Assembly: GCA_963779615.1 (NCBI GenBank)
Contig: CAVZZA010000004.1
Coordinates: 256,001 to 320,000, forward strand
Origin: an uncultured Nitrososphaeraceae archaeon
Lineage (GTDB): Archaea; Thermoproteota; Nitrososphaeria; Nitrososphaerales; Nitrososphaeraceae
Direction of reading: 5' to 3'
Length of the DNA stretch: 64,000 bases
This document shows, piece by piece, positions 1-64,000 of this stretch. The notes beneath the pieces are model-generated. The model searched no databases, was not told the DNA's origin, and saw only the letters and a list, made by a program, of their open reading frames with translations. The translations under genes and the position numbers were made by a program. Every line of letters begins with the position of its first letter. The stretch's first letter is position 1.

Positions 1-902
1 TTTACTCCGGCCGCCTCAAGACCGAGGCCTTCCGTGTTAACCGTTCGACCAGTCGCAAACAGCACGATATCCGGACTCAACACCTCGCCAGTTTCCAAAG
101 TGACTTGTAGTTCGCCATCAACCCGGCCGGCGGTGCGCACTCCTGTGCCGAGCACTACCCTCATCCGCTGTTTTTCGAATACCCCGCACAACAAACGCGA
201 CATCTCGCTATCCATTGTGCTCAGCAGACGGTATCCAGACTGAACCACGGTCACTGGGATCCCAAAGGCAGTAAAAATTGAAGCAAACTCACAACCGATC
301 GAGCCGCCTCCAACGACCAAGACGCTCTTGGGAATGCGTTTAAGATTTGGCAGCTCTTCCGAGTCAAAAATGTCAGGATCGTCAAACTGGATGTTCGCTG
401 GATGAAATGGGCGCGACCCCGTTGCTATCAGAACACTCTCTGCTGTGAAAACGCTTTCGGTTTCTGAGCCTTCATTGGGGGTGACCATTACCTTACGGTT
501 TGGTCCCAAACGCGCCGAGCCAAAGATAACATCTACCCCTAACCTGTCCACAAAGACAGAGCGGGTAAAGGTCTGCAATGCAGAGCAAACCTCCCTTGTC
601 CGTGCACGCATGAGATCCACTGCCATGCCTATGTCTGGTTGCGCAGTCAGTCCATAAAGGGCCCGGTGGCGAAAACCCGTAAGATGCAGGGCCGCCTCGC
701 GGAGGGTCTTGGTTGGCCCACCGCCAGTCGTGACAACAAGGCCACCTAAGACTTTGCGCTCTATGACTAATGTTCGTTTTCCGGCGAATGCGGCAAACTC
801 CGCCGCGCCCTGCCCCGCCGGGCCGCCGCCAATCACAATGAGGTCATAGTGACGGGTGTCCCTCACGGCTTGGGTTGTTCCGCCAACTGCTTCTTGCACC
901 AT
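1..902 (-). CDS. sthA: Soluble pyridine nucleotide transhydrogenase-like flavoprotein (disulfide oxidoreductase family); runs off the left edge
   Basis: Manual translation from ATG at 902 gives HYDLIVIGGGPAGQGAA, GGLVVTTGGGPTKTLREAA, VLIATGSRPFHP, VLVVGGGSIGCEFASIF and VLFATGRTVNTEGLGLE. The CxxxxC redox pair is absent, as in SthA. Confidence 0.75.
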   Translation of the reverse strand, partial: MVQEAVGGTTQAVRDTRHYDLIVIGGGPAGQGAAEFAAFAGKRTLVIERKVLGGLVVTTGGGPTKTLREAALHLTGFRHRALYGLTAQPDIGMAVDLMRARTREVCSALQTFTRSVFVDRLGVDVIFGSARLGPNRKVMVTPNEGSETESVFTAESVLIATGSRPFHPANIQFDDPDIFDSEELPNLKRIPKSVLVVGGGSIGCEFASIFTAFGIPVTVVQSGYRLLSTMDSEMSRLLCGVFEKQRMRVVLGTGVRTAGRVDGELQVTLETGEVLSPDIVLFATGRTVNTEGLGLEAAGV

Positions 903-1049
903 TTCGCATAGGCGATGATGGCTAATATGCATTTCATGGCGAATGCGGCAAACTCATCCGGGCCGCCGCCGCCAATCACAATGAGGTCATAGTGACGGGT
1001 GTCCCTCACGGCTTGGGTTGTTCCGCCAACTGCTTCTTGCACCATTTCG
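783..1049. repeat. Direct duplication of the BASS/sthA junction (about 783-907 and 938-1049)
   Basis: GGCGAATGCGGCAAACTC and CCGCCAATCACAATGAGG...TTCTTGCACCATTTCG each occur twice; the two ATG copies are 143 nt apart (902 and 1045). Confidence 0.9.
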
Positions 1050-1866
1050 AATAGAGAATGGTCGCGACAATAGATACAATTAGGTAAATCACAATCACAT
1101 CAATGGTTACTGCAGCTGGGAAATTTATTGCCGCTATGAGCGTAGCTATCCCCATTTGACGTTGGGAAGAGGCCATTGCCAGAACTGCACGATCCCCAAA
1201 TGCCGGCCCGCCCAATAAATGTCCAGCTGCCAATGACACCGCAGCCAACACAAAGATCACTATGTAGGACAATACACCGGCTTCCATAATACCATTCAAA
1301 TTCAGCACCAGCAAAGCGAGCAAGGCTGCCATGGTCACCTTACCTACAACGGCGTTTATCGATTTACTAAAACGTTCGGCCCATCGCGGTGCAAAGCGCC
1401 GAATAATTGCACCTAGTATCAACGGGATGAGAATGGTCTTTGCAATGATCTTAACTACTTCAATTGGTGGGACGCTAGCATCATGAGCCAGAGGAAGAGC
1501 CGTCAGAATGGTCAAGGAAACAGGAACGGTAACCACGCTTATCAGCGACATGCCAATTAACAGGGAATACGCATATGCTGGGTTTGCCCCCCTAGCCTCC
1601 ATTTTGAAGGGCAAAGTTATCGCAATGGGCGAGATCGACAAGAGTATCACCGCAGTTTTCACGCCAACAGGTAGCGGCACTAAAATTAGTATCACTGCAG
1701 TCACTACTGGGACCACAACGTACATAGCAAGAAACGTACGAGCGAACAGGCCAGGACGACGAAAAAGGAAAGACAGCTCAAACCGTGTAGCTCCAAAACC
1801 CAGGTTTAGAGCAGATGTGAATAATGTTGCCTGCAGCAAGATGAGAATTAATTGCTCTACGGTCAT
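1006..1866 (-). CDS. Bile acid:sodium symporter (BASS) family transporter
   Basis: 286 aa, very hydrophobic, with LFRRPGLFARTFLAMYVVVP and GHLLGGPAFGDRAVLAMASSQRQMGIA typical of BASS proteins. Confidence 0.8.
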   Translation of the reverse strand: MTVEQLILILLQATLFTSALNLGFGATRFELSFLFRRPGLFARTFLAMYVVVPVVTAVILILVPLPVGVKTAVILLSISPIAITLPFKMEARGANPAYAYSLLIGMSLISVVTVPVSLTILTALPLAHDASVPPIEVVKIIAKTILIPLILGAIIRRFAPRWAERFSKSINAVVGKVTMAALLALLVLNLNGIMEAGVLSYIVIFVLAAVSLAAGHLLGGPAFGDRAVLAMASSQRQMGIATLIAAINFPAAVTIDVIVIYLIVSIVATILYSKWCKKQLAEQPKP

Positions 1867-1912
1867 CTACTTCACTACATATTGGCCAAGTTGAGCCAGA
1901 GCTGCTCTTCAG

Positions 1913-3247
1913 TTAGGTGTCTAAATCTGCCAGCCAACGTAAGGCACGTATGCCTGGCATGAAACAATATTCACCGCCGCGTGTGACGACGAACCGAGGC
2001 AGACTCTGGAAGCTCTTTCGGACTGGCTTGCTTGGGACGATGAACTTGCCCGAGCCATCGTTGGCTCCTGAAATGGGGTCTTTGTCGTTGCCTGACCCAA
2101 TAAACACGCCGTTGTTCACCCACTCTGCCTGGACAAACTCGAACTGCCGGCGAAGGTGCGCGCCTATGAAGACGAAAATTAATCCCCGATCTGCCCCATC
2201 ATCCTCCAACACCCCCTCCGGCAGAGGGGGGCCGTAACGGGTGCCGCGCCGAATCATCCTGTGGAGACTAACTTTGGTGGTGTCTCCGAGCGTGTCTCGT
2301 GGATTCATCCGCCGAATGTGTGATCCGGATGGTGTGCTGAATCCTCTCGGATCCTTGTCTTGAAAAAGAAAATTGTTGTTGCGTTTAGGGTCGGCTCCAA
2401 GTTCGGGGTCATCACGTTCTGGGCAGAGGGCTAAGGGGGCTCCACTTCTCCAGCGTCCCATCATCTTGGCGGCCTTCAGTTCCTCTTCCTCAGGGTTTGA
2501 GGAAATTGTCTTCAGGTATTTCCTGAAATCGGCCACGCGCTGGTGGAGTTTTCGGAACACAACGTAGGTTCCGTTTCGGCCGAGTGCGTCTGGTTTCGGC
2601 ATATCAGGAAATCCTGCCAGTCTCATCGGGGTAGCCTAATACGAATTCTCCAGCCTTGAGAGGGGGGTCCCTGGGGTTGGTGCCTGGAATTCCACTCCCC
2701 TCTATTGCAGGATGACTGATGCCGTCTCTAAAGCCAAAGGGCTCCTTTTCGGTTGGCAGCGCGTAGCAATCCTGACGCCAGATGGGTTTGATACCCTGCA
2801 ATCCATGGTATGCTTTCCTGGCACGCTCCATTACTGACTCAAGTTTCTGCTCGTTTGGAGATAGGGCAGTCAGGACAACATGAACGTCTTTTGTCCCGAG
2901 TGGTTTCTCCCAATTCTCCGGAGAGCTTTCTCCAGTGTCCCCTAGTTCATTTGCCCGTGAAGCCATCCCCTGACTGAAATTCAGGTGGGAAACTGTCCAG
3001 TGATTCTGGAGGAACACCCAGGGCCTTAAGGCCTTGGAATCTCAAGGAAACGCTTACCCAAGCATCGCCTGCTGGGCTTGTCTGATGCCCGACGGACGCC
3101 ACAACCCTACTCAGCCTCTCCATCAGATCTCGTCCCGCCTTACGGTCATCTATGCGTAATAGGATGTATGTTGCCACATAAGGTGTTGGGTCGGGGAGAA
3201 AGAACCCCGCTCTGTATGTCGTCCAATTCGAGCGTGGCCTTTGACAT
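1913..3247 (-). CDS. Dyp-type peroxidase split by several frameshifts (pseudogene or sequencing error)
   Basis: Starts MSKATLELDDIQSG; fragments contain EPFGFRDGISHP, GEFVLGYPDE, RNGTYVVFRKLHQ, SHIRRMNPRD, HRMIRRG, QFEFVQAEW and RGGEYCFMPG. Confidence 0.85.
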
Positions 3248-3269
3248 CTCAGTCAACTCTTCCCACTAG

Positions 3270-3481
3270 TCCCTGACTTTTTAGAGATATTGGCTAAGAC
3301 TTAGCTGAATAGATTCTTCCATAATCGTCGTAGTCTTGAGTCACCGCCAAACGTGTAGGCCCAAATGGTGGCGTCTGCTATCAAAATGTCCGGCTTCATC
3401 CGAGTAACTCCAATAAACATACATGCTGATGCGGCGATGATCGCAATCTCGTTTGCGTGGTGCTGTAGTCATCTCAGTCAT
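3270..3481 (-). pseudogene. Internally deleted remnant of a conserved gene that precedes Dyp in bacterial clusters
   Basis: The N-terminal RRISMYVYWSYS is joined to a C-terminal ILIADATIWAYTFGGDSRLRRLWKNL; an AAGGAG Shine-Dalgarno precedes the ATG. Recognised from memory; the end coordinate is approximate. Confidence 0.45.
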
Positions 3482-3505
3482 GGTCTTGCACTCCTTTGAC
3501 CTGTT

Positions 3506-3993
3506 TTATTGCATTTGATCCAGCATGTTGCTGAATGCATTGCGAACTTTCAATGCCTTTTTGATCTCCTCGACCGTAACACCAGGATAACCCTCGAATT
3601 GGATAGAAGCTCTCTACACCGCGTTGTCCGCCAGAAACTTCCTGTATGCCTCCGGGTCGGCTGCACTGGCAGCGTGGTCGTCAGGAAATCCCTCTAGATC
3701 CGGGAAGAACCCTGCAACCCCGGATTCAGCAAAGATCCTGGCAGCGTCATCAATGTACCTGTCCATGATCCGTGTCGAACGAAGCGTAGTAGATAAATCG
3801 TGTGTCATTGTCGAAGAGAATCCACCGTGCGTAGTGTAGCGTAAGCGGCCTTAACAGTCTTGTCTGTACCTCTTCCCACGGCAAATTCAGCTCGCTTAGA
3901 GGCGTTATCGCGAATTTTCTGACCTCTGCCAGGCTTTACCTTTGCAACAAAGGTGAAGTGTTGATTGTAGATAAGGTAATTGTTTCTTGCATA
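3506..3993 (-). CDS. Conserved Dyp-associated hypothetical protein, frameshifted
   Basis: Joined frames give FTFVAKVKPGR...LTLHYARWILFDNDTRFIYYASFDT...RYIDDA...DLEGFP...GYPGVTVEEIKKALKVRNAFSNMLDQMQ*. The start is approximate. Confidence 0.6.
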
Positions 3994-4526
3994 TTGTAAC
4001 ATAATGAAAGTATATATTATTAAACTTTTAAGATAATGCAAAAAACCATCAATTAGTTAAATAAGTTAACTTGCTCCAGAAAGAACCATTTTCAACAGAG
4101 AATACTGTTTTAGATATCATCATAGATACTTGCAGTTTAGTAACAATAAGGAGGTTGAGATTTGATTTTAGGCATAGATGGACCTTGCGATCTTTGCCTA
4201 ATCCAAATCTTTGTGGACGTCAGGTTCTGAAATGTTACTCCACAAAAAGAGTTACACTGTATGAGTGTATCGTTTATACTTGAGCCTGTACGTGTCACTT
4301 CTAAGAGTGAGAAAGCCCTTGAGTAAGAGCGGAATTATTAGCTTTGTCCAGGGATTAACTAAACTGATGTATGTATTTTCTGCAAAATGAGAAACAATCA
4401 GCAATAATAAATAATAGATCTGTCTGTATTGACAAATGAATAAACATGATCATGAACAAGCAGTGAGAGGAATATCTGGAGTATTATGCCTTCGAGCAGT
4501 TACTCGGCGATAGTAGGAGTAGGCCC

Positions 4527-5680
4527 ATGTCAGACCATTTCTCCGGACCCCGAGCGATCGCAGGTCCGGCCGGCGATATCACTGATCTTTATGCATTCCC
4601 CAGCCCAGAGCGTCCGGGTCACCTCGTGCTCGTGCTAGACGTGATGCCAGACGCCCGCCTAGACTCGCACTTCTCAGAAGCGATTGTCTATCGTTTGCGG
4701 CTTCGGCGAGTCACCATCGGGGGAACCGGGGCAGCCACAGCCTTCCCCTTCGCTGGCGAGGACCAAGAGGTGGTCTTCAGCTGCCACTTTGAGCCTCCGC
4801 GGCAAGGCGAAGTAGGGATGGCCCAGACGCAGGAAGGCTGGTGCGTGGCGCCGTCCGGCGAGACGATACGCTTCCGCGTTCACGACGAGAAAGGTGCAAG
4901 TAGCGATGGCCTGCGCATCTATGCCGGCCTCAGAGCTGACCCATTCTTTATGGACCCGCAGGCGATCTTAGAGTCGCAAAAGACTGGGCGGCTTGCCCTT
5001 AAGAAGGTCGGAAACAATGCCTTGATCGGGCTCAACGTTCTGAGCATCGTCATAGAGGCTGACTGCCAACCGTGGCTGCGCGACGGTCGTGGGCCACTGT
5101 TAGCGGTGGTCAGCGAGACTGTAGTCGCCGGCAAGCTCCCTGTCCGCATCGATCGGGTCGGCCGCCCAGAGATCAAGAACATGATCTTGGGGTTGAAGGA
5201 GTTTGACCAAGTCAACCGCGACTTGGAGGTGCGCGACCTCTACAATCTCGAAGACGCCTTCCACATGAGCAAGGTCTACGGTGGCGTTTATCGCGCTCGG
5301 ATGCATGCCAACCTGGCCAGTTACGATCGCTGGGATGGTAAGACCGACTGGCCTCTTGACCCTGATGGCGCCCACCCCCTGACTGAGTCTGCTTCTCTCC
5401 GACTACCTGGTCGTCGACGTCACAAAGCCGTATGCCGACGATAGCTTCTTCGAAATCGAGCAGGCTACCCTCAATAGGCGGACCCACCAAACGTGTGGTG
5501 GACGCTCACTCAACGACGACTTTGTAGACAAACTGCTCACGCTGCTTGTTAACGCCGGCAAAGGGGCACCTGTGAGTGACGGCGTGGACCGGCCGGCGAC
5601 GCCAGTCTCCAATGTCTTCCCGTACCAGGCGCCGCCAAATTCTATACCGCCGGCTAACCCCGCGCGGCCGGTCATTGAGA
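4527..5680 (+). CDS. DUF4331 family protein, frameshifted near 5390
   Basis: MSDHFSGP, DITDLYAFPSP, AGLRADPFFMD and IDRVGRPE; a shifted frame continues DYLVVDV...CGGRSLNDDFVD...FPYQAPPN. An AGGAG Shine-Dalgarno lies upstream. The end is approximate. Confidence 0.75.
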
Positions 5681-5689
5681 CGTAGGGGG

Positions 5690-6017
5690 AGAGTGCTTCC
5701 TGGTCCATCTTTGCCGGAAGGAGTATTGGAGGATGACGGAACGGAGCGAGGACTGATGTTTGTCTTTATAGGTACAAGTATTAGTCGGCAGTTCGAGTTT
5801 GTCCAGGCAGAGTGGGTGAACAACGGTATATTTATTGGATCAGGTGGTGACAAAGACCCTACTGCAGGAGCCAACGATGACACAGGAAAGTTTATCGTCC
5901 CACGCAAACCAATCCGAAAAAGCTTCCAGAACCGGCCTCGGTTCGTCGTCAGGCGGTGAATATTGTTTCATGCCAGGCATACGTGCCTTACGTTGGCTGG
6001 CAGATTTAGACACCTGA
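5690..6017 (+). pseudogene. Second, 3'-only copy of the Dyp peroxidase, inverted relative to 1913-2240
   Basis: LPEGVLEDDGTERGLMFVFIG...QFEFVQAEWVNNG...GGEYCFMPGIRALRWLADLDT*; the last ~60 nt are identical to the reverse complement of the first copy's end. Confidence 0.85.
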
Positions 6018-6029
6018 CGGAAAGCCAGA

Positions 6030-6560
6030 CGGCTCCAAATTTGACCGGACCAGTTCAACTTATTTACTTCTGCCAACCTTGCGATAAAACTAATTGACGA
6101 GATTTTCAGATTATCTCCTTTGATAATCCAAGGTAGAGTCATGATACTCAGTATTCACCTATCCTTCTTGTGATTTCTTCCACATCGCTTTCCAGCTGGA
6201 ACTTGGCAGAGTTTGGCCGACCAATATCCTCCGCAGTCTCAACGAGGGTTTGGTCCAGATTCCTAAGTTCCCCTGCCTGCTCTATAATTCTGTGAATGTC
6301 CTTTATGATTGCATGGCCCTCTATCTTTATCCGGCTATAAAGGCACTAGCAAGAAGGGACACCATCGCCAAGCTCATTCATACATTGCATATTGGCGTAT
6401 CTGAAGGCGGAGGCACCTATATCAAGACCAGCAGGACAACCTTTCTGCCTATCTTAAAGCATCTGACAGTTTTCCCACTTCCTTTCCAAGCTTAATCTTC
6501 TGCTCATGCAGGCCCCAGCGTGATTATTGAACAGGTCAACCTTTTTCCTCAATTCCAAAA
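6030..6560 (-). pseudogene. Degenerate copy of the double-HTH/coiled-coil gene
   Basis: TTCCACATCGCTTTCCAGCTGGAACTTGGCAGAGTTTGGCC resembles 10915-10960 (FQLERDV motif). Boundaries are approximate. Confidence 0.55.
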
Positions 6561-6947
6561 GATGCTGTGTTTCTAGCAGTTCCATTACGTCTTGTTTAAT
6601 CTCCCTCTTTTTTATACAATATTAAAAATTGTTAATACTGATTCTTTAACTGTCAGTGTGTCAATAATTTTTGATTTTAACGTAAATAGAAGGAACACAA
6701 ATTATGGCAGGTTCCTATCTAGCCATCGAACAGAAACTGGCGGTCTTATATCAAAAAGCATTGTTGCTGTACATGACATTGACCACCGAAGTGACCGCCT
6801 AACCTTCCAACGAGACTATTTATACCTAATCCAGATGAAAGCGTTACACCCAAGGTTTGTTGTAGGTTAACGCTAGGTCACAAATTTGAAAGAAAGGTTA
6901 TTGGGATTATGGATTTGTCTATAGGGCATGTCTATAAAAATACACTA

Positions 6948-7113
6948 GGCGGGCCTTCCATAGGCGTTGGTTACTGTGCATGTGATCGCTTGGTAGGGAC
7001 TGGCTATTGTGTCACTGCATCCTTCAGATAATGTCGATGTGAGGGACGCTATCACTGAGACAGTGTTGTCGCCATTGTTTGCCACAAACATAAAGCCGTT
7101 GTCTTCATTAAAG
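6948..7113 (-). repeat. 166-bp perfect repeat (second copy 8899-9064) encoding a YVTN-protein C-terminal tail
   Basis: Identical by eye to 8899-9064; encodes FNEDNGFMFVANNGDNTVSVI...TCTVTNAYGRPA. Confidence 0.9.
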
Positions 7114-7121
7114 ACGGCAGG

Positions 7122-8684
7122 TCATGGGTCTAGGAAAAACACCTGTATGCGGTTGTTTTGGGTGTCTGCCACATACACGTTGCCCGTTGTAGGGTTCACA
7201 GCAACGCCTATTGGACTACTGAACTGGCCGTCTCCTGTACCGAAAGTCCCAAACTTTGTGATGAACGCACCGCTGGAATCAAACACCTGGATTCTGTTGT
7301 TGCCGTTTTCTGCCACATACACGTTGCCCGATGCCGGGTTCACGGCAATGCTTTCTGGAAAACTAAACTGGCCGTCGCCCGAGCCGCCTGACCCAAACTT
7401 TGTGATGAACGCACCGCTGCTGGCGTCAAACACTTGGATGCGGCTGTTGGAATCATCTGTCACATACACGTTGCCAGTTGCCGGGTTTACCGCAACACCT
7501 ACTGGACCATCAAACTGGCCGTCTCCTGTAACCGAAGGAGCCGAACTTTGTGATGAAGGTGCCGTTGCTGTCAAACACCTGGATTCTGTTGTTGCCTGTG
7601 TCTGCCACAAACACGTTGCCCGTCGAGGGATTTACGGCAACGCCTAATGGAAAACTAAACTGGCCGTCGCCCGAGCCGCCTGACCCAAACTTTGTGATGA
7701 AGGTGCCAGCGGAGTCAAACACTTGGATGCGGCTGTTGGCCTGGTCTACAACGTACACGCTGCCCGTTAACGGGTTCACGGCAATGCCTACTGGACCAAA
7801 AAACTGGCCGTCGCCCGAGCCGCCTGACCCAAACTTTGTGATGAAGGTGCCGTTGCTGTCAAATACCTGGATTCTGTTGTTTTGGGTGTCTGCCACATAC
7901 ACGTTGCCCGTTGTAGGGTTCACGGCAACGCCTGTTGGAAGTATAAACTGGCTGTCGGCGGAGCCAAGGGACCCCCACTTGCTCAGAAACAGATACTCCT
8001 TTACCAAAAACTCGTTTGTGACGTTGCACTCCCTGCCCTCACCGGCCGTTTCGATAGTGCCGCTGCAGTCTGCGCTAAAGTTCCTCACGACCTTCAGCGG
8101 CGATGAGGCGCTGTCCTGGAAGTCCTCCGACACGTTGTAGTCTACCGACATTGAGCGTAACGTTAGTGCCGACCTCGGAGCCGGCAAACGATGCGGGGCT
8201 TGGATTGCCGTTACCTGGGGCTCCAGTCACTAGCATTGTAAAATCTGATGGAGGTGGGCATGTGAAAGCCGTCAGGGCATGTTATGTTCTTTGTGACCAA
8301 GAGGAAGCCTGTTTGGGGTGTTGGTGATGGAGTTGGTGTTGGTGATAATACCTCCAGAAGGTTGCTGCTGCTGAATGTTTTTGCTCTGGTCGTTAAAGCC
8401 TGAGGCAGTGTTGTCCTTGCCCTCTACCTGTTGGCCTTCGTTTGCATGCTTGCACTCTGGAGACCTGTAGCATAGGTTGTCCTGACCTAGATATTGAGTT
8501 GTGCGATCTGGAATCTGCGTTTACGTCCTTGTGGAGGCTGCCTTTGTAGTCTTTGGTGATTTTGTTATCGTCATCAGATGTCACTACCAACGACAGCGTA
8601 GGATTGCACTGGAGCCATATTATGCCCTGTGACAAGCAAGGACGATAACGCGGAAATTATTAAGAGACACCATAAAATGTTCAT
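7122..8684 (-). CDS. Secreted NHL-repeat (6-blade propeller) protein with Ig-like domain, copy 1, frameshifted
   Basis: ATG at 8684 (MNILWCLLIISALSSLLVTG); six repeats of GQFxxPxGVAVNPxTGNVYVADxxNNRIQVFD across the frames; ends FFLDP. Confidence 0.85.
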
Positions 8685-8727
8685 ATATGAGGTATTGTCA
8701 GGTTTTCAGTTTATATGGAATAGGGCT
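8685..8727 (-). promoter_or_regulatory. Conserved upstream block of the secreted-protein family (TATA-like element about 25 nt before the ATG)
   Basis: Minus-strand CCCTATT(T/C)CAT(AT)AAA...GAAAAC..GACA...CATAT-ATG recurs before 10644, 16614 and 19115. Confidence 0.65.
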
Positions 8728-8898
8728 TTTAAAAGCTGCAATCTCATTTTGTGTTTATTGTCCTACAAAAAACAGCATAACACTGAAACTGAACAATGCA
8801 CACGAAATGTTTGCTTCATCCATTCTTTAGGGCAATGTTGAAGTTAAAACGGCAATTGTCTAGAAAGAATAATAAAATAATTGTAAAAAAATGGGCTG

Positions 8899-9064
8899 GG
8901 CGGGCCTTCCATAGGCGTTGGTTACTGTGCATGTGATCGCTTGGTAGGGACTGGCTATTGTGTCACTGCATCCTTCAGATAATGTCGATGTGAGGGACGC
9001 TATCACTGAGACAGTGTTGTCGCCATTGTTTGCCACAAACATAAAGCCGTTGTCTTCATTAAAG
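8899..9064 (-). repeat. 166-bp perfect repeat (first copy 6948-7113)
   Basis: Identical to 6948-7113 and in frame behind the TGA of the 9073-10644 gene. Confidence 0.9.
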
Positions 9065-9072
9065 GCGTCAGG

Positions 9073-10644
9073 TCAGGGGTCCAGGAAAAACACCTGGATT
9101 CTGTGGTTGAACGCGTCTGCCACATACACATTGCCTGTGGTGGGGTTGACGGCAACGCTTGTTGGACTACTAAACTGGCCGTCGCCGGAGCCGCCCGACC
9201 CAAACTTTGTTATGAAGTTGCCAGCGCTGTCAAACACCTGTATGCGGTTGTTGCCGGTGTCTGCCACAAACACGTTGCCCGAGGTGGGGTCGACGGCAAC
9301 GCCTCTTGGATTGCTAAACTGGCCGTCGCCGGAGCCGGCGGACCCAAACTTTGTTATGAAGTTGCCAGCGCTGTCAAACACCTGGATTCTGTTGTTGGAA
9401 AAGTCTGACACGTACACGTTGCCCGAGGTGGGGTCGACGGTAAGGCCTGCCGTACCGCCAAGAAACTGGCCGTTACCAGAGCCTGTACCTCCAAACATTG
9501 TTAGGAGGTTGCCAGCGCTGTCAAACACCTGGATTCTGTTGTTGCCCGTGTCCGTCACATACACGTTGCCAGTTGTGGGGTTGAAGGCAACGGCAACCGG
9601 AGTATTAAACGATCCCAAAATCGTTATGAACGTTCCGGTACTGTCAAACACTTGGACGCGGTTGTTGAAGGTATCCGCCACGTACACGTTGCCCGTCGAG
9701 GGGTTCACGGCAACGCCAAACGGAAAACTGAACTGGCCGTTACCAGAGCCGGCGGATCCAAAACTTGTTATAAAGTTGCCATTGCCGTCAAACACCTGGA
9801 TTCTGTTGTTGTTGGTGTCTGCCACATACACATTGCCAGTGGTTGGGTTCACTGCAACGCCAAACGGAACATTAAAAGTTCCGTTGTCAATGGTGCCAAA
9901 GGTTCCAAACTTGCTCAAAAACAGGTACTCCTTTACAATAAACTCGTTTGTCACGTTGCACTCCCTGCTTTCACCTGCCGTGTCTATGGTGCCCCTACAT
10001 CCCTCGCTAAAGTTTCTCACAACCTTCAGCGGCGATGAGGCGCTGTCCTCAAAGTCCTCGGTGACGTTGAAGTCCCCGACATTCAGGGTGACGTTGGTGC
10101 CCAACTCGGAGCCGGCAAATGTAGCGGGATTGGGGTTTCCGTTGCCAGGCGTTCCGGTGACACGCATTGTAAAGTCGGATGGCGATGGGCAGTCAAAGCC
10201 GTCGGGACAGGTTACGTTCTTTGTGACCAGTAGGGTGCCTGTTTGAGGTGTCGGTGTCGGAGTTGTTCCGCTTCCCGGTGTTTGTGGTGACGGTGTTGTT
10301 GACCCGGCGGGCAGCTGCTGTTGCTGCTGCTGTTCAGTGTTTTTGCTCTGGTCATTGAAGCCTGAGGCCGCATTGTCCCTGCCCTCTGTCTGCTCACCTT
10401 CGTTTGCCTGCCTGCAACCGTCATCCCCATAGCAAAAATTGTCCTGGTCCAAATGCTGGTTGGTTTTTTCGGACTTTGAGTCCATGTCCTTGTGTATGCT
10501 GTCCTTGTAGTCCTTGGTGATTTTGGGACCGTCATCATTGTCACTGCCAGTGGCGGCATAAGACTGGACTGGAGCCAAGTTTGGCCCTGTAACGAATAAA
10601 GACGCTAATGCGGCTATTACAAGGAGACACTGCAAAATACTCAT
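9073..10644 (-). CDS. Secreted NHL-repeat (6-blade propeller) protein with Ig-like domain, copy 2, intact
   Basis: 523 aa: signal peptide, QDNFCYGDDGCRQANEGEQ motif, Pro/Thr linker, VTKNVTC...C Ig-like domain and six NHL repeats. Confidence 0.9.
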   Translation of the reverse strand: MSILQCLLVIAALASLFVTGPNLAPVQSYAATGSDNDDGPKITKDYKDSIHKDMDSKSEKTNQHLDQDNFCYGDDGCRQANEGEQTEGRDNAASGFNDQSKNTEQQQQQQLPAGSTTPSPQTPGSGTTPTPTPQTGTLLVTKNVTCPDGFDCPSPSDFTMRVTGTPGNGNPNPATFAGSELGTNVTLNVGDFNVTEDFEDSASSPLKVVRNFSEGCRGTIDTAGESRECNVTNEFIVKEYLFLSKFGTFGTIDNGTFNVPFGVAVNPTTGNVYVADTNNNRIQVFDGNGNFITSFGSAGSGNGQFSFPFGVAVNPSTGNVYVADTFNNRVQVFDSTGTFITILGSFNTPVAVAFNPTTGNVYVTDTGNNRIQVFDSAGNLLTMFGGTGSGNGQFLGGTAGLTVDPTSGNVYVSDFSNNRIQVFDSAGNFITKFGSAGSGDGQFSNPRGVAVDPTSGNVFVADTGNNRIQVFDSAGNFITKFGSGGSGDGQFSSPTSVAVNPTTGNVYVADAFNHRIQVFFLDP

Positions 10645-10990
10645 ATATGAAAGACTGTCGAGTTTTCAATTTATGAAATAGGGCAATAGACACTGCAATT
10701 TTCTTTTGCAACTGTTAAACTATAAAAATGAGGATGACACTGACACTGAACATGGCAGAGGAAATGTTTACGGTGTCTCTTCAATTTCTATGATGTCCCA
10801 TTCAGCCGTCCTTGACAAACGTCAACTCATGACAGTACCCTTTAACACTGTCTTGCTTGACGGCTCCTTTCCAAAAGCATGTCATCATAGTCGCCTATCT
10901 TTCTTGTCAGTTCGTCCACATCCCTTTCCAGCTGGAACTTTGTAGAGTTTAGCCTTCCAATATCCGCTGCTACTGCATAAAGTTCGCAGT
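10645..10990. repeat. Dispersed repeat (promoter region plus HTH-gene 3' end), paralogous to about 19116-19465
   Basis: GGAAATGTTTACGGTGTCTCTTCAATTTCTATGATG(T/C)CCCATTCAGCCGTCCTTGA is shared; the overlapping ORFs 10706-10945 and 19177-19596 are similar. Confidence 0.85.
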
Positions 10991-11447
10991 TTAGGCTCTT
11001 GAGTTTTCCTTCCATCTGGACAATGTTTATAATGTCTTGTTTGTTTCCAAGGCCTTCACTCTTTAGACCATGGTAGAGGTGCTCCAGAAGATGAATGTCA
11101 TCCCCCATCTCATTATAGATGGTTATCAATTTATCCAGGTTTAACAGCCGTAGATAATCAGAATACATGCCCAAAACCTCATCTGCTTCCATGTCCAAGG
11201 TAATGGCAACATCCACCAAGTTCTTGCCTTCTTTAAAAAGCCTGAAGGCTCTGGAGTATAATGATTTACCACTGCCTTGACAATCAAAATCCTCTCCGGT
11301 GTGTTTTCTTATTATTGTTCCAATGTCTTTTAATGAGATATGGACCACCTGAGCTATATGCCTTGTAGACTTGCCGGCCTCTGCCAGCTGGATGACCAGT
11401 CTCTCTTTTTCCTCTCGCTTGAGAATCACTTTAGTACAAGTATGCAT
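10842..11447 (-). CDS. Double helix-turn-helix plus coiled-coil protein
   Basis: GKSTRHIAQVVHISLKDIGTII and AFRLFKEGKNLVDVAITLDM are HTH-like; the C-terminus is heptad-rich. Confidence 0.75.
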   Translation of the reverse strand: MHTCTKVILKREEKERLVIQLAEAGKSTRHIAQVVHISLKDIGTIIRKHTGEDFDCQGSGKSLYSRAFRLFKEGKNLVDVAITLDMEADEVLGMYSDYLRLLNLDKLITIYNEMGDDIHLLEHLYHGLKSEGLGNKQDIINIVQMEGKLKSLNCELYAVAADIGRLNSTKFQLERDVDELTRKIGDYDDMLLERSRQARQC

Positions 11448-11748
11448 ATGGCCAATGAAAATAAAAGGCCCTTGATTCCCTGATTTTTAACCCCTTTTTA
11501 TGACGCAGTTGAAGGCTCTATAACATCTGATGGTAGAATTACAATGACTTAGGTAAGATATGCAAAGCCGCATTCAAGCAAAACAATCAAACAATAAAAC
11601 ATGTAGGTTTCAGCATCACTAGCAGTCACTGCCAATATCAAGTATATGGATATCCCACTTCCAAGGATTCGAGGAATACATCAATCGCAGGGATGGTCAA
11701 TAAAAAAATATAAGCAATAACTTTACAGTTCCCATGTACATGCCAGAG

Positions 11749-11767
11749 TCGAAGCCCTCCGGGCCCG
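11749..11767 (+). other. att-like site 1: tRNA 3'-end fragment (T-loop to discriminator)
   Basis: TCGAAGCCCTCCGGGCCCG fits the end of an archaeal tRNA with a GGGCCCG acceptor stem (Lys/Arg type). It lies 55 nt upstream of the integrase. Confidence 0.7.
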
Positions 11768-11822
11768 TTACGATAATGGCTCTTTTAAATGGGTTCTACG
11801 AAAATAAGGTGTAAAGAATAAA

Positions 11823-12648
11823 GTGGTAGAAAACAATAATCAGGAACTGGACCCATGGTCACTGTATTTGTACGCGATGAAATCGCCAGTGACAAGGGAA
11901 AAGTACCAAAAGAGGCTCGAAAAGTTCTTTGACTTTGTGAATATAGAAGGAAAAACCGTGAAGGAGAAGAGCAGTGTTTTTGTTGATTTGGCAAGGAAAG
12001 AGGGCAATGGATGGATATTCAACCAGGTGTTAAGGTTTATGCAATTTCAACTGGAGCGCTTCAACAGAAAAGAGATTACGGGCTCAACAATAAGAAATTA
12101 CCTTAAGAGCATAAAGTTGTTTTGCGAGCTGGCTGATTTTTCCATTCCATGGAAAAAAATCACTAGGGGGCTACCCAAGGCAAAAAACTATTCAGACGAC
12201 CGTATACCAACAATAGATGAAATAAGGAAACTTTTGGAATATCCAGACAGAAGGTTGAAATCCATAATCATCACCATGGCTTCGTCAGGTATACGACTTG
12301 GTGCGTGGGAGTATTTGAGGTGGGGGAATATCAAACCGATAGAAAGAGAATGAAAGGTTGTTGCTGCCAAAATCATTGTTTATTCTGGAGAGGAGGAAGA
12401 GTACTTTTCCTTTATCTCCAAAGAAGCATTTCTTTCTCTGAAAGATTGGATGAACTATAGGGATTTTTCAGGAGAGTTGATAGACGAAAACAGCTGGGTA
12501 ATGCGACACTTGTGGGATACACAGGTTGCTCAAGGAAGGGGGTTTGTGACAAAGCCTAATAAACTTGCAACAATAGGAATAAAAAAACTAATCAACAGAG
12601 CAATATGGGCCTAGGGTTTGAGAAAGAAGTTAGAAAATAAAAAAAGAG
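11823..12648 (+). pseudogene. Tyrosine recombinase/integrase with nonsense codons, truncated
   Basis: DPWSLYLYAMKSPVTREKY, DRIPTIDEIRKL and MASSGIRLGAW (catalytic Arg). In-frame TGA at 12351 and TAG at 12611; similarity stops at RKKLENKKR, before the HxxR/Tyr region. Confidence 0.85.
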
Positions 12649-13017
12649 TATTATTAAATTGTGGAGGAAATTTTAAAGAAATTTATCCGATAGGCGATAG
12701 TTTGGTTTTACGATTTTACTGTACTCCTGATGATAAAATTGTAGAATTAAAATGCGTGAAAGTTATATTGAATAAGAAATCGAACGTCTGGTTCAACAAA
12801 TAGGCATATCTTTAGAAGAATTTAAAACTCTATGTAGAAAAGCAAGAAAACATCAATTCACGGTTAATTAAAGAATAGTTAAAATTTTACCACCCATTCT
12901 TGAACACCAAAAATAACACCCTAGAAGTGAACAGAACCTATTTTCAATTATTTACAATAAAATCAAAGTATGTTGACAACTAGATATATCCTGCTACCTA
13001 TAGAATCAATTTTAGTT

Positions 13018-13665
13018 ATGAATAAAAGAATTATCTATTCATTGGTTATAATCGTTATAGCAATATCATTATCTACTTTACTACCAAATTTCAATCCAAT
13101 ACAACAACCACCACTATATGCCGCAAGTCCCAATACTTCGGATTTGAAGCAGGACGTCAAACAAAACATGAATCAGGACAATCTCTGTAACAAACCTGAT
13201 GAATGCAACCAGGCTAGTGAAGGCCAACAAATACAGGGCAATGATAATTCAGCAGCTGGTTTTACTGACCAGAGCACAACCATTAGTCCAGGCAATACCA
13301 CTGGTTCAGCGCCATCGACTACAACTCAAGTGGCTCAGGGGCAGGCAGGGCCACAGGGAATTCCGGGACCGGCAGGGCCCCCTCGAACTGCTGTTGTGAC
13401 TGAAAGGGCAAGCACCGGAACAATCATTCTACCTGGCACAATAGGGTTTGCTGAGGCATCATGCAACCCTGGCGAAATATCTACGGGTGGGGGATACAGA
13501 TTTACACCTTCAGGTGTAGGGGTAACCCCTCCCTATGTTTCTGGCTCTAAAGCATTGACAGATATTTCGGGGAATAATTTGGGATGGGAAATTGATGCCT
13601 TCAACCCGGGTACATCTAATACGGATATTGTCGCATTTGCAGAATGCCTAAAGTTAGTGCCCTAG
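13018..13665 (+). CDS. Secreted protein with the family N-terminal Cys motif, short collagen-like G-X-Y stretch and C-terminal beta domain
   Basis: Signal peptide; QDNLCNKPDECNQASEGQQIQGNDNSAAGFTDQS; GQAGPQGIPGPAGPP; ASCNPGEISTGGGY. Confidence 0.8.
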   Translation: MNKRIIYSLVIIVIAISLSTLLPNFNPIQQPPLYAASPNTSDLKQDVKQNMNQDNLCNKPDECNQASEGQQIQGNDNSAAGFTDQSTTISPGNTTGSAPSTTTQVAQGQAGPQGIPGPAGPPRTAVVTERASTGTIILPGTIGFAEASCNPGEISTGGGYRFTPSGVGVTPPYVSGSKALTDISGNNLGWEIDAFNPGTSNTDIVAFAECLKLVP

Positions 13666-13744
13666 GAACAGAGGATTGCGAGAAAAATCCTTTTTTATTA
13701 AGCAAAGCAAAGAAAACCTTTGTTAAATCCATTTCATATAATTC

Positions 13745-13915
13745 TACTTGCCATAAAGTGGCCTTCCATAACTATACCCCTCAATGGTTTTCTGCTGTTT
13801 GGACCATTCCTTTACTGAAGGCTCATCGGCAGGTTTTCCCTTGGGCCCTCTTTTCACAATCGCAATCATGGCCATAACCTCAAAGCTGTATGGTATTTGT
13901 AAATCGGCCCTGTTT
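13745..13915 (-). pseudogene. Nitroreductase C-terminal remnant
   Basis: RADLQIPYSFEVMAMIAIVKRGPK...ENLP...RKPLRGIVMEGHF; paralogous to about 24990-25300. Confidence 0.6.
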
Positions 13916-13961
13916 TAGGATACACAACAATTCTGAAAAACATTTAACCTCTATTTTGGCT

Positions 13962-14531
13962 TCAGTGGTTTTTGTAGTATTTTCTTTTGGTTTCGTCCAG
14001 TTCCGTGTCGTAATACTTTTTTAAGTCGATTAGAGTGTCTATGTCGTACTCTAATTGGGCTTTCTCTTGCTTTAGATTTTTCATGTTTAGCGCCAAATCA
14101 ATAGCATGGTTCAAATCCTTCACCTTTATTTTGTTTCCGTCCAGAAAATCAAACAGTTTCAAATATGTCCCAAGGTTATTCCTGTTTTCCATCAAGACAC
14201 GAGACGCCATTCCCATGTTCCATAATAACAGGTAGTCAGAGCGGATTTTCAGTGCCTGGTCTGTTGTCAAATCAAGTTCAATGGCCACCTGGACAACGGG
14301 TTTGTCCTCCAGAAATAGCTTGAATGCCTGTGACGAAATGGACAAGGGTTTATTCTTTTGGTCACCTTGCTCCTGCTCTTCTTTAGCCTCGGCAGTAAGT
14401 TTCTGCCTGTTTTTCTTGACGATGGTGTTCGAGACATGGGCCATCTTTGAAATCTCCCTTGTTGTGTGACCTTTTTTCAGCAAGTCAATAACCATATTTT
14501 CTTTGTCTTTTGCGGATGGTACCGACATCAA
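13962..14531 (-). CDS. Double helix-turn-helix plus coiled-coil protein (paralog of 10842-11447)
   Basis: VIDLLKKGHTTREISKMAHVS and QAFKLFLEDKPVVQVAIELDL, followed by a coiled-coil tail. Confidence 0.75.
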   Translation of the reverse strand: MMSVPSAKDKENMVIDLLKKGHTTREISKMAHVSNTIVKKNRQKLTAEAKEEQEQGDQKNKPLSISSQAFKLFLEDKPVVQVAIELDLTTDQALKIRSDYLLLWNMGMASRVLMENRNNLGTYLKLFDFLDGNKIKVKDLNHAIDLALNMKNLKQEKAQLEYDIDTLIDLKKYYDTELDETKRKYYKNH

Positions 14532-15360
14532 CCGATATTGTTATCGGGTTTCTTTTAAGCAAATGAATTTTGATACCGTGATACAGCCTTTTCTTGGACG
14601 CTATCCCTGTTACCGCATTTTTCACCTGTTACATATGTCGTTTTTTATGTTGCTTTTTGGTGTGGGGCAACATATTGTCTAGCGGCATATTAAAGCAATA
14701 ACATATGCCAAAATTTTCCACCAAATACCGTTACGATTGTTGGCGGTGTTCCAACAAAGGTTGCTTATGAGTAAAGCCACAGTTTTCCTATTGCGTCAGA
14801 CACCAAGGCAGGGGCCAAATAGCGTGTCGGGTCATGGATGCCCGAGACAGGCCAAAAAGAACACGACAAGGTCCACTATTCACTCCTCAATAGATGTTCC
14901 ACCGATTTGCATGCAACCAAGCCGGAAAATCGCCCCCATTCCCATACCACCGGGCTTGAGTCCCGTAATCTCCATGAAAGTCTTCCTTTTCCCAGGGAGA
15001 TGGGATGACACAGTTGCCTACCACCACGCCTGCGCCGTTGTCATCCATGGATATCCTTTATTCTCTATCGCCACACTTCTTAGATCAACACTCCTGTGGT
15101 CGTTATCCTTTGCGTCATCCTCTTCGGCCTTTGTGTTGTCCCCTTGTCCGTAACGCATTCACCGCAGCCAAAAAGCGTCAATGTTGCCCCATAGCCCAAA
15201 CCAAGAGCCTTGTACCTAAATCATATAAATTTGGAGGGCTGCCCCCATCATGAAAGATAATGGAATGGGGACCCTATCTCCTAAGGATAAAACAAAAACG
15301 AAAAGCCCAAAAAAGGGGGTTTGAGAATAACTGGGAATTTTTCTCATCAAAGGCGACAGG

Positions 15361-16614
15361 TTAGGGGTCCAGGAAGAACACTTGGATTCTGTTGTTGAAA
15401 GTGTCTGCCACATACACGCTGCCCGTTGTCGAGTTCACGGCAACGCCTATTGGACCATCAAACCGGCCGTCTCCTGTTCCGAATGTCCCAAACTTTGTGA
15501 TGAAGATGCCGGTGCTGGCGTCAAACACCTGGATTCTGTCGTTGCCGGTGTCTGCCACGTACACGCTGCCGGTTGTCGGGTTCACGGCAACGCCTGTTGC
15601 AAAACTAAGTTGGCCGTCTCCTGAGCCGCCGGTTCCAAACTTTGTGATGAAGGTGCCGGTGCTGTCAAACACTTGGACGCGGCTGTTGGCCTGGTCTACA
15701 ACATACACGTTGCCCGTTACCGGGTTCACGGCAACGCCTACTGGACCAAGAAATTGGCCGTCGCCGGAGCCGCCTGACCCAAACTTTGTGATGAAGGTGC
15801 CGCTGGAGTCAAACACCTGGATTCTGTTGTTTTGGCTGTCTGCCACGTACACGCTGCCCGTCGAGGGGTTCACTGCAACGCCTGTTGGAAGTCTAAACTG
15901 GCCGTCGCCGTTGCCTATAGAGCCCCACTTGCCCAGAAACAGGTAATCCTTCGACACAAACTCGTTTGTGACGTTGCACTCCCTGCCTCCACCGACTGTT
16001 TTGATGGTGCCGCTACATCCCTCGGAAAAGTCTCACAGCCTTCAATGGCGACGACGCGCTGTCCTCAAAGTCCTCCGACACATTGTAATCGCCGAGATTG
16101 AGCGTGACGGTGGTGCCCTCCTCGGAGCCGGCAAACGAAGCTGGACTTGGGTTCCCGTTGCCCTAGGTTCCGGTGACACGCATCGTAAAGTCGGACGGTG
16201 GTGGGCATGAGAAGCCGTCAGGGCATGTGACGTTCTTTGTGACAAGGAGGGTGCCTGTTTGTTGAGGTGTTGAGGGTGGTAGATTGGACACACCAGCAGG
16301 CTGTGACTGCTGAACGTTTTTGCTTGGGTCATTGAATCCCTTTGCATCATTGTCTTTGCCCACTATCTGTTGACCTTGGTTGGCCTGTTCACAATCGTCG
16401 ACCCTGTAGCAGAGGTTGTCCTGGCCAAATGCTGGTTTGTGCTATCGGACTTGGAGTCTACATCTTTTCTAATGCTGCTCTTGTAGTCCTTGGTGATTTT
16501 GTAGTCACCATTGTCACCAGGCTCAGCGTTTGCTTGAACTGGGACCATATTCGGCCCCGTGACCAACAAGGACGCTAACGCGGACAATACCAACAGACAC
16601 TGTAAAATGTTCAT
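15361..16614 (-). CDS. Secreted NHL-repeat protein, copy 3 (four repeats), frameshifted
   Basis: MNILQCLLVLSALASLLVTG signal; GKDNDAKGFNDPS; VTKNVTCPDGFSC; four NHL repeats ending FFLDP. Confidence 0.85.
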
Positions 16615-16657
16615 ATATGAAAGACTGTCAAGTTTTCAGTTTATATGAAATAGGGTT
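16615..16657 (-). promoter_or_regulatory. Conserved promoter block of the secreted-protein family
   Basis: CCCTATTTCATATAAACTGAAAACTTGACAGTCTTTCATAT-ATG on the minus strand. Confidence 0.65.
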
Positions 16658-16949
16658 TTTAAAACTGCAATCTATTTTTGTGTTTATCGTCCTGCAAAAA
16701 CAGCATAACACTGACACAGAACATATCAAGGGAAATGTGTACTCTATTCATTCTTTGAGACTTGACAATTAAAGCGGCCCCAAAATAACTTTTGTCCATG
16801 GACAAGGACCTTGACAACTGCTGAGGTGGCCACCTGCCTTTACCAAGATGCAACCATGTTTGCAAAGCCTATACTCAGTCACAGGTTTTGATTGAAAGGT
16901 TATGTGGATTATGGGTTTGGCTATAGAGGCATGACCATGTAACAATACA

Positions 16950-19115
16950 CTAGGCAGCCCTTCCGTAGGCGTTGGTTATCGTGCATGTGGCTGATTGACC
17001 TCCATTATCTATCGTACCAGTGCAACCAGCAGAATATATCATTGTGAGGGGCACTATCACCGAGACGGTGCCATCAGCAAAGTTTGCCACGTACAGGAGC
17101 CCGTTGTCGGGGTTGAAGGCGACGCCGGATGGCTGGTTTCCCACGGGTATTGGGGTCCCTACGACGGTATTTGTTGCGCCGTCGATTACCGAGACACTGT
17201 CGCTGCCGGAGCTTGTCACATACAGGAGCCCGTTGTCTGGGTTGAAGGCAATATTGATTGGTTGAAAGCCCACTTGTATTGTGGCCACCACGGTGTTTGT
17301 CGATGGGTTTATCACCGAGACGGTCCTGCCGCCACTGTTTGCCACGTACATGAACCCGTTAGCGGGGTTGAAGGCAACACCATCTGGAAAACCGCCAACG
17401 GGTATTGTGGCCACCACGGTGTTTGTCGATGGGTTTATCGCCGAGACGCTCCCGTCATCCGCGTTTGCCACGTACAGGAGCCTGTTGGCGGGATTTAAGG
17501 CAATACCACCTGGAAAGTCACCCACGCGTATTGTGCCCACCACGGTGTTTGTCGAGGGGTTTATCGCCGAGACGGTGTTGCTAAGAACGTTTGTCACGTA
17601 CAGGAGCCTGTTGTCGGTGTTGAAGGCAATACCATCTGGTAGAGAGCCCACTTGTATTGTGGCCACCACGGTGTTTGTCGATGGGTTTATCACCGAGACG
17701 GTGTCGCTGACAGAGTTTGTCACGTACAGGAGCCTGTTGTCGGGGCTGAAGGCGACGCCCCGAGGACCAGAGCCCACGGGTATGGTGGCCACCACGGTGT
17801 TTGTCGATGGGTCTATTGCCGAGACGTTGTTGCTGCCAAAGTTTACCACGTACAGGAGCCTGTTGTCGGTGTTGACGGCTATACCAAGTGGTTGAAATCC
17901 CACGGGTATGGTGTCAATGACAAAACCTTGGGGTGCATCAGTCTCACTTACATTGTAGGTGACGGGGAAAGGAGGGTTTATCGTCAGGGGAGTGCCGCTC
18001 TCAGAGCCGCTGAAGGGAATGGAGGAGCCGTTGCCTGTGGTTGCCGTAATGGTGAATTTATCTGCCGTGGGGCAGGGAACAGCAGAAGAGGAATCAAAGT
18101 TGCACTCCACATTCTTGTTGACAGTCAGGGCACTTGTAATTAGTGTCGCTGTGTTGGTAATGGTGCATGTCAGGTCCTGGCCGGCGGTTATAGTGCCTGA
18201 GCAGTCCCCGGCGGTTGTGGTTTCAAACTCGACATCTTCAGAGGCTGGGGTGGTCTCCGTTATTTCGTAGGTGACGGGGAAAGGCGGGTTTATAGTCAGG
18301 GGTGTGCCGCTCTCAGAGCCGCTAAAGGTGTACGAGGAGCCGTTGCCTATGGTTGCGGTGATGTTGAAGTCGCCTGCAGTAGGGCAGGGAACAGCGGTAA
18401 AGTCACACTCCACATGCTTGGTTACGGCTAAGATACTGGTACGTAGTGTCGCTGTGTTGGTTATGGTGCATGTCAGGTCCTGGCCCGAGGTTATAGTGCC
18501 TGAGCAGTCACCTGTGGTTGTGGTTTCAAACTCAACGTCATCGGAGTCTGGGGTGGTCTCCGTTATTTCGTAGGTGACGGGAAAAGGCGGGTTTATAGTC
18601 AGGGGAGTGCCGCTCTCAGAGCCGCTGAAGGTGTACGAGGAACCGTTGCCTGTGGTTGCCGTAATGGTGAATTTATCTGCCGTGGGGCATGGGACCGCAG
18701 TAAAATCGCACTCCACGTGTTTGATTACGGTTATGGTGCTTGGTGGAGTGACGGGTGGAGTGACGGGTGGTGGAGTTGCTGATATGCCAAGGTTTTGCTG
18801 GTTTTCAATGCTTTTGCCTTGGTCATTCAAGCCTAAAGCTGCATTGTCCCTGCCCTTTATCTGCTGGCCTTCATTGGCCTGCTCGCAACCGTCACCCCAG
18901 TAGCAGAGGTTGTCCTGGCTCGAATGCTGGTTGGTTCTTTCTGACTTGGAGTCTATGTCTTTGTGTATGCTGTCCTTGTAGTCCTTGGTGGTTTTATGGT
19001 CGCCACTGTCGCCATCAGCTGCAGCGGCAAAAGATTGGACTGGAGAAAGGTTTGGCCCTGTGGCCATCAAAGATGTTAACGTGGATAACATCAGTAAACC
19101 CCATAAAATGTTCAT
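16950..19115 (-). CDS. Secreted YVTN-type 7-blade beta-propeller protein with three Ig-like repeats
   Basis: 721 aa: signal peptide, family Cys motif, three VxKxVEC...TCTITN repeats and seven TIPVGxxPxGxAFNxDNxLLYVxN repeats. Confidence 0.9.
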   Translation of the reverse strand: MNILWGLLMLSTLTSLMATGPNLSPVQSFAAAADGDSGDHKTTKDYKDSIHKDIDSKSERTNQHSSQDNLCYWGDGCEQANEGQQIKGRDNAALGLNDQGKSIENQQNLGISATPPPVTPPVTPPSTITVIKHVECDFTAVPCPTADKFTITATTGNGSSYTFSGSESGTPLTINPPFPVTYEITETTPDSDDVEFETTTTGDCSGTITSGQDLTCTITNTATLRTSILAVTKHVECDFTAVPCPTAGDFNITATIGNGSSYTFSGSESGTPLTINPPFPVTYEITETTPASEDVEFETTTAGDCSGTITAGQDLTCTITNTATLITSALTVNKNVECNFDSSSAVPCPTADKFTITATTGNGSSIPFSGSESGTPLTINPPFPVTYNVSETDAPQGFVIDTIPVGFQPLGIAVNTDNRLLYVVNFGSNNVSAIDPSTNTVVATIPVGSGPRGVAFSPDNRLLYVTNSVSDTVSVINPSTNTVVATIQVGSLPDGIAFNTDNRLLYVTNVLSNTVSAINPSTNTVVGTIRVGDFPGGIALNPANRLLYVANADDGSVSAINPSTNTVVATIPVGGFPDGVAFNPANGFMYVANSGGRTVSVINPSTNTVVATIQVGFQPINIAFNPDNGLLYVTSSGSDSVSVIDGATNTVVGTPIPVGNQPSGVAFNPDNGLLYVANFADGTVSVIVPLTMIYSAGCTGTIDNGGQSATCTITNAYGRAA

Positions 19116-19465
19116 ATGTGAAAGACTGTCAAGTTTTCAATTTATGAAATAGGGCATCATTAACTGCAATTTTCTTTTGCGTCTATCAACCTGTAAAAAT
19201 GAGGATAACACTCTCACTAAACATGACAAAGGAAATGTTTACGGTGTCTCTTCAATTTCTATGATGCCCCATTCAGCCGTCCTTGAGAACCATCAACCTC
19301 TTGGCAGCACCTTAAAACTGTCTTGCCTGCCGGCTCCTTTCCAAAATCATGGCATTAAATTCACCTATCCTTCTTGTGGGCTCCTCCACATCCCTCGCAG
19401 GATTGGACTTGAAAAAGTTTGGCCCGTCAATCTCATCATCTGCCGTTTTAAAGTTCGCAGTTTAG
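19116..19465. repeat. Dispersed repeat: promoter region plus 3' remnant of the HTH/coiled-coil gene
   Basis: Paralogous to 10645-10990; AAAGTTCGCAGTTTAG is shared with 10980-10995. Confidence 0.8.
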
Positions 19466-20478
19466 AGTTTTTAAAGGTGCAAGAAATCGACCATTATAAC
19501 CCATTGTTACAACCTAGATGTGATTACTACATATGTTGTTTTGTGTTGTTTTTGGTAGAGAATACTGCAAATGAAACGCAGGGGCACATTGAGTGATTTC
19601 TTGATGTGAAAACTATCAAATAAAAGGATTTACCACAATACTTCTTTATGCCTCATTTTCTTTTTCAGCCCGACCCAATTGATGAAGTGAAATTCATGCC
19701 CGTCAGGATAGACATACACAAAGGAGTTGCCAAGATAGTGGATGAGGAGATTCACCATGACTTTGAGACAAACAACACGTAGTGCGTGGTGATTGGAAAT
19801 GACAGGAAGGAAGTGCTTGCCACATTGCAGGATGGGTTTGCCAGCCAGTACAAAAGGTATGGCAAACTTGAGGAGAAGGGCATCCCAGTGATGGCTTAGG
19901 AGACAAGGCAGGCGTGGAAAAGGATACAGGGGCTTATTTTAAGGAAATAGGCAAAGAAGGCCTGTGCATGTTGCAAGCCCGATTCCGAAAGCACCCGAAT
20001 TGTTCAAAGATGCATGTTGGCCCTGAAAACAACCATACTTATAATGCCAATGGCAAAACAATAGGGGAGGAGAAGACACGCAATACATAGTTTGCAATGT
20101 CTTTATTTTGTCAGTAAAAACATACGGACTCTGGCTCGCTGCATAAAGAGGTTGTTTTTTAGAATTTTTCATGGTTGATTCTTTTTCAGATATGCTTAAG
20201 ACAGTAAAATCCATGCAGGAATCCCCATGTTTTCCACCCAACATGTTACTTCATATAATAACCATGTCAGTCATTAACCGGAATATGGTCTGCCTTTTCC
20301 CGGGCTTGGCAAGCAAAATTTATTCATGTAGTTAATCCAGGTAACTCAACCCGCTGAACGCCATGTTTTCGGGTCCGCCAATTCCGGCAATTGTCATAGG
20401 CTGGATTTTACCACAACGGCAAATATTGAAGAAACGGGGAAACTCCAATCAGAATCCGCAAGTTTGAACCAGTCAAAC

Positions 20479-21153
20479 CTATGTAACAAGATTACTAACC
20501 GTGCAGGTCTGACTCTCTCCAGCTTTTATGCTACCGTGAAATGCTTTAGCACCAAGAGCATCTTGGATACAATCTCCGGATACCTCTATAAAGATCCTAA
20601 ATGGAGGGCCAGATTCCATGAAACTGTACGAACCTTCGGGTACTGTGACTTTGGTGCAGTCTTCACTACCGGGAAATTCGGAAGGGCTGGCACCCTCGGA
20701 AGTGAATGTGAATGTAAAGTCAGAAGGCCTCACATCAAATGGGGAATTAACTTGTTTACATACGTTAAGGGTTCCTGTTGTTGGTGTTGGTGTAGTTCCG
20801 TTTCCGTTGTTTCGGGTGCCGCCTGCTGCCCCTAATGAGGATAGCGCGAGGTTGTCGCTTTGGTCATTGAACCCCTTTGCATCGTTGTCCTTGCCCACTG
20901 TCTGCTGGCCCTCATTGGCCTGCTGGCAGTCCTCGTCGCCCCTGTAGCAGAAGTTGTCCTGGTCGTGGTGTTGGCTTGCGCTCTTTTTGTCTGATTCAGA
21001 TCTTGCTGTTATTGAGGATTTAAAGTCCTTGGTTTTTTTGTGGTCGTCGTTATTGTCCCTGTCTGCATATGACTGCATCGGGATAACGCTCGTGCCGAGA
21101 ACCAGTGTTGCCGTGATTATGGCCACTAGTAAAATGCTTTTTGCGTTGTTCAA
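20479..21153 (-). CDS. Secreted protein with the family Cys motif and a single Ig-like domain
   Basis: Signal peptide; QDNFCYRGDEDCQQANEGQQTVGKDNDAKGFNDQS; GTLNVCKQV...GESQTCTVSN. Confidence 0.85.
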   Translation of the reverse strand: MNNAKSILLVAIITATLVLGTSVIPMQSYADRDNNDDHKKTKDFKSSITARSESDKKSASQHHDQDNFCYRGDEDCQQANEGQQTVGKDNDAKGFNDQSDNLALSSLGAAGGTRNNGNGTTPTPTTGTLNVCKQVNSPFDVRPSDFTFTFTSEGASPSEFPGSEDCTKVTVPEGSYSFMESGPPFRIFIEVSGDCIQDALGAKAFHGSIKAGESQTCTVSNLVT

Positions 21154-21465
21154 ATATAGAATTCAGTAACTTTTTTAGACATATCTGGAGTAGGTCTTTT
21201 ATTACCTGACATTTAATCTGAATTTGTTAACCTGTAAAGATAAGCATAATCTTTACACTTTAAATTCATCGATAAATGTTTAGCATAAATTCAGTTTAAG
21301 GTTCGGGGTCTTCTTCATACTTACTTTATTGATAATGAATACCGTAGGGACTTGCATGATTTTGCACTCATGAAAAAAAGGAAATTGTATTTTATGCATT
21401 GAAAACTTTAAATCTATATCATCCATCTAGATAATAGAATCCATTTTAAAGGACCGATATCAGCA

Positions 21466-21483
21466 CGAAGCCCTCCGGGCCCG
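21466..21483 (+). other. att-like site 2: tRNA 3'-end fragment
   Basis: CGAAGCCCTCCGGGCCCG(TTA) is identical to site 1. Confidence 0.7.
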
Positions 21484-21690
21484 TTAACCATATGGGTTCA
21501 AATAATTTTGCATCTCTAACAACCATTGAAGGGAAAGGAAGGGGAGCAAACGACGCCTGCTAAGTTAACAGCAACCATCACAAATACATAGAGAAGAAGG
21601 TAAAGAATCAGGTTAACATACAACTGATAGGGGAATTCTTTTATTATTAGACCACCGATCGACACGTCAGAAAGATACCAAAATGGGCTG
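21484..21690. repeat. Right arm 'Y', about 200 bp; second copy at about 31169-31372
   Basis: Shares TTCAAATAATTTT, ACATAGAGAAGAAGGTAAAGAATCAG, ACATACAACTGATA and ATCGACACGTCAGAAA. Confidence 0.85.
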
Positions 21691-22623
21691 CTCAAGGTCG
21701 ATAAGACATACAGAATAGCCTTTTGGTCTTCCTTGGCCACTGAAAAACATGATGGTGCAGGGCGCTGCTGCCTCCCTTCAGCAATTTGTTGCCAACCGCA
21801 TGGTATTTCCCTCATCCGTGTTTCATGTACACCATAACCCTCACCATAACATCCCCACGCAAGTGCAAGAAGGTATTTCCCGGCTGCCTGGTCGGGTTCC
21901 GGATGACCGAGGCATGCGGAACCGGGGCAGCATGTGCCTCGGTCGCCAAAGCAAAAGTGGATGGATTTGACCCCTTCCCTTCCGTGAGCAGACACCCTTC
22001 ACGTACCCCAGGGTGAGGATGACCCGCTTTGGGGTTGCCCCATAACCATTGCTGGGGCCGAAAGGCAGGAGATGCCTCTATGCGGCACGGCATACCTTAC
22101 AAAATAAAGCAGAACCCAACCATTGTCAAGATGTTTATATATAAGTATAGGGGTGAAAGTTGTGTATTTTTATACACCGATGCCTGAGTAATTACCCATT
22201 ATGTATCTATAGCGTGAACTTATATAACGGAATACAGAGCACAGGGCAGGCATTTGCCAACCATTCGTTTGAGGATGGAAGGTTTTTCTGTTGTCACTCA
22301 CATAGCCACCTTCCCGGGGCTGGCACAGCATGTTTAGACCTGGTTCGAATACCCATCCATCACGGCGGCAGCATACATCATGACACCCTATCTTGGACCT
22401 GATACAGTTGTGGTTGTTAGACTGGTCTTTCTGCAATGCGCCATGTCGACGGTGCGGTGGCCACGTGCTTGTCGTACTGCCGCAAAAACTTGGGCAAGGC
22501 AAGCCCCCACTGGAAAGACAGTCTGCCTGCCTTCAATCAAGGTGACTGGCTCATGTCACTCCCTGGTGGTGAGCGTTATCGATAGCCCGGGCCAAATGCC
22601 CGCGGTCCCAAGGTCAAGGTCAC

Positions 22624-23391
22624 CTAAATCTGCGCCATGCCCCCATCTACGAACAGCTCAATACAGGTGATGAAACGGCTGTCGTCTGACGCGAGGAATG
22701 TGGCGGCTTTGGCTATTTCGTCGAGGCTTCCATCCGCCCCATAGGCATGGCGGACAAAAGGCCCTCCCTGAATTGCTCCTTCTGCTCGTCAGTCTCCAGC
22801 AGCAGACCATCGAAGCCTGGCGTGTCTATCGGGCCGGGACTGATGGCGTTGACGCGGATCCTGCGCTGCTTCAGATCAACCGTCCAGGTGCGAGCGAAAG
22901 AGCGCACGGCCGCCTTGGTTGCGTTGTAGACACCAAACCCTCCAACCCCCTTGGATGCGGCCACCGAGGCATTCAAAATGATGGAACCGCCGCCACCGTC
23001 GCCCCCACCCTGAAACAGCGGAAGCGCCTTTTGCACGGTGAACAAAAGCCCTTTGGCGTTGATGCCGAATGCTTTGTCAAAGTGGGCTTCCGGAGGTTTC
23101 CCCCAGTGTTGCCAATTCCCCAATGCCGGCGTTGGCGAACAGGATGTCCATGTGGCCCCTCTTCTCCCTCACAGTGGCACACAGCCTGTCAAGGTCCGCA
23201 AGGTTTGAGACGTCCCCCTGGACACCGGTGATGCCTTTGCCTATTCGCCTGACTGCCGCATCAATCTCGCCCTGGCGGCGGCCTGTGATGAAGACATGGG
23301 CGCCCTCATCCACAAACCGCTGGGCCGCGGCAAGGCCTATGCCGCTGGTTCCGCCTGTGATGATTACGACTTTCCCTTCCAGCCTTTTCAT
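22624..23391 (-). CDS. Short-chain dehydrogenase/reductase (SDR), frameshifted
   Basis: [38 protein letters not shown]; ends ELFVDG(G)MAQI*. Confidence 0.85.
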
Positions 23392-24032
23392 GGTATCCTA
23401 ATCGTGACGGCAGGCTTTAAGTTTGCAAAAATGAGTGAAGATGCTTTTGCTGCTGCACACACTGAGGACACCTACGAGCAGGAGGCAGACCTAATCCATT
23501 GCGAAACGATACAAGGGTCTATCACATCCATAACGCGAATGCCCCTTCGGTGGGATGGTACACAGTGTCAGATGAGGCGACCGGTCAGGTCCAAGAAGAG
23601 CATGAGCAATTACATGCCAGTCACCTGCATACCCCTGATACGGGACAAATTGCAGTGGCACAGCCTATAGGCCACAAGGCAATAGCCCACCCGACCAACT
23701 GCATAAACAGGACATGGGAAAAGGTACTTGAAAAGATTGTAAAAACTCCCCTTTAGTATGACAGTATGAGGTCGTGCATAGTGAATTTGTCCATTAATGT
23801 ATGCCTTGTAGACAAAAACGAATAGAATATGGATATTGACAAAAAAAATGCGAGAGACAAAATATTATCAATGTCATACTTTAATATTAAAAAAGTATGC
23901 ATATATTATTTATAGAAACATATACACAGAATAATACTTTTGAGGTTTTGATTGTCTTAAAGCTTGCTAAGGGATATTTCATCCATCTTTGAAATGACAT
24001 TATCAATGAATATGAAAAAATTGTTGATTCCA

Positions 24033-24716
24033 TTAACGTAAGTTTACTATTATCCAGTATATACCATAAAGTCCAAATATCATGCTCAAAATCAAAATCA
24101 ACATTTTATAATATTTTGATTTTAATATCGATATTCCTTTAAAGACAAGGTAAGAAATCAGAGTTAGCCAAGCATAGTCCATCCATATATGAAAGGAGAA
24201 AAGAGATGCTGTTCCCGATAAAATACCAAAAGAAGAAACTGAATCAGATATAAGCTTTAGACCAACTGTTAGCCACCAAGCCAAAAAGAAAGGGTTTAAG
24301 GCACTAAATATGATGCCTGATATGACTGGTCGATTTCTGTTATTGTAACTAACTTTCTGAATCTCTTTTTTATTGTTGTTGTTTAATTTTATGGCCACAT
24401 CCTTTCCTTTAATAATGTCTTTAACCTGTAGGATGGAAAACGCAACTATGGCAATACCACCAACTATTCCAATAATCTTTAGATTTCCAACACTTGTAAA
24501 GCCAGTATAGGGAATTTGAGACATACCTACAGCCAACAATATGACTAAAGGCAGTTCAACAATAGTGTGCCCAAATGCAATTTTAATCCCTGAACGAAAT
24601 CCTTCTTTACTGCCGTATATAAGATTTGCAAAGAATAATGGACCTGGTGATAGTACACCAGATAAGGATACAAGAATTACTTCTCCTGCAAATTCAAGCA
24701 TATTCATGCTTGGCAC
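24033..24716 (-). CDS. LysE family translocator
   Basis: SGVLSPGPLF, GHTIVELP and LNPFFLAWW motifs. Confidence 0.85.
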   Translation of the reverse strand: MPSMNMLEFAGEVILVSLSGVLSPGPLFFANLIYGSKEGFRSGIKIAFGHTIVELPLVILLAVGMSQIPYTGFTSVGNLKIIGIVGGIAIVAFSILQVKDIIKGKDVAIKLNNNNKKEIQKVSYNNRNRPVISGIIFSALNPFFLAWWLTVGLKLISDSVSSFGILSGTASLFSFHIWMDYAWLTLISYLVFKGISILKSKYYKMLILILSMIFGLYGIYWIIVNLR

Positions 24717-24989
24717 TTATAGAATATGCGATTCCTTGGTCCTTTTATATGTATATATCTATAACTATCTAATCCTGGAAAACGTAACCATAATATGCGA
24801 TTATATTATTGCCAAAGAAACTGAAATCAAGATAAATAACTCTACGAAAGAAGGCACAATAAAAATAATTACATTGCCGTCAATCTATTGCCACAACAGA
24901 AACACTTTTAAACAAATGACAAAGCAAAATACCCTTGATTACCTCAACAATTAAGAAAACATATAAGTAAAGACCATACCCAGAGATGA

Positions 24990-25300
24990 ATTCCATTTTC
25001 CTGTAAAGCAGCCCTCCATAACTATTTCCCCAAATGGTTTGTGCCGTTAGGGCCCCTTTTCCTGCAGGTTTTCCTTTGATCCACTTTTCACAATCGCAAT
25101 CATGGTCATAACGTCAAACCTGTTCGGAATACCAAAGTCGGCCCTTGCCATTTCATAGTCAAATCTCTGCATACATTAGGCCGCCAATCCCCCTGATGAT
25201 GCCTCCAAGGCCAGTTCTTCCCAAGTTGCCAAGTGTCATACTGGTGCGTTTTGAAGTTGGATTAACAACAACTAGTTTTCATCTTTTGTGTAATTTTATA
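24990..25300 (-). pseudogene. Nitroreductase remnant
   Basis: WEELALEASS...MQRFDYEMARADFGIPNRFDVMTMIAIVK...KPFGEIVMEG. Boundaries are approximate. Confidence 0.6.
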
Positions 25301-25637
25301 CGGGCATCAAATAACAGTTTTTGAAATCAAAAGGTATTTTTGAATAAGAACTATTTCATGGGTGTGGGAAAGAAAAAGCTGTCAAAGATGAAGAAAAGGG
25401 ACTGCCGAAAAAGCATGACATGGATTTTCAGCACTTTAATGATATACACGATTAACTTTCTTTGCCTAAAGCACAAAAACGAGTTTGTTGTGATAAAGAA
25501 CCGGTAAGACTACAGCAACAGGGACCCATTAAAACTGTTGGAAATTTTGAGTGAAAACAACATCGACCCTGGAAATGGTGATAGAATTTATGATACAGGT
25601 AACCCAAATCTTCTTGCAGAAGAAGTATTAAGCGGAT

Positions 25638-26186
25638 ATTCAACAACATGCCCTTTTGATGTCGCCCAGGTTGTCCAGCAGATAGTCCCTCTCCTCTTTT
25701 ATTGATTGGATCTTCTCCTTCCGTTTGCTCTTTCGCTGTTCGTGCCTCTACGTTGATTATGCTGTCCGTTGCGTTTCTGATATCCTTGGCTCTGGTGATG
25801 TTTATTTTTATCTCTTCAAACTTTACAAACGTGGCCAAATGGTGCTTATTCTACTTTAGGATTGTGGCTGCTTTATGCATCTTCTGCAGCCTCAAAAAAT
25901 CATACAGTGTGCTCATTACCCTGTCAGTTTCCAAATCCAAATCAATGGCTACCTGAACCGGGATCCTGCCTACCAAAAACAGTTCAAACGCCTGGCATGG
26001 TATGGACTTTGCTTTTTTTCCTTTTTCTGAGCATTCATCCTTCTTACCCTCCCTGGTCACCTTTCCCCTTATCATCTTGATGTCGGAGAAGGATACATGC
26101 GCCTGCTTGGCGATTTGTGGAAACCTAACGCCTTGGTTCAGCAAGTCTATGACCAAGTTGTCTTTTTGTTGCCTGTTTAGAATCAT
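25638..26186 (-). pseudogene. Double-HTH/coiled-coil gene with an in-frame TAG at 25851
   Basis: LVIDLLNQGVRFPQIAKQAHVSFSDI and QAFELFLVGRIPVQVAIDLDL; the reading frame continues past the stop. Confidence 0.7.
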
Positions 26187-26402
26187 CGTTACATGTGATA
26201 TTGATATGCCAGTTAGTTTTTAAAGATGCAAGAAATCGCCCATTATTACCATTGTTACAAAAACCAAAGCATTGTTACATGACTTGTTTTGTATGTTGTT
26301 TTTGATGAAGAGTAACACTTATTTTTAAATATATACACAAAGCAATTATTTGTTGAATTTTTTCTTTTTTTTAAAAGGTCTTTAATAAAAAAAATCTAAA
26401 TA

Positions 26403-27428
26403 ATGGAGGCTTATATAGATTTTATGATATACTTAAAGGTAGTTTTTTGTGCTTTATGTCTATTTTTTATTTTATATACTCCATTGATAACTTTTGGACA
26501 ACAGGATAACTCAACAATTGCAAACAACCCTACAACTAACACCAGCAACTCATTCGATCTGAGTGGATTGTATATCTCTGACAACCAAGATAAATATTTT
26601 CTAAGACAAGTTGGAAATTCCTTATGGTGGATTGGAACAGATAAGGATGGTTCACATGTCATAAATATTTTCAAAGGGATTAAGGATGGAAATATTATAA
26701 CAGGACAATGGATTGATTCACCACTGGGAAAAAAAATGGGTTACGGCTCATTGAACTTAATTTTGTTAGCCAATTCAACTGAAAATGTAACATTGGTAAA
26801 AGTCCCTTCTAAAGATAAATTTCCGATAAACCAACTGATAAAATTTAATCCTGAAACTCAAGTTATTCCAAAATTTATGGTTATGTTAAATGGTGTAAAT
26901 GTGGACATCCCAAGATCACCAATCCGTGACGTATTGTATGTTGGTTTAGGCGTGAAGGAAGATAGTAATACTCCATTAACCGCAACTAGGTATCTAGCAA
27001 ACAGCGATGGAAGTTCTAACATTACTTTAGACTTAAAGCTAGGACCATTTGAGCTTGACAAAAAAGATGATGGTCTTGCCATTGTGTTTATGGGGGTGAA
27101 TAAGGAAGACTCGAGAACTACTCCAATACTAATTAGTTTAGGAGAAACACTAGTCCAACTATTTGACCCCTCATTTGATTTCTACAGCCTATCTAACATG
27201 TATCAAACAAATCTGCTAATGCGTTCATTATCTCCTGGATTACTGTCTGGCGGATGCAACGGACTTGTTTTTGCAGACAAAATATTTTTACCATTTGAGG
27301 ATTTGAAAAAATCTATATCTAACGGCATTTATTCTCAAGAAAAATCCTATCTTGGGACAGAATCGCCCCCAGGATGTGGCCCGAATTCGAAATATCAAGT
27401 AAAATGGTCAGTTGTTCCAGTAGAATAA
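26403..27428 (+). CDS. Hypothetical secreted protein
   Basis: 341 aa with a hydrophobic N-terminus and a Cys pair near the C-terminus; no family recognised. Confidence 0.7.
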   Translation: MEAYIDFMIYLKVVFCALCLFFILYTPLITFGQQDNSTIANNPTTNTSNSFDLSGLYISDNQDKYFLRQVGNSLWWIGTDKDGSHVINIFKGIKDGNIITGQWIDSPLGKKMGYGSLNLILLANSTENVTLVKVPSKDKFPINQLIKFNPETQVIPKFMVMLNGVNVDIPRSPIRDVLYVGLGVKEDSNTPLTATRYLANSDGSSNITLDLKLGPFELDKKDDGLAIVFMGVNKEDSRTTPILISLGETLVQLFDPSFDFYSLSNMYQTNLLMRSLSPGLLSGGCNGLVFADKIFLPFEDLKKSISNGIYSQEKSYLGTESPPGCGPNSKYQVKWSVVPVE

Positions 27429-27598
27429 TGATGACTATCCGAATTATTTTCCTTTTGTGTTACTGGTTTTCTAATCCAATCCACAAATAAAGATAGTTTT
27501 GGGGCTACTCAAATAATATTTTTATAAAACAATCATCTCTAAAGACATTTGAGTAGATAGATTCGTCCTAAAAATAAATTATTATAAAGGCGTCTTGG

Positions 27599-27661
27599 GC
27601 GAAGTTGGCTTAGTCTGGTTGAGGAACAATAAGGGATCGCAGATTCAAAACCGAACTTCTC
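27599..27661 (+). pseudogene. Possible degenerate tRNA remnant
   Basis: GAAGTT...AACTTC ends can pair; TGGCTTAGTCTGGTTGAG is D-arm-like and GCAGATTCAAAACC is T-loop-like; no proper anticodon arm. Confidence 0.3.
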
Positions 27662-27830
27662 TTTAAACAACAATAAAAGATGGTTTTTTGACTCTAGGCG
27701 CATTTATCGCAATAGGCTAAAGTTTTAAACTTGTTGCTATATATTCAATAGGTACGTTCTACCAAAATACTTCAATTTAAAAACACCACTTCTAAAATCA
27801 AAGAATCCATTTATAGGACCGATATCAGCA

Positions 27831-27848
27831 CCAAGCCCTCCAAGCCAG
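27831..27848 (+). other. att-like site 3 (degenerate)
   Basis: CCAAGCCCTCCAAGCCAG, preceded by the same left arm as site 2 (GAATCCATTT..AGGACCGATATCAGCAC). Confidence 0.55.
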
Positions 27849-28097
27849 TATGTATTCTAGTAACATTATTGGACAGCAGATACAAATGTCTCAAAGTTAC
27901 AATATTGATCTGATGCTACTTCTGTTGTTTTTTTAGGATAGGATTGTTATTTATATGTTTTATCTATACCATACAGGATAAGTAAAATTTCGAAAAAAAA
28001 GAGGTATACTCTCTTGCTCTTCTTCCTTACCAGTCACAAAAGACGATGTGTTAATATCCATATCGTATGTCTGTTAATTATCTCCCTTAGCTGTTGA

Positions 28098-28400
28098 TTA
28101 TGTAACATATCGGTATCTTATCGCACTATCCATTGTGCCATTGCATCCTTCCGAAAAATTAGTTGGGAGGGGTGCTATCACATATACAGCGTTACCATTG
28201 CTGTTTGTCATATGCAAGTTCCCACGGTATATGTTAAAAGCAATGCCTATGGGAAATGATCCCATATATATGGTGCTGTGACAGCGATTGTTCAATGGTC
28301 GATTACAGATACGGGGTTGCTAACTTGTTTGCTACATAGGTAAATCCATTATTTGAATTAGAATCAATCTCTTGGTCCGGCTCCCACTGATGATGCATGA
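28098..28400 (-). pseudogene. Remnant of a YVTN propeller protein C-terminus
   Basis: GSFPIGIAFN...MTNSNGNAVYVIAPLPTNFSEGCNGTMD resembles the end of 16950-19115. Confidence 0.6.
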
Positions 28401-28703
28401 TTACAGGGGCTAAAGTTTCATTTTTGACGAAGGATTGGTTTACGGACTGGCGTACTACTTTAGAATAGGATATAGTTATCCATCAGGATTTTCATGTGGC
28501 TTATGTCAAACACATTAGGTTTTTCTTTGGGTCAAGAGCGCAAGCAGGAGCCACTTATTAATGAATCCTAATTTAAATCCGGAATGTGGATCATCATAAA
28601 TTATGGACTCTTTTTGCGCAGTGTTTGATTGCTACCCAATAAAGAACTATTAACTAAGATAAATACAAAATAGAATATTATCTTTTGGTATTATTTATTG
28701 AAA

Positions 28704-29180
28704 TTAATAGTCAACAACAGTTGTCATATTTAGCAAATCAGACATTATCGCGTGTGTACCTATAATGGCCCCATCAATTATATCTGAATTGTTGTATCCG
28801 GCTATCTTCAAACAAACTTCACAAATTATTACATTTCCCCCATTATCCATAAAATTTGTTACATTGTTTGTTAATGGATTTAGGCCTAAGTATTGGTGTG
28901 GATGCTTAACACCTAGTTGCACACCTTCAATGCTTAACATTAATGTGACATTATACCCGCTATTTAGCATGGTTTGAGAGTCCAATAGGGCTATAGTAGC
29001 TCTCCAAGGTTCATCACTGCTAAGGTGATACACTAACTTTGTCTCACTACCACTTGCGGTTTTAAGGGATTCTGAATACGCCTGGTGCAATTTAGGATTA
29101 TTTGCAAACATAATCGAAAAGCAAAAAGCAAAAATAATTAACATATAAATTACCTTTATTTTGGTTTTCATTTTATTCAT
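28704..29180 (-). CDS. DsrE-family protein with an N-terminal signal or anchor
   Basis: VTLMLSIEGV and GGNVIICEVCLKIAG are typical of the DsrE/F-like fold. Confidence 0.7.
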   Translation of the reverse strand: MNKMKTKIKVIYMLIIFAFCFSIMFANNPKLHQAYSESLKTASGSETKLVYHLSSDEPWRATIALLDSQTMLNSGYNVTLMLSIEGVQLGVKHPHQYLGLNPLTNNVTNFMDNGGNVIICEVCLKIAGYNNSDIIDGAIIGTHAIMSDLLNMTTVVDY

Positions 29181-30023
29181 ATCCCAATTTTGGATTATTT
29201 AAGAATTTATTTGGAATTTGTCATTTAATAAAAATCAAGGGTGAAGGCTTTTAAATTAAGGAAAGCGGGAGATATCCCAAAGATACTTTCTGTTTTCTTT
29301 ATTTGCTCACGAAACGGGAAACAACATCTACACAATATGATTAGACCCGTCAAATCTTGAATTATGGATTAAGGTAATCCCCTTTGTTTTTAATAATAAT
29401 GCACATAGCATGATAGGCAGAAATTTGAGAATAAGATAACATTGTATCTAGAGTAAATCTATCATTCCATCCATCTTTGTATATAATATAGGGATTCAAA
29501 AGTTAAAATAACAAATATTATGTAATAATTACAAAAAAAATATATTTTTGTGTATATCTTTTCTGTATAGATACCAGTGGAGATAGCTTTCAGAATACCA
29601 AGGATTTAAGTAATGGTATAGATGGTTAAGCACTGAACCAAAGGATTCTAAATAAAAGATAGAAAAAGATATCTAACCTGTTAAGCAGGTCACATGGCCT
29701 TTTAAAGATGTCATAAAAGCACCTTTATCGGCCTTTAATTCTACAGGCACGCACATGAGTCATTTTTTAACGGTGAAAATGAGTCGGAAGCATGGGCCCG
29801 ATAATCCTGTATGTTTTTTTAGTTCCATTCATAAATTATACTATAAAACATGCAGCAGCAGCCTACCTCTCAAACCCCGCAACAACTTGAACACAAGATT
29901 GGCCCTCAAAATCCACATTTTCTGTTTAGATTCCACCAGACCCCCAGAAACCAAAAAAAAGATACTCACAAATTCAGGCATTTCTTGTTCATGCCTGTAC
30001 ATAAAAACGTATAGAAAAGTAGA

Positions 30024-31043
30024 ATGAATGACATGAGTGAGAAATACTTTCAACTGGCTCCTGATTTGGCAATATGCAGAATAGTCAACGGCATGTGGCA
30101 AGTTGCAGGTGGACATGGACAGATTGATCGCGAGTTGGCAGTAGAAGACATGATGCGATATCATGATGCTGGCTTTACCAGTTGGGACCTAGCCGATATT
30201 TATGGCCCGGCAGAGGATTTTGTCGGGCAGTTCAGGCGTAAGCTATTGGCGCTAAAAGGAAAAGAAGAACTCGACAGAATTCAGGCATTAACAAAATGGG
30301 TGCCACAGCCAGGAAGGATTACCCCTTCCTTCGTTAATGAAAATATAGAAAGATCACGTCGCAGGATGGGTGTTAGCTCGCTGGATTTACTTCAATTCCA
30401 CTGGTGGGATTACACCAACTCGCAATACATGGATGCCCTCAAATACCTATCCGACTTGCAGGATAAAGGGATAATCAAGCACTTGGGCCTTACAAATTTT
30501 GATACCGACCGAATGCAGATCATGATAGATTCAGGAATAAAAATTGTATCAAACCAGGTTCAATATTCAATCATAGATCGCAGACCAGAGGTAAAGTTGG
30601 CACCATTTTGCCTGAAACACAACATAAGCCTCCTTGCGTATGGAAGCATCTGTGGAGGGCTTTTGTCAGAGCGCTATCTGGGAAGAATGCAGGAACCACC
30701 TTCTGCTGAGTTAAGCACACTAAGCTTGCGAAAGTACAAGCGAATGGTAGATGCATGGGGCGGATGGAATTTGTTCCAAGGTCTTTTATCGGCTTTGGAT
30801 GTAATTGCACAAAAGTACAATGTGAGCATTGCAAATGTGGCAACCAGGTATATTCTTGACAAGCCTGCAGTAGCAGGTGTTATCATAGGTGCCAGACTTG
30901 GAATAGTTGATCACATAAGCAATAACGCGCAGGTGTTCAACCTTAGTTTGGACAAGTCAGATTGCGAAGTCATAGATTCTGCATGCACAAGGTCGAACAA
31001 CCTGTTTGAGATAATTGGGGATTGTGGTGATGAGTACAGATGA
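30024..31043 (+). CDS. Aldo/keto reductase
   Basis: GMWQ, WDLADIYGPAE, LDLLQFHWW, HLGLTNFD and NQVQYSIIDRRP. Confidence 0.9.
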   Translation: MNDMSEKYFQLAPDLAICRIVNGMWQVAGGHGQIDRELAVEDMMRYHDAGFTSWDLADIYGPAEDFVGQFRRKLLALKGKEELDRIQALTKWVPQPGRITPSFVNENIERSRRRMGVSSLDLLQFHWWDYTNSQYMDALKYLSDLQDKGIIKHLGLTNFDTDRMQIMIDSGIKIVSNQVQYSIIDRRPEVKLAPFCLKHNISLLAYGSICGGLLSERYLGRMQEPPSAELSTLSLRKYKRMVDAWGGWNLFQGLLSALDVIAQKYNVSIANVATRYILDKPAVAGVIIGARLGIVDHISNNAQVFNLSLDKSDCEVIDSACTRSNNLFEIIGDCGDEYR

Positions 31044-31149
31044 TCTTTTCCCCACTGTACCTTTATTTTAAAAAAAATACTATCCAATACCCAAATCAGA
31101 AAAAAAGGATTTGGCAAAGAAGCTGTCCGTTCCCTCCTACATGCCAGAG

Positions 31150-31168
31150 TCGAAGCCCCACTTGCCCG
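31150..31168 (+). other. att-like site 4 (degenerate)
   Basis: TCGAAGCCCCACTTGCCCG, with the left arm of site 1 (GTTCCC...TACATGCCAGAG) and the right arm of site 2. Confidence 0.6.
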
Positions 31169-31565
31169 CTAATTATATGGTTTCAAATAATTTTTAATTT
31201 CCAATGACCATAGAAAGGAAGGGGGAGGGTACAGATTATTGTCTAAAGTCACAACAATCATCACAAACATAGAGAAGAAGGTAAAGAATCAGCCAAGCAC
31301 ATACAACTGATATAACAATTCTTTCATTATCCGACCTACACCATCGACACGTCAGAAAAATATCGAAATGTTCCTATAGTTAAGCACTAAATGGCATCTG
31401 GAATGAACTTCGCCTCAATCAGGACGAATGCATCCAAAACACCCAGACCTTGGTTAACAACGATCATAAACTATTCAGGCAGGCAAGCAGGCAGGCAGGC
31501 TGCCAAGGGTATAGACCACATATTAAGGATGGAAATTTATTATCTGCACTTATATCTCCTAAAAC

Positions 31566-32873
31566 ATGACCATAGCATTATTTCCAACAAACAAGCCATT
31601 ATTAATATTGGTTTCAATAGTGTTGGCAGGAGCCTTTTTATTCGGATATCCATTGCATCAAACCGTTGTAGCTATAGCACAATCACCGCAGTTACCATCA
31701 TCACTTCCACCACACACACAATCATCAGAACAACATACCCTACCTTCCAACACCTTATTTCACAACACTACTCTCACCAACATTACCAGCACCACATACA
31801 ACACTATCAACGGCACCACCATATTCAATTTACAAAGCCATCTCCTTAACTTGGTATTCAACAAAGTCCAAAATTCCATAGTTCAGATAACCTCTAAAAT
31901 ACCCTCATCGCCTCCCCCCTCATCATCCGCCCCCGACATTCCACAGCCAAACCCGCCTTCAAATACTAATCCTAATGAAGACAAAAATGCAACCGCTTTG
32001 GGTTCGGGCTTTGTATATGACACTAAAGGGCACATAATTACCAATTATCATGTGGTTAGCAATGCCAAAACAGTTGATGTCACATTTATAGACGGAAATA
32101 GGTATACCGCCTCAATAGTGGGCAATGACACACTTGGCGATTTGGCGGTTTTAAAGATTGTGGAAAAATTGAACAAACCAATTGTTCCTCTCAGCATTGC
32201 CAATTCGTCAGGCCTTAGGGTAGGAGACCAGGTGATAGCGATAGGAAACCCCTATGGTTTAGAGAACACCATGACAACAGGGATAGTAAGCCAAACAGGA
32301 CGCCTAATCCAAGAGCCTTCTGGCATATCAATCACCGATGCCATTCAAACGGATGCATCAATAAATCCGGGTAACTCAGGAGGCCCTCTGCTAAACCCAA
32401 AGGGACAGGTTATTGGAATAAACACAGCAGGAGAATCTGAAAGGGTAGCATTTGCAGTGTCTTCCAACACCGTCTTAAAGGAAGTTCCTGTTCTTATACA
32501 AAGGGGGAGCTTTACTCACTCTTATATTGGAATGAATGGCACCACACTCACCTCCGACCTAGCTGCGCAATTTAGCAACATACCAAAGACTTTCACGGGA
32601 GTGTATGTCAACACAATTGTAAAGGGTGGGCCAGCTGATGAGGCGGGACTGCGCGGCGTTACAACAGACTATTACGGCCAAAAGCACGGTGGGGACATAA
32701 TTACAGCAGTCAATAACCAAAACATAACAAAAATAGACAAATTAGTTACGTTCATCGATCAGCACACTAGGCCTGGAGATGCAATATCATTAACGGTATA
32801 TAGAGATGGGCATCATACAGATTTTAAGGTAAACACTGTAGCAAGGCCTTTATCATCACTATCCCCTCAATAA
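31566..32873 (+). CDS. HtrA/DegP-like S1C serine protease with PDZ domain
   Basis: GSGF, IITNYHVV, DLAVLK and QTDASINPGNSGGPL; C-terminal PDZ (GGPADEAGL...GDIITAVN). Confidence 0.92.
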   Translation: MTIALFPTNKPLLILVSIVLAGAFLFGYPLHQTVVAIAQSPQLPSSLPPHTQSSEQHTLPSNTLFHNTTLTNITSTTYNTINGTTIFNLQSHLLNLVFNKVQNSIVQITSKIPSSPPPSSSAPDIPQPNPPSNTNPNEDKNATALGSGFVYDTKGHIITNYHVVSNAKTVDVTFIDGNRYTASIVGNDTLGDLAVLKIVEKLNKPIVPLSIANSSGLRVGDQVIAIGNPYGLENTMTTGIVSQTGRLIQEPSGISITDAIQTDASINPGNSGGPLLNPKGQVIGINTAGESERVAFAVSSNTVLKEVPVLIQRGSFTHSYIGMNGTTLTSDLAAQFSNIPKTFTGVYVNTIVKGGPADEAGLRGVTTDYYGQKHGGDIITAVNNQNITKIDKLVTFIDQHTRPGDAISLTVYRDGHHTDFKVNTVARPLSSLSPQ

Positions 32874-33169
32874 CCAAAACCAAAACCAACAGAACAGGGA
32901 TAACAAATACATAGACAAGGTCAAACAAACCATGACATTGAACCAACACCGTCTATGCAATAGTAGGCGGTTCTGAAACTCCACATATAGATACGCTATG
33001 GATGGACAAGATATTGGGGTTAACAGGGCAGGAGGAGGTTACAAATGGTGTTGGGCTTTGGTGTCGGTGGCCGCCATGGTAAATCTAATTTGAAAAGGCG
33101 GCGCCCAACAACCAATGGCGTTATTTGGGACTTTTTTCCATGTGCAACGATTTTTAATCATTGAACAGA

Positions 33170-33560
33170 TTCTATTGCGGTCATTACATTTTTTGCTACT
33201 GTTTGCCAATTTGGGAATTGGAAACTGGATGGTTGTACAAAAATTCAAAATAATCCTTACAAACAGGTATACGGGTTCATGATGATGAAATACACAAAGA
33301 TCTTGGTTTTTGGCTTGAATAGCCTAAGAAGCAGCCAAATTACAATATTAGATTCACCCCCAAGAATCCAAAATGACAACATCGGGGCATTTGGCAAAAC
33401 CTGTCAAAGCAATATATGTGTCGGCTATAATTTTACCTGGTATTTTTTTGCAGAGTAGTGGTTGTCTATCGTCAAAACAGTATAGCAACCACTTTTGTCT
33501 ATAAGGTCTGCAACTTTTTTCATCCAGAGAAATCCCCCAGCGTAATTCTTTAAACTCGAC
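33170..33560 (-). pseudogene. Possible degraded gene remnant (glycosyltransferase-like?)
   Basis: Broken frames give CPDVVILDSWG...LLLRLFKPKTKIFV...HHHEP. The assignment is tentative. Confidence 0.2.
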
Positions 33561-33854
33561 GGATAAGCAAAGAATAATAACTCTATTTGTTTTGCGTTGC
33601 TTTTAATCCTCCTAGTAGTTATGTTTAATTCTAAAGAACACTTATTTTATAATTGTTATTGCTATAGTCAAGATAATCAATAGTGTGAACAAGTTGACAT
33701 AAGAATTTGATATAAGAATTAAAGAAAACAAATAATAAATTAAAATTTTTGGATAACCGCCAATTCACATAGGAGAAAGGCGAACGGTGACAAATATCAT
33801 TATATGGCGTTCATATTTTTTTATACTGGACCCTAGAAAAAGAGATTTGAACAC

Positions 33855-35549
33855 TCATTGGTTCTTTGGTAGGATGTTTGTTGAGATGTTTTCCAGGTAC
33901 ATCTGTATGTGGGGCTCCAAACTCCAGATTTGTTCCTTTTCAAAAAGATGCCCATATCTTTGTGAGCTCCCAACAAGCTCTCTCTTTTTCAATTTGTCCA
34001 AATAACTAGAGTCTACTAGGGATTCTGTAAAACCATTTTTCCTGGCCAAAGCATTGAGGGTGTTGTGCACTCCAGAACCATGCTGAGCGGCTTCTTTTAT
34101 CCTGTATGCAATTTCTTTTGGAATTCCTATTTTTTCTGCCAGTCTGCGGTGAACTCTTTTTCCCAGGTTGTCATAATTCTTGCCATCGTTTTGGATATTG
34201 AGTCGTGGGTCTATTCTTAATACCGTGTCTATAAGGTTAGTGTCCAGAAATGGTTCGCGCAACTCAATACTTTGGGACATGGTTATTTTATCCTCCCTTT
34301 CCAATGTTTCTTTATAGAGTAACTTAAGGTCCTCTATCAGGTACCCCTGAATTTTCTCATACCCGTGTTTTTTAACAATTTTAGAATACCATGAATATCC
34401 GCCAAAAAGCTCATCAGCCCCCTGACCGGTAAGCATCACACGAATTCCCTGTTCATGAGCCAACTTGACGGCGCCATATATTGGGATTGCAACCTCAACC
34501 TGTCCCATATTGTCATCTTCAATTATGTTGATTATTTTTGGGATTGTGTTTTCAACATCGCTTTCAGTCATCTGTTCTACTTCCAATTTCAGACCAAGTT
34601 TTTCCGCTATCTCCAGTGAGTTGAGGATATCGCTTGAATCCTTGATTCCGGATGTGTAACAAATAACTTCTGGAGCCATCTGTTTTGCCAAATACGCTAC
34701 AATTACACTATCAATTCCACCAGAGAAAACGATACCGATTTTTTTAAAGTCACCTACACGTTTTCGCATAGATTCAACTAATGTGTCACCATATGCATTA
34801 ACTGCCGAGTCGATGTCTGTATACAGGATTGAATATTTCTCGCATATTGATTTTTTTGTATTTACAGAAATTGGAAATAATTTAGTCTTGAAACTGGAGG
34901 ATCCGTCATTATGAGAAATGACCAGCGCATAGCCTGGCAAAAGTCTTTTAATTTGATCGGACATAGCAATTTTCCATAACGCTTTTCTTTCTGATGCAAA
35001 TGCAATGAAATCACTACTTTCACCATAGTAAATTTGTCTTACTCCAATGCCATCTCGCACAAGCACAATGTTCCCTGTGGCTTGCTCTCTAATTGCCAAA
35101 ACATAAATGCCATCAAGCTGGGAAACGGTTCTTTTTATGGCTTCGATCAGATCGCCGTTAGTGTTTTGGTAATGGTCCTCAAGAAGGTGAACAATAACTT
35201 CACTATCGGTCGAGGTAGAGAAAGTATGATGTGACGAAAGGCTCTTTCTGATTTCTTTGTAGTTGTATATCTCACCATTATGCTCTAGAACGAGTTTTTT
35301 ATCACAACTCATAAATGGTTGCTGACCACAGGAACCACCAACTATCGCCAAACGACTGTGACCTAATACGTCATGCCCCTCTACCTGTGAAAGCAATAGA
35401 TTATCAAAGGTATCTGAATAAACTATTTGATCCCCCGTAGACAAACCCATCCCATCTGGACCTCGATTTTTCATGCAGGATAGCATTTTTCCTATCAATG
35501 GGGCAACATTTCTCTCTTTTTTACTTAAAATTCCAACAATTCCACACAT
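33855..35549 (-). CDS. asnB: Asparagine synthetase B-like glutamine amidotransferase
   Basis: MCGIVG, RGPDG, HNGEIYNY, DSEV, FSGGIDS, LTGQGADELFGGY and LREPFLD. Confidence 0.88.
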   Translation of the reverse strand: MCGIVGILSKKERNVAPLIGKMLSCMKNRGPDGMGLSTGDQIVYSDTFDNLLLSQVEGHDVLGHSRLAIVGGSCGQQPFMSCDKKLVLEHNGEIYNYKEIRKSLSSHHTFSTSTDSEVIVHLLEDHYQNTNGDLIEAIKRTVSQLDGIYVLAIREQATGNIVLVRDGIGVRQIYYGESSDFIAFASERKALWKIAMSDQIKRLLPGYALVISHNDGSSSFKTKLFPISVNTKKSICEKYSILYTDIDSAVNAYGDTLVESMRKRVGDFKKIGIVFSGGIDSVIVAYLAKQMAPEVICYTSGIKDSSDILNSLEIAEKLGLKLEVEQMTESDVENTIPKIINIIEDDNMGQVEVAIPIYGAVKLAHEQGIRVMLTGQGADELFGGYSWYSKIVKKHGYEKIQGYLIEDLKLLYKETLEREDKITMSQSIELREPFLDTNLIDTVLRIDPRLNIQNDGKNYDNLGKRVHRRLAEKIGIPKEIAYRIKEAAQHGSGVHNTLNALARKNGFTESLVDSSYLDKLKKRELVGSSQRYGHLFEKEQIWSLEPHIQMYLENISTNILPKNQ

Positions 35550-35634
35550 CTTAAAAATTTCCTAAACAGTACTTATTGATGAACAAAATATAAAAGGAAC
35601 CATCATTTTCTCTCCGTGGTGTTCTTAAACAATT

Positions 35635-36297
35635 TTATTTTATAAAATCAAGGACACCCATCATGTCCGGTATGTTTACCTGGTTTTTTGCCTCGTTTAT
35701 AAATTTATCCTTGGGCATAAATGCAATACCTGTTCCAGCCTGTTTTATCATGCACAAATCGCCTTTAGTATCGCCAATAGCAATTGTGTTTTCAATGTCT
35801 ACACCGTATCTTTCTGCATGCGTTTCCATGTGGTATCTCTTACACACCGAATTCTTGCAAAAACAGCCTATTTTATCCCACCCCAACGGCATATCTATGT
35901 CTCCGGTAACTATCCCGTTAGCCTCTTTCAAGTGATTTGCGCAAAAAAAATCCAAATCAAGCTTGTTAGCCAAGGTTTGAGCAGCAATACTGTAACTATC
36001 TGTAATTATTCCTATTTTGAACCCTTTGTTCTTTAATAACGATATCACCTCCAGGCTGTTCTTTGCTAGGGGGATAGACTCCAACGCAATCACTATTTCC
36101 CTTTCCTCCATTCCCTTTAGGACAGAAGCTATCCTATGAGTTTTGACATAGCCTGAGATGGATTCATCAGACTGGATCTGTTTGACCTGACCGTGTAATC
36201 CAAACTTTTTTGACAGGACCTCAATTAGCCTGCCGTTAATGAGAGTCCCATCCATATCAAAAACAGCTAACTTAGATTTAAGTTCCATAGGATACAA
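35635..36297 (-). CDS. HAD-superfamily phosphatase (SerB-like)
   Basis: VFDMDGTL and AIGDTKGDLCM. Confidence 0.85.
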   Translation of the reverse strand: MYPMELKSKLAVFDMDGTLINGRLIEVLSKKFGLHGQVKQIQSDESISGYVKTHRIASVLKGMEEREIVIALESIPLAKNSLEVISLLKNKGFKIGIITDSYSIAAQTLANKLDLDFFCANHLKEANGIVTGDIDMPLGWDKIGCFCKNSVCKRYHMETHAERYGVDIENTIAIGDTKGDLCMIKQAGTGIAFMPKDKFINEAKNQVNIPDMMGVLDFIK

Positions 36298-36520
36298 TAA
36301 ACAAAGTATTTACCGGGTATTACTATTTAGCGCCAGATAGACAGCCATGAAGCTTCATTTGGTTTAAAAGAGGCATCCAAAATATTTAATTCGAGCGTTT
36401 GTGATTGCCTGTTGACTATCAAGGTAGAAGGCCTCTAAAGCGCTGCTTCAGTTATTACTTTTTGATCAATTTTTTGTATGTTATTAATAAGTGAATATGC
36501 ACATAGAGAAATATAAACAC

Positions 36521-37738
36521 ATGAGATTAGATTATCCACCTAGTTATACCGAAAGGATAGGAGCAGTTAGTATCCATGCGCTTCAGAAGATTTATGAAAT
36601 TGATTCCGGAAAGATGCCCAGGTTTAATGGCCTTCGACAGCACCAGTCCATAAAGGCATTTGGTTATGACGAGTTGTCGAGCATATTCCAAGAAATGGCC
36701 ATAGTAATCCCGGTGAAGAACGAAAAAATCAGTCTCCTCGAAGGAGTCTTGAGCGGTATTCCAAATGAATGCCTTATCATCATAGTTTCCAATAGTCAAA
36801 GAACTCCTGTCGACAGGTTTTCCATGGAGGTTGAAATGGTAAGGCAATACTCTAGTTTTGCGGATAAGAAGATAATGATTATTCACCAAAATGATCCCGA
36901 GCTAGCCAATGCTTTTAAGAAAATAAAGTATACATCCATTCTTACCACCAAAAGGCAGGTTCGTAGCGGAAAGGCTGAAGGAATGATAATTGGGATTTTG
37001 TTGGCGAAAATCCACCAAAAAGAATACATTGGGTTTATTGACAGTGATAATTATTTTCCAGGAGCAGTAAACGAATATGTCAAGATTTTTGCGTCTGGAT
37101 TTGGAATGTCAACCACCCCATACAGCAATGTCAGAATATCATGGCGTTCCAAACCCAAAATCGTAAACAACTCATTGCAATTTCCAAGGTGGGGAAGAAT
37201 TTCAGAATCCAGTAACAAGTACCTGAACGCCTTAATATCTCACATTACAGGCTTTGAAAGGGACATCATCGCTACAGGAAATGCAGGTGAACATGCATTA
37301 TCCATGTCCCTTGCAGAAAATCTCAATTATTCAAGTGGATACTCAGTTGAGCCCTATGAGTTTATCAATATTTTGGAAAAGTTTGGGGGCCTACTGCCGT
37401 CAAACAATCCTGACATCATAGAAAAAGGAATCGAGATATTTCAGATAGAAACTAGGAATCCACACTTTCATGAGGAAAAAGGAAATGACCATTTGACAGG
37501 GATGATGCAAGAATCCCTTCTTGCGATAAACAATAGCAAAATTTGCAACACAAAATTAACAAGAGAAATAAATGATCATTTACTCATGCTTCAGGTGAAA
37601 CACAATAATGACATGACCAAACTCAACTACAAGAAAAGACACGTCATAATGGATCCCATAAAAATAATACCCATTGACAAATTTGCTGAATTAGTGGTTA
37701 AAAACTCCAAAACCTTTATCAAAATCAAAACTAGGTAG
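36521..37738 (+). CDS. mpgS: Mannosyl-3-phosphoglycerate synthase (GT55)
   Basis: GVLSGIP, VRSGKAEGM, GFIDSDNYFPGAVNEY, WGRISE, TGNAGEHA and QIETRNPHFHEEKG. An alternative GTG start lies at 36491. Confidence 0.92.
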   Translation: MRLDYPPSYTERIGAVSIHALQKIYEIDSGKMPRFNGLRQHQSIKAFGYDELSSIFQEMAIVIPVKNEKISLLEGVLSGIPNECLIIIVSNSQRTPVDRFSMEVEMVRQYSSFADKKIMIIHQNDPELANAFKKIKYTSILTTKRQVRSGKAEGMIIGILLAKIHQKEYIGFIDSDNYFPGAVNEYVKIFASGFGMSTTPYSNVRISWRSKPKIVNNSLQFPRWGRISESSNKYLNALISHITGFERDIIATGNAGEHALSMSLAENLNYSSGYSVEPYEFINILEKFGGLLPSNNPDIIEKGIEIFQIETRNPHFHEEKGNDHLTGMMQESLLAINNSKICNTKLTREINDHLLMLQVKHNNDMTKLNYKKRHVIMDPIKIIPIDKFAELVVKNSKTFIKIKTR

Positions 37739-38113
37739 AAACATGCAGGAATTTGCTTTTGAGGCCAACAGGTTCACTAAATTATGATTGGTTTTTTCAT
37801 CCATCAAATTGAACCCTTGTCAATCCATTTCACCATCCCCAACCATGTAAGTATTCGATTATTGGCCGTTTTTTCAGGCACCACAAAAAAGTTTCTATTT
37901 TTAGAAACAACTTATAAGGACAAAAAATAACTGGTTTGCTGGTCTTTTTTGGTGGTTTGGTAACATGGTAATGTTTGAACCTTTTGTTCTTCAGCATGCC
38001 AAATAGGAGAATCAGCATATTCGCCCATTGTTATCCAAAAAGATAATTATTGATTGCATCCGCATAACAACATCTCCAAAGATTTTATTTTCCTCTTTCC
38101 ATAGTATCAGTTA

Positions 38114-38383
38114 CTAAGTTGGGTATTTTTCCAATTCCCTTGTGTTTTTGTTTATCACATATTTTTCTGGATCATATCCATACTTTTTGCCCAACTCATT
38201 CATGTACTCCTGAACTTCATGCCAAGCTTTATGCTTGTCATATGGACTGCCATTTAGGCTACTACCTCCACTACCTAAGGTGGATTTCGATGATGCATCC
38301 AAAGCTGTTTGGTATAACCTTGATATCTTATTAAACTCCTCATCGGTTAATTTTATATTTTTACAATTGTTATTGCTAGTCAT
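38114..38383 (-). CDS. Small hypothetical protein
   Basis: 89 aa ATG ORF with protein-like composition. Confidence 0.55.
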   Translation of the reverse strand: MTSNNNCKNIKLTDEEFNKISRLYQTALDASSKSTLGSGGSSLNGSPYDKHKAWHEVQEYMNELGKKYGYDPEKYVINKNTRELEKYPT

Positions 38384-39077
38384 TCATTATTACCTTACTG
38401 GTAAATATTTGGTGTTCAAACATATCTGTTTCTTTTGGCAAAATGAAGTTAGCCTTGTTAATACTTTTTGAATAATTGGAATTTCATAACACGAAATGCA
38501 TATTTATGCATTAATTTCGTTTTGTTTGTTGTTTTCATGTTAAACAGGTGTTTTTTCATGTAAAACCTTTGCGACGATTAGTGATTTATTGCATTTCACC
38601 AAACACCATATTTTAAAATTGAAAACCATATTTTCCAAAATCCACCTACAGCATATCAAAAGATTATGCCATAGATAAAATAGGCGGTGTGAAACAAATT
38701 ACATCAGAGCGCAAATGGAATGTCTTCAGTATTAATCTGAATACCCTCTTTTCATGATCCCAAAGGTATCGAGTTTAAGGCATTGCCATGCGCTATTTAG
38801 TATTCAGAAGGAAAATAGCGAATATCTGAAACTTGATATCCCAAACAACAATGTGCTGCTGCTCCCAGAATCCATTCATGAAATTGATTCATTTGGGAGC
38901 GCACTAATGCTCAAATTGGCATACGGAATTGCCACAAAAACAGGCCTAACGTAATTGCTTTTCGCATAAATGTTTTTTGTTTAGGTTTGACACTTTTTTT
39001 ATTTTCTTCCAATAACTTGTTGATTAGTAATGATATTATTACTTGCCATCACCTGCAATTTATTGTAACGAACAGAC

Positions 39078-40541
39078 ATGCCACTAAACCTCACAGATAA
39101 AAGCTGGTCAACTTTAGCAATTCTAAGCACAATTGGTTTGACTGTAATGTACATCGAAACTATGGTTGCACCAGCACTACCAGATTTTATTAATGATTTT
39201 AATATTTCCTACAGTACCGCCCCGTGGATACTCACGTCCTATTTGGTAGTTGCAGTTGTCATGACTCCGATTATGGGTAGCCTTTCTGACATATATGGTA
39301 GAAAAAGGATACTTTTGGCTGGTCTTGCGATATATGCAGCGGGTACTTTTGCAGCAGGGTTTGCAAACAACATTTACTTTATGTTGATTGCAAGAGCGGT
39401 TCAGGGTGTTGGAATTGGCATATTTCCGGTGGCTGTAGCCATAGTCAGAAATCAATCAACCGAGAAGAGACTTGCATTCAATCAAGGAATAATTACCTCG
39501 ATGTTTGCAACCGGAGCCGTTATTGGTTTGGCGGCAGGCGGCACAATAATACATTACCTTGGGTGGCGGGCCACCTTCTTTACAATACTGCCCGTGGTAA
39601 TAATACTCATAGCGTTGGTGTGGCGATTTGTCCATGATAATGGTGATGACAGCAGCAGTAAAAGTAACCATAAATACGATAGCAAATCCCCAACTGGCGA
39701 TAGAGAGACTAATAAAAAATTTAGGGTAGACATCAAGGGGGCAATATTGTTTTCTATTGGAATAACCTCTATTCTTCTCGTAATAACTAATGTTGGTGAC
39801 AAAATGTCCTTCAACGACTGGATTGTTGTTGGTATATTATCTTTAACAGGGATTATCTCTTTATCAACATTCTACCATATCGAAAATAGAGTACCATTTC
39901 CGTTGATCGATTTCAAGCTAGTGTTAAGTAACGTCTTACTGTCTGCCAATATTTTGAGGATGATCGCCGGATTGTTTATGTTTGCAATATTAAACACCAT
40001 GCCAATTCTTATCAGAAACCCAGAACCAGCTGGTTTTGGCGAAAGCGCCATAAATGCCGCATACATTATTGTCCCATTTATGCTGGCATACCTTATAGTC
40101 GGACTAGCTTCAGGTTTTGTACTATCAAAGCTTGGAAATACTAGAGTTATTCTTGTAGGGTCTGTAATTGGCGCCATTGGTTTCACAACTCTTGTCTTGT
40201 TTTTTCACTCAATTGTGCCCCTATTAGCGGGTCTTGCTATCTTGGGCATTGGGTCTCAAATGCTTCATCAAGGCGCGGTTAACATAAACTTGGTTTCAAC
40301 TCCAAAGCATCAAACTGGGATTTCTTTTGGGATTAGTAATGTGTTTTACCTTATGGGAAGTGCAATTGGCCCAACTGTTGTTGGAATGTATATGCAGGCA
40401 AATCAGGTATCCATAAATGGGATAGTCGGCTCATTTCCCTCATCACAATCATATGTCCTGATATTTTCCACGGGCATAGCATTATCGCTACTAACTATTA
40501 TAATTGACATTTACATAATAAATAATAAAAAAAACTCATAG
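39078..40541 (+). CDS. MFS transporter (DHA2-like, about 14 TM)
   Basis: GSLSDIYGRKR motif A, ARAVQGVG and GWRATF. Confidence 0.9.
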   Translation: MPLNLTDKSWSTLAILSTIGLTVMYIETMVAPALPDFINDFNISYSTAPWILTSYLVVAVVMTPIMGSLSDIYGRKRILLAGLAIYAAGTFAAGFANNIYFMLIARAVQGVGIGIFPVAVAIVRNQSTEKRLAFNQGIITSMFATGAVIGLAAGGTIIHYLGWRATFFTILPVVIILIALVWRFVHDNGDDSSSKSNHKYDSKSPTGDRETNKKFRVDIKGAILFSIGITSILLVITNVGDKMSFNDWIVVGILSLTGIISLSTFYHIENRVPFPLIDFKLVLSNVLLSANILRMIAGLFMFAILNTMPILIRNPEPAGFGESAINAAYIIVPFMLAYLIVGLASGFVLSKLGNTRVILVGSVIGAIGFTTLVLFFHSIVPLLAGLAILGIGSQMLHQGAVNINLVSTPKHQTGISFGISNVFYLMGSAIGPTVVGMYMQANQVSINGIVGSFPSSQSYVLIFSTGIALSLLTIIIDIYIINNKKNS

Positions 40542-41140
40542 CAATATTGTCATGCCAAAGTCATTCATCATACTTTTAAATCACGGGACCTTTTTTCATA
40601 AAAAAACGGTTTGCTAGAGGAAGAATCCCACCACAACACTTCATTCCCCTAACGCAAATAACTAGGATAAAGATCAGATGATGAAGACCGATAAGAATGT
40701 TAAATGAATTGATAAAAAGCGTTTTAATATTGGGAAAAAAAGTAATTCCCATTTCAGGGTTATCGTCATCAAAAATCAAATTAGACAAACCAAATCAATG
40801 CTGGTATGCCTTTTTGATTAAGCTTGCAAAATTTTAACTAAACAATCTGCCTTGTTGCATAACTATGAAACTCGTCAATTTAAAATAGAGATCACATATC
40901 AGGATAATGCGAATATCGATCGTTCCTCTCACGGAAATAAAACTAACACGCCTAAAAAATACGAAAATGAGTCATGCAACAAAGCAAAACAATCATTAAA
41001 ATAAATTGTATTTTTAGGAATTGCAAATTTTTTACATTTTCTTATAAAAAGAACAGGAAATTGACACATACACCTGCCTAATAATATGAGATTAAAGAAA
41101 AATGCAGCTGGTTATATAATATGTTAAGAATTATAACCTG

Positions 41141-41422
41141 ATGACAAGCTCAAGTGAAAATAGCAGCGATAGAGAATTTGAAGAGGGTGCAGCAGGCACA
41201 AATAAAGATAGAAAAAGTGATCCATTAAAAGAGTTTGAAGATAAAGAAGCAATGACACCGGCAAAAATAAATGCAGGGGAACCAACCGCTGTAAAGAGAG
41301 ACCCCTCAGACCAAAAGATAACGGGGGAAGGCCAAACAGGAGCAGATACCGAGCAAGCAAATGAGCAATTACGTAAACGTGGCATGACCAAACTCGATTC
41401 TGATTCTTCTAACACATCATAA
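41141..41422 (+). CDS. Small acidic hydrophilic protein (possibly stress-related)
   Basis: 93 aa, very hydrophilic, preceded by a TATA-like TTATATAA. Confidence 0.6.
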   Translation: MTSSSENSSDREFEEGAAGTNKDRKSDPLKEFEDKEAMTPAKINAGEPTAVKRDPSDQKITGEGQTGADTEQANEQLRKRGMTKLDSDSSNTS

Positions 41423-42013
41423 ATACAGAACCAAATAAAAAAGAGGAAGAATAATTTTTTTATGCCAATACCCTTTTTTTTGTGTATTTCAAAAATTGTG
41501 AGACGAACTCAACATAAATTGATCCACCCCCATTTCAGAATTGCATTAAAAAAATAACAAAAAAACGGCACATCTTTAAACTAAGTATTATCCATAACCC
41601 TTTTTATCATCAGCCCTGTCAAATTCTAAAGAAACAAAAAATTTGCAAAAATACGGAACAACAAGATAAATTTTACCAAGTAAAAAATATGAATTAGGAC
41701 CCATCCGTAGCTAGAAGACAACCTTTTTTATCAGGCATAGATACCCACCCACCTATAGAAATTATATTTTCATTTGCGTATTGTGGTTATTATACAATAA
41801 ACTGATAGAAACTCTATTTGATGTCAAATATGCGAATGATGCCATCAAATGCAAGATTTGGCCTTTTAGCCAGTTGCATCAATATAATACATGTTTTTTG
41901 TTGTATTTTATTAGATTTACAAAAAATATCTAAACATCAGTTAAAAATGCAAACAAAAAAACAATAACAAAACACGGTACAGCATACACTATATAAAGAA
42001 TACTATTGTCATA

Positions 42014-42283
42014 ATGTTTGCTATGATAAATTATCTTAAATTGACAACAACTGTTACTGCTTTGTTTATTGTTACAATAATGACAGTGGGAGCAACGTCA
42101 AATGTTAGTGCGCAACAAAACGCAACAGGAATCGCAGACACAACCAACAACAATGGAGTTCCAGATGCGGCCGTTGGCGGCAGTAGTGGTACCAACAGTA
42201 GCATAGGTGGTAACACTAGTGACATAATCGAAACTATTAGTGGTAACAATAGTGGCGAAGACAACGGAGATAAATTTCAATAG
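42014..42283 (+). CDS. Small secreted low-complexity protein
   Basis: Signal peptide ending VSA-QQ, then rich in Asn, Ser, Gly and Thr. Confidence 0.6.
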   Translation: MFAMINYLKLTTTVTALFIVTIMTVGATSNVSAQQNATGIADTTNNNGVPDAAVGGSSGTNSSIGGNTSDIIETISGNNSGEDNGDKFQ

Positions 42284-42589
42284 GTTTTACCACCATTACT
42301 TTTGTTATGGTAACCCTCATGCCATCCTCCACTGATTTGTGATACCTTTAATAGTTTCATTATTGTTGCTTTGATGGTGCCAGATTGAGGTTATGGCGAA
42401 CCACTTGGATTTATTTGATTGTTATTGAAGGTGCAAACCCTAAAAGGCATTATAACAAATAGAAATAACACTCAAAGATTTTTGTATAAAACGGCTTTTA
42501 ATACTACGTATAAAAAGCCTGTTCCCGATATTTTCAAATAGAATTGATCTGATAGCACATTTTTTAGTGTGGTCTCTCCACCATACGTT

Positions 42590-42874
42590 TTATTTTAACT
42601 CCACAAAAACATTCACAGGAATACCATTTGCTCTCAATCCAATCCTAATATTACCCTGCTCGTATTCAATGTCTCCAATACTATCCTTTAACCCTCTTGA
42701 GGCAAAATGTAAACGATTACTTTTTAGGTTTACTTTATATGTTCCAGTTTTTTCGTTATGGATTCCAGACACAAACTGAATATTTTTTCCATTTACCAAC
42801 TCATATAGTTCCCTACAAACAGGTTTGATTATCTCCCACGTTTCTTTCTCCGTCAAGTCTTTATTCAATATCAT
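42590..42874 (-). CDS. Hypothetical protein
   Basis: 94 aa ATG ORF with globular composition. Confidence 0.6.
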   Translation of the reverse strand: MILNKDLTEKETWEIIKPVCRELYELVNGKNIQFVSGIHNEKTGTYKVNLKSNRLHFASRGLKDSIGDIEYEQGNIRIGLRANGIPVNVFVELK

Positions 42875-43430
42875 AAGCAGGTTTTTTCTTGTTTTTATTG
42901 TTTATACAATGTTTAATTTTCTCATTCAGTAAAATATGCTTTTTCGTTAACATTATATTTGATTTGGTTAAGGTGAATGATAAAAGGCATAACGTAAAAG
43001 GGATTTTCACAGACAAATTCATCTTCAGATTGAATACATTTTTACCCACAGTTAAAAGAATGCCTCCAGGTTATCGCTTATCTAAACAGCCATATGTTTA
43101 AAGCGATTAAAATCAGTTTCCTTCTGCTTCAAACATGCAGGTTTTTATTATATCCAATCACAATATTTCAAGTCAACAGAAACCTTCATGATGGTCCAAC
43201 CATAAAACAGGGGAATCCTTTCAAATAGGAAACAATATAAAGGATGGGGATGCTAAGGATGTAAAAGACCCATATTTTTCAATCTCAGGGCTATGTGTTG
43301 CCCAATAGACAAAAATTCGGTAAAAAACTACCATGTAAAAAATCACCTGAAATGTGTGGTATACTTTCTTATATTGCCTTTTTCAAAACGCATTTAACTC
43401 GTATTTGAAAACTATTAGTGTTGAATCCAA

Positions 43431-44312
43431 ATGGAACTTAATGCAGCAGTTATTGTGAAACTCGAGCCTGATTTTTCTGAAGGAAACGTAAGTTATAATT
43501 CAGATGGAACACTAAACAGGGCCGAAACAAAAAATATTTTGGGGCCCCATAGCGCGGCAGCATCCCTGGCAGCCCTGTATTCCAAAGTAAAGCATGGAAC
43601 GCATGTTTCTGTGGGTACAATGGGCCCTCCAATTGCAGAATCGGCTTTACAGCAGTCTCAACTGATTTGCGACGCTGATGAACTGCATCTTTATAGTGAC
43701 CGAATTTTTGCAGGTGCTGACACTCTGGCTACGGCTGAGGTTTTGAGGGCAGGAATAAAGAAAATGGCAAATGGTAAAGGTATAGACATTGTTTTCTCGG
43801 GGCACAGGGCCTCAGATGGCGAGACAGGGCAAACAGGACCTCAAACAGCATGGAAACTAGGTTATCCGTTCCTTGGAAATGTTATTGATTATGACATCGA
43901 TGTTGTAAATAGAATCGTTAGGGCACAACGCCTAATCAAAATTTATGGTCATCATGATATAATGGAGGAGATGGAGGCGCCTTTGCCCGTTTTTATCACA
44001 TTGGACCCGTCCTATAATCCATTTTTTAATACAGTATCCCAAAGGCTAAGACTGGCGCGAAATCAGCAGGAAGCCCAAGACAGATCATACAGGTATAAAG
44101 AATACCTTAAAACTTTCAATGCTGAAGCCCTGGAGGTAAGTCCCAAGTCTGTTGGACTACCCGGCTCGCCGACCATAGTTTATAAAGTCGAAAAGATTCC
44201 AAGGGCAAAGGCAAATAGAAAAGCGGATGTTATTGATGGGTCTAGCCAGGAGGGCTTGAGGCAAGTTGCTGGTCGAATCCATAATGTTTTAGGGGGTATA
44301 ATAATAAAGTGA
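43431..44312 (+). CDS. fixA: Electron transfer flavoprotein beta subunit (FixA)
   Basis: DRIFAGADTLATA, DGETGQTGPQ and GLPGSPT. Confidence 0.9.
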   Translation: MELNAAVIVKLEPDFSEGNVSYNSDGTLNRAETKNILGPHSAAASLAALYSKVKHGTHVSVGTMGPPIAESALQQSQLICDADELHLYSDRIFAGADTLATAEVLRAGIKKMANGKGIDIVFSGHRASDGETGQTGPQTAWKLGYPFLGNVIDYDIDVVNRIVRAQRLIKIYGHHDIMEEMEAPLPVFITLDPSYNPFFNTVSQRLRLARNQQEAQDRSYRYKEYLKTFNAEALEVSPKSVGLPGSPTIVYKVEKIPRAKANRKADVIDGSSQEGLRQVAGRIHNVLGGIIIK

Positions 44313-45607
44313 CATCATTGCTATCTTCCGCATCCAGCACAAAAATAGGCGGAAAGCCACAACAAGAGGTAGTAATTGATGACAAGATAGAAAAAGAGGA
44401 GACGCAACAAGAAAGAGAGGAAAACAACAGGCATCTGTATGTTGTAATGGAACAAGAGGAAGGCACCATATTGCCTGTGAGTTTTGAAATGCTTGGGGAA
44501 GCAAGAAGGCTAATGGATGACTTTAATCGGAAATACAAGCCAGAGGAAAAAGTGGTTGCAATTTTACTTGGCCATAACATTAAGCACTTGAGTCAGGAGT
44601 TAATCTCCCATGGTGCAGACGCGGTAATTTGTGCCGACCACCCGGAGCTCCGCTATTCCAGAAACCTTCTGTATACAAAAGTTGTTTGCCAAATTGCCAC
44701 GGATAAAGAGTGTGCCACTAAAGTTTCATCATCAAATCCTAATTTCAACAGGCCCCGCTACATGTTTTTTTCTGCTGACGACACGGGAAGGCATCTGTCA
44801 TCAACGGTAATGGCAGAATTACAATCAGGGCTGGCATCAGATATAAACAAACTAGTAATCAATGATTTAGAAATAAGGCATGAACACAAGACAAAGGGTA
44901 AACCCATTGTCTATGAAAAGACACTTGAAATGTACAGGCCAGATTTTTCAGGCTTTCTTTGGACCACAATACTTTGTTTGGACAACCTCAATCCAGAAAA
45001 CAAAAAGAAATTTCATCCACAGGCATGCAGCATAATCCCAGGCGTCTTTCCTCAAATGGAAGGTGATGCAAATAGAAAGGGAACAACAATAGAGTTTAGC
45101 CCAGCCATAGAACAGGAAGATCTTAGAGTAAAAATAACTAATAGAAGAGTAATCAAAAGCAAAGTTGATTTTAGCAATAAAAAAATTATAGTTAGTTTTG
45201 GAAGGGGGATAAAGGAGGCGCCAGAACAAAACATAAAACTGATAGAGGCTTTTGCAAAAGAAATAGAAGCAGAAATAGGCATATCATTGCCCATATCAAA
45301 AAAACCCTATCCAATAAACGAAAGTCTGTCGTCAACCTATATGATTCCAGACAGGGTTATCGGTACGAGCGGAAGAAAGGTAAATCCTTTGATATATTTC
45401 GCAGTGGGAATAAGCGGGGCCGTTCAACACATTGCCGGGATGAAAGAATCAGAATTTGTAATCGCTATCAATCAGGATAGTGAGGCCCCAATAATAGATG
45501 AATCGGATGTCCTAATCAAAGGAAAAATTGAGCAGGTGCTGCCCCTATTGATAAACGAGTTAAAAAAATACAAAGAGAGACTGCAAATACCACAGGAGAT
45601 AGAATGA
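44309..45607 (+). CDS. fixB: Electron transfer flavoprotein alpha subunit (FixB)
   Basis: FEMLGEAR, SFGRG and IGTSGRKVNP..YFAVGISGAVQHIAGM. Confidence 0.9.
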   Translation: MTSLLSSASSTKIGGKPQQEVVIDDKIEKEETQQEREENNRHLYVVMEQEEGTILPVSFEMLGEARRLMDDFNRKYKPEEKVVAILLGHNIKHLSQELISHGADAVICADHPELRYSRNLLYTKVVCQIATDKECATKVSSSNPNFNRPRYMFFSADDTGRHLSSTVMAELQSGLASDINKLVINDLEIRHEHKTKGKPIVYEKTLEMYRPDFSGFLWTTILCLDNLNPENKKKFHPQACSIIPGVFPQMEGDANRKGTTIEFSPAIEQEDLRVKITNRRVIKSKVDFSNKKIIVSFGRGIKEAPEQNIKLIEAFAKEIEAEIGISLPISKKPYPINESLSSTYMIPDRVIGTSGRKVNPLIYFAVGISGAVQHIAGMKESEFVIAINQDSEAPIIDESDVLIKGKIEQVLPLLINELKKYKERLQIPQEIE

Positions 45608-47482
45608 CAATGGAAAATTTTGACGTAGCGATAATTGGTGGCGGGTCTGCGGGGCTTGCCGCACTTAAACATCTCTCCAATCTGGGAAAGCAAGCAATCC
45701 TTATTGAAGGCAGGAAAAAAAATAGGGACAAAAAACGTCTCTGGCGGCATACTTTATTCTAAAAAAACAGAAACAGGAAAGGTGCACAATGTGGAAGACG
45801 TGTTCGATGGTTTTTTGGCAGACGCCCCGTTGGAAAGGAAGATAACAAAATACATGCTTCATGCGGTATCAAAAGAAAAAGCGTTTTCCATGGACCTGAC
45901 TTTGGCACACAACTACCAATCAAATTTTGGGTACACAGTTCTGCTCAACAAACTGCTTTCATGGTTTGCAAAGGAGGCGTCTCAAAGTGCAGAAAAACTG
46001 GGCGGAGGCATAGTTTCAGGTGTCCATCTAAGGTCAATAATCTGGAAAGACGACAGTACTATAATCATAGAAACAGATGAACTCGAACCGTTTCAGGTAA
46101 AGGCAGTTATTGCCGCTGATGGAGTGAACTCCGAAGTGGCCCAAATAACAGGTGCCAGAAGCAAATTCACACCATCTGACCTTTATCAGGGAGTGAAGGT
46201 GGTGGCAAAATTGCCTGAAGGGTTACTTGAGGAAAGGTTTGAGATATCAGAAAGCGAGGGAGCAGCTCACCTTTTTTCAGGCGACATAACACTAAACCAC
46301 ATTGGGGGAGGGTTTCTTTACACCAACAGAGACACAATTTCAATCGGCGCAGTCTATCATTACGATTCCCTGATTGAAAAGCCTACGGAGCCAAATGCAC
46401 TGGTTAATGCGTTACTGTCAAATCCATTTGTGATGGAATTGATAAAGGACGAGGTTCCAAAGATCAAAGAGAATTACAGGGGCCTTTCAAAGGATGAGGA
46501 GCTAAGAATCCGATTCAAATCAAATAAATTGATAAAAAGCTGGAAAGAGCTACATCACCTGTATTATTCACCATCTGCAGTTGAGGAGCTTGTATCGCAG
46601 GGAAAATACAAATCAAGGGAGGAGATCAAGGGCAAAATTGACTCAATATACAATGAGCTGGTCTCAAAATACAGCACAGAATTTGAAACAAACTACGTGG
46701 AGTTAGAGTACAGCGCCAAACTGGTTCCAGACGGGAAAAGGTGTAGGATGAAAAAACCATATTTTAAAAACATTTTATTTATCGGTGACGCTGCGGGTAG
46801 GGGCATTTTCCTGGGTCCCCGCATAGAGGGCCTTAACGTTGGCATTGACGACGCGGTCAGAGCCGCAGAGGCTGTTTCAAGGGCTATAGATCAGAATAGC
46901 TTTCAGTCTGACAGTATTGGCGAACACTATAGAAAATCTGTTGAGGAAAGTCCCTATACCACAGACATGAGCAAGATTGACGCAAACTACCTCAAAGCCG
47001 TTCTTGACTGCACAAAACAAGTTCCCAAAAACATTCTTGGGCACAAGTATGGATCTATTGTTAAATTGATGTCAAACAACACCTTCAGGAACATATCCAT
47101 AGGGATTGCAAACTCCATAGGGTATAGAAGGCTTTTGCCCATTATTGAATCAGATAAAACCTATAATCAGATTCCTGTCGAGATTGCGGAGAGAAACGGC
47201 AAAAATCTGCAGAAAAGCTATTCCATTGACATTCCCACCATTGCCGAGCGCATTGCAAATTTAAACTATAACGACGATTCACTGTCACACATTAAAGTTC
47301 TGAACTCGCAGAGCGACTTTATGAAAAAAATGGTCCACCTGTGTCCTACCAAATGCTATAGCGTTGAGAATGAGCGGATAATGCTCCAGCACGAGGGATG
47401 CATAGAGTGCGGAACATGTGCAAAAGAGACAGACTGGAAGCATCCTCGCGGAGAAAAAGGAATAATCTATAATTATGGGTAA
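45604..47482 (+). CDS. fixC: FixC-like FAD oxidoreductase fused to a FixX-like ferredoxin; one frameshift near 45705
   Basis: MTMENFDVAIIGGGSAGLAA lies in a different frame from KNVSGGILY, AADGVNS and IGDAAG; the C-terminus has CPTKCY...GCIECGTC...WKHPRGEKG. Confidence 0.88.
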
Positions 47483-47486
47483 AATC

Positions 47487-47527
47487 ATAATCAGAATCCA
47501 CTAACATTATAATCAGAATCCACTAAC
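47487..47527. repeat. Short tandem duplication
   Basis: ATAATCAGAATCCACTAAC occurs twice just after the fixC stop. Confidence 0.8.
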
Positions 47528-47613
47528 TTTCCCTTCAGGCAAAAAAGGGCAGGACCGCACGTGCAATAAAAAAACAATGAGGGGGTTTTCAATTGTAATT
47601 CTTGTGGCGCGTT

Positions 47614-47832
47614 TTACATCTTTTCCCTATTCCCACCACTTTTATTCTTTTTGATGCACTCTATTTCTTCAATTAGTTCATCAACATACTCCCTAATTTT
47701 ATCTTGGCTCCCCAACAATCCCCCCGCGTCCGCGTGACAGGTTAAAGAATCTGTTCGCTCTCGAGCCACTGTTTGCATTTTTTCGTCAAGATCCTCAATC
47801 AACTGAGTAATTGACTGAATAGTTATCTCCAT
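47614..47832 (-). CDS. Small hypothetical protein
   Basis: 72 aa helical ORF. Confidence 0.5.
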   Translation of the reverse strand: MEITIQSITQLIEDLDEKMQTVARERTDSLTCHADAGGLLGSQDKIREYVDELIEEIECIKKNKSGGNREKM

Positions 47833-48149
47833 TCCATTAGTAAAGCCGCCAACAATTATAAAGCTTACGCAGTGTATTGATGCGTACTACAGTCTATATT
47901 GTTATATACCGCCTTGGAAAAAAAACGCCAAATTAAGAAGAAATGAAAATATGAAGCATAGCAATGGGTAGTGAAACTGCTTTACATCAATGCGTCAAAT
48001 TTTGGCAACGCCATCCCAGAGCATGGAGATTATGCCTTGCCATTCAGTTTTTTTCCCGGGTTTTGCTTCCTGTCGCAGTGAGTGGGAGTTGTTAATGTTG
48101 TTGTCAACCCGTCATTATTCTTATTCATCGTTTTTTTTTGGCAGCCCTA

Positions 48150-50265
48150 TTACTGATGTAATTGGCCAGACAGGGAGACGGGTATGCTGAATTTGAATGT
48201 GGCGCCTATTTTTTTGCCATCGCCAAGGTGACGCAGCATACCGCCAATACCACCATCCTTGTTCTGTTGCTGTTGTTGATGTGTTGTTGTTGTTGTCATG
48301 ATCATCCGTCTCCTCAAACCATATCCTTCCGCCATGCCCCTCAACAATTTTCTTTGACAGGTACAAGCCAAGGCCAGTGCCCTGGTTTGATCTTGTGACA
48401 AATTTCTCAAACAGCTGGTCTTTTATTTTGGAGTTTATCCCCACCCCGGTGTCCTGCACTGTGACTAACACCGCGTCTTTTTTCTGCCCATCAACATGGC
48501 TATCGCCATCCTCACCACCTCCATCACGGTGATTGCCACTTACTCCATCCTCACTACCTCTATTGGTGGTAGCAGCGTTTGGGATATCCTTGCCCCAAGA
48601 AGGAGAAAAAGGAGAAGTAGGCTCACCAGTTATTGCCGTGGAAACAACAATCTTGCCGTCTGAGGTAAACTTCATAGCGTTGTCCAGCAGGTTGAAAACC
48701 ACCTGGCTTATTTTTTGCGAGTCGCAGTCAACGTACAAAAGGTGATTCGGGCCATTTTTTATGGGTTGCTCGTGCGGTTCTGCTGCTCTTTTTGCGCTTG
48801 TTTCGTATCCGCTGCTTTTGTTTCTGCCTCTGCCTCTGCACCGCTATCTCTGCTGCCGCCGCTGTTCCTGTGGTCATCAAACGGCAAAAACAGTATCGAC
48901 ACCCTGTTTGCCTTCTCCTTGTACGCGTATTTTTTTTCAACGTCCTCTATCACCTGGGAAACCAGGTTGTGGAAATCCACGTTTTTTTGGATGTCAAGGC
49001 TGAAGCTCCCGCTTTCGATTCTGCTTACCTGCAAAATGCTTTCGGCCAGGTTCTGCAACCGGGACGCGTTTCTTGTTATCATGTCAAGCTCCCGCTTAAA
49101 CTCTATTTTCCTTTCACCAAGCTTCTCCTCCAGTATCTCCACACCGTTTAGGATGGGCATGATTGGTGTGCGCAACTCGTGCGCAGCCACGTTTATGAAA
49201 TCGCTCTTGATTTTGTCGTTTTGGTCAAGCTGCTGGAACAGGACACTCTGGTCATAAAGAACCTCAAAAATGGACGAGTACGACAAAACCGTGGGTTCGC
49301 TGTTGGAGTAGATTGAAAAGCCAATTGCGGCGGTTGCCACCTCCTCCCTTGTGTGTATCAGCTCCATCACCAGTGACTCCTTTCTGTCCACAACCAGGGT
49401 TTTTACCTTGATGCCAATGCTTGGTGCAATGTCCTGGATTTGGATGTTGTGCCTGTACTTTGTCAGCAGTTTCAGGGACGGCGACTCCCTTATCGAGTTG
49501 TCTATCGGCGTGAGGATGTTGATTTTCAGGCCATCGTTGTGCTCCACCATTTCCTGCAAAAGCTGGAGGGTGCCGCCTTTTTCCTGCAGGTGAAACGCGT
49601 TTACCGTGGAGTACATTATCTGTATTTCCCTTTTGGCCCTTCTTATCATCTCAAACTCCTTTTGGACTGCGTCCTTGAAATCCGAGAAAACTATTGAGAC
49701 GGGCACGGCAATCCCATCCTCTATCTCCTTTATTCGGTGCTCCGCAGGGCATTGCCCTGCTCCAAAAGCTGTCAAACACAAACTGCTGCTGCTCAACAAC
49801 TTCAGGCAGGTTGCTGAACAGAAGCTGGGGTATTGGCTGTGCCGCATGCAAAGTGGCGACAGCGACATATTCCCTCTGGTCTGCAACCTCAAAGTTTCCC
49901 TTCAGACCATCCAAATGCCGAATCTCCGAAAACGTGAGCATCTGCTTGACATAGTCGACATTGTCCTTTGTGATGTCGATTACATAGCGGAGCTTGAGGC
50001 CCCTGTTTTTGACCGCGTCAACCCTTCTCTCCCTTATGGCGTCAACCTCAATCATTACGGATGGGGCCACAGAGTTTAGGCAGGAGTCTATTTTCACTTT
50101 GGCCCCGTCTATGAACCTTAAGATTGCGTTGTCTGCATTTTCAGGGCCATAATACACCTTTGTGGTGGGTATGCTGCCATCGTCATCATTGTCTTTGTCA
50201 TTGTCACCGTAAAAACCACTTCGTTTGATAAGCCGGAGTTTACACCAGGGATTGTATTTTGACAT
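48150..50265 (-). CDS. Sensor histidine kinase with repeated cytoplasmic input domains, frameshifted
   Basis: FINVAAHELRTP (H box), NLLDNAMKF, VQDTGVGI and GTGLGLYLSKKIVEGHGG; N-terminal EIRHLDGLKGNFEV. Confidence 0.88.
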
Positions 50266-51245
50266 CCATCATTATCTGGGTCAATATTATTGAAATTATT
50301 AGTATCAGGTATGATAGGGAAACCTTCCAACCGTTATCACGATATACATGTTTTATTCACTGTATTTATGGATCTTAAAACTTTATAATACTGATATATA
50401 ATGGCTGGACATTAATTCTCGTAATAATCCTTAAAAGTACACAAATTTTTGAATAATAAAAAAAACACAATTTTCTAAATACCAAAGATCTCCGAGATCA
50501 ATTGATATGATATGATTATGGTACCAATATCTAAAAAAGGCTTTTGTACTGTGATATGAATCTTGATTGCCAATTAAAGAATGAAATGGTTAAACATAAA
50601 CTAAACAGCATGGGTTCCACACTTTGTCATTATTTTGCAAGATATTACTTCGCTTTTATTTTTGTCAGGAATTAAAATTGCAATTTTTTTATTGCCAATT
50701 TTACCAAAGTATATGATAAGCATCCAGATTTGCCTTCATACGGTGGTAGTGGTAGTGGAACTGGTTTCCTCCATTAAGATTATTGGTTTATAAGGATCAG
50801 GACAAGGATAAGGATAGGATGCATACTTTGCCTCTTTTTGAGGAAAAGCGTCATTAAAGTAAAACCCCGAATCCTGTATTAATCAAGGATATGATTGAGG
50901 ATTGTTTTGATAATAATCCCCAATTTATAAAAAAAATGAAAGTTAAAGCATATTCAGCAATGATTCACCCTATTGCATGCCATTACACGAAAAAGTATCC
51001 TAACTTTACAAAAGCCTTCAAATAAATTGTTACTATATACTGTAACAATATGCTATAAACCCGGAGTTTTAAACTTTTTACAAGCAATCATCTTTCTACA
51101 AATATTCACAGCAGTAAAATGCTCCCTATCGTTTGGTTTTTTACATGTTATGCCAATTAGCATAAGTATGCTAAACAATTTGTCATGGCAATCGTCATAA
51201 AAACACAAAAGCTATCTGCAACCTTCATTTATATATCTTTTATCA

Positions 51246-52272
51246 ATGTCATTACCGTTGACCAACAAAGCCAACTTGGTTGATTCTTACAAAAAGGAAA
51301 TAATCCAAAAGTTAAGGAAAGACTACTGCTGCTAGTTATCAGGGCAAGAGAAGATGTGCAAGTTCGCTTTCGTGTTGTAAAGGAGATGCATAGAGGCAAC
51401 CCTTGGGCTTCAGACTGGCTAAAAAGATACGATAAGGAAGGCCTGGAGGGACTGAAGGATAGGCCAAAAATTGGCAGATCACCGGAACTGCCTGAAGAGA
51501 TTAGTTACCGGATTAAGAAAGAGATATCTGGCTCCAAGCATGGCTGGACCACAAAAAGGTAGATGAGCTGATTGTAAAGAAGAGCGGCATAAAATATCAT
51601 CACACCCAACATGCTGCATCCTCCGCAAGCGGGGCTTCAAGCAGGAGGTGCCAAGAAAGGTACATGTTAACACAGCAACCAGGGAAGAAAAAGATGATTT
51701 CAAAAAAAGATCATCCAGATACCTTTAGATAGGCAGCAACTAAAAGAAGAGAAAGAAGGCTTTCCCTAAGTATCACTAGCATGAACCCTTTTTCTTTTGT
51801 GATTCCCTGGTATGAAGGGTTGGGATTGGCAAAGAGAAAAGACCCGTAGTCAGGGTAAAAGGCTCACAAGCATTTATGCCTGTTTAGTGCAACGAATACA
51901 GACGGCAAAAAACAACTGTTCAGGCAGTACGAGAGATTCAACGGTTATATATTCTTGAAGTTCCTAAAGACAATTCATTCCAGGTTCCCAAAATGCTATC
52001 TTTATATAGACAAGGCATCACCACACCACAGGTCAAGGAAGGTAAAAAAATATTTTGAGTAAAACAAGAATAGTCTTGATGCCTGTATACCTTCCAACAG
52101 CATCACCAGAGTTTATGGTGATGGGGGAGGCATGAAACATAGACAAGAGAGATCTGCTATTACTAAAATACTATCCAACCTTTTCAAATTTTAAAAACAG
52201 GATGTCTTGGTATTTCAGGACAAAAAGATTCAATCCTGAAATGATAAACTATTTACCAAAAGACGGATTTTA
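51246..52272 (+). mobile_element. IS630-family transposase, degenerate
   Basis: WLKRYDKEGLEGLKDRPKIGRSP HTH, LFIDKASPHH and YLPTASPEF; several stops and frameshifts; termini not resolved. Confidence 0.8.
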
Positions 52273-52698
52273 GAGAACCTATGTAAATTGGTAGAGAGTT
52301 AATTTCAGATATTGACGGAATTCTAATTTTGATATCAAATAACAGAACATGTTATTTGCAAAATTAAAAGACAATGATATATGAAAAGGGGTGATTTTAA
52401 ACAAACTACAAATTCACTCCAAAGTTATCAGCATACAAACAATAACAATGGATGGTTCTGCAGTAAAATTTTTTTTTACCATTTTTTTTGAAAATATAAA
52501 TTTCTAAAAGATCTGTTAATCACAGAAAATTATTGGCACAGTAATTAATCATGCTAGATATCCAATTGCATCACCAGGTGAAAACGTAATAGTAACCACA
52601 GCATGCTTTTAAGTTAAATACTGCATTACCATGTTTCAAAATCTCAACATTAAAAATTCAAGTATCAAAATAAAATGGGTTTGGAATTGTATGGATTA

Positions 52699-55345
52699 TT
52701 ATACAGGTGGTTGGATTTCCCTTACACTGAATTTTTTAATATCCACATCATCTGCATTATCCCACCTAAAGGTAGCAATGGGGCCTCCCCAGGTTATAAT
52801 CTGGTCTGGATCACCACCGCAATCTTCACCATCACTTCCAAAGCCACCTGAGTCGGTGAATGTGTATACCTTTTGCCAGTTGTTCTTTAGAGTTGGGCTG
52901 TCTGGGTTTCTGTCCACCCATATTTCAGTGGTTACTACAGTTTCGCCACTCGGAACCTGATGGTTATAAATCATGGCTTTAAACCCAACAAATTTATCTA
53001 TGCTTGAAGCGGAAGGTGAGGGTGTGGTAGTGCTTGCAAACACATAGGAGACGTGCCATTGTTCTTTTGCTATTCTTACTCTTCCGTTGTAGAACAAGTC
53101 TGCTTTGTATGCTGTGCCTTCGCACCCTTCATCATAATGCCTTCCACCCCTTGCATACCAAGTCCAGCTATCACTAGAGTCACCATCATTGAACTTTACA
53201 ACACCTGTCATCTCCACATTCTTCCAGTCATTTGCAGATTGCATGTATCCCTTTGTTGCAGGTCTTGTTGATTGTAAGTGGTTATCAGGTTTGGACGGTA
53301 CAATGAGGAGGTAAAGACGTTGTATCTCACCGCATCGTCTTGAACATTCCAACTGCCATCTGGGTTTTGGTTTAAGTCAGTATTGGGGTCTGTTCGTGGA
53401 TCATTGTTAGGGTTTGCACTCATAAACCATTTTTCGCCACCAGCCTTATCATGGATAAATCTGTGTTATCCCAAACTGGTCAAGTGTTTCCGCCTCCAGA
53501 GGAGCAACGGTAAACGACCATGTTCTGGCTGTGGCCAAGTTGTTGCCAGCCACATCCGTCTGCGGCTGTGGATATTGTTGCGGTGTATGTGGCACCAGCT
53601 GTTAAATTTGTGTATGGGTTCAGTGTTGCAGTTGTATTGCCAGAATCATGGTCACGGTTGCAGGTATATTTGCGCCACCACTTGTTTGCACCAGTGTGAA
53701 AGAAGAGGTGGTAATGCTAGAGGGGTTCATTGCCTCACTGAATGTGGCTACAACGTTGGAGGAAGCAGAAACTCCTGTGGCTCCGGTGGTTGGAATGGTT
53801 GACACTACCGTTGGAGGCTGGTATCGGAAGGTGCTACCAGCAACAGTAAACGACCATGTCCTAGCTGTGGCCAAGTGGTTGCCCGCCACATCCGTTACGG
53901 CTGTTGATATTGTTGCGGTGTATGTGGTACCAGCTGTTAAATTTGTGTATGGGTTCAGGGTGGCAGTTGTATGCCAGAATATGGTACGGTTGCAGGTACA
54001 TTTGCGCCACCACTTGTTGGTACCAGTGTGAAAGAAGAGGCGGTAATGCTAGAGGGGTTCATTGCCTCACTGAATGTGGCTACAACGTTGGAGGAAGCAG
54101 AAACACCTGTGGCTCCGTAGGCTGGAGTGGTTGACAGCTACCGTTGGGGGCGTGGTATCGGCAGTACCAGCAACGGTAAACGACCATATTCTTGTCGGCA
54201 ACCAAGTGGTTGCCGGCCACATCCGTTACGGCTGTTGATATTGTTGCGGTGTATTTGGTACCAGCTGCTAAATTTGCGGAGGGGTTTAGTGTGGCAGTAT
54301 GTGCCAGAATATGGTACGACTGCAGGTATATTTGCGCCACCACTTGTTGGCGTAGTGTGAAAGAAGAGGTGGTAATGCTAGAGGGGTTCATTGCCTCACT
54401 GAATGTTGCCACAACGTTGGAGGAAGCAGAAACACCTGTGGCTCCGGAGGCTGGGGTGGTTGACACCACCGTTGGTGGCGTGGTATCGGTGGTACCAGCA
54501 ACAGTAAACGACCATGTCTTGTCTGTAGCCAAGTGGTTGCCAGCCACATCCGTTACGCTGTTGATATTGTTGCGGTGTATGTGGTACCAGCTGCTAAATT
54601 TGTGGTGGGGTTTAGTGTGGCAGTTGTATTGCCTGAATATGGTACGACTGCAGGTATATTTGCGCCACCACTTGTTGGTTGTAGTGTGAAAGAAGAGGTG
54701 GTAATGCTAGAGGGGTTCATTGCCTCACTGAATGTTGCCACAACGTTGGAGGAAGCAGAAACACCTGTGGCTCCGTAGGCTGGGGTGGTTGACACTACCG
54801 TTGGGGGCGTGGTATCAGCGCCAGCAATTCCGCGAATCCTAATTTCATTTATGCTGGCCCAGTCATTATCGGTATTACCATTAACAGTTACCCTTACGTA
54901 TCGAGCGTTGGTATCTGTAACATCATAGCCCTGAAAACTATTTGAACGTGCGCTATTTCCAGAGGGGAATACAGTGGTAAAGGAACCGGTAGCCCCAGTA
55001 GCAGAGGTAGAGATAACAAAGTGATTGCTGCGTTCGTTTCCCTTGTACCACGCGATATCTATGGAAGTAACAGTTTTTAGCGGTCCAGATCCAAGGTCTG
55101 CGCTGAATAAATGAACCAACACCTTCGTCAGACCACCTTGTGGCCAGGTTGTTGTCAAAAGCATTTGAAGGAACGTTACCATCATTTCCACTTGCGGTTA
55201 CAGAAATAACAGGCAAGATCGGGTTAGATGTTTGTCCATAGGCAACAGGATTTGGTGTACATTATGTTAGAGGAGAAAAGAGATACTATGATTAGAAACA
55301 TATAAGAGACCGTAGAAAGTATCTTTTTCTTTTTAACAACGGCAT
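52699..55345 (-). CDS. Large secreted protein: discoidin (F5/8C) domain, about three Big_5-type Ig repeats and a C-terminal glycan-active-like domain; frameshifted
   Basis: VTASGNDGNVPSNAFDNNLATRWS, ARYVRVTVNGN..WASINEI and repeated DTTPPTVVSTTP..GATGV...VVATFSEAMNPSSI; the C-terminus has WKNVEMTG..RGGRH..CEGTAY. Confidence 0.8.
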
Positions 55346-55798
55346 TATGAGCATAATGACAATAATCCATTAATACAGTAGTTACAGGTAATTTCATTTA
55401 AAACAAAGAAGAATTCAAAGTATTTATAAGGAACATTACTTCTTTATAGGAATTATATATATGTAATTTAACAGTAACTAAGCAATCCTGTTTTTTATCT
55501 AAAGATACTTATTATAAAACATCCAGATGTTAATTGATTAGTTTCATCTGTTTAACAATATAACTATTTGTATTGATTAATGCAATTTATTGTTTTTGAT
55601 TGTTCTCAGATTTGAAAACAACTTTCCGAAAATTTTCAGGAAAAAATATGAAGATAAAATATCAAATAGGGTAATTGAACATACACCTCGCATTATGTAA
55701 TAAAGAACATTCCCTCTGTTTGGCGCTAAAATCAATTTTAGCAGATTAACAAATTAGATTTAAATAACAAAGAAAAATAACGAGGCGGTTAAGAAAAC

Positions 55799-56525
55799 CT
55801 ATAGAGAAATGCGCATCATGGCAACGCCACCATTATTGTTTGGAACGGCTTCCCCAATACTGCCCCCACCATCGTCATTTGCAGAAGAAGCGGACCTGAG
55901 TGAACTGGATGCCTCCTGAGCTTCAGCAGGCTTCAAGACACTTTGCTGACAGGATTGTTTGTTGCCATAGTTATCGGTGTCCTGAATCACCTTAATGCAC
56001 CCGGTGTACGTGTCACCTATATTCAAAAGGCCTTTGTCTACGTGCATTGGAACAAAGATAAGCCCCCTATCGTCATCCTCGGGGTTGAGCAATGGTATCG
56101 GGTTAAAGGTTTTTGATATTTCATGGCCATTGTTTGTTGTGACCCATACCTTGACCTTTACGGTTGAGTGGTCTATTCCGTCTATTTTCATTATAATATC
56201 TGTGGAATTTCCTGATACCTCTGCTTGATCCTCATTGAGTGGGGTACTGCTCTGATCGTTGGGCCCAATCACTCTGTTGTCTTCTCCTGAAGCGGATATG
56301 GTCCTCATTAACCTGTGTGCAGTGCTCTGATCAGTTATGCCCAATCACTGTGTTATCCTGGTCGCCATTTGCCATGTTTATGGGGCCTTTTTCTTGCCCT
56401 GTCTCTCCAATATCAAAGGAGGTAACTGCATTTGCAGAGGGTAAAGTCATTACTGAAAACATGGAGATTAAGGTTAATAACAATAGTGTAAATGTAGCAT
56501 ATGATTTTACTGTTTTTTTTAACAA
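55799..56525 (-). CDS. Hypothetical secreted protein, frameshifted near 56335
   Basis: The signal-peptide ORF 56331-56525 continues into 55799-56344. Confidence 0.6.
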
Positions 56526-57302
56526 TTTTGCCTTCAGCTACCATCGTAATTTTAAATATTTATAGGGATTGGATGATTGTTATTTAGAAAGGCTATCAAC
56601 ATTTTCTACCGATATATGTATTGTAGTTACTACACAATGGTATCTAATTAAATCAACAAAATTAATGATGGATTATAGAATAAGGGACCATCTCAAATAT
56701 CATCATCAATAAATAATAACAATACTACGGTTAATTGTAAAAAATTATAATAATATTACATACTTTCTTTGGATATAGATAATGAAGTTTGGTTGGTTTT
56801 TTAATAAGATTATTGTCAGTAGACATTATTTATTAATGATTTTGTGTTATGGATACTAAAAAAAGTTATAATTGTAACTACATTCTGACCAAAAGAGAGA
56901 TTAAGTAAAAATGGGCAGTGCCAACTTTCCCTAAATGTGCAAGGGATATTCACCAAATCCATATCCCTGTTAACAATAAAAGAATACTAATTCTCATAAA
57001 CCCAGATATGCACAATAGTGTACAGCAGAATATAATATCCCCCCACCACCACCCCACCCCTCAACCCATCAAAATTACTACAAACTGTCTTCACTTTATA
57101 ATGAAAAACCAATAATTTCTTTAATAGAGATTAAAAGGCGTAAAAAAAGAGTTTAAAAAAGTGGATAATACAACGAAGTCAAGCAACTACTGATTCATCA
57201 TTCCGATTACCCAAACAAGACATAATCAGCCATCTTACTCACCAAGCTAAAAATCCGCTCAGCATTAAAAAATAGCATATACATTATGTGTTTTGAGTTT
57301 AG

Positions 57303-58619
57303 TTACTTTACTGCAAGCTTTATGGATGGGATTACAAATGTCAGTGTGATAATACCACCAATCACCCACGCTAGTGGGTACCCAAAATAAATTACGGTAA
57401 TTGAGAACACAAAAGGAACCCAAAACGCCCCAAACAAAGACAAGCCATTAACAAAACTCACAGCTAGCGTTTCATATTGGGGTTGATGCAACTGTTTTTT
57501 TACTATCTCCCTTGCTTTGGCATATGGAACAACAAAACCACCAGACGCAAAAATCCCTATTAGAATAGTTGAAAAAACTATGACATTGACATTTGCCAAA
57601 GAAAAAAGCGTTATGTTTACTGAAATAATTGCACTGCATATTATTAGCAGTAACAGGCCATGGTTTCTGTAGGGGCTTCTTTTGGTTATGCCATCATAAA
57701 GCCTGCCAAAAATAGGGGCAAAAAGAACGTTACACAACATGGCAAGTCCACCTATCAGCCCTGCAGTTGATGCACTGGCATGCAGGTCGTTTTTTAAGTA
57801 CAGTATTATAAAAGTGGAGACCAAGTTCCATCCTATTTGCACCCCAAGTAACGAGAAACCTACAAGGATCATTGATTTATTGATTAAAACTGTCTTCAAA
57901 TCAGAAAGTTTTATCTTAAAATTTGGTTTTTGTTGCGCATCTTCTTCTTCACCATACTGGTTTGCAGAGTTTTTAAGATGGCTTTTTAAATGGTGTGAAG
58001 GCTGTCCACCAGCAGCATCATCATCATCCTTCTTTTTCCGCTCTCCTTTTTCTTTGTTTTTCCTCATCTCATAAACTAAAAACAATCCACTTAACACCCC
58101 CACTATACCGCCGATTATCAAGCTTGCTCTCCAGCCAACAGTCTCTGCGACTATAATCCACCCAAAAAGACCTATTATCCCCCCTAGGGAGTGAGCCGAA
58201 TTCAATATGCCCACCCCCAGGCCTTCTGAGCCTTTGCCTAAAAATGACGATATCAAAATAACACTGGGTCCAAAGAAAAAGGCCATGCCAACTCCAACCA
58301 AAAACCTCAGAATCACCATTTGAGATGGTTCGGTAGCCAGTCCAGAAAGCAGGGACGCTATGGATAGCACCATGATTCCAGACAATGCAATTTTTTTTGG
58401 ATTGTATTTTGCAGCAAGTATCCCTGCTGGGACTTGAAAGACCCCTATGCCTACAAGAAAGCTGGCTGTCATTATCCCCAGCATAGAAACATCTTGTTTA
58501 AAGTCTATTGATATTAAATAAAACACAGATGAAATGTTAAACCAGTTTATTGCATAAAGTAGCCTTGCAAATACCAAAAAGAGAACAGGTGCGGAAAAGG
58601 CCTTGGCGAGTGGCGGCAT
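57303..58619 (-). CDS. MFS transporter
   Basis: FQVPAGILA, LRFLVGVG and GWRASL; 12-TM pattern with a central loop. Confidence 0.88.
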   Translation of the reverse strand: MPPLAKAFSAPVLFLVFARLLYAINWFNISSVFYLISIDFKQDVSMLGIMTASFLVGIGVFQVPAGILAAKYNPKKIALSGIMVLSIASLLSGLATEPSQMVILRFLVGVGMAFFFGPSVILISSFLGKGSEGLGVGILNSAHSLGGIIGLFGWIIVAETVGWRASLIIGGIVGVLSGLFLVYEMRKNKEKGERKKKDDDDAAGGQPSHHLKSHLKNSANQYGEEEDAQQKPNFKIKLSDLKTVLINKSMILVGFSLLGVQIGWNLVSTFIILYLKNDLHASASTAGLIGGLAMLCNVLFAPIFGRLYDGITKRSPYRNHGLLLLIICSAIISVNITLFSLANVNVIVFSTILIGIFASGGFVVPYAKAREIVKKQLHQPQYETLAVSFVNGLSLFGAFWVPFVFSITVIYFGYPLAWVIGGIITLTFVIPSIKLAVK

Positions 58620-58890
58620 TGTAGATAAAAAAGGGCTTTACATGCATTATATTGTTATGTTGTATCAATAGATTAAAAAAAAATTATTTTCAAACTGCAA
58701 TGCTGGCTGGCGTTCATTTCAGATAAGGACAAGCCATGTATAGCCATAAACGCTGCAGAAGTAGAAATATCGAGTTTTTATCACTCATAAAAAAGAATGG
58801 ATCATATTTATTACGCTCCTAACATTTCCCCCTTTTTTTATTGTAACACTCATAAGATGGAAAATAAGAGACCGTCTACTTGTAGAAAAG

Positions 58891-59904
58891 TTGATCAATG
58901 ATGATGATTTAGAGATACCAAAAAAAAAGGACAGGATTTTATCAATAACTCATCAACAGGATATCGATGGTCTGTTTTGTGGGGCAATCCTAAAAAATGC
59001 ATTCCCCGATACTTTTGTTCATCTTACGAATTATGGCTACAACAATATGTTGCAGGCTGCAAAGGTAATACACGACGCCATATCCAAATCCAGAAAAAAG
59101 GGTATGATAATAATCACAGACCTCTATGTTGATAGTCCAGAAGAAGTCAGGTTAATAGAGGACGCGGCATTAAAAGCCAAAGAGGCTGGATGGAGGTTTT
59201 TATGGCTTGATCATCACTATTGGAAAGAAGGCATAAAGGAAAGAGTGGAATCTTTTGCGATTTTAAAAATTTCAAGGGATCAGGAGCGAAAATGCGCTGC
59301 GGAGCTTTTGTGCGAGACCTTTGCAATAAAAAGGACAGCGTGCCAAAGAATGAAAAAGTTTGCTCACGCTGTGGATTTTAGAACCTCCGAAATTACCAAT
59401 CTACCGCCATTACCTGAAATTATCAGATATTATCTAACCCTTCCAAACGCTTATAAAAAATTACAGAGGGTATTGAACAAAGCATCAAGAGGGGTATTTT
59501 GGGACGATGAGCTGCAGGAAGTTTATGAAAGGTATTATCTGCCTTTAAAGGAAACTGCCATGATAAAAGCCATGGACTCACTTGTGGTGCAAACCATACA
59601 TAATTATAGGGTCGCCATTGCTGAATCACCGCAAATACTGTCCAAAGGCATAATTGCCGAGAAAATCTTTGAGTTGCAAAAAGAAGCTGATTTGGCAATT
59701 TTGTTTGCTCCAGATGGCAAATTGAGTATTAGGAGGGCCCCCGATTCTAGTTTCAGGTGTGATCTTATCGCTCAAAAATTAAATGGCGGAGGTCACAGTT
59801 ACGCTGCAGGGGGAATAATAAAAACCAAAAACAGTGAGGAAGGGGAGGCAAAAAAAATAGAGATGAAAGACGTAATTGAGGAATTGCAAAAAGCATTAAA
59901 ATAA
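58891..59904 (+). CDS. DHH/DHHA1 family phosphoesterase
   Basis: THQQDIDG, ITDL, LDHH and GGGHSYAAG. Confidence 0.88.
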   Translation: MINDDDLEIPKKKDRILSITHQQDIDGLFCGAILKNAFPDTFVHLTNYGYNNMLQAAKVIHDAISKSRKKGMIIITDLYVDSPEEVRLIEDAALKAKEAGWRFLWLDHHYWKEGIKERVESFAILKISRDQERKCAAELLCETFAIKRTACQRMKKFAHAVDFRTSEITNLPPLPEIIRYYLTLPNAYKKLQRVLNKASRGVFWDDELQEVYERYYLPLKETAMIKAMDSLVVQTIHNYRVAIAESPQILSKGIIAEKIFELQKEADLAILFAPDGKLSIRRAPDSSFRCDLIAQKLNGGGHSYAAGGIIKTKNSEEGEAKKIEMKDVIEELQKALK

Positions 59905-60311
59905 AATTAAGTGTTATTTTCTCTTCTTCTCCTCCTTCCCCTTTTTACCTGAAAATTCCTCCAAATTGGGAGTTTAATTTTGATTGACGATAATACTGAT
60001 AACCTATGACAACCACCATCACCATTTGAGTTGGGTTGCTTAGCGTCTTTTTGCACACTATCACTTTCTTACCTCTCGAAAATTACTTTTAATCTAATCA
60101 ATTATGATTTAATTATAAAGTTTTTATGCTATCCTGCCTTTTTGGGAAATCATTATCAGCAGGATAATAGGAAAGGGGATAGATAACACAGTGAATCAAC
60201 TTTCTCCCCTTTTTCTTACGGTCATTATTTTGATTAATGTTGCAACTCTTTTGGCTTGGCCAAAGTTTTTTATTCAATAAATACCAGTGCCAGCCATATA
60301 GTCACTATAAT

Positions 60312-61505
60312 ATGAAATATTATTTATTGGGCAAAAGTGGACTAAGGGTCTCTGAGTTGTGCCTTGGGACCATGACATTTGGTGAGGAATGGGGATGGGG
60401 TTCCTCAAAAGAGGAATCGCATAAAATATTTAATGCATATGTAGAGGCAGGGGGAAATTTCATAGATACAGCCAACAAATACACCGAGGGCACCAGCGAA
60501 AAGTACATTGGCGAATTCATCTCATCAGATAGGGACCGATTTGTTTTAGCCACCAAATACACATCAAATACAAGAAGAGGAGACCCCAATGCAGGCGGAA
60601 ATCATCGCAAAAACATGGTTCAATCCCTGGAGGCAAGCTTACGCCGATTGAACACAGACTACATTGACCTGTATTGGGTGCATGCCTGGGACCCATTAAC
60701 ACCTGTCGAGGAACTGATGCGTGCATTGGATGATATGGTGAAAGCAGGTAAGATCCTTTATGCGGGTATCTCCGATGCTCCCGCATGGGTAGTTTCACAG
60801 GCTAATACTCTTGCAAATTCAAGAGGATGGACAGAATTTTCAGGTTTGCAAATCGAATATAGCCTAGTCGAAAGAACCCCAGAGCGAGAATTATTGCCCA
60901 TGGCTAATTCCCTAGACATTGGTGTAACTGCATGGTCTCCATTAGGAAACGGAATTCTTACAGGCAAGTACAACAAACTGATAGCACGCAGCAGCAGCAG
61001 CTAACAACAACCAAAACCACAAAATGGGCAATCACCATCAACCTCACCAACCGCAAAAGTTAACGGGGATGTTGGCAATAGCGATGATAGCAGCACTCGA
61101 CTGAACACGCTTAAATCCATGTCTCCTGAATTGGTAACAAAATTACTCACAGTTAAAAATATGATTATTACAGAAGAGGTCATTAAAGTGGCCAATGACA
61201 CGGGTCACAGTCCGTCGCAAGTTGCTTTGAATTGGATAAGGCAACAACATGACATAACACCGAATCAGAAAAACAGAATAATACCCATCATTGGAGCAAG
61301 AAAAGAATCGCAGATAATTGACAACATGACTAGCCTAGAATTTGAACTCTCAAACGAGAACTTGAAAAGGTTGAACAAAGTAAGCAAGATAGAACTGGGT
61401 TTCCCTCATGATTTCCTAAACTCTAAAATGATAATTGATATAATTTATGATGGGACAAAAATATACGATCACAGAAACAAAAAAGAATACTCACTGCCAG
61501 AATAG
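60312..61505 (+). CDS. Aldo/keto reductase, broken near 61000 in a low-complexity insert
   Basis: LGKSGLRVSELCLGTMTFG, FIDTANKY, DYIDLYWVH and WSPLG; the second part has QVALNW, IPIIGARK and LGFPHDF. Confidence 0.85.
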
Positions 61506-61862
61506 GTAAACTATAGACACAAAAAGAAATGGCAGGGAAACCGATAAGCAAACCGCCAGTAAATACACTTCTTTCTGAACATAACAAACTACTACTGTTC
61601 ACAAGTTGACGGTATCCTTTTGGATCCGCACATGCATAATGACTTTGGCTAGTAGGCTTGTTTGCCTTTGAGAGATTTACTCGTCCATGATGCAATTTTT
61701 CTCTTGTTTATGTTGAGGATAATACAAAAAGAGAAACGCGTCCAACCGTATTTGACATAAAAATCACCTTTTGATGGTTCTTGATTGTTGTCGAAACAAT
61801 TTTTCATCTAACATGCAAGCATTATGCAGACAATTTAATAATATCAAGCATAAGTTTTAGTA

Positions 61863-63572
61863 ATGCCTAAAATTGAAGTCACAAAAGAAGATTTGGCAAT
61901 TCTCAATAAAACAGCCCAAACATTGAACTTGGCAAAAGAGGCTGTTGATATCGGCGATAAGCAAAAAGAATTGTTTAACTGCATGCAATAAGGACCTTGA
62001 TATTTTGCAGACTAGATTGCACAGCCAACTGAACAAAGCGTTCCAGAGTCGCATTGAATCAGACAGTATGGGCGAGATCAAAGTGCCTGCCGATAGATAC
62101 TGGGCTGCCCAAACTCAACGCTCCCTTCATCATTTTTCTATTGGCAAGGATCTTATGCCCATCGAGGTAATACACGCACTGGCCCTAATAAAAAAATGCG
62201 CCGCAGTCATCAATTCTTTGCATAAAAAAAACAATGGAGATGTTGAAATGCTCTCAAAAGATAAAGCTGACGCGATTGTAAAAGCTGCTGATGAGGTGCT
62301 CTCGGGCCTGCTTGATAGGAAATTTTCCCCTGTATGTATGGCAAACAGGTTCGGGTACACAAACCAACATGAATGTCAATGAGGTTATTGCTAATCGTGC
62401 AAATGAAATTTCACAAATATCCATACATCCAAATGATGACGTGAACATGTCGCAATCCTCAAATGATGCATTTCCTACAGCTATGCATATTGCAGCTGCT
62501 ATAGAGATTGCAGGTAGTCCACATGTTTCATTAAGACCATCAAAAACCAATCCTGCCACTACCTTTATGTATGATGACGATGGCTTCAACGGCCACTCCA
62601 CAACAAGAAAACCATTGCTTCATAGCATAATAAAACTACGTAATGCTTTGGATAAAAAGGCTAATGACTATAAGGACCTGATCAAGATTGGTCTGTACAC
62701 ATCTGCAAGACGCCGTTCCCCTAACATTTGGTCAAGAGGTTTCAGGCTGGGTCGCTCAGCTTGACATTTGCTACAAATACATTGAACAATCCCTAGAAGG
62801 GGCATATGATCTTGCCATTGGAGGTACTGCAGTGGGCACCGGCTTGGAGTCTTTCAATGCATTTGGTGAAGAAATGGCATCACAGATTGCAAAGGAAACA
62901 GGCATGCCCTTTAGATCGGCCCCCAATAAATTTGCTGCATTGGCAAGCCACGATCCTATCGTCCACATCAGTGGAGCACTAAAGACCCTGGCCTGCACCC
63001 TTATGAAGATTGCAAACGATATTCGTTGGCTAGCATCGGGTCCTCGTTGTGGGATTGGCGAAATACTACTTCCACAAAAGGAGCCAGGCTCATCAATAAT
63101 GCCAGGTAAGGTCAACCCAACTCAATGCGAGGCGATGACCATGGTGTGTTGCCAGGTAATAGGAAATGATGTCACAATAGGAATGGCCGGATCTCAAGGC
63201 AACTTTGAGCTTAATGTCTTTAAACCTGTAATAATATTCAATTTGTTGCATTCAATACAAACTCTGTCGGATGTATGCAACACCTTTTGCGATTTCTGTG
63301 TTAACGACATAGAGTATCAGGAAAATGAAGGCAAAGGTCCAAAAGGAATGGAGCCAAATGTTGATCATATGAGCGAACTTGTGGCAAATTCACTAATGCT
63401 GGTGACTGCGCTAAAATCTAGGATTGGCTATGACAAGGCCGCCAAGATAGCAAAGAAGGCATACGAAGAAAGAATCACGCTTCGCCAGGCAGGCATTCAA
63501 TTGGGATATCTATCCGAGGAGGAATACGATGCATATGTCAATCCATTGGATATGATTCACCCTAAACTGTAA
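61863..63572 (+). CDS. fumC: Class II fumarate hydratase, frameshifted
   Basis: [47 protein letters not shown] and [15 protein letters not shown]. The start is uncertain. Confidence 0.9.
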
Positions 63573-64000
63573 ACGATGTGTTTTGGTATTGGCTGATTAT
63601 GAGTATATATGATGATCATCCTTTGACACATTATTCAAGAAATGGACCCCTCCTCTCATTTTTTAATTTTGGCGTTGATGGTAAAAAGAAGGCGAAGAGA
63701 TGAAAAAAAAGAGAGAGAGAAAACATAGACAGTAAAGGCAATTTTATTGCATTTTTTACAATTTGCAAAGGACACTTACAACGAATATATGATAATATGA
63801 TATAGCCACCCTCCCCCCACTAGCAAAAACTCTTTTGCATCAAAAGCATAATGCAACATCATTAATTACTCAAATTTTGCCGCAATAACGATTTATATCA
63901 ATATCCGCAGAACCAAGATACAATCAGTTTTAAGAAACCGGGTAATTTTCCCCACTAGGATATCTGAGATGATCAGGATTCGTTGTCTATATACTAGAGC

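Follow-up and report, generated by a model that had tools for sequence, protein, structure and literature searches.

How did copies of one short sequence, resembling the 3´ end of a tRNA gene, come to stand in a single orientation between stretches of unlike DNA in the genome of an uncultured Nitrososphaeraceae archaeon? The copies lie within the stretch of 64,000 nucleotides analysed here, which we refer to as the window. Tandem insertion at the end of a tRNA gene is a well-known route by which genomic islands grow. In our judgement, it is highly probable that cryptic integrated elements are arrayed here in tandem, having been added by stepwise tyrosine-recombinase integration at the 3´ end of a tRNA-Arg(TCT) gene, and as such the region belongs to an already known kind of system, namely tandem accretion at a tRNA hotspot.

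The sequence-only reading had predicted a plus-strand tRNA gene ending in the repeated core to the left of the window, and such a gene is indeed present. This intron-bearing tRNA-Arg(TCT) gene, located at C4:251943-252031 (window positions -4057..-3969, 3.97 kb from the window's left edge), was called by ARAGORN with introns and by Rfam (RF00005, 42.5 bits), and it is the sole copy detected in the genome. The 18-nt core, CGAAGCCCTCCGGGCCCG, is identical to the 3´ terminal 18 nt of this tRNA and recurs as follows:

11750-11767, plus strand: core 1, an exact match to the tRNA end
21466-21483, plus strand: core 2, an exact match to the tRNA end
27831-27848, plus strand: core 3, with 4 mismatches out of 18
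29785-29800, plus strand: variant core 3b, behind arm D, a sixth junction
31151-31168, plus strand: core 4, with 4 mismatches out of 18

By chance, 0.01 exact matches would be expected. With the tRNA end included, three cores are exact and three degenerate or variant, all in a single orientation, and the mismatch series from the tRNA outwards reads 0, 0, 0, 4, variant, 4. Apart from a shift of 1 nt for 11750 and 31151, this confirms the cores previously placed in the same orientation at 11749 and 21466 and, degenerately, at 27831 and 31150 (start-to-start spacings of 9716, 6365 and 3320 bp). Their proposed left-to-right decay was also borne out, cores being intact near the tRNA and degraded far from it, a gradient which is found in the array of a relative, G011, as well. 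The junction at 29785 with arm D had been missed. Around 16 of the 24 core-like hits in the whole genome, classed by eye, are junctions of this type.

On their left, the cores are joined to short, conserved ends of elements (arms A, B and D); on their right, the partner is the start of either Y-int or int2, two tyrosine-recombinase genes that are divergent from each other. Since arm Y follows directly after the tRNA gene, a fifth segment of 15.7 kb, E0, must be counted on the left; it measures 15,718 bp, starting on the 3´ side of the tRNA gene, 3969 bp before the window, and finishing at core 1. A Y-type integrase gene with a single frameshift, recovered as two tblastn pieces in different frames, forms the left end of E0, which lies outside the window. 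The cargo of E0 encodes a pyridine-nucleotide disulphide oxidoreductase, an SBF-family transporter, DyP fragments, a DUF4331 protein and NHL-repeat proteins. The G+C content of this cargo and of parts of E1 and E2 is 47-56%, compared with 36.3% for the genome. E0 and the following element, E1, comprise:

1..11727, no strand assigned: in-window part of E0, G+C-rich cargo
10842..11447, minus strand: gene for an HTH protein of a family with ~30 copies in the genome and members in E0, E1 and E2
11728-11749, plus strand: arm A, right end of E0, containing the palindrome CATGTACATG
11768..12647, plus strand: int2-type left arm and tyrosine-recombinase pseudogene, its ORF stopping after 176 codons
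12648..20478, no strand assigned: E1 cargo, with a 231-aa membrane-like ORF, an HTH gene and genes for NHL/beta-propeller repeat proteins, some of them in fragments
13962-14531, minus strand: the HTH gene in E1, an ORF
20479..21465, no strand assigned: conserved module at the right end of E1, made up of a minus-strand gene for 224 aa and arm B
21436-21465, plus strand: arm B, end of E1, with the palindrome CCGATATCGG in its other copies

The integrase of E1, the 9.7-kb segment, at 11823, proved to be a pseudogene: it contains an in-frame stop, and its similarity to an intact copy of 421 aa goes no further than residue 275, short of the C-terminal third. The right-end module of E1 shows ~75-76% identity to three other loci in the genome, and one of these alignments crosses the core into arm Y.

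Beyond core 2, the array continues with E2:

21484..21715, plus strand: arm Y´, a promoter region and ~55 codons of a Y-type integrase gene
21716..23863, no strand assigned: G+C-rich non-coding block fused to arm Y´
22627-23334, minus strand: frameshifted short-chain dehydrogenase pseudogene inside this block
23864..27801, no strand assigned: rest of E2, including a 128-aa and a 341-aa ORF
24033-24716, minus strand: gene for a LysE-family exporter, an ORF
25851-26186, minus strand: HTH gene, an ORF
27802-27830, plus strand: arm B before core 3, similar to arm B of E1

Arm Y´ is 88% identical to the tRNA-adjacent copy, its start codon is gone and an in-frame stop is present. The description of this 6.3-kb segment as integrase-less holds in that it carries no intact integrase, and fails in that ~55 codons of Y-int remain. 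The breakpoint between Y´ and the block is the same in 7 copies in the genome, and the block itself has no codon periodicity and indels that are not in threes.

The 3.3-kb stretch between cores 3 and 4, which had been read as a single unit, is split at core 3b into two, E3a and E3b, and is followed by the right end of the array:

27849..29771, no strand assigned: segment E3a, without an integrase
28704-29180, minus strand: DsrE-like ORF in E3a
29772-29784, plus strand: arm D, a fourth arm type, before core 3b
29801..31128, plus strand: aldo/keto reductase module E3b, one gene read as two ORFs (29755-30027 and 30024-31043)
31129-31150, plus strand: arm A before core 4, similar to arm A of E0
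31169..31370, plus strand: arm Y remnant; it is the left end of another element, the rest of which is missing, as is its right-hand att site
31566..32873, plus strand: gene for an HtrA-like serine protease, of uncertain island membership

In same-genus genomes, E3a and the aldo/keto reductase have homologues that are far apart from each other, and no match across core 3 was obtained in any of the 33 same-genus genomes searched. It speaks against stepwise integration that no final core or native tRNA trailer was recognisable at the right end of the array. The sequence that adjoins asnB in relatives resumes by ~33167.

What stands at the same tRNA gene in relatives bears on whether the array was formed in this lineage. 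In 16 same-genus genomes, which represent different species and not strains, the tRNA-Arg(TCT) flank, with occupants classed by eye, was taken up by an int2 arm directly after the tRNA in 6, a Y arm in 2, another integrase in 1 and other sequence in 7. Two relatives have independent arrays at this tRNA: G011, with the order tRNA-[Y-int...B]-core-[Y stub...B]-core-[int2...], in which cores decay outwards, and G010, with the order tRNA-[Y-int...A]-core-[int2...], in which the layout is as in the window and the cargo different. Even the closest genomes available have only ~76% DNA identity in flanking genes. It seems unlikely to us that all or most of the array came down from an ancestor, or was brought in already accreted, with core decay predating its arrival. 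Such an origin would suit the order of elements in G010 and the finding that five other same-genus genomes contain the reductase module together with arm A and a core with the same derived bases; moreover, transfer of a composite as a whole is described for bacterial tandems in PMC5704250. However, the Y-elements of G010 and of the window have only the integrase (~75% identical at the protein level) and arm A in common, and are 30.2 and 15.7 kb long, respectively; cores 1 and 2 are still exact though their flanks differ by at least 12% from related copies; and many different occupants are found at the same tRNA in relatives. With regard to core 4 in particular, which reads ACTTG instead of TCCGG and was unchanged across one bridging metagenome contig (no differences), the derived bases are common to the copies in relatives, and this junction was thus inherited or imported already decayed, with no local decay in place.

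At every core, similarity switches partner, and the pairings previously described (A-integrase, B-Y, B-unique and A-Y) were found again. Arm B at 27802-27841 matches 21436-21476 with 93% identity over 41 nt, an exact 21-mer consisting of arm A and the core start is common to 11737-11757 and 31138-31158, and arm Y at 31175-31358 is 85% identical to the tRNA-adjacent copy over 108 nt, so a significant match of an arm anchors each of the two 4-mismatch cores (3 and 4). Three further places in the genome also have arm D with a similar core. Breakpoints relative to other genomes coincide with the cores, as had been anticipated: on the int2 side, homology starts exactly at the core in 21 rows, and the edges of the reductase module fall at 29803-29808 and 31151. 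On the arm A side, 10 rows from 6 same-genus genomes start 18-48 nt left of the core and continue into the int2 arm. Arms and integrase types are not cleanly sorted, given that Y-int elements end in B in G011 and in A here and in G010, and that E1 pairs int2 with arm B; some segments may therefore be chimeras that arose by deletion or homologous recombination. This mixed pairing would also suit recombination between neighbours, and E0 and E1 have NHL-repeat and HTH paralogues in common over about 1-2 kb. Nevertheless, it is very unlikely that the cores and arms as such stem from segmental duplication and homologous recombination among these paralogues, as the change in similarity is abrupt and resolved to a single base at many junctions, both in this genome and among relatives, the core is identical to the tRNA 3´ end, and core variants track the local tRNA, as in a copy 5 kb from tRNA-Arg(TCG) that has the CAT bases of that tRNA.

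The integrases themselves point to tyrosine recombinases. An intact int2 paralogue beside tRNA-Arg(GCG) matched the NCBIfam XerA model (E 1.2e-12) and Pfam Phage_integrase (E 7.5e-6; 26.3 bits, below the cut-off of 27.1); no right-hand att site of this intact element was found within 44 kb at up to 5/20 mismatches. Y-int matched NCBIfam XerA at E 4.7e-5, and, of 5187 candidates, 1732 proteins fall into its family at E<=1e-5, the named members being from Candidatus Nitrosocosmicus and Nitrososphaeraceae. Neither Y-int nor int2 matched a solved structure by sequence search. The structural model of Y-int (mean pLDDT 70.7) has a predicted tyrosine-recombinase fold: a Foldseek search of the PDB gave 9 matches at E<=0.001, every one a tyrosine recombinase, namely Cre, the Tre variant of Cre, archaeal Xer/XerA and the phage Brujita integrase, with lambda integrase and XerH as further matches with weaker E-values. 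Tyrosine recombinases have the catalytic pattern Arg, His-x-x-Arg, Tyr, and the invariant columns of Y-int in 26 members (R179, K207, R298-H299, W320 and Y330), compared as a column pattern only, are compatible with it. Together with the tRNA call, these matches uphold the earlier identification of the core as a copy of a tRNA 3´ end and of the segments as integrated elements of the tyrosine-recombinase type. Archaeal integrases include those whose genes are left whole on integration and those of the SSV1 type, whose gene is split. In the elements described here, the integrase start codon is located ~55-70 nt downstream of the core, and consequently the gene is not split on integration; Y-int and int2 hence resemble the former group and differ from the SSV1 type, and their sequences are very divergent. 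Every integrase in the array is broken, Y-int being frameshifted, int2 stopped and truncated, and the others reduced to a stub or absent; an intact Y-int gene was not found in the assembly (92.5% complete). The array is now a fossil.

The sequence-only reading had further called the array integron-like, and it is extremely improbable that one resident recombinase stacked promoter-poor cassettes by age at a fixed site: as in integrons, modules are stacked one way, with all sites in one orientation, some are single-gene without a recombinase (at least one, of 1.35 kb, between two cores), and core decay grows with distance from the tRNA, but integrons have an intI-attI-Pc platform and cassettes delimited by attC sites that form imperfect hairpins, whereas at the head of this array a tRNA gene stands in place of a resident intI with adjacent attI and cassette promoter, no integrase gene lies outside the segments, each element type brings its own integrase, of two families, at the left end of individual segments, XerA-type models match both only weakly, the sites are direct repeats of the tRNA end, and most segments are multi-gene (6-16 kb, up to a dozen genes on both strands) with their own integrase genes or remnants, so that membership among integrons does not hold.

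Under stepwise integration at the tRNA, the attP of a circular element would recombine with a chromosomal core. In this attP, a core of ~18-22 nt with exactly the sequence of the tRNA end would be flanked by the right-end arm on one side and, on the other, by the left arm with the integrase promoter and start; the arms would serve as recombinase-binding sites. The tRNA-proximal core would be used most often, by integrases of both families, and would be kept intact by selection on the tRNA. Each integration would restore the tRNA and shift older elements and cores outwards, where decay would follow, which suggests the order in which the elements were integrated. E2 (21484-27830), E3a and E3b have att sites on both sides without an intact integrase, the outer cores being degenerate, and by analogy these integrase-less segments may be regarded as decayed elements of the kind termed CIME in bacteria (cis-mobilizable elements). 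It speaks against this scheme that four metagenome runs, which gave short contigs only, yielded neither an excision product nor an empty site nor a circular junction. The sole metagenome joint at a core came from a paralogous locus.

Arrays formed by tyrosine-recombinase elements that re-use one site are already known, and thaumarchaeal att sites have a median of 17 bp with intron-bearing tRNA genes among the targets, according to Krupovic et al. 2019 (PMC6563490). Compared with the thaumarchaeal CIE described there, the elements found here are alike in their tyrosine-recombinase integration at tRNA 3´ ends, in short att sites (18-22 bp here), in a size of a few kb to tens of kb, in a mostly metabolic or unknown cargo and in the lack of recognisable replication or transfer genes (among the ORFs compared with Pfam here, none was recognised as a gene for replication, conjugation or virions). 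They differ from those in that up to six segments stand at one tRNA and all integrases are dead; the word Nitrosocosmicus is absent from the main text of the survey (PMC6563490). Decay followed by accretion has likewise been described for streptococcal ICE/IME tandems and CIMEs, in which integration at the end of a target gene leads to decay, with att kept and the integrase lost, and then to new integration (PMC5704250). Those tandems are presented there as bacterial, conjugation-linked and experimentally shown (PMC5704250), whereas the present array is archaeal, is deduced from sequence and has no transfer genes that we could see.

In the genus, integrase-less miniature modules may have been moved in trans by Y-int or int2 between tRNA-derived cores, which we put forward tentatively, as a possibility somewhat short of an even chance. 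The E3b gene (Pfam Aldo_ket_red, E 1.3e-65) constitutes a 1.35-kb module that lies between degenerate cores, with a leader of its own at the left end and arm A at the right. Homology to it in five same-genus genomes, at 81-85% identity, is limited to ~29803-31150, with unlike flanks on both sides; the module occurs in about four contexts across six genomes, and its identity to relatives exceeds that of flanking host genes (69-76%). Copies of the Y´ derivative adjoin 6 cores that match the local tRNA variant, and the left arms in front of these cores are of two kinds. The occurrence of both between cores in several contexts hints at mobilisation in trans, which is plausible for integrase-less segments. 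The candidate miniature modules are two, the reductase module and the Y´ derivative (Y arm plus dead dehydrogenase block).

Taken as a hotspot, tRNA-Arg genes with a common GGGCCCG acceptor end serve two integrase families, divergent from each other, throughout a genus of ammonia oxidisers that live in soil, and a sizeable part of the foreign G+C-rich DNA of this genome came via this route. For annotation, the cores and arms A-D are ready markers of island limits in such genomes. The only point that goes past the routine is the possible existence of small cassettes mobilised in trans; if this is true, archaea would have in these miniature modules a counterpart of gene cassettes or of miniature integrative elements.

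The 18-nt core CGAAGCCCTCCGGGCCCG was present in the window as two exact plus-strand copies, at 11750 and 21466 (0.01 expected by chance), as the sequence-only reading had reported. The assembly (3.17 Mb, five contigs, 92.5% complete), in which the window spans C4:256001-320000, has a third exact copy at C4:252014-252031. This copy lies 3.97 kb to the left of the window and forms the 3' terminus of a tRNA-Arg(TCT) gene that carries a 14-nt intron (C4:251943-252031; Rfam tRNA, 42.5 bits); a plus-strand tRNA had been predicted on this side from the sequence. Detection of this gene, the only tRNA-Arg(TCT) among the 38 tRNAs identified by ARAGORN with introns allowed, required either the intron search or Rfam; neither in the window nor where the core is exact did ARAGORN call a tRNA without the intron search. 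Arm Y, a right-hand partner of roughly 200 bp, lies directly 3' of the tRNA. An additional segment, E0 (15,718 bp), thus opens the array, beginning outside the window.

Reading of the individual sites bore out the four sites, the two left arms (A and B), the ~200-bp arm Y and the pairings described previously, i.e., A-core-integrase start at 11750 and B-core-Y at 21466, together with B-core-unique DNA at 27831 and A-core-Y at 31151, the latter two with four mismatches in the core. These degenerate cores are not due to chance, since each lies behind a significant arm match. A further core (3b), absent from the earlier list, resembles the cores that follow arm D copies at three further loci of this genome. 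No extra cores or arms were detected inside E0 or E1, where the sole match, at 945, lies inside a gene and is likely a chance occurrence.

Features of the array in window coordinates, from left to right (cores numbered outward from the tRNA, with segments E0 to E3b between them; cores 1 and 2 on the plus strand)
-4057 to -3969: tRNA-Arg(TCT) with core 0
up to 11749: E0, with integrase gene Y-int, G+C-rich cargo, HTH gene and arm A
11750-11767: core 1, exact
9,698 bp: E1, with int2 integrase pseudogene, HTH gene, NHL/propeller repeat proteins, conserved right-end module and arm B
21466-21483: core 2, exact
6,347 bp: E2, with Y' stub (arm Y, fused to the block that follows), G+C-rich dead block, LysE, 128-aa ORF, HTH gene, 341-aa ORF and arm B
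27831-27848: core 3, four mismatches
1.9 kb: E3a, with DsrE-like ORF
29772-29800: arm D and core 3b, variant core
1.35 kb: E3b, with aldo/keto reductase and arm A
31151-31168: core 4, four mismatches
31169-31370: Y stub, left end of a lost element

At its right end the array has no recognisable terminal site. The Y stub is followed by an HtrA-like protease gene (31566-32873; 83% identical paralogue at C3:403586-404915), which may be island cargo because it is not found beside asnB in relatives, and the asnB-adjacent sequence of relatives resumes by about 33167. The G+C content of E0 and of parts of E1 and E2 is 47-56%, against 36.3% for the genome. The HTH family, with around 30 copies in the genome and weak Pfam matches to HTH_23 and GerE, has one member each in E0, E1 and E2 (10842-11447, 13962-14531 and 25851-26186, all minus strand) and could encode a regulator or a directionality factor. 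Common to E0 and E1 are paralogous, secreted NHL/beta-propeller repeat genes (9000-10964, 15344-16742, 17000-19434 and 20851-21061) with internal 126- and 144-nt tandem repeats; several of these genes are fragmented. A 10-bp perfect palindrome was also observed a few bases before the core in both main left arms (CATGTACATG at 11733-11742 in arm A; CCGATATCGG in arm B, e.g., at the C5:519116 junction), and these palindromes could be binding sites for the recombinase or an accessory protein.

Arm Y corresponds to the promoter region and first codons of the Y-int gene, an intact version of which (432 aa) is present in the same-genus relative G010. The Y-int family comprised 1732 proteins at E<=1e-5 among 5187 candidates; members named in their sources are labelled integrase or XerD-like and come from Candidatus Nitrosocosmicus and Nitrososphaeraceae. 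Sequence evidence for its identity was weak (Pfam Phage_integrase, E 0.0024; NCBIfam XerA, E 4.7e-5), and sequence searches against solved structures gave nothing useful for either Y-int or the second family, int2. With a Y-int model derived from 26 family members (mean pLDDT 70.7, pTM 0.45), all nine Foldseek matches at E<=0.001 were tyrosine recombinases, namely Cre and its Tre variant, archaeal Xer/XerA and a mycobacteriophage integrase, with lambda integrase and XerH at weaker E-values; the probability was 1.00 and the TM-scores were low (0.24-0.39), a level to be expected when a two-domain protein is modelled in the absence of DNA. It is the fold search that points to a tyrosine recombinase for Y-int. 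The second family, int2, is represented by the gene at 11823; its intact paralogue of 421 aa adjoins tRNA-Arg(GCG) in the same genome (NCBIfam XerA, E 1.2e-12; Pfam Phage_integrase, 26.3 bits versus a cut-off of 27.1); no right-hand site was found for this intact element within 44 kb, with up to 5 mismatches in 20 tolerated.

All integrase copies of the array are damaged. The tRNA-adjacent Y-int aligns to the intact protein as two pieces in different frames, and consequently carries one frameshift. In int2 at 11823, codon 176 is followed by an in-frame stop, and similarity does not extend past residue 275 of 421. About 55 codons, including a stop but no start codon, survive in the Y copy at 21484, and a stub of 200 bp remains of the one at 31169. 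Elsewhere in the 92.5% complete assembly, no intact Y-int was detected.

With regard to relatives, tRNA-Arg(TCT) and its upstream genes are conserved across the genus. Its 3' flank, classed by eye in 16 same-genus genomes, carries the int2 arm in six, the Y arm in two, another integrase of 438 aa in one and other sequence in the remaining seven. In G010, the tRNA is followed by a 30.2-kb element with intact Y-int and arm A, a core with one mismatch and the int2 arm, i.e., the order of the window array, with similarity limited to the integrase region and the arm A-core-int2 junction. A second relative, G011, has its own array, in which the tRNA precedes a Y-int...arm B element, a core with four mismatches, a Y stub...arm B element, a more degenerate core and int2. 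A genus-wide search with 10700-14800 returned 21 rows beginning exactly at the base before core 1, and 10 further rows from six genomes beginning 18-48 nt earlier, which thus span the junction of arm A with the int2 arm. Among 33 same-genus genomes, the search with 23900-31150 yielded no match across core 3, and homologues of the genes on either side of it were on separate contigs or distant.

The aldo/keto reductase module matched five genomes at 81-85% identity, compared with 69-76% for the flanking host genes of the same genomes; outside the limits of about 29803 (left) and the core (right), identity was no more than background. Each genome has a degenerate core-like sequence at the left boundary of the module, in about four flank combinations. 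Breakpoints between relatives therefore coincided with cores wherever the comparison was applicable (int2 side, core 3 and reductase module), and the proposal of stacked elements withstood this test of its own making. The reductase itself (29755-31043) appears as two overlapping ORFs; relatives point to a single, longer gene with its start near 29843, and the window copy may accordingly have a frameshift close to its 5' end. In two single-contig relatives, hundreds of kb separate tRNA-Arg(TCT) from the asnB-HAD-MPG synthase block found to the right of the array, and the regions downstream of the tRNA in six relatives map to scattered sites in this genome; synteny with these did not identify the ancestral right flank.

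The breakpoint between arm Y and the dead block in Y' was identical in seven of the 12 sequences aligned. Six of these seven copies have a core, four behind arm B and two behind arm C, and the copy located 5 kb from tRNA-Arg(TCG) has the variant bases of that tRNA. This pattern fits a possible spread of an integrase-less derivative by site-specific recombination, with recognisable sites on both sides found only in the window copy (E2). The G+C-rich block after Y' (about 2.2 kb, 21716-23863) is non-coding and has around 10 copies in the genome, among them C5:831055-833483, C3:440029-441186, C1:186954-188268, C1:633460-634668 and C4:94051-95444. Two copies compared lacked codon periodicity and differed by indels that were not multiples of three. 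In relatives, weak matches were obtained in four of 30, and those inspected lay in intact short-chain dehydrogenase genes; tblastn revealed a frameshifted dehydrogenase pseudogene within the window block, and an apparently intact paralogue resides at C3:196681-197376. Judged from its sequence, the block is dead cargo. A structured RNA or group II intron was rejected, as Rfam was empty both at gathering and at E<=1 and the block holds the dehydrogenase pseudogene.

A genome-wide scan with the 14-nt core end (<=2 mismatches) gave 24 hits, comprising four in called tRNA genes, one tRNA-like sequence recognised by eye, three without arms and about 16 junctions, classed by eye, whose left side is arm A, B, C or D and whose right side is Y, int2 or something else. 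Five junctions with arms B and C are clustered within 7.6 kb (C5:512886-520547, minus strand), where ARAGORN called no nearby tRNA; this cluster may be another array whose tRNA was missed or lost. ARAGORN likewise did not call a tRNA-like sequence at C5:869777-869794 (minus strand), which on inspection by eye is a tRNA-Arg(CCT) with the ending CAAATCCCTCCGGGCCCG.

Four metagenome runs were examined, the best two of which covered 0.19 and 0.17 of the sampled words, and their short contigs contained no evidence of excision. One contig bridges core 4 without differences, and the only joint at a core is identical in its letters to the flank of the paralogous junction C5:519116.

Taken up again here, the view that integrative elements are stacked up from a tRNA to the left of the window holds, and its likening to an integron does not extend to membership: the region is not an integron. 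The boldest reading, of miniature modules mobilised in trans between tRNA-derived cores, is conceivable, and we lean against it. The arms do not follow the integrase families, and some segments may accordingly be chimeras; core 4 shares derived bases with the copies of relatives, which indicates that it arrived or was inherited already decayed.

According to portions of a study of thaumarchaeal integrated elements (PMC6563490), these mostly target tRNA 3' ends, intron-bearing genes included, with att sites of a median length of 17 bp; most are 'cryptic integrated elements', and tyrosine-recombinase elements are known to form arrays by site re-use. The word Nitrosocosmicus is absent from its main text, and among the papers listed on Nitrosocosmicus, integrases and tRNAs (five of seven), none, judging by title and the start of the abstract, describes such arrays. 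Passages of PMC5704250 outline how an element integrates, decays to a cis-mobilizable form with its att sites retained, and is joined by a new element at the intact site. Under that scheme, the region is a clear archaeal example of integration, decay and accretion at an intact site.
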